This document shows, in pieces, positions 1-14,510 of a stretch of 14,510 bases of DNA. Position 1 is the stretch's first letter. Each line of letters opens with the position of its first letter. A program made the position numbers and the translations under genes. A model generated the notes under the pieces. It did no database searches. It was not told the DNA's origin and saw only the letters and a program-made list of their open reading frames with translations. Source of the stretch: a virus (taxonomy: Duplodnaviria; Heunggongvirae; Uroviricota; Caudoviricetes); the IMG/VR virus record IMGVR_UViG_3300039208_000295; one strand, 5' to 3'.

Positions 1-793
1 CATCTTGCTGCAACATTAACCACATTGCATTCACGTAATCACCCGCGAAGCCCCAATCTCGATAGGCATCCATATTGCCAAGCTGGATCTTTTCTTGGAG
101 CCCCCATTTAATACGAGCAAGATTACGTGTGATCTTGCGAGTAACAAAATTTTCGCCACGCAGTGGAGATTCATGATTAAATAAGATCCCACCTGTGGCG
201 AACATATCAAATGATCTTCTATACACTCGTGTTTGATTAAACCCAAACACCTTGGCAGCAGCGTACGGAGACTCAGGCTCCATGGGAGAACGCTCATTCA
301 GCTTAGTCTCACCTACTTCTTGCCTGACGCCCATGCCACGATAACCGACACCAGGAATGTACACCTTTTCGCTACCGTCAGGTAGTGAATTACCAAATTG
401 CTCACTACTACCAGCAAAGTAGAATCGGCAATCGGGTTTCTCTTGACGAATCGCCTCAAGACAATTCAGCGTACCAATTCCAGTCACCTCCGAAGTCATC
501 AGAGGATACTCCCATGATAAAGCTACATGAGATTGAGCCGCTAAATGGTAGAACTCATCTGGTTGATATAACTTAACGGCTTTCTGAATACTGGAAATAT
601 CAGTAATGTCACCGTGAATGAGATTAAGGTTTGGACTTCCTCTCAGGGTCCGTAACCGTTCATCGTTCGGAGTAGACGTGCGGCGAACTAACCCTACAAC
701 TCGATATCCTTTGGCGAGCAGAAGGCGAGCCAAATAGAAACCGTCCTGTCCAGTAATGCCAGTAATTACTGCTGTTTTTGATTCCTGTACCAA
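1..793 (-). CDS. gmd: GDP-mannose 4,6-dehydratase, 3' end truncated by window edge, TTG start
   Basis: Manual translation: MVQESKTAVITGITGQDGFYLARLLL...FYHLAAQSHV...FYFAGSSEQFG...SPYAAAK...GILFNHESPLRGENFVTRKIT...LGNMDAYRDWGFAGDYV. All are hallmark GMD motifs. An in-frame TAA lies at 794-796, so the only start is TTG at 791-793, with AAGGAG 9 nt upstream. Not in the supplied ORF track. Confidence 0.97.
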   Translation of the reverse strand, partial: MVQESKTAVITGITGQDGFYLARLLLAKGYRVVGLVRRTSTPNDERLRTLRGSPNLNLIHGDITDISSIQKAVKLYQPDEFYHLAAQSHVALSWEYPLMTSEVTGIGTLNCLEAIRQEKPDCRFYFAGSSEQFGNSLPDGSEKVYIPGVGYRGMGVRQEVGETKLNERSPMEPESPYAAAKVFGFNQTRVYRRSFDMFATGGILFNHESPLRGENFVTRKITRNLARIKWGLQEKIQLGNMDAYRDWGFAGDYVNAMWLMLQQD

Positions 794-1728
794 TTAATTA
801 CTCTCCTTAATCCTTCTTCCAGTTTCATATTCGGCTCCCAACGAAGCCGCTCTTGTGCTCTACGAATATCTAGACTTCGCTTAGGTTGTCCGTTGGGCTG
901 ACTTTCATCCCAATAAATATCAGCACTATAATCACCAACTTGCTTAATTAATGTAGCAAGATCAGCAATGGTAATCTCTCGACCAGTACCAAGATTGATA
1001 GGTTCTGGACTAGTGTCTCTTTCTAAAGCAACCGCGATTGCTCTCGCACAGTCACCCGCATATAAGAACTCACGCGAAGCTGATCCATCACCCCATAATT
1101 TAACATAACGGGACATAGCTGGCCCCACAGAACCTTTAGGTGGAGTATCACTAGTAATAGCCAGTTGTGGTTCTTCGAATTTTCTAATTATAGCAGGAAT
1201 AACATGACTGCTATACAGATCAAAATTATCCCACTCACCATACATATTCGCGGGCAGGAAATTTGTCACATTGAGATCGTACTGTCGCGAATAAGCCATC
1301 CCCATCTCCATCACCGCCTTCTTAGCGATTCCGTAAGGAGCATTTGTTTCTTCTGGATAACCCATCCAGAGATGATCTTCATGAAACGGCGTAGCAACAA
1401 ATTTGGGATATGAACATACGCTGCCCAGATTCACGACCTTCGGTACGTCCGCTAAGCGTGCTGCCTCAAGTACATTAATCCCCATCTGTAAATTCTCATA
1501 AATAAACTTACCGGGATTATCTTTGTTAATACCAATGCCGCCACAAGTGGCGGCAAGATGAACGATAGCATCAGTTGTATTTAACGTACCAAGATAATCA
1601 ACAAGATTTCCTGGCTTCAGTAGATCTAATTCACTACGTGTTGGCGTGTACAACACATGATCGTCTTGAAGTGCAGACACAACATGTCTGCCGACAAAAC
1701 CATTTGCACCTGTAATTAAGACTCGCAT
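766..1728 (-). CDS. fcl: GDP-L-fucose synthase (GDP-4-keto-6-deoxy-D-mannose 3,5-epimerase/4-reductase)
   Basis: GANGFVG Rossmann motif, HLAATCGGIGIN, GSVCSYPK (catalytic Ser/Cys), YGIAK (YxxxK), NMYGEWDNF, SSHVIPA, WGDGSASREFLY, INLGTG, PNGQPKRSLD. Adjacent to gmd. Confidence 0.93.
   Translation of the reverse strand: MRVLITGANGFVGRHVVSALQDDHVLYTPTRSELDLLKPGNLVDYLGTLNTTDAIVHLAATCGGIGINKDNPGKFIYENLQMGINVLEAARLADVPKVVNLGSVCSYPKFVATPFHEDHLWMGYPEETNAPYGIAKKAVMEMGMAYSRQYDLNVTNFLPANMYGEWDNFDLYSSHVIPAIIRKFEEPQLAITSDTPPKGSVGPAMSRYVKLWGDGSASREFLYAGDCARAIAVALERDTSPEPINLGTGREITIADLATLIKQVGDYSADIYWDESQPNGQPKRSLDIRRAQERLRWEPNMKLEEGLRRVINWYRNQKQQ
803..808 (-). promoter_or_regulatory. Shine-Dalgarno site (AAGGAG) for the TTG start of gmd
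   Basis: Minus strand reads ttAAGGAGagtaattaaTTG; the site lies inside the 3' end of fcl. Confidence 0.8.
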
Positions 1729-2216
1729 TTTAGATCCCTTTTGTAACCAGCAATATTATCACTACAGATACCAGCAACTTCACCTAATGCCTCTAACGTG
1801 TACTCCGTAATCTCAGGCTTGACGGCAATCGACAATGGCGTTAACGCCTTACCTGGATAAGTCCACAGATAACCACCGGACGTTAGTGTGACATCATCGG
1901 TTTGATGCCAGAAATAATTGATATCACCGGGTCGATAACGAGAATTGACAGAAACAACTAAGGCCATTTCCATCAAGCACTCAATATTCTTGCAATGAAT
2001 CCAAAGTCTCTTATCCATCAACCAAATAGGTGACTCAACTAAGTAAGTAGGCTCATCATGCCCTAAGTAGAACTTACCATTTTTCCACCACACGTCAATC
2101 TCAACGTCGTAACCAGCGTCTAAAGCTTCTTGGACGTATTCGGGATCGTTTTCACGATTTGATGTGACGCCATACAAGTTACCACGATGTGATATATATC
2201 TAATTCTGTCATTCAT
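1716..2216 (-). CDS. Minimal glycerophosphodiester phosphodiesterase (GDPD/PI-PLC)-like protein, 166 aa
   Basis: SHRGN, EN, GYDVEIDVW, LGHDEP, WIHCKN, YFWHQTDD, GICSD motifs of the short GDPD-like family found in capsule/LPS loci. Confidence 0.75.
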   Translation of the reverse strand: MNDRIRYISHRGNLYGVTSNRENDPEYVQEALDAGYDVEIDVWWKNGKFYLGHDEPTYLVESPIWLMDKRLWIHCKNIECLMEMALVVSVNSRYRPGDINYFWHQTDDVTLTSGGYLWTYPGKALTPLSIAVKPEITEYTLEALGEVAGICSDNIAGYKRDLKCES

Positions 2217-3154
2217 TGCGAAGTTGTACAGCTAAATTCATCCAAAACCATTCCACAAACGGAATTTCGCAGATCCTTACTAATCTGCACATTATGAATT
2301 GGATTGGGGTTACCATGTTCAAAGACAGTAATCGCCGCAGGCGAAGTTCCTACAATTACATAATCATCATACGTCACCATACCACGAGTGTAACCAAGCA
2401 CAGCATGGTCACTTGGCAAATTGGTATGGCTTAATTCACTTATACTAGGAAGAGGAGTCTGCCAAGCATCTTGAACCTCACCGCCTCGCTCGAATACAGT
2501 AAGACTCTTGCGAGACAAATTGTACAGCATACCATCTTTATGTGGCCTTGCGTTATGCGTATCAGGATTTTGCAATTGTAATTTTGTCGTCTGTCCAGTT
2601 AAGAAGTCATATCGCCACAAACCATCTGTATACGCTCCTGAGTACCACATGGAATCATCATTAGCATATACGGAGTCTAAATGCATAAACCCGCCCTCCG
2701 AAAGGTAATCCGAAGTTAGCGGGTCAAAGGGTTTAGTTCCAGCAGTTTCTTTGTTATGAACATAACTAGTCGTCCATGCTCTTGCGACAAGATCAAAGAC
2801 CATAATAGTATCCGTTCCTCCGGAACAAATATAGAGTTTGTCCTTATGTCGCCATGCTTCGTGTGTGAGTCTTAGATATTTACTTCCATAGAAGTCGGTG
2901 TGTTCTAACTTTCCGTCTTTCAGACGGAAGGCAAATAGTTCATTGCCAGCCACGGCATATAGAGTATCACCCCAAAACGCCATACCTCGAATTCCACGAT
3001 CTCCACCACGACCATCCCAACAGATATCTGGGTTACTCCAATCAAGTAACTGAGATACTTCGTCAGTCTCTAAATTAATGCGGTAGATACCACCATGGCT
3101 ATCGCCACGATGAGTAGACCGGATCACAGAGGAAACAATAATACTGGGTAACAT
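2213..3154 (-). CDS. Conserved hypothetical protein, predicted beta-propeller (DUF4915/TIGR03032-like), 313 aa
   Basis: SSVIRSTHRGDSHGGIY, WDGRGGDRGIRGMAF, THE, HLDSV, HNAR and YTRGM repeats look like propeller blades. Family name is from recall. Confidence 0.6.
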   Translation of the reverse strand: MLPSIIVSSVIRSTHRGDSHGGIYRINLETDEVSQLLDWSNPDICWDGRGGDRGIRGMAFWGDTLYAVAGNELFAFRLKDGKLEHTDFYGSKYLRLTHEAWRHKDKLYICSGGTDTIMVFDLVARAWTTSYVHNKETAGTKPFDPLTSDYLSEGGFMHLDSVYANDDSMWYSGAYTDGLWRYDFLTGQTTKLQLQNPDTHNARPHKDGMLYNLSRKSLTVFERGGEVQDAWQTPLPSISELSHTNLPSDHAVLGYTRGMVTYDDYVIVGTSPAAITVFEHGNPNPIHNVQISKDLRNSVCGMVLDEFSCTTSQ

Positions 3155-3706
3155 TTAATGCTCCGTACTAAATACCACACCCTGCGTTCGAAGTACATCA
3201 GCTCCGTTCGACTTACAAAAAGAAAGTAAAGGGTTAATATAGTCCGTATACATAAGAGCCGGGTCGACCCCGTTTCTAATAAGATCTGCACACAGATCAT
3301 CGTGATCAAGCATAATCACATTATCTGGGCCGCCCAGGGAGCAGAGGATAGGTCCAATGTTCTGGACTCCTTTAATCGTTTCGATCTTAGGAACAATTTT
3401 GATGTCTTTGGGAACTGCCCGGTTAAAAGGAAAGACATCTTCGTGGCTTTCCACATTAGAGACCGCGAGATATTTAATTTGCGGATGGCTCTTAATAAAC
3501 TCGACCGTTTCTTCAAGGGAATAACGGTGAGCAGGAGGTTTACTGCGACCAATAGGATTATCTAGAAAAACATCGTGGGGTGTTCTGGCTAATTTTTCGC
3601 TTAAATCTTTAAGCGACGGCACCCAAGCCATATTAACACGAACAATAGCTTCGGGCGGAAGCCGAATTTCTCCACAGTCAAATACGTGACTAGAAACTAA
3701 TAACAT
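3155..3706 (-). CDS. Truncated pyruvate-kinase-like / HpcH-HpaI aldolase-like barrel protein, 183 aa
   Basis: RVNMAW, FLDNP..KP, LAVSNV, IVPKIET and IMLDHDDL align with the PK motifs RLNFSH, LDTKGP, FASFI, IISKIE and IMVARGDL. Start moved to the ATG at 3706, which overlaps the upstream stop (TAATG); the track start at 3715 is a TTG. Confidence 0.65.
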   Translation of the reverse strand: MLLVSSHVFDCGEIRLPPEAIVRVNMAWVPSLKDLSEKLARTPHDVFLDNPIGRSKPPAHRYSLEETVEFIKSHPQIKYLAVSNVESHEDVFPFNRAVPKDIKIVPKIETIKGVQNIGPILCSLGGPDNVIMLDHDDLCADLIRNGVDPALMYTDYINPLLSFCKSNGADVLRTQGVVFSTEH

Positions 3707-4188
3707 TATAGCCAAGCCTCATTTTCTTCAAAAAATTTCATGACGACTGCATCGCCGCCCGATCTATTAATAATACCAGCAACATCACGAACGGCTTTTG
3801 GAGCATCATTCGGACAAATGGCTTCGCCACCACCATCACGAACCGCCTTCAATAAGGCGATGTCGTAATAATCGTCTCCAATAAAAGCTACTTGCTCTAA
3901 TTCAACCTGATACTTCTGTAACAATTCGTCTAGCACGGACAGCTTGTTGGTCGTGTAAACAAAATCAATATCATTTTCTAATGCAATCACTTCATTGACA
4001 CGGCGATCTCTCGAAACGAAACAAACGTTAATATGTCTTCCCTTCATGCGAGCAATAGCTGTAAAATCATGATCATGAAACTGTTTATTCAAAACAGTGC
4101 CATTACGGCAATAGGTTTTCTTGCCGTTTGTCATAACGCCATCGACACTTAGCAATAATAATGCTAGCGGTTTCTTGTTAGAAGACAT
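3706..4188 (-). CDS. KdsC-like (Kdo 8-phosphate phosphatase family, HAD C0) protein with degenerate motif I, 160 aa
   Basis: LLLLSVDGVMTNGKKTY, FHDHDFTAI, NKL, VAFIGDDYYDIALLK, CPNDA, GGDAVV match the KdsC/YrbI family. Start placed at ATG 4188 because the track extension overlaps the sulfotransferase. Confidence 0.8.
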   Translation of the reverse strand: MSSNKKPLALLLLSVDGVMTNGKKTYCRNGTVLNKQFHDHDFTAIARMKGRHINVCFVSRDRRVNEVIALENDIDFVYTTNKLSVLDELLQKYQVELEQVAFIGDDYYDIALLKAVRDGGGEAICPNDAPKAVRDVAGIINRSGGDAVVMKFFEENEAWL

Positions 4189-4768
4189 AATCAAATCTTT
4201 CGATATCTTCACGATATAAAGCGGCAATTGCTTTGCGAGCATCTGCCGTATAGTACTTCCGATACCCGTGGTCGTACTTACCCACACTCAGGTGTTGTAA
4301 TTCTTTCTGTGGTAAATCAAAAAATTCGCATAAGTGACCGAACGCCATATTTAAGTTGGCATAATCTTCAATCCAAGGAATCTCTTCACCGTGTCGATCA
4401 ATCACAAAATCTCTTTGGCTGCGAAAGAATACGTCTTCACACCACTCGGAATCTTTTAGCCGACAGCAAAAGTCTGTGAAGTCTTCAAACTCGCTCAGTA
4501 GCGGCTTGTCCGTAGTGACAGTTCGCGAGTATTGATTTTTGCGTTCACGAGTAAAGTTAAAGTATGTTGAAACAGTTTTTTCCCACGGATTACGAACAAA
4601 CGCGAACTTAAAGAAGGAATCCAGACGACGCTCTAGATCGCAGGCACGCATGTAATGCTCATTGGGCTCAGGATATCCAATGTTATAGCCATAGTAATTA
4701 TGGATACTCGTGCTGGCCGTTCTCGGAATAGCAACATACGCCATTCCTGCTCTCTCATCTACGTACAT
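4178..4768 (-). CDS. Sulfotransferase family 2 protein (PAPS-dependent carbohydrate sulfotransferase-like)
   Basis: 5'-PSB loop IPRTASTS, 3'-PB motif FAFVRNPWEKTVSTY, and C-terminal YRKYY...IAALYREDIERFDYVF. Confidence 0.85.
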   Translation of the reverse strand: MYVDERAGMAYVAIPRTASTSIHNYYGYNIGYPEPNEHYMRACDLERRLDSFFKFAFVRNPWEKTVSTYFNFTRERKNQYSRTVTTDKPLLSEFEDFTDFCCRLKDSEWCEDVFFRSQRDFVIDRHGEEIPWIEDYANLNMAFGHLCEFFDLPQKELQHLSVGKYDHGYRKYYTADARKAIAALYREDIERFDYVF

Positions 4769-5471
4769 TGAGGAAGCTCTCCAGGTCTTCCGGCGTACCC
4801 AAACCAGCCATACGGTCTACGAAAAACGGCAGTACATACTTTTCTTCACCGATAATCTCGTTATAGACCGGAGCAATATAAAACTCGCCATTAGTACGAA
4901 TGTCCTTAGCAATCATGCTCTCAGCAGCTTCAACAAAATCAGATCCTCGTTGAAAATAATAAATGCCACATGTAGCAACATTACTAATAGGGCGTTTTTC
5001 AGCAACTTCAATCACCTTGCCAGTATGATCTAAACGCGTAAAACTCCACTTGGGATGACATGCATTAAAGGTAAAAATAATGCCGTCTTGGACGGCATAT
5101 CTACGCATTAAATCAAAATTACGTTTATCATACTCGACATACTGATCTGAATTAGCAATGAGTAATGGAGTACCATTATTAATAATCTCTTTTGCTAGCA
5201 ATGCCGTACAGGCGGCACCCTCTGTTAATTTTGATACTTCAACAATACTAACATCTTTGCCCGGCAACATGCTTCTAAGGGCATCTTTCATGTTATATTG
5301 ATTAATTTGGTCTTCTCGACATAGAAATGTATACGCATCACAATCAGGCAGCGAATCGATCACTACCTGAATCATGGGACGACCATCTACATCAATTAAT
5401 GGTTTAGGAAAAGTATAACCCGCCTGGGTGAATCTACTTCCCTCCCCCGCCATCGGAATTAGTGCTCTCAT
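4755..5471 (-). CDS. Sugar-phosphate nucleotidyltransferase-like protein (BcbE-like NTP transferase)
   Basis: IPMAGEGSRF..AGY.FPKPLI, TEGAACT, LLIANSDQ, HPKWSF, VAEKRPIS, ATCGIYYF, NGEFYIAPVYN, LGTPEDL. Confidence 0.85.
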   Translation of the reverse strand: MRALIPMAGEGSRFTQAGYTFPKPLIDVDGRPMIQVVIDSLPDCDAYTFLCREDQINQYNMKDALRSMLPGKDVSIVEVSKLTEGAACTALLAKEIINNGTPLLIANSDQYVEYDKRNFDLMRRYAVQDGIIFTFNACHPKWSFTRLDHTGKVIEVAEKRPISNVATCGIYYFQRGSDFVEAAESMIAKDIRTNGEFYIAPVYNEIIGEEKYVLPFFVDRMAGLGTPEDLESFLNVRR

Positions 5472-6150
5472 GTGTGTTAACTGTACTCACTGCTGCGGCT
5501 AAAGATAGCCAATTAAGATCTGCTGAACTCGCCACTCTCATTAAGTGAGCACCAGAAGCTTTAGCTGCTGCCTGACCCTTGGGGGAATCTTCAATAATCA
5601 AAGTTTCGTTCGGCATAACACCGAACAGGGCCATAGCTTTCCAGTACCCCTCAGGGTGTGGTTTGGGGTGGTCAATATCCTCGTTGGTAATAACGGTTTC
5701 CATCGAGTTCGCCACGCCAAGTTTCTCTAACATCTTCCATGTTGTCTGTTTAATGGAATTTGTCACACACGCAATGCGAATATTGTTACTCCTCAGTAGT
5801 TTTAGTAAACTAACGAGGCGTTCGTTGTGCAATTTTCCCGTACGAGGACGCGGACCAACGGCTGTTCTAATCGTATGTCCCTGATATGTGTCTTTTTCTT
5901 CTAACACTTCTAAGAAGTACTTTTGTTTTAACTCCTTAATTTTATCAAAATCTTCTACCTCTACCCGCCCCAAACGCCTTAACATTTCTAATTTGACAGA
6001 TGTCGGTAGGCCATTAAACTTTTCCTCGTGCTCGTCACGCTCAATGGTCGTTTGAGATACTTCACGTAATGCACGATTTAACGCTTCATAATGCCAATCA
6101 CAAGCATCAAGGAGCACGCCATCTAAATCAAATAAAATAGCCTTAATCAT
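5434..6150 (-). CDS. HAD-superfamily phosphatase (beta-phosphoglucomutase-like, subfamily IA)
   Basis: Intact motif I FDLDGVL, motif II VTNS, motif III KPHPEGY, motif IV IIEDSPKG. Confidence 0.88.
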   Translation of the reverse strand: MIKAILFDLDGVLLDACDWHYEALNRALREVSQTTIERDEHEEKFNGLPTSVKLEMLRRLGRVEVEDFDKIKELKQKYFLEVLEEKDTYQGHTIRTAVGPRPRTGKLHNERLVSLLKLLRSNNIRIACVTNSIKQTTWKMLEKLGVANSMETVITNEDIDHPKPHPEGYWKAMALFGVMPNETLIIEDSPKGQAAAKASGAHLMRVASSADLNWLSLAAAVSTVNTHESTNSDGGGGK

Positions 6151-6845
6151 TTCTGTGCCCTAAAGAACAATGCTTGATCGTGTCCAATGCTCATGTTAGC
6201 TGCACGTCCAGGACGCAAGATATAATCAAAATTCCTAAAACCGATTTGTGTCAAATCATCAGCTACATTTTGTACATCTACTACCTCAACGTCACACATG
6301 CCGTTAGTACCGCCTGCATCATAATGATTCTTGTAATAACTAACAAAACATCCTGCAACGCCAGTTGGACTATGTCCCATTTGAACGGTGATCCAACCAT
6401 CAGGCTTCAGGACACGCAAGAATTCTTTGAGAATATTATATCTAATTTCATGAACAGCAATATGCTGTAAACAAATGGTGCTCATGACAATATCATACGT
6501 ATCCGATGGGATTTCTGACAAGTCAACGCCATTAGTAATATACACATTACTCTCAGGTGAAGCTTCGCGAGCCCGCTCAACTAATGTCGAACTAATATCA
6601 ACCCCATCGATACGCTCAAAACGATCTTTGTAGAATATAAGATTTCGACCAGGACCACAACCAAAATCCAACATCACTTTGTCTGACAGCTCAAAATCAA
6701 AGTGACTAAATAAGTGCTCGTACTCTGGCCATGCATTTTGTCTGGCCCGGCCCGACTCATGAAATACAGAATTGGCATTATTGTCATCTGCCGCTTCGTA
6801 ATACTTCTTCTGCATTTCTGTGTATTTATTATTCTTATCAACCAT
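6147..6845 (-). CDS. Class I SAM-dependent methyltransferase, 232 aa
   Basis: LDFGCGPGRN, GVDIS, YDIVMSTICLQHI, LRVLKPDG. Start placed at ATG 6845, with GGGAG 6 nt upstream. Confidence 0.85.
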   Translation of the reverse strand: MVDKNNKYTEMQKKYYEAADDNNANSVFHESGRARQNAWPEYEHLFSHFDFELSDKVMLDFGCGPGRNLIFYKDRFERIDGVDISSTLVERAREASPESNVYITNGVDLSEIPSDTYDIVMSTICLQHIAVHEIRYNILKEFLRVLKPDGWITVQMGHSPTGVAGCFVSYYKNHYDAGGTNGMCDVEVVDVQNVADDLTQIGFRNFDYILRPGRAANMSIGHDQALFFRAQK

Positions 6846-7566
6846 TAGTGTCTCCCAGCGGTACAAACTTCTCCCACGGAGCATTTTCTTTTTGTTTCAA
6901 AAAACGAACAGGTGAGTGCTCATTGAGATTAAAGACTTCTCTGCCATATTTCTGGTAAAGTAATCTGCTCCATTGCACATCCTCTCCTTGACCCCATCCT
7001 CTGTTTTCATCTAGTGGTAAGGCTAAGGCAACTTCTTTCTTAACACAGTAATAAGCACCCGAATAATATTGCCAACGCTCATGACCTCGTGTGCCATATT
7101 CCAACAATCTACCAGGAATTGAACCCGGAGGAGATTGGTCATCAATTGGTGGATTCATCCAAGAATCATTATAAATAACACACCAATCCCTAAATCGTTC
7201 ACCGTCTTGGTTTTTAATTGGAGTTATGCACGTCAACCAATCATCACCAAATTCCTCAAAGCCCTTTTGCCAATCTTTTTCTAATCCAACATAATCGTGC
7301 AACATACAAATATTCTCATGGTATGCTACCTGAGCAATTAGATTTTTCTTACGCGTAATCCAACCCGCCTTTACGTCTTCTCGAAAAGGAATGTGAACAA
7401 TGCCATGACGCTCAATCATGTCAACCGGAATATTCTCACCACCCACGACAACAATTTGGTCATTGTCATAGTAATTATCTTCTGCATTATTACGAATCGT
7501 ATCACAAATAATACTGATCCGCTTCCATTCATTACCAGCGGTTATGATCCCAAACGTCCAATCCAT
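6838..7566 (-). CDS. Putative GT-A fold (GT2-like) glycosyltransferase
   Basis: N-terminal strand WTFGIIT, GWITRKKN, MLHDY (DxD-like position), YSGAYYCVK, GQGEDVQWS (GxED acceptor-side motif). Confidence 0.65.
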   Translation of the reverse strand: MDWTFGIITAGNEWKRISIICDTIRNNAEDNYYDNDQIVVVGGENIPVDMIERHGIVHIPFREDVKAGWITRKKNLIAQVAYHENICMLHDYVGLEKDWQKGFEEFGDDWLTCITPIKNQDGERFRDWCVIYNDSWMNPPIDDQSPPGSIPGRLLEYGTRGHERWQYYSGAYYCVKKEVALALPLDENRGWGQGEDVQWSRLLYQKYGREVFNLNEHSPVRFLKQKENAPWEKFVPLGDTNG

Positions 7567-7829
7567 CTTCTCCCCTTCTGATATCTCTGTGGTTCTTCTA
7601 AAGGCTTATAATCAAAGTGCCCAATAATCTCACAATTATGTCTATTCAAAAAAGCTAATAAGTCTTTATCGTGATAGTGATAAGCGTTACCAATTTCACC
7701 AAGTTCAGGATACGTTAAACGCCGCCAGCCATTAGCACCGTTTCTAGCAATTACTATTTCTTTATACTTTAGTCTAGAATGATGTGACCGCACAACCATA
7801 AGCGGCCTTAATTGCGAAGCATCAATCAT
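7542..7829 (-). CDS. Hypothetical protein, 95 aa
   Basis: Fills the gap exactly, with an ATGA overlap to the upstream gene. No recognisable motif. Confidence 0.7.
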   Translation of the reverse strand: MIDASQLRPLMVVRSHHSRLKYKEIVIARNGANGWRRLTYPELGEIGNAYHYHDKDLLAFLNRHNCEIIGHFDYKPLEEPQRYQKGRRWIGRLGS

Positions 7830-8479
7830 TTTTGCAGACGAATAATGGTGTCCGCATGAGCGGCACCCGGAGTCATAACCCGACTAACAGAAATGCGTCC
7901 ACCAAGTTCTGCGAGAAACGTAGACATCTTCCGCCAACTATACGTATTCCAAAAATGAGTTACCTCAGGCCGTCCTTCGATCCCTGAACTTCTTTCTTCA
8001 ATTCTATGATCATCTTCATCAATAGGATCCAAAAACAAAACAATAACAAGTTCCGATTCGGCAATTTCAAACGCTTTACGAACTACCTCTTCGTACTGAC
8101 CATGCGGCAAGTGTTCTAAAATGTGTCGTAACACTACAACATGCTGAGAGTTATTACCAAAATACTGATCTAACTCTTGAGCATAACCCTGCACCAATGT
8201 AATTTCTTCACCATACAGACCACGAGCGTGAGCGAGTAGTTTGTCAGTGAGATCAAAACCGGTATAATCGCACTTCACGCCCATACGTTTCCAACATTCC
8301 CAGTTAACGGCAGAACCACAGGCCACATCTAATACTGTAGGATTATCATAAGCCGCAAGAATACGACCAAGAGCCTGCCGACCCAGATTCGTAATACCAG
8401 TTTGATGATTACGTAGGAAATTTTTTACTGTTTCTTCTGAGAAGAAGTCATGATCATTGCTGTGCGTTTTGTAATTCAT
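7826..8479 (-). CDS. Class I SAM-dependent methyltransferase, about 217 aa
   Basis: VLDVACGS, YTGFD, VVVLRHILEHL. Start placed at ATG 8479; the track start at 8509 overlaps the upstream gene further. Confidence 0.8.
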   Translation of the reverse strand: MNYKTHSNDHDFFSEETVKNFLRNHQTGITNLGRQALGRILAAYDNPTVLDVACGSAVNWECWKRMGVKCDYTGFDLTDKLLAHARGLYGEEITLVQGYAQELDQYFGNNSQHVVVLRHILEHLPHGQYEEVVRKAFEIAESELVIVLFLDPIDEDDHRIEERSSGIEGRPEVTHFWNTYSWRKMSTFLAELGGRISVSRVMTPGAAHADTIIRLQK

Positions 8480-8657
8480 GAAGCTTAAAGTCCATTTCTC
8501 GTGAAGCACGAATCAGAGCAACGCCCATCGTGATAGCAAAATCACCATCTTTGATTCTAATACATTGTCCAGTACGTTTGCCATAATCATCAAGTGGCAA
8601 CAATCTTAAAGCACCATCTCTATCAAAAGTTAATGCATAATTAGTAAACTCTTTCAT
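8454..8657 (-). CDS. Hypothetical protein, 67 aa
   Basis: ATG at 8657 overlaps the upstream TGA (ATGA), with TAAGGAG 8 nt upstream. Confidence 0.75.
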   Translation of the reverse strand: MKEFTNYALTFDRDGALRLLPLDDYGKRTGQCIRIKDGDFAITMGVALIRASREMDFKLHELQNAQQ

Positions 8658-9250
8658 GACCAATACTCCTTATTCTGCTGCTGAAATTCTCTGTAATTAG
8701 CATCAATAACAGCATCATGAACGTCATACTGCATATCAAAATCAATCTGACCTTCCCACTTCCAATGTACGCCGCCTGGACCAGTCCATTTCGGAATAGG
8801 GTATTTCATTAATAAATCATAACGTTTAGGAGTAAAACGAAGCTTATCTCCATACTCCTCGATCATCCACTTATGATGATTTGCACCGAATGTCCACACA
8901 CTGTGGTCATTATTCCAAAAGAATTTGACTGACTCCGCACCACGATGAGGAATCTCAATGATACCTCGCTTCGCCACACGGCTCATCTCTCTCATTGCGA
9001 GAACTGGCGAAGTTAAATCCTCTAGCGTTTGCGAGCAAATACAAACATCAAAATGCTTATCTGGGAATGGAAACGTGTCGGCGGCCAGGTCGAGCAGCAC
9101 GTATTCTTTGCCACCCTTACCTAAATTCATAATGTCAATCACTACATCGGCAATCGGCACTGGATCCATAGCACCGCCAACATCAAGAATCTTCTCTCGT
9201 CCTTCTTTGAAATTAAGCTCCGCAAGGAGCTTCTGCCAATGATCTCTCAT
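8654..9250 (-). CDS. Class I SAM-dependent methyltransferase (Methyltransf_11-like)
   Basis: ILDVGG, FPFPDKHFDVCICSQTLEDL, EMSRVAKRGIIEIP, HHKW. Confidence 0.8.
   Translation of the reverse strand: MRDHWQKLLAELNFKEGREKILDVGGAMDPVPIADVVIDIMNLGKGGKEYVLLDLAADTFPFPDKHFDVCICSQTLEDLTSPVLAMREMSRVAKRGIIEIPHRGAESVKFFWNNDHSVWTFGANHHKWMIEEYGDKLRFTPKRYDLLMKYPIPKWTGPGGVHWKWEGQIDFDMQYDVHDAVIDANYREFQQQNKEYWS
8666..8672 (-). promoter_or_regulatory. Shine-Dalgarno site (TAAGGAG) for the 67-aa orphan
   Basis: Minus strand reads aTAAGGAGtattggtcATGa. Confidence 0.75.
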
Positions 9251-9507
9251 CCCGTAATATCTCCGTTAAGCTCAATTTTGCTATCTTCATAAGGAGCAAC
9301 AAACCTACGATAAAATTCTTGTTTCGCGGACTCCATTGCTCCAACTACAGCATTAGCATTTTCATACTTCATGCCAAACCTACGGCAATAGTCAAGTGCA
9401 ATCATATTAATAATGTAGTTGAATTCGCCAGCATTTTGCACAAGACCAGAAACCATCTCTAGATATGGCTCAAATTTTTTACGATCTTCCGGATTGATAT
9501 AGGGCAT
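9247..9507 (-). CDS. Conserved small phage-type protein (MPYI...NGD family; recalled as DUF6899), 86 aa
   Basis: MPYI.P.DR, GEFNY, VGAMESAKQEFYRR.VAPYED.KI..NGD pattern. Family label is from memory and unverified. Confidence 0.7.
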   Translation of the reverse strand: MPYINPEDRKKFEPYLEMVSGLVQNAGEFNYIINMIALDYCRRFGMKYENANAVVGAMESAKQEFYRRFVAPYEDSKIELNGDITG

Positions 9508-10481
9508 TATAGAATTCCAATTTGGCTAAAAATGTCCTGGAAGCGATGCTTCCACTGATGTTCTGCTAACATTCGCTCATGTCCAGCACGAGCGATAGCT
9601 TCACGCTCTTCATCATGCTCTAGATAGTACTTTAGTTTTTCAATCAGCTCCGGAATAGAGCTAGCGACTTCAATCTCCTTACCAAATTCAAAATAACTTT
9701 GTAGATCATCAGCCGGAGTCGCTAACTGGAACTGACCAATCTGCGGGATCTCGAAGTGACGTCCCTTGATCTGCGGCATAGTTCCATGATGCCACGGATT
9801 AGATAAGTTCAAACAAATTTTAGACTCATTGAACGCAGACAAAACAGAAGGAAAGTGTCTTTCGTAACCGTGCCAGCACTCATAACCATCCCAATAATTA
9901 CCCCAAAGATCCACCTTAATGCCGGCCTCTTGAATGGCGTCAATAATCTCAGCACGCAGAAATTTGCCATCTGGCATTTGGCCGTGTTTCTGTCCAACAA
10001 AACTAACATCGTATTTCTTTTCGGCATCGGGCTCATAAACATAAGACGGTGATCCACCCCACTGAGAACGAATCACTTTCATACCATAATGTTCATACCA
10101 CGGAATAGTATTGGAATGTGTAGTTATAAAGTGACTAACTCGATGCTTGCGAGGCATCACCCAAGAACCAAATCGCCACGATGAATCACAGTCCCATTGG
10201 ATAACCGGAATATCCTTTTTGAGAGCAATCTTTGCGGCTTGCTCGGGAAAATCTAGCTCCTCATTAAAGGCAACATGAAAAACAGCGTCGTAGTCACCCT
10301 CAAGAATAGTCTCTGTAGCACGTCTAATGTCGGCAGACTGATCAGGATATAGATAATCTACATCAAACATACCTTCGTAGGCACATTGTTTGAGGCCCGC
10401 CTCAAGGTTCTGATGCTCGTAAGAGTATCCTTCGGCTTCCTTGCCATAGTTGTATAAAAGGCCAACGTAAAGTAATTTCAT
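9507..10481 (-). CDS. CgeB-type GT-B glycosyltransferase (Glyco_trans_1_2-like)
   Basis: WDCDSSWRF, YDVSFVGQ, SKICLNLS, IKGRHFEIPQIG, YFEFGKEI, YYLEHDEEREAIARAGHER..AEHQW.HR. Confidence 0.87.
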   Translation of the reverse strand: MKLLYVGLLYNYGKEAEGYSYEHQNLEAGLKQCAYEGMFDVDYLYPDQSADIRRATETILEGDYDAVFHVAFNEELDFPEQAAKIALKKDIPVIQWDCDSSWRFGSWVMPRKHRVSHFITTHSNTIPWYEHYGMKVIRSQWGGSPSYVYEPDAEKKYDVSFVGQKHGQMPDGKFLRAEIIDAIQEAGIKVDLWGNYWDGYECWHGYERHFPSVLSAFNESKICLNLSNPWHHGTMPQIKGRHFEIPQIGQFQLATPADDLQSYFEFGKEIEVASSIPELIEKLKYYLEHDEEREAIARAGHERMLAEHQWKHRFQDIFSQIGIL

Positions 10482-11146
10482 CTTGGTACACTCGTATTCA
10501 TACTGTATAAATAAAGACGCTGCGGAATATTATGAAACCGATAGCCATGTTGTAATAATATCAACCACAAGGCCCAATCTTCACAACCAAGAAATCGTTT
10601 ATCTGTTGGGTAATAATTAACCGCCTTAAGGGCGATTTTTCTAAGTAATACTGAACCGTGGGCCATCACATTCTCGACAGGAAGACGAGCCGCGATTTGT
10701 TCATGAGTCTGATACTGTCCTGGCTGAAAACAAGAAGGTTTAAGTTCAGTTAAATTATAAACGTCCCACGCCAACGTGCCGCACACATCAATCTCGTCGT
10801 GTTCAAGCAAGAAGTCACGCTGGGTCTTTAGTTTATCGGGAGCATATGCGTCATCTGCATCTAGATAACCAATCCAATTTCCTTTGCATTTGGAAATACC
10901 GAAGTTCTTGGCGGCTGCCAATCCCTCTTTACGATCTCTCTTATATACCTGAAGATCTAATGCTTGTTTATGACCATTGATCGCTGCCTCGGTATATTCC
11001 CAGCATTCATCTAACACTAGCACTACGTCAAATCGTTTATACGTTTGATTTACTAACGAATCAAGAGCACGAAGCAAAAGGCGATCGTACTCATAGTTCG
11101 TGCTATGCACGCAGATTAAAACTGTGATATCGTCAGCGGTCTTCAT
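10478..11146 (-). CDS. Glycosyltransferase family 2
   Basis: ALDSLVNQTY, GLAAAKNFG, YLDADD (DxD), HGSVLLR, CEDWALW. Confidence 0.92.
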   Translation of the reverse strand: MKTADDITVLICVHSTNYEYDRLLLRALDSLVNQTYKRFDVVLVLDECWEYTEAAINGHKQALDLQVYKRDRKEGLAAAKNFGISKCKGNWIGYLDADDAYAPDKLKTQRDFLLEHDEIDVCGTLAWDVYNLTELKPSCFQPGQYQTHEQIAARLPVENVMAHGSVLLRKIALKAVNYYPTDKRFLGCEDWALWLILLQHGYRFHNIPQRLYLYSMNTSVPR

Positions 11147-12038
11147 TGATGGTTTCTAATAGCATTCGGCAACGATCTTTGTATGTATGATGCCCTAAAA
11201 CATTTTGCTGTCCAATCTTTCTTACAAGATCTAATGCATGAGGATCACTTTGTAGCTCCTTGCATACAGACACTAAATTAGGCACAGACGCATAAGTAAA
11301 ACCTGCACCCAACGCCTTCTCATTGACTTTAAAATCACGCTTCTCGGTAATGACAATAGCCCCAGCAGCGGGAGCTTCCCAATATCGCATGTTCAATAGA
11401 CCGTGCCCCTGGGTCGGGTTCTGATTAATAATCACACGAGAAGAAGCTAGGGCGTCGATATACTCTTCTCTAAATTTGCCACCAATTAACTCTAGATGAA
11501 TACCACTCTTTTCTAATTCTTGTTGAAGTTGAATTCTGTCCGGACGAACTGAGCCGATCAAAGCAAAGTCATGCAGTTTCGGATGATCTAACGGTCGACC
11601 ATGTAATTCTGGGTCGCAAGCATAAGGCAAATAATAAGCGTTAGGGAATTTGTCTAGATCAAGTGGATTGGCAATAAACTGGTAATCAAAATTAAAGAAC
11701 TGTTGTAGGCCAGTAAGATGATCAGGATAGTAACTGGTATCGAATAGCCAGCATGCCGTCTTTTTGGCGTGTACCTGTTGTAATTCGGTGTACTGCGGAT
11801 CACCATCATTACATTCTAAGAATAATAGTAGGTCCCATTCATCTAAAATAATACTACTAATAGCCGCATGTGCAAACTCAGGTTCGCTGGGTAGTTCAGT
11901 AATGAATTCATTAGACTGATACTTAAAACCATATGGTTGAACTTCGTGCCCGAGTTCGCGAAGGGCCTTGACAACCATGTCCCCAGTCGCCCAACCAGGA
12001 GACTGAGGAATACCACGATATGAAACAAGAATTCTCAT
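11133..12038 (-). CDS. CgeB-type GT-B glycosyltransferase (Glyco_trans_1_2-like)
   Basis: WLFDT, YLPYACDPELH, DFALIGS, SRVIINQ, LNMRYWEAPAAGA, HHTYKDRC. Confidence 0.85.
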   Translation of the reverse strand: MRILVSYRGIPQSPGWATGDMVVKALRELGHEVQPYGFKYQSNEFITELPSEPEFAHAAISSIILDEWDLLLFLECNDGDPQYTELQQVHAKKTACWLFDTSYYPDHLTGLQQFFNFDYQFIANPLDLDKFPNAYYLPYACDPELHGRPLDHPKLHDFALIGSVRPDRIQLQQELEKSGIHLELIGGKFREEYIDALASSRVIINQNPTQGHGLLNMRYWEAPAAGAIVITEKRDFKVNEKALGAGFTYASVPNLVSVCKELQSDPHALDLVRKIGQQNVLGHHTYKDRCRMLLETINEDR

Positions 12039-12370
12039 TACTCTAGTTCCCGATCATATCCTACCCGTTCAGACACAATATTAAACTTGCGAGCAATAGC
12101 TGCCTGTAAATCAATACCCTGACGAGCACACAATAAATCTAGATAAGTTACAACGTCAGCAATTTCGTCTCCTAATTGCTGTTGCCAATAAGGATCTGGA
12201 GAAAGCCCCATTGTTTCAGCACGATTAATTTTCTTGGCAACGTTGGCAGCCTCTCCCATTTCTCCAGCGGCGGCACCTGCCCACTCTAGAACGTTCCATC
12301 GCTCCAAGGGAAAGAATTTGTCTTCGGAACGTTCGACGTTTAACTCGCGAAGTCTTTGTAAAAAGTCCAT
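12038..12370 (-). CDS. MazG-like nucleoside triphosphate pyrophosphohydrolase, 110 aa
   Basis: All-alpha NTP-PPase metal-binding motif GEMGEAANVAKK...LGDEIADVVTYLDLL...GIDL..AI..KFN. Confidence 0.85.
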   Translation of the reverse strand: MDFLQRLRELNVERSEDKFFPLERWNVLEWAGAAAGEMGEAANVAKKINRAETMGLSPDPYWQQQLGDEIADVVTYLDLLCARQGIDLQAAIARKFNIVSERVGYDRELE

Positions 12371-13434
12371 TATAGTCTTCCTTGTCCATGCGGGCGACCT
12401 TCAGCGGCACCAGCCGCCGAAATTTCTACCCACTCTGCACGTTCTCGAATTTGTTGTAAATTATTGGCTCCGCAATAAGTCATACCACTACGAATACCAC
12501 CCATAAGATCACTAATTACATTTTCCACTGGGCCTTTGGCGTCTACCCTGATCTCCACCCCTTCGGCAGCCTTCCATTCGGCCATACTGCCCATGAAATC
12601 ATCTTGAGCTTCCTTAGACGCCATGCCACGGAATAATTTATAACGATTTACGTTCATCACGCCGCTACGCTGACCACTTTTACTGTCTTCATATCGGAAG
12701 GTGCTTTCGTCCACTTCTTCAATAATTTCGCCCGGAGTCTCATTCGTGCCAGCCAGCATTCCGCCCAGCATAATTGCGTCGGCTCCGGCCACAAACGCCT
12801 TCACTGCATCTCCAGGAGTACGGATACCGCCATCAGCAATCTTAAACACATTAACCCGTGAGCATTCCTGGATCGCCGTAAATTGTGGAATACCAAATCC
12901 TGTCTTGATACGCGTAGTACAAACACTGCCGGGTCCGACGCCAATCTTGATGGCGTCCGCACCCACGGAGCTTAAGTACTCTGCACCGGTACGTGTACAC
13001 ACGTTACCAGCAATCACAAACGTGTCTGGATATGCTTCCTTAATCTGCTTAACAAGCTCGCCCACAGCCCGCGAATGTCCGTGAGCAATATCGATACAAA
13101 AATAACGAGCACCTACTTCGTAAAGGGCCGACACGCGATCTAGCCCCTCATTGACACCTAACGAAATAATTGTGTCATATCCTCTTGAATTGAGAATGCT
13201 AAACATGCCTCTATTATCTTCAATAGAGCAGAAACGATGAAGGACTCCCAGACCACCCAGATTATTCATCTCGGCAGCCATGTCTACACCCGTGACCGTA
13301 TTCATATTAGCAGAGAACACAGGAATTTCCAGTTTTAACTCACCAAACTCAACGCTGGTATCTGGGTTTTTCCTGCTAGCGATATTGTTAAATCGTGGAA
13401 CTAATTGAATGTCATCAAAAGATAAAGCTCTCAT
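12370..13434 (-). CDS. IMP dehydrogenase / GMP reductase family enzyme without CBS domains; flap resembles GMP reductase
   Basis: LSFDDIQLVP, SANMNTVT, IDIAHGHS, VIAGNV, KIGVGPGSVCTTR (catalytic Cys), IADGGIR..GD..KA, MLGGMLAG, FRGMAS, AEG, GGIRSGMTYCG. Confidence 0.92.
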   Translation of the reverse strand: MRALSFDDIQLVPRFNNIASRKNPDTSVEFGELKLEIPVFSANMNTVTGVDMAAEMNNLGGLGVLHRFCSIEDNRGMFSILNSRGYDTIISLGVNEGLDRVSALYEVGARYFCIDIAHGHSRAVGELVKQIKEAYPDTFVIAGNVCTRTGAEYLSSVGADAIKIGVGPGSVCTTRIKTGFGIPQFTAIQECSRVNVFKIADGGIRTPGDAVKAFVAGADAIMLGGMLAGTNETPGEIIEEVDESTFRYEDSKSGQRSGVMNVNRYKLFRGMASKEAQDDFMGSMAEWKAAEGVEIRVDAKGPVENVISDLMGGIRSGMTYCGANNLQQIRERAEWVEISAAGAAEGRPHGQGRL

Positions 13435-14123
13435 CGTACTGGTCCTATCTGAGTAAGTACTTGGGCATGCTCCGCATTGGGAATATTATTTTCGTCATAA
13501 ATAGCACCAACAAATTCAGTACCATTACGAATCGTAGGAAACGATTTAGCTTGCGGCTCCAAACTAAAGAATTCGTCATGCACCATAGAGTTGTTTACAA
13601 CTCTCGGATAAATTTCTGCCTTCAAAAAGTCTTGATCTGTTTGCCAGCGATCTTCTTGATTCCAAGCCAACATTAGATCAAAAAACTCAGGTACTGCACC
13701 CTTTTTCATGCCCCACATGCCACCAAGAATTTGTGTGGCGTGATAAGGATGATCTCTCATAATATGAAAACCCGCCGTACTTGCAAGCCACTCATCTACG
13801 GCGGCAGCTTCTCTCGCCGAAAGGCGAGAATCACAATCTCGCACAATTAACACATCAATCTCGGGCAACATTTCAAAACGCCAAAACATTCCACGCCAGT
13901 CGCCAATTGCCATCTTACCGTCGTCAGGATCTATCCGATGAAAGACACGCACATAATCAAATTCACCAAGTGCATGATGCACATAATTAGGAACTTGGCT
14001 ATCTACATGAAAATGACATTCCCATCCAGGATACACCTCGCCCGCCAAACGGGCGTTCTCAATTGCTCCCTGGCAATATTTGGGGTCATTCCCCCATAAG
14101 GAAAAACTGATCACCTTCTTCAT
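13431..14123 (-). CDS. Conserved hypothetical protein (KKVISFSLWG family), putative GT-A-like transferase, 230 aa
   Basis: ISFSLWG..P.Y..GA, YPGW, GMFWRF, IVRDCDSR (DxD), FHIMRDHPYH, ILGGMWG, DQDFL. Start placed at ATG 14123, with GAGG upstream. Confidence 0.6.
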   Translation of the reverse strand: MKKVISFSLWGNDPKYCQGAIENARLAGEVYPGWECHFHVDSQVPNYVHHALGEFDYVRVFHRIDPDDGKMAIGDWRGMFWRFEMLPEIDVLIVRDCDSRLSAREAAAVDEWLASTAGFHIMRDHPYHATQILGGMWGMKKGAVPEFFDLMLAWNQEDRWQTDQDFLKAEIYPRVVNNSMVHDEFFSLEPQAKSFPTIRNGTEFVGAIYDENNIPNAEHAQVLTQIGPVR

Positions 14124-14379
14124 CTTCACCCTCAAGTTCTTCTACCATTAGTAGAGATTGAGTCACAAGATCTTCAACCTCTTCTCGGGAAATATTCTGA
14201 AACGCAGTGATTCCTTTATCTCTGTCTTCAAAGTAAGGAGCTACACGCAGTTCAATATCATCGTGCCAAAAACGAAACACGGTACAAATACCATCTATTT
14301 CGTCTTCTGGTGTAGCCAGATAGACAACAACATCGTGCCCTAATACGTCTTCAAAAATTCTAGCGTTATTCCGTTGCAT
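14086..14379 (-). CDS. Small highly acidic hypothetical protein, 97 aa
   Basis: ATG at 14379 lies 1 nt after the macrodomain stop, with GAGG upstream. The track start at 14424 lies inside the macrodomain gene. Confidence 0.7.
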   Translation of the reverse strand: MQRNNARIFEDVLGHDVVVYLATPEDEIDGICTVFRFWHDDIELRVAPYFEDRDKGITAFQNISREEVEDLVTQSLLMVEELEGEDEEGDQFFLMGE

Positions 14380-14380
14380 A

Positions 14381-14510
14381 TTAAGCCTCGTACTTACAAA
14401 CGATTGCCCTAGGGGCGATTCCATCGATTATTTCGGCAACCCTACTCCAGTCACCACCACCAAGACCACAGCCAATACCATAGGGAATATAAAGGGGTAA
14501 CTCTAGAATG
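14381..14510 (-). CDS. Macrodomain (ADP-ribose binding/hydrolase, TARG1/DarG/Poa1-like) protein, C-terminal 42 codons; 5' end outside window
   Basis: Manual translation ILELPLYIPYGIGCGLGGGDWSRVAEIIDGIAPRAIVCKYEA* contains the macrodomain P.GIGCGLGGG.W phosphate-binding loop. Not in the ORF track. Confidence 0.85.
   Translation of the reverse strand, partial: ILELPLYIPYGIGCGLGGGDWSRVAEIIDGIAPRAIVCKYEA

Follow-up and report, generated by a model that had tools for sequence, protein, structure and literature searches.

Sugar-enzyme islands similar to the one described here have already been published for the large cyanomyoviruses P-SSM2, S-SCSM2R and S-SRM01. P-SSM2 carries a 15-gene 'LPS/capsular polysaccharide modification' cluster (PMC7824862) and S-SCSM2R encodes 13 glycosyltransferases (GTs) and 22 cell-wall genes (PMC12801897), and in S-SRM01 we found a gmd-fcl-fucosyltransferase-FkbM cluster that also encodes a homologue (38% identical) of the 234-aa GT-A enzyme described below. 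For mycobacteriophages, the account of Freeman et al. 2023 given in PMC12619734 places glycans on capsid and tail-tube subunits, where they form a shield.

The window analysed here, a stretch of 14,510 nucleotides, is contained in a 182-kb tailed-phage genome from an uncultured source that was assembled as a circle (98/99 nt match in the end overlap). Large terminase (TerL), portal, tape measure and DNA polymerase genes were all present, so that the source is a complete tailed phage of ~182 kb, in line with the prokaryotic virus proposed in a preliminary description of the window. The window holds 23 genes on a single strand without gaps (all real ORFs are on the minus strand), and neighbouring genes abut or overlap, with a spacing of -56 to 0 nt. 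The preliminary description had recognised gmd, fcl, five GT genes (one GT2, two CgeB-type, two GT-A-like), three methyltransferases, a sulfotransferase and sugar-phosphate enzymes in one coupled array, and family or structure matches confirmed each of these. It saw only part of the island, however, as the block to which the window belongs spans ~24 kb (genome 6419-30173), with all genes on one strand and one intergenic gap of 111 nt, and the window covers its promoter-distal 60%. Beyond the window the island extends another 9 kb, as far as the genes for the phage sigma factor and DNA polymerase, and gains six GTs, for a total of 11, five of them within the window. Two further GTs and a second sulfotransferase sit immediately before the terminase, apart from the island, and a replication module separates the main island from the virion genes.

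At one end of the window, gmd (2..793; GDP-mannose 4,6-dehydratase, N-terminal 264 aa; Pfam GDP_Man_Dehyd 2.3e-87, 294 bits) extends past the window start; the complete gene (genome 6419-7507; 362 aa; Pfam 4.1e-110, 368.8 bits) is 66-69% identical to those of the relatives G001 and G002. The adjacent fcl (766..1728; GDP-L-fucose synthase (GMER)-like) aligned end to end with the NCBIfam model GDPFucSynFcl (1.4e-76), yet under its strict cut-off, and its top PDB matches were all GDP-L-fucose synthases (E 7e-53 to 5e-51). With these two genes, the phage encodes GDP-L-fucose synthesis starting from host GDP-mannose. A second NDP-sugar route is likely encoded by a beta-phosphoglucomutase-family HAD (mutase or phosphatase; 5434..6150; HAD_2 1.1e-28, TIGR02009 5.5e-26) and a sugar-1-phosphate nucleotidylyltransferase (4755..5471; Pfam NTP_transferase 1.3e-6, NCBIfam sugar-1-phosphate nucleotidylyltransferase models up to 1.5e-12). 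Between the two sets lie a small phage protein (1716..2216; phrog_34507 1.7e-23) for which Pfam and NCBIfam searches gave nothing and whose gene occurs near a nucleotidyltransferase again in 12 other gmd-bearing viral loci; a putative DUF4915/NHL-like beta-propeller (2213..3154; weak Pfam DUF4915 match) whose Atlas model matches bacterial propellers at TM 0.9 and which, among the compared relatives, occurs only in G001 (64%); a short pyruvate-kinase/HpcH-like barrel fragment with weak matches (3155..3715; HpcH_HpaI 0.0036, pyruv_kin 0.0018; G001 homologue, 47%); and a KdsC/KDN-9-P-phosphatase-like HAD (3706..4188; TIGR01670 1.4e-20, NF058599 6.8e-20) without counterpart in the compared relatives, in which the nucleophile Asp is replaced by Ser (SVDGVMTNG) and GDDYYD is retained.

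The carbohydrate-type sulfotransferase (4178..4768; Sulfotransfer_2, Pfam 3.5e-9, 37.6 bits, cut-off 22) displays both PAPS-binding motifs, IPRTASTS and FVRNPWEKTVS. Its nearest homologue (48%) is on contig L205 in the same nucleotidyltransferase-sulfotransferase-KdsC-like order, and no homologue was found in G001-G003; it is an accessory of this single genome and no lineage feature. The second sulfotransferase is inserted at the head-proximal GT pair near TerL, and in G001 a homologue is located within the tail module. The methyltransferases comprise a class-I SAM enzyme unique to this genome among the compared relatives (6147..6884; Methyltransf_11 2.2e-16; generic PDB matches), a lineage-wide class-I SAM enzyme (7826..8509; Methyltransf_25 2.2e-10; 47-50% identical to G001-G003) and a methyltransferase-like protein (8654..9250; 28-29% identical to G002/G003 proteins) that matches only the C-terminal half of Methyltransf_11 (3.4e-8). 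The putative substrate of the methyltransferases and the sulfotransferase is a glycan, and the enzyme set fits the fucose-containing, methylated and sulfated glycan that had been proposed.

Three GTs of the lineage core lie side by side: a CgeB-type GT-B enzyme (9507..10481; Glyco_trans_1_2 2.7e-31, 108.9 bits; 59-62% identical to relatives), a GT2 enzyme (10478..11146; Glycos_transf_2 1.2e-22, 81 bits; 48-56%) and a second CgeB-type enzyme (11133..12038; Glyco_trans_1_2 1.6e-10, 41.5 bits; 38-52%). A GT-A-fold GT-like protein (6838..7566; G001 homologue, 57%) had no match in the Pfam search and was assigned by its Atlas feature and structure neighbours, which are GT2/Glyco_transf_7C families, mostly viral. 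The 234-aa GT-A enzyme (13431..14135), also lineage core, belongs to a phage-dominated family that has no Pfam model, with invariant RDxDS, two His and GGMWG, and its Atlas clusters are 91-100% viral. Its AF2 prediction (pLDDT 89) has a GT-A fold with glycogenin, Skp1 galactosyltransferase and, as top match, A064R-D1 of chlorovirus PBCV-1 as PDB neighbours; at TM ~0.5 these model-based matches reflect generic GT-A similarity. The enzymes with these closest solved folds act on proteins in the cytoplasm, a bacterial homologue carries the annotation SPINDLY-family O-GlcNAc transferase, and the Atlas structure neighbours include TPR-repeat bacterial proteins.

The remaining genes comprise a DUF6899 protein (9247..9507; PF21840 7.5e-28), an orphan of 95 aa (7542..7829) with empty family searches and no homologue among the compared relatives, a 112-aa orphan without family match (14086..14424), a doubtful 69-aa ORF (8454..8663; no family match, 56-nt overlap with its neighbour) and three genes that would be unrelated passengers. 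Of the MazG-like and macrodomain genes named in the preliminary description, both were recovered as weak matches. The MazG-like pyrophosphatase (12038..12370; PF12643 1.2e-4, 22.7 bits, under the cut-off of 27), common only to G001 (61%) among the compared relatives, probably serves nucleotide metabolism outside the glycan system. The macrodomain gene (14381..14510, C-terminal part; Macro 2.5e-4, borderline) lies outside positions 1-14123, to which it had been assigned, and partly beyond the window (entire gene: window 14381-14812, genome 21095-21526; 21.4 bits vs cut-off 22); its counterparts occupy other places in the G001 and G002 genomes, and it is a mobile passenger. A third gene, overlooked previously, encodes a CBS-less IMPDH-family enzyme (12370..13434; 354 aa; IMPDH Pfam 1.3e-91). 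NCBIfam was undecided between IMPDH and GMP reductase, and in the alignment DDF stands at the B. anthracis IMPDH DRYF position, the Arg-Tyr dyad being missing, which identifies the product, as judged by alignment, as a GMP-reductase-like IMPDH homologue.

The order of the island genes is syntenic across four genomes. The six upstream GTs fall between the 66th and 98th percentile of proteome conservation, compared with 82-85 for TerL, 69-70 for the portal and 75-78 for DNA polymerase; gmd, fcl and the GT core belong to the core genes of the whole lineage and are conserved like these markers. The middle block of the island, sulfotransferase included, is exchanged or missing between relatives. 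A CgeB-type GT and GT2 pair lies directly upstream of an ERCC4-like gene and TerL in 14/14 relatives with enough flank and opens the terminase/portal/capsid operon. For the 608-aa GT608, at least 355 relatives occur on viral contigs, and among 185,579 species genomes it was found only on phage-like MAG contigs beside a phage DNA polymerase, so it is not a recent host LPS gene.

We consider the phage's own virion proteins the best explanation for the acceptor, a tentative choice to which we give somewhat less than an even chance. The island enzymes (11 GTs, three SAM methyltransferases and a PAPS-type sulfotransferase), all predicted to be soluble, would act in the cytoplasm of the infected cell, where a fucose-containing oligosaccharide would be assembled stepwise and, in this phage, methylated and sulfated; the glycan would then be placed on virion proteins, as on the capsids of chloroviruses and on both capsids and tails of mycobacteriophages, and the exchangeable middle block would determine its 'type'. 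The conservation at core-gene level and the GTs heading the packaging operon back this part of the earlier proposal, circumstantially. Further hints are the protein-directed fold neighbours of the 234-aa GT-A enzyme and its SPINDLY-family homologue, and the chloroviruses, which likewise combine viral GMD/GMER with soluble GTs and methyltransferases (PMC9614988). Against it stand the replication module between island and virion genes, the merely generic level of those fold matches, the missing nucleophile of the KdsC-like protein and the lack of a Ser/Thr-rich tract in any virion-module protein.

Remodelling of the host envelope appears somewhat unlikely but is the strongest competitor. Here, the phage GTs, methyltransferases and sulfotransferase would extend or decorate undecaprenyl-linked O-antigen, capsule or EPS intermediates, and the host initiating transferase, flippase or ABC exporter, and ligase would display the altered glycan on the surface; if true, superinfection would be blocked or progeny kept from sticking to debris. 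As described before for the window, no membrane-type product is apparent: the 19-residue Kyte-Doolittle mean stayed below 1.6 in every window product, the whole genome contained no ORF with >4 segments at or above this value, and nothing resembling a flippase, a polymerase, an ABC permease or an initiating transferase was seen among the window products or genome ORFs. A profile search of the genome did not find Bac_transf, the initiating transferase family, either, although the genome-wide negative family searches have limited sensitivity, as the same tool failed on the window's own weak NTP_transferase. A soluble acceptor had been deduced from these absences, but they do not discriminate between acceptors, because GTs that extend undecaprenyl-linked glycans are themselves soluble, as is normal in such pathways. 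The phage could use the host's initiating enzyme and exporter. Envelope modification is also the standard reading of P-SSM2-type clusters (PMC7824862) and of the S-SCSM2R cell-wall genes (PMC12801897), which counts against virion proteins; the middle block is exchanged like a serotype locus, and more distant sulfotransferase homologues have GT2, Caps_synth and Wzy_C genes as neighbours in polysaccharide loci of bacteria. However, higher variability would be expected of host-serotype genes than is seen for the GT core, which is not sporadic, GT608 is limited to phage contigs, GTs and sulfotransferases are located within packaging and tail modules, and the phage does not bring initiating and export genes; a lytic phage would presumably also have little time to resurface its host.

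It is improbable that the GT608/GT418 pair, the head-proximal GT pair and the variable block share only their neighbourhood and serve separate targets (a protein of the phage or its host, a soluble metabolite, or a polysaccharide that is kept inside the cell or released). GT608/GT418 still adjoin the DNA polymerase even in relatives that are 30-36% identical and whose remaining island is undetectable, the nucleotidyltransferase/HAD/GT-A/phrog_34507 set moves as a module of its own on other viral contigs, as does the nucleotidyltransferase-sulfotransferase-KdsC-like trio, and the GMP-reductase-like and macrodomain passengers imply that the region takes up unrelated genes. The single orientation with only one gap and the shared gene order nevertheless argue for one system, and gmd and fcl at one end require fucosyltransferases, possible only among the unassigned GTs. 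Finally, glycosylation of hydroxylated or hydroxymethylated phage bases to evade restriction, as in T-even, RB69/DLP3 and 5mC-TET-GT phages and previously offered as an option, is very improbable, because no base-hydroxylating enzyme was found in the genome (ThyA-family hydroxymethylase/5hoC synthase, C5 DNA methylase and, searched without a positive control, Tet_JBP), an ordinary ThyX is present and known cases have one to a few GTs (10.1101/2023.12.21.572611; PMC13326640) vs 11-13 here plus methyl- and sulfotransferases, although GT608, with its conserved CxxC...CxxC insertion, is fixed beside the DNA polymerase gene lineage-wide and dUTPase, RNR, ThyX and MazG-like genes flank the island.

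Compared with known systems, phage-encoded GTs also adjoin structural genes in mycobacteriophages, where, as far as PMC12619734 recounts, one or two GTs are present vs 13 here, with only a small GT pair adjoining the head genes. Moraphages are large aquatic phages that likewise form an uncultured lineage and have four GT orthogroups in their core genome, but their genomes reach up to 307 kb, their hosts are Bacteroidota and no tape measure was found in that core (PMC12619734), vs a tape measure of 1697 aa here. Chlorovirus PBCV-1 (GMD, GMER, A064R, A061L and others) shares virus-encoded GMD and GMER using host GDP-mannose, mostly soluble GTs without signal peptides and class-I methyltransferases that finish the glycan (PMC9614988), as well as the A064R-D1 fold. 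However, it has a eukaryotic host and an experimentally proven N-linked capsid glycan for which sulfation is not reported; sequence similarity to it is undetectable and the fold match is weak (TM 0.49-0.54). The cyanomyovirus clusters are similar in occurring in large phages and in combining NAD-dependent sugar dehydratases/epimerases, a nucleotidyltransferase, HADs, O-methyltransferases and numerous GT families in a single block with a putative acceptor (PMC7824862, PMC12801897). In contrast to these, the present phage represents a distinct uncultured lineage (TerL <=28% identical to any deposited phage), has two sulfotransferases, a gene found in just two deposited phage records, conserves its GT core at core-gene level and carries an extra GT pair opening the packaging operon.

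The gene content of the genome placed the window on a phage and not on a cellular chromosome: TerL (terminase; phrog_2 match, 1.8e-35), a portal protein (phrog_2739 match), a tape measure protein of 1697 aa (phrog_4211 match, 8.6e-40) and a DNA polymerase of 1102 aa (phrog_405 match, 1.6e-279) were all encoded on one molecule, which assigns it to the Caudoviricetes, and no cellular flanks were found. The 3' flank of gmd carried genes for an HTH protein, a dUTPase, an FAD oxidoreductase and an RNR; ThyX, a class II RNR and a dUTPase were encoded in the genome, as were a DNA ligase, NAMPT, a CCA-adding enzyme and an RNA ligase. The window corresponds to bases 6715-21224 of one IMG/VR virus record of 182,158 bp. 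Despite being entered as linear in the IMG/VR record, the genome looks like a closed circle, as its ends (genome 1-99 and 182060-182158) were identical at 98 of 99 nt and an RNR gene crosses the contig-end junction. The CheckV completeness estimate was 86%, and since overlapping ends mark an assembly as circular, the gene absences reported below concern an essentially complete genome. The window had no megablast match among deposited phages, and TerL was at most 28% identical to its counterparts in deposited phages (Bacillus siphoviruses and Microcystis phage MaeS). A search of the genome for a Gp23-type capsid protein was without match, but carries no information, as the control was equally silent. 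The only Thr-rich protein of the genome is a 303-aa product encoded outside the structural module (genome 141468-142379, +), with hydrophobic (TM-like) segments at its two ends, which flank a tract rich in Thr, Pro and Lys (PKPTTQRRTTTT...).

In the window, every credible ORF was on the minus strand, with neighbours that abutted or overlapped (gaps of -56 to 0 nt). Most of the enzymes proposed in the preliminary description were recovered by database searches. Sequence matches assigned both steps of the de novo pathway to GDP-L-fucose, the dehydratase and the epimerase/reductase: gmd scored 368.8 bits and the best PDB matches of fcl were all GDP-L-fucose synthases, its NCBIfam equivalog score (257.9) being below the cut-off of 500. 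Family searches agreed on one GT2 glycosyltransferase (GT) and two CgeB-type GT-B enzymes, and the sugar-phosphate enzymes proved to be two HAD proteins and one sugar-1-phosphate nucleotidylyltransferase. The two orphans that had been considered GT-A-like gained independent support: the 242-aa product (window 6838-7566) had ESM Atlas neighbours of the GT2/Glyco_transf_7C type, while in the 234-aa product (window 13431-14135) the RDxDS motif was invariant over nine homologues and the AF2 model (pLDDT 89) displayed a GT-A fold, with PBCV-1 A064R domain 1, glycogenin and the Skp1 galactosyltransferase as best PDB neighbours at a modest TM of about 0.5. A match of the 234-aa GT in the GenBank entry ‘Acinetobacter phage MD-2021a’ (L118, CAKLQH020000005.1 165659-178201) was rejected as a phage example; the locus carries recN, yqgF, coaE and type II secretion genes and is ordinary bacterial chromosome, and the homologue is bacterial and annotated as a SPINDLY-family transferase. 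The sulfotransferase matched Sulfotransfer_2 above the Pfam cut-off (37.6 bits against a gathering score of 22), and its sequence includes IPRTASTS and FVRNPWEKTVS, which we take to be the PAPS-binding motifs (5'-PSB and 3'-PB). All three proposed methyltransferases had class-I family matches, the third a partial one; their PDB matches were generic (best phosphoethanolamine N-methyltransferase, 8.5e-7) or none; phosphocholine-type decoration is no more than a loose lead.

Other assignments had to be qualified. The KdsC-like HAD protein (window 3706-4188) matched its family below the cut-off (73.8 against 106.95) and reads SVDGVMTNG, with Ser for the first Asp of the motif-I DxD, while GDDYYD is retained; it is probably not an active phosphatase and should not be filed as one, because the nucleophile Asp of motif I is replaced. 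The IMPDH-family gene at window 12370-13434 scored below the cut-off of every equivalog. We rejected its identity as an IMP dehydrogenase (GuaB), as the 354-aa product is without the CBS region and reads DDF against DRYF in IMPDH; judged by the lack of a CBS domain and of the Arg-Tyr dyad, the predicted protein is GMP-reductase-like. Its gene is start/stop-coupled to the MazG-like gene (together window 12038-13434), whose family match was weak and below the cut-off. The macrodomain gene that had been counted in the array lies past the end of the array as first described and is only in part within the window. The GMP-reductase-like and MazG-like pair was shared with G001 only, one of four related viral contigs (G001-G004); the same slot in G002 and G003 held a longer IMPDH-family gene at 31-32% identity, and the macrodomain counterparts were found elsewhere in the relatives' genomes. 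We read these three genes as probable nucleotide-metabolism or counter-defence passengers outside the glycan pathway.

The window is part of a larger island of about 24 kb (genome 6419-30173) with 11 GTs. Six more GTs follow 5' on the same strand, still gap-free: two GT4 enzymes of 370 aa each, two GT2 enzymes of 286 and 349 aa, a GT1 of 418 aa (GT418) and a GT1 with a DUF4214 domain of 608 aa (GT608; genome 28347-30173, locus L003:10347-12173), beyond which lie the genes for a phage sigma factor and the DNA polymerase. The transcription unit was not definable, with promoter-like sites at chance level and terminator-like sites inside ORFs. The GT block also holds a 106-aa ORF (genome 27420-27740, L003:9420-9740) with one strong N-terminal hydrophobic segment. 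It shares 110 nt with the adjoining ORF and lacks a counterpart in the relatives, and it may be either a spurious call or a small membrane anchor. A second, head-proximal set of glycan genes was identified outside the window, directly upstream of the terminase (genome 80664-85294, L006:8664-13294). It comprises a CgeB-type GT (genome 82982-83911), two conserved proteins of unknown function (260 and 203 aa) with no PDB or Pfam match, a GT2 (genome 81519-82376) and a second Sulfotransfer_2 gene (genome 80664-81224), followed by an ERCC4-like gene and TerL. The two sulfotransferases are distant paralogues, as are the CgeB-type GTs of the two locations.

The island was syntenic in all four relatives (48-178 kb; median reciprocal-best-hit identity 50-53%), and its architecture is one of conserved ends and a swappable middle. 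Common to all relatives compared were gmd, fcl, one methyltransferase, the GT2, the two CgeB-type GTs, the 234-aa GT-A and the six upstream GTs, so that 10 GTs, gmd and fcl were present in all four, most of them above the proteome median identity. Shared with G001 only were a HAD, the nucleotidyltransferase, a PK-like and a propeller protein, a phrog_34507 protein, the 242-aa GT-A and the MazG-like protein, while the KdsC-like protein, the sulfotransferase, two methyltransferases, a DUF6899 protein and small orphans were seen in this genome only. In the ranking of proteome conservation the six upstream GTs reached the 66th-98th percentile, beside TerL (82-85), portal (69-70) and DNA polymerase (75-78). 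In viral contigs at large, gmd had at least 599 matches and GT608 at least 355 full-length relatives. GT608 contains a conserved CxxC...CxxC (Cys4) insert (pLDDT of the AF2 model from a four-sequence alignment, 43.8); among 80 of its loci examined, GT418 adjoined in 72 and the DNA polymerase in 68, and the latter adjacency persisted even in relatives at 30-36% identity. A search of 185,579 species-representative genomes found GT608 only on eight MAG contigs, where the phage DNA polymerase gene adjoins it, so that they are probably phage contigs mis-binned into bacterial MAGs. These contigs (L222-L229; GC 35-52%) are labelled Hydrogenophaga, SAR202, Verrucomicrobiales, Flavobacteriales, Omnitrophota and Gammaproteobacteria; given the probable mis-binning, the labels are no reliable host hints.

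By tblastn, only two records of deposited phages contained the sulfotransferase gene, and a sulfotransferase pattern scan of viral contigs gave no match. The nearest homologue of the window enzyme (48%) was encoded on a 3.8-kb contig (L205) in the same nucleotidyltransferase-sulfotransferase-KdsC-like order, the KdsC-like protein travelling with it at 36% identity to that of the window. G001 has a sulfotransferase homologue inside its tail module.

By hydropathy scan, the window products were without TM-like segments, and among all ORFs of at least 80 aa in the genome the maximum was four such segments, in a single protein. This excludes Wzx, Wzy, WecA/MraY-type enzymes, ABC-2 permeases, O-antigen ligases and oligosaccharyltransferases from the genome. 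The initiating phosphoglycosyltransferase, flippase/polymerase and ABC-2 permease that mark a Wzx/Wzy- or ABC-dependent O-antigen or capsule locus were not found, and neither Bac_transf (PF02397) nor an APS kinase (PF01583) was detected in a genome profile search of limited sensitivity. This search also missed PF00483 in the 238-aa protein of the window itself, which hmmscan finds (1.3e-6, 28.7 bits), so that its negative results for PF02397, PF00303, PF00145, PF12851 and PF01583 are not proof of absence. With no APS kinase found in the phage, PAPS must be supplied by the host. One candidate for a small PglC-like initiating transferase, a 224-aa product with a hydrophobic N-terminus (genome 86030-86704, +; L006:14030-14704), was rejected as a lipoprotein-like metzincin, with a signal peptide ending in LVASC and then HEMGHMFGLSH; its gene sits at a strand switch, divergent from the head operon, and is about 30% conserved in the relatives.

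Overall, the enzyme chemistry is reasonably clear. Host GDP-mannose would be converted to GDP-L-fucose, a second NDP-hexose would probably be made by the beta-phosphoglucomutase-family HAD and the nucleotidyltransferase, up to 11-13 GTs would assemble an oligosaccharide, and methyltransferases, in this genome also a sulfotransferase using host PAPS, would finish it. The preliminary description had such a glycan built on a soluble acceptor; its enzyme set and the missing membrane genes hold, while the mechanism is plausible but unproven. We tentatively favour virion proteins as the acceptor, on four circumstantial points: the conservation of the GT core is that of a core function of the phage and not of a host-matched accessory, its signature GT is confined to phages, the packaging and tail modules include GTs and sulfotransferases, and the phage has no genes to start or export a lipid-linked glycan. 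The third point includes the head-proximal set, whose GTs, here with a sulfotransferase, stand just ahead of TerL, portal and capsid, the arrangement looked for in virion glycosylation; the pair of CgeB-type GT and GT2 preceded TerL in each of the 14 relatives whose flank was long enough.

An alternative explanation is that the phage GTs, together with host machinery, remodel the host envelope. This rival is serious because soluble GTs are the norm in undecaprenyl-linked pathways too, because the 24-kb island itself is separated from the virion genes and lies beyond the replication genes, and because a scan of the virion-module proteins found no Ser/Thr-rich acceptor tracts; against it stand the conservation of the GT core at the level of core phage genes and the lack of initiating or export genes in the phage, and we judge it possible but rather unlikely. 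That neighbouring modules serve different targets seems improbable to us. DNA glycosylation is very improbable: the lasting adjacency of GT608 to the DNA polymerase and its conserved Cys4 insert are both unexplained and could speak for it, but none of the enzymes that provide a hydroxyl handle in T-even, RB69/DLP3 or 5mC-TET-GT systems was found (ThyA family, PF00303; C5-methyltransferase, PF00145; TET/JBP, PF12851, the last without a positive control; genome profile search of limited sensitivity), ThyX is present, and the systems described so far need few GTs (10.1101/2023.12.21.572611; PMC13326640).

Taking virion proteins as the acceptor, one could go further and propose, with considerable doubt, that in a widespread, uncultured aquatic lineage of 150-180-kb phages, whose signature GT is on at least 355 contigs, the virions bear a coat of complex fucosylated and methylated glycan, here also sulfated, made by a conserved, phage-restricted machinery of 13 GTs in the host cytoplasm. 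To our knowledge, giant eukaryotic viruses and a few mycobacteriophages are the only known cases of complex virus-made particle glycosylation, and a virion glycan would extend it to an abundant environmental phage lineage, with consequences for the ways in which phages escape adsorption traps, grazers or recognition by hosts. Glycoengineering would also gain soluble GTs, methyltransferases and a small sulfotransferase, and a sulfated virion glycan would be the first on any bacteriophage particle. If the host envelope is modified instead, a lytic phage would carry a conserved serotype-conversion kit. In both cases the answer would help to settle the role of the ‘LPS clusters’ of large phages, left open previously (PMC7824862, PMC12801897).

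The feature is thus real and larger than first described, and comparable clusters of large phages have already been published. The proven precedent for the chemistry is the chlorovirus PBCV-1, in which virus-encoded GMD/GMER, soluble GTs and methyltransferases decorate the capsid (PMC9614988). Among phages, 13 of the 22 cell-wall genes of S-SCSM2R encode GTs (PMC12801897), moraphages share four core GT orthogroups (PMC12619734), and the gmd-fcl-fucosyltransferase-FkbM cluster of the freshwater cyanophage S-SRM01 includes a homologue of the 234-aa GT-A. Iyer et al. (2021) described ‘capsular polysaccharide modification systems’ of jumbo phages, among them a 15-gene cluster of P-SSM2 with epimerase/dehydratases, nucleotidyltransferases, up to eight GT families, HADs and O-methyltransferases, and inferred host-surface diversification from their sporadic distribution (PMC7824862). 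The present large phage likewise clusters epimerase/dehydratases with a nucleotidyltransferase and GTs of several families. As regards sporadic presence and polymorphism the picture is mixed: the middle of the island is polymorphic, but 10 GTs, gmd and fcl recur in all four relatives. Compared to the known clusters, the present one belongs to a different, uncultured lineage, its GT set is conserved at the level of core genes, a GT pair heads the packaging operon throughout the lineage, and two sulfotransferases are encoded.
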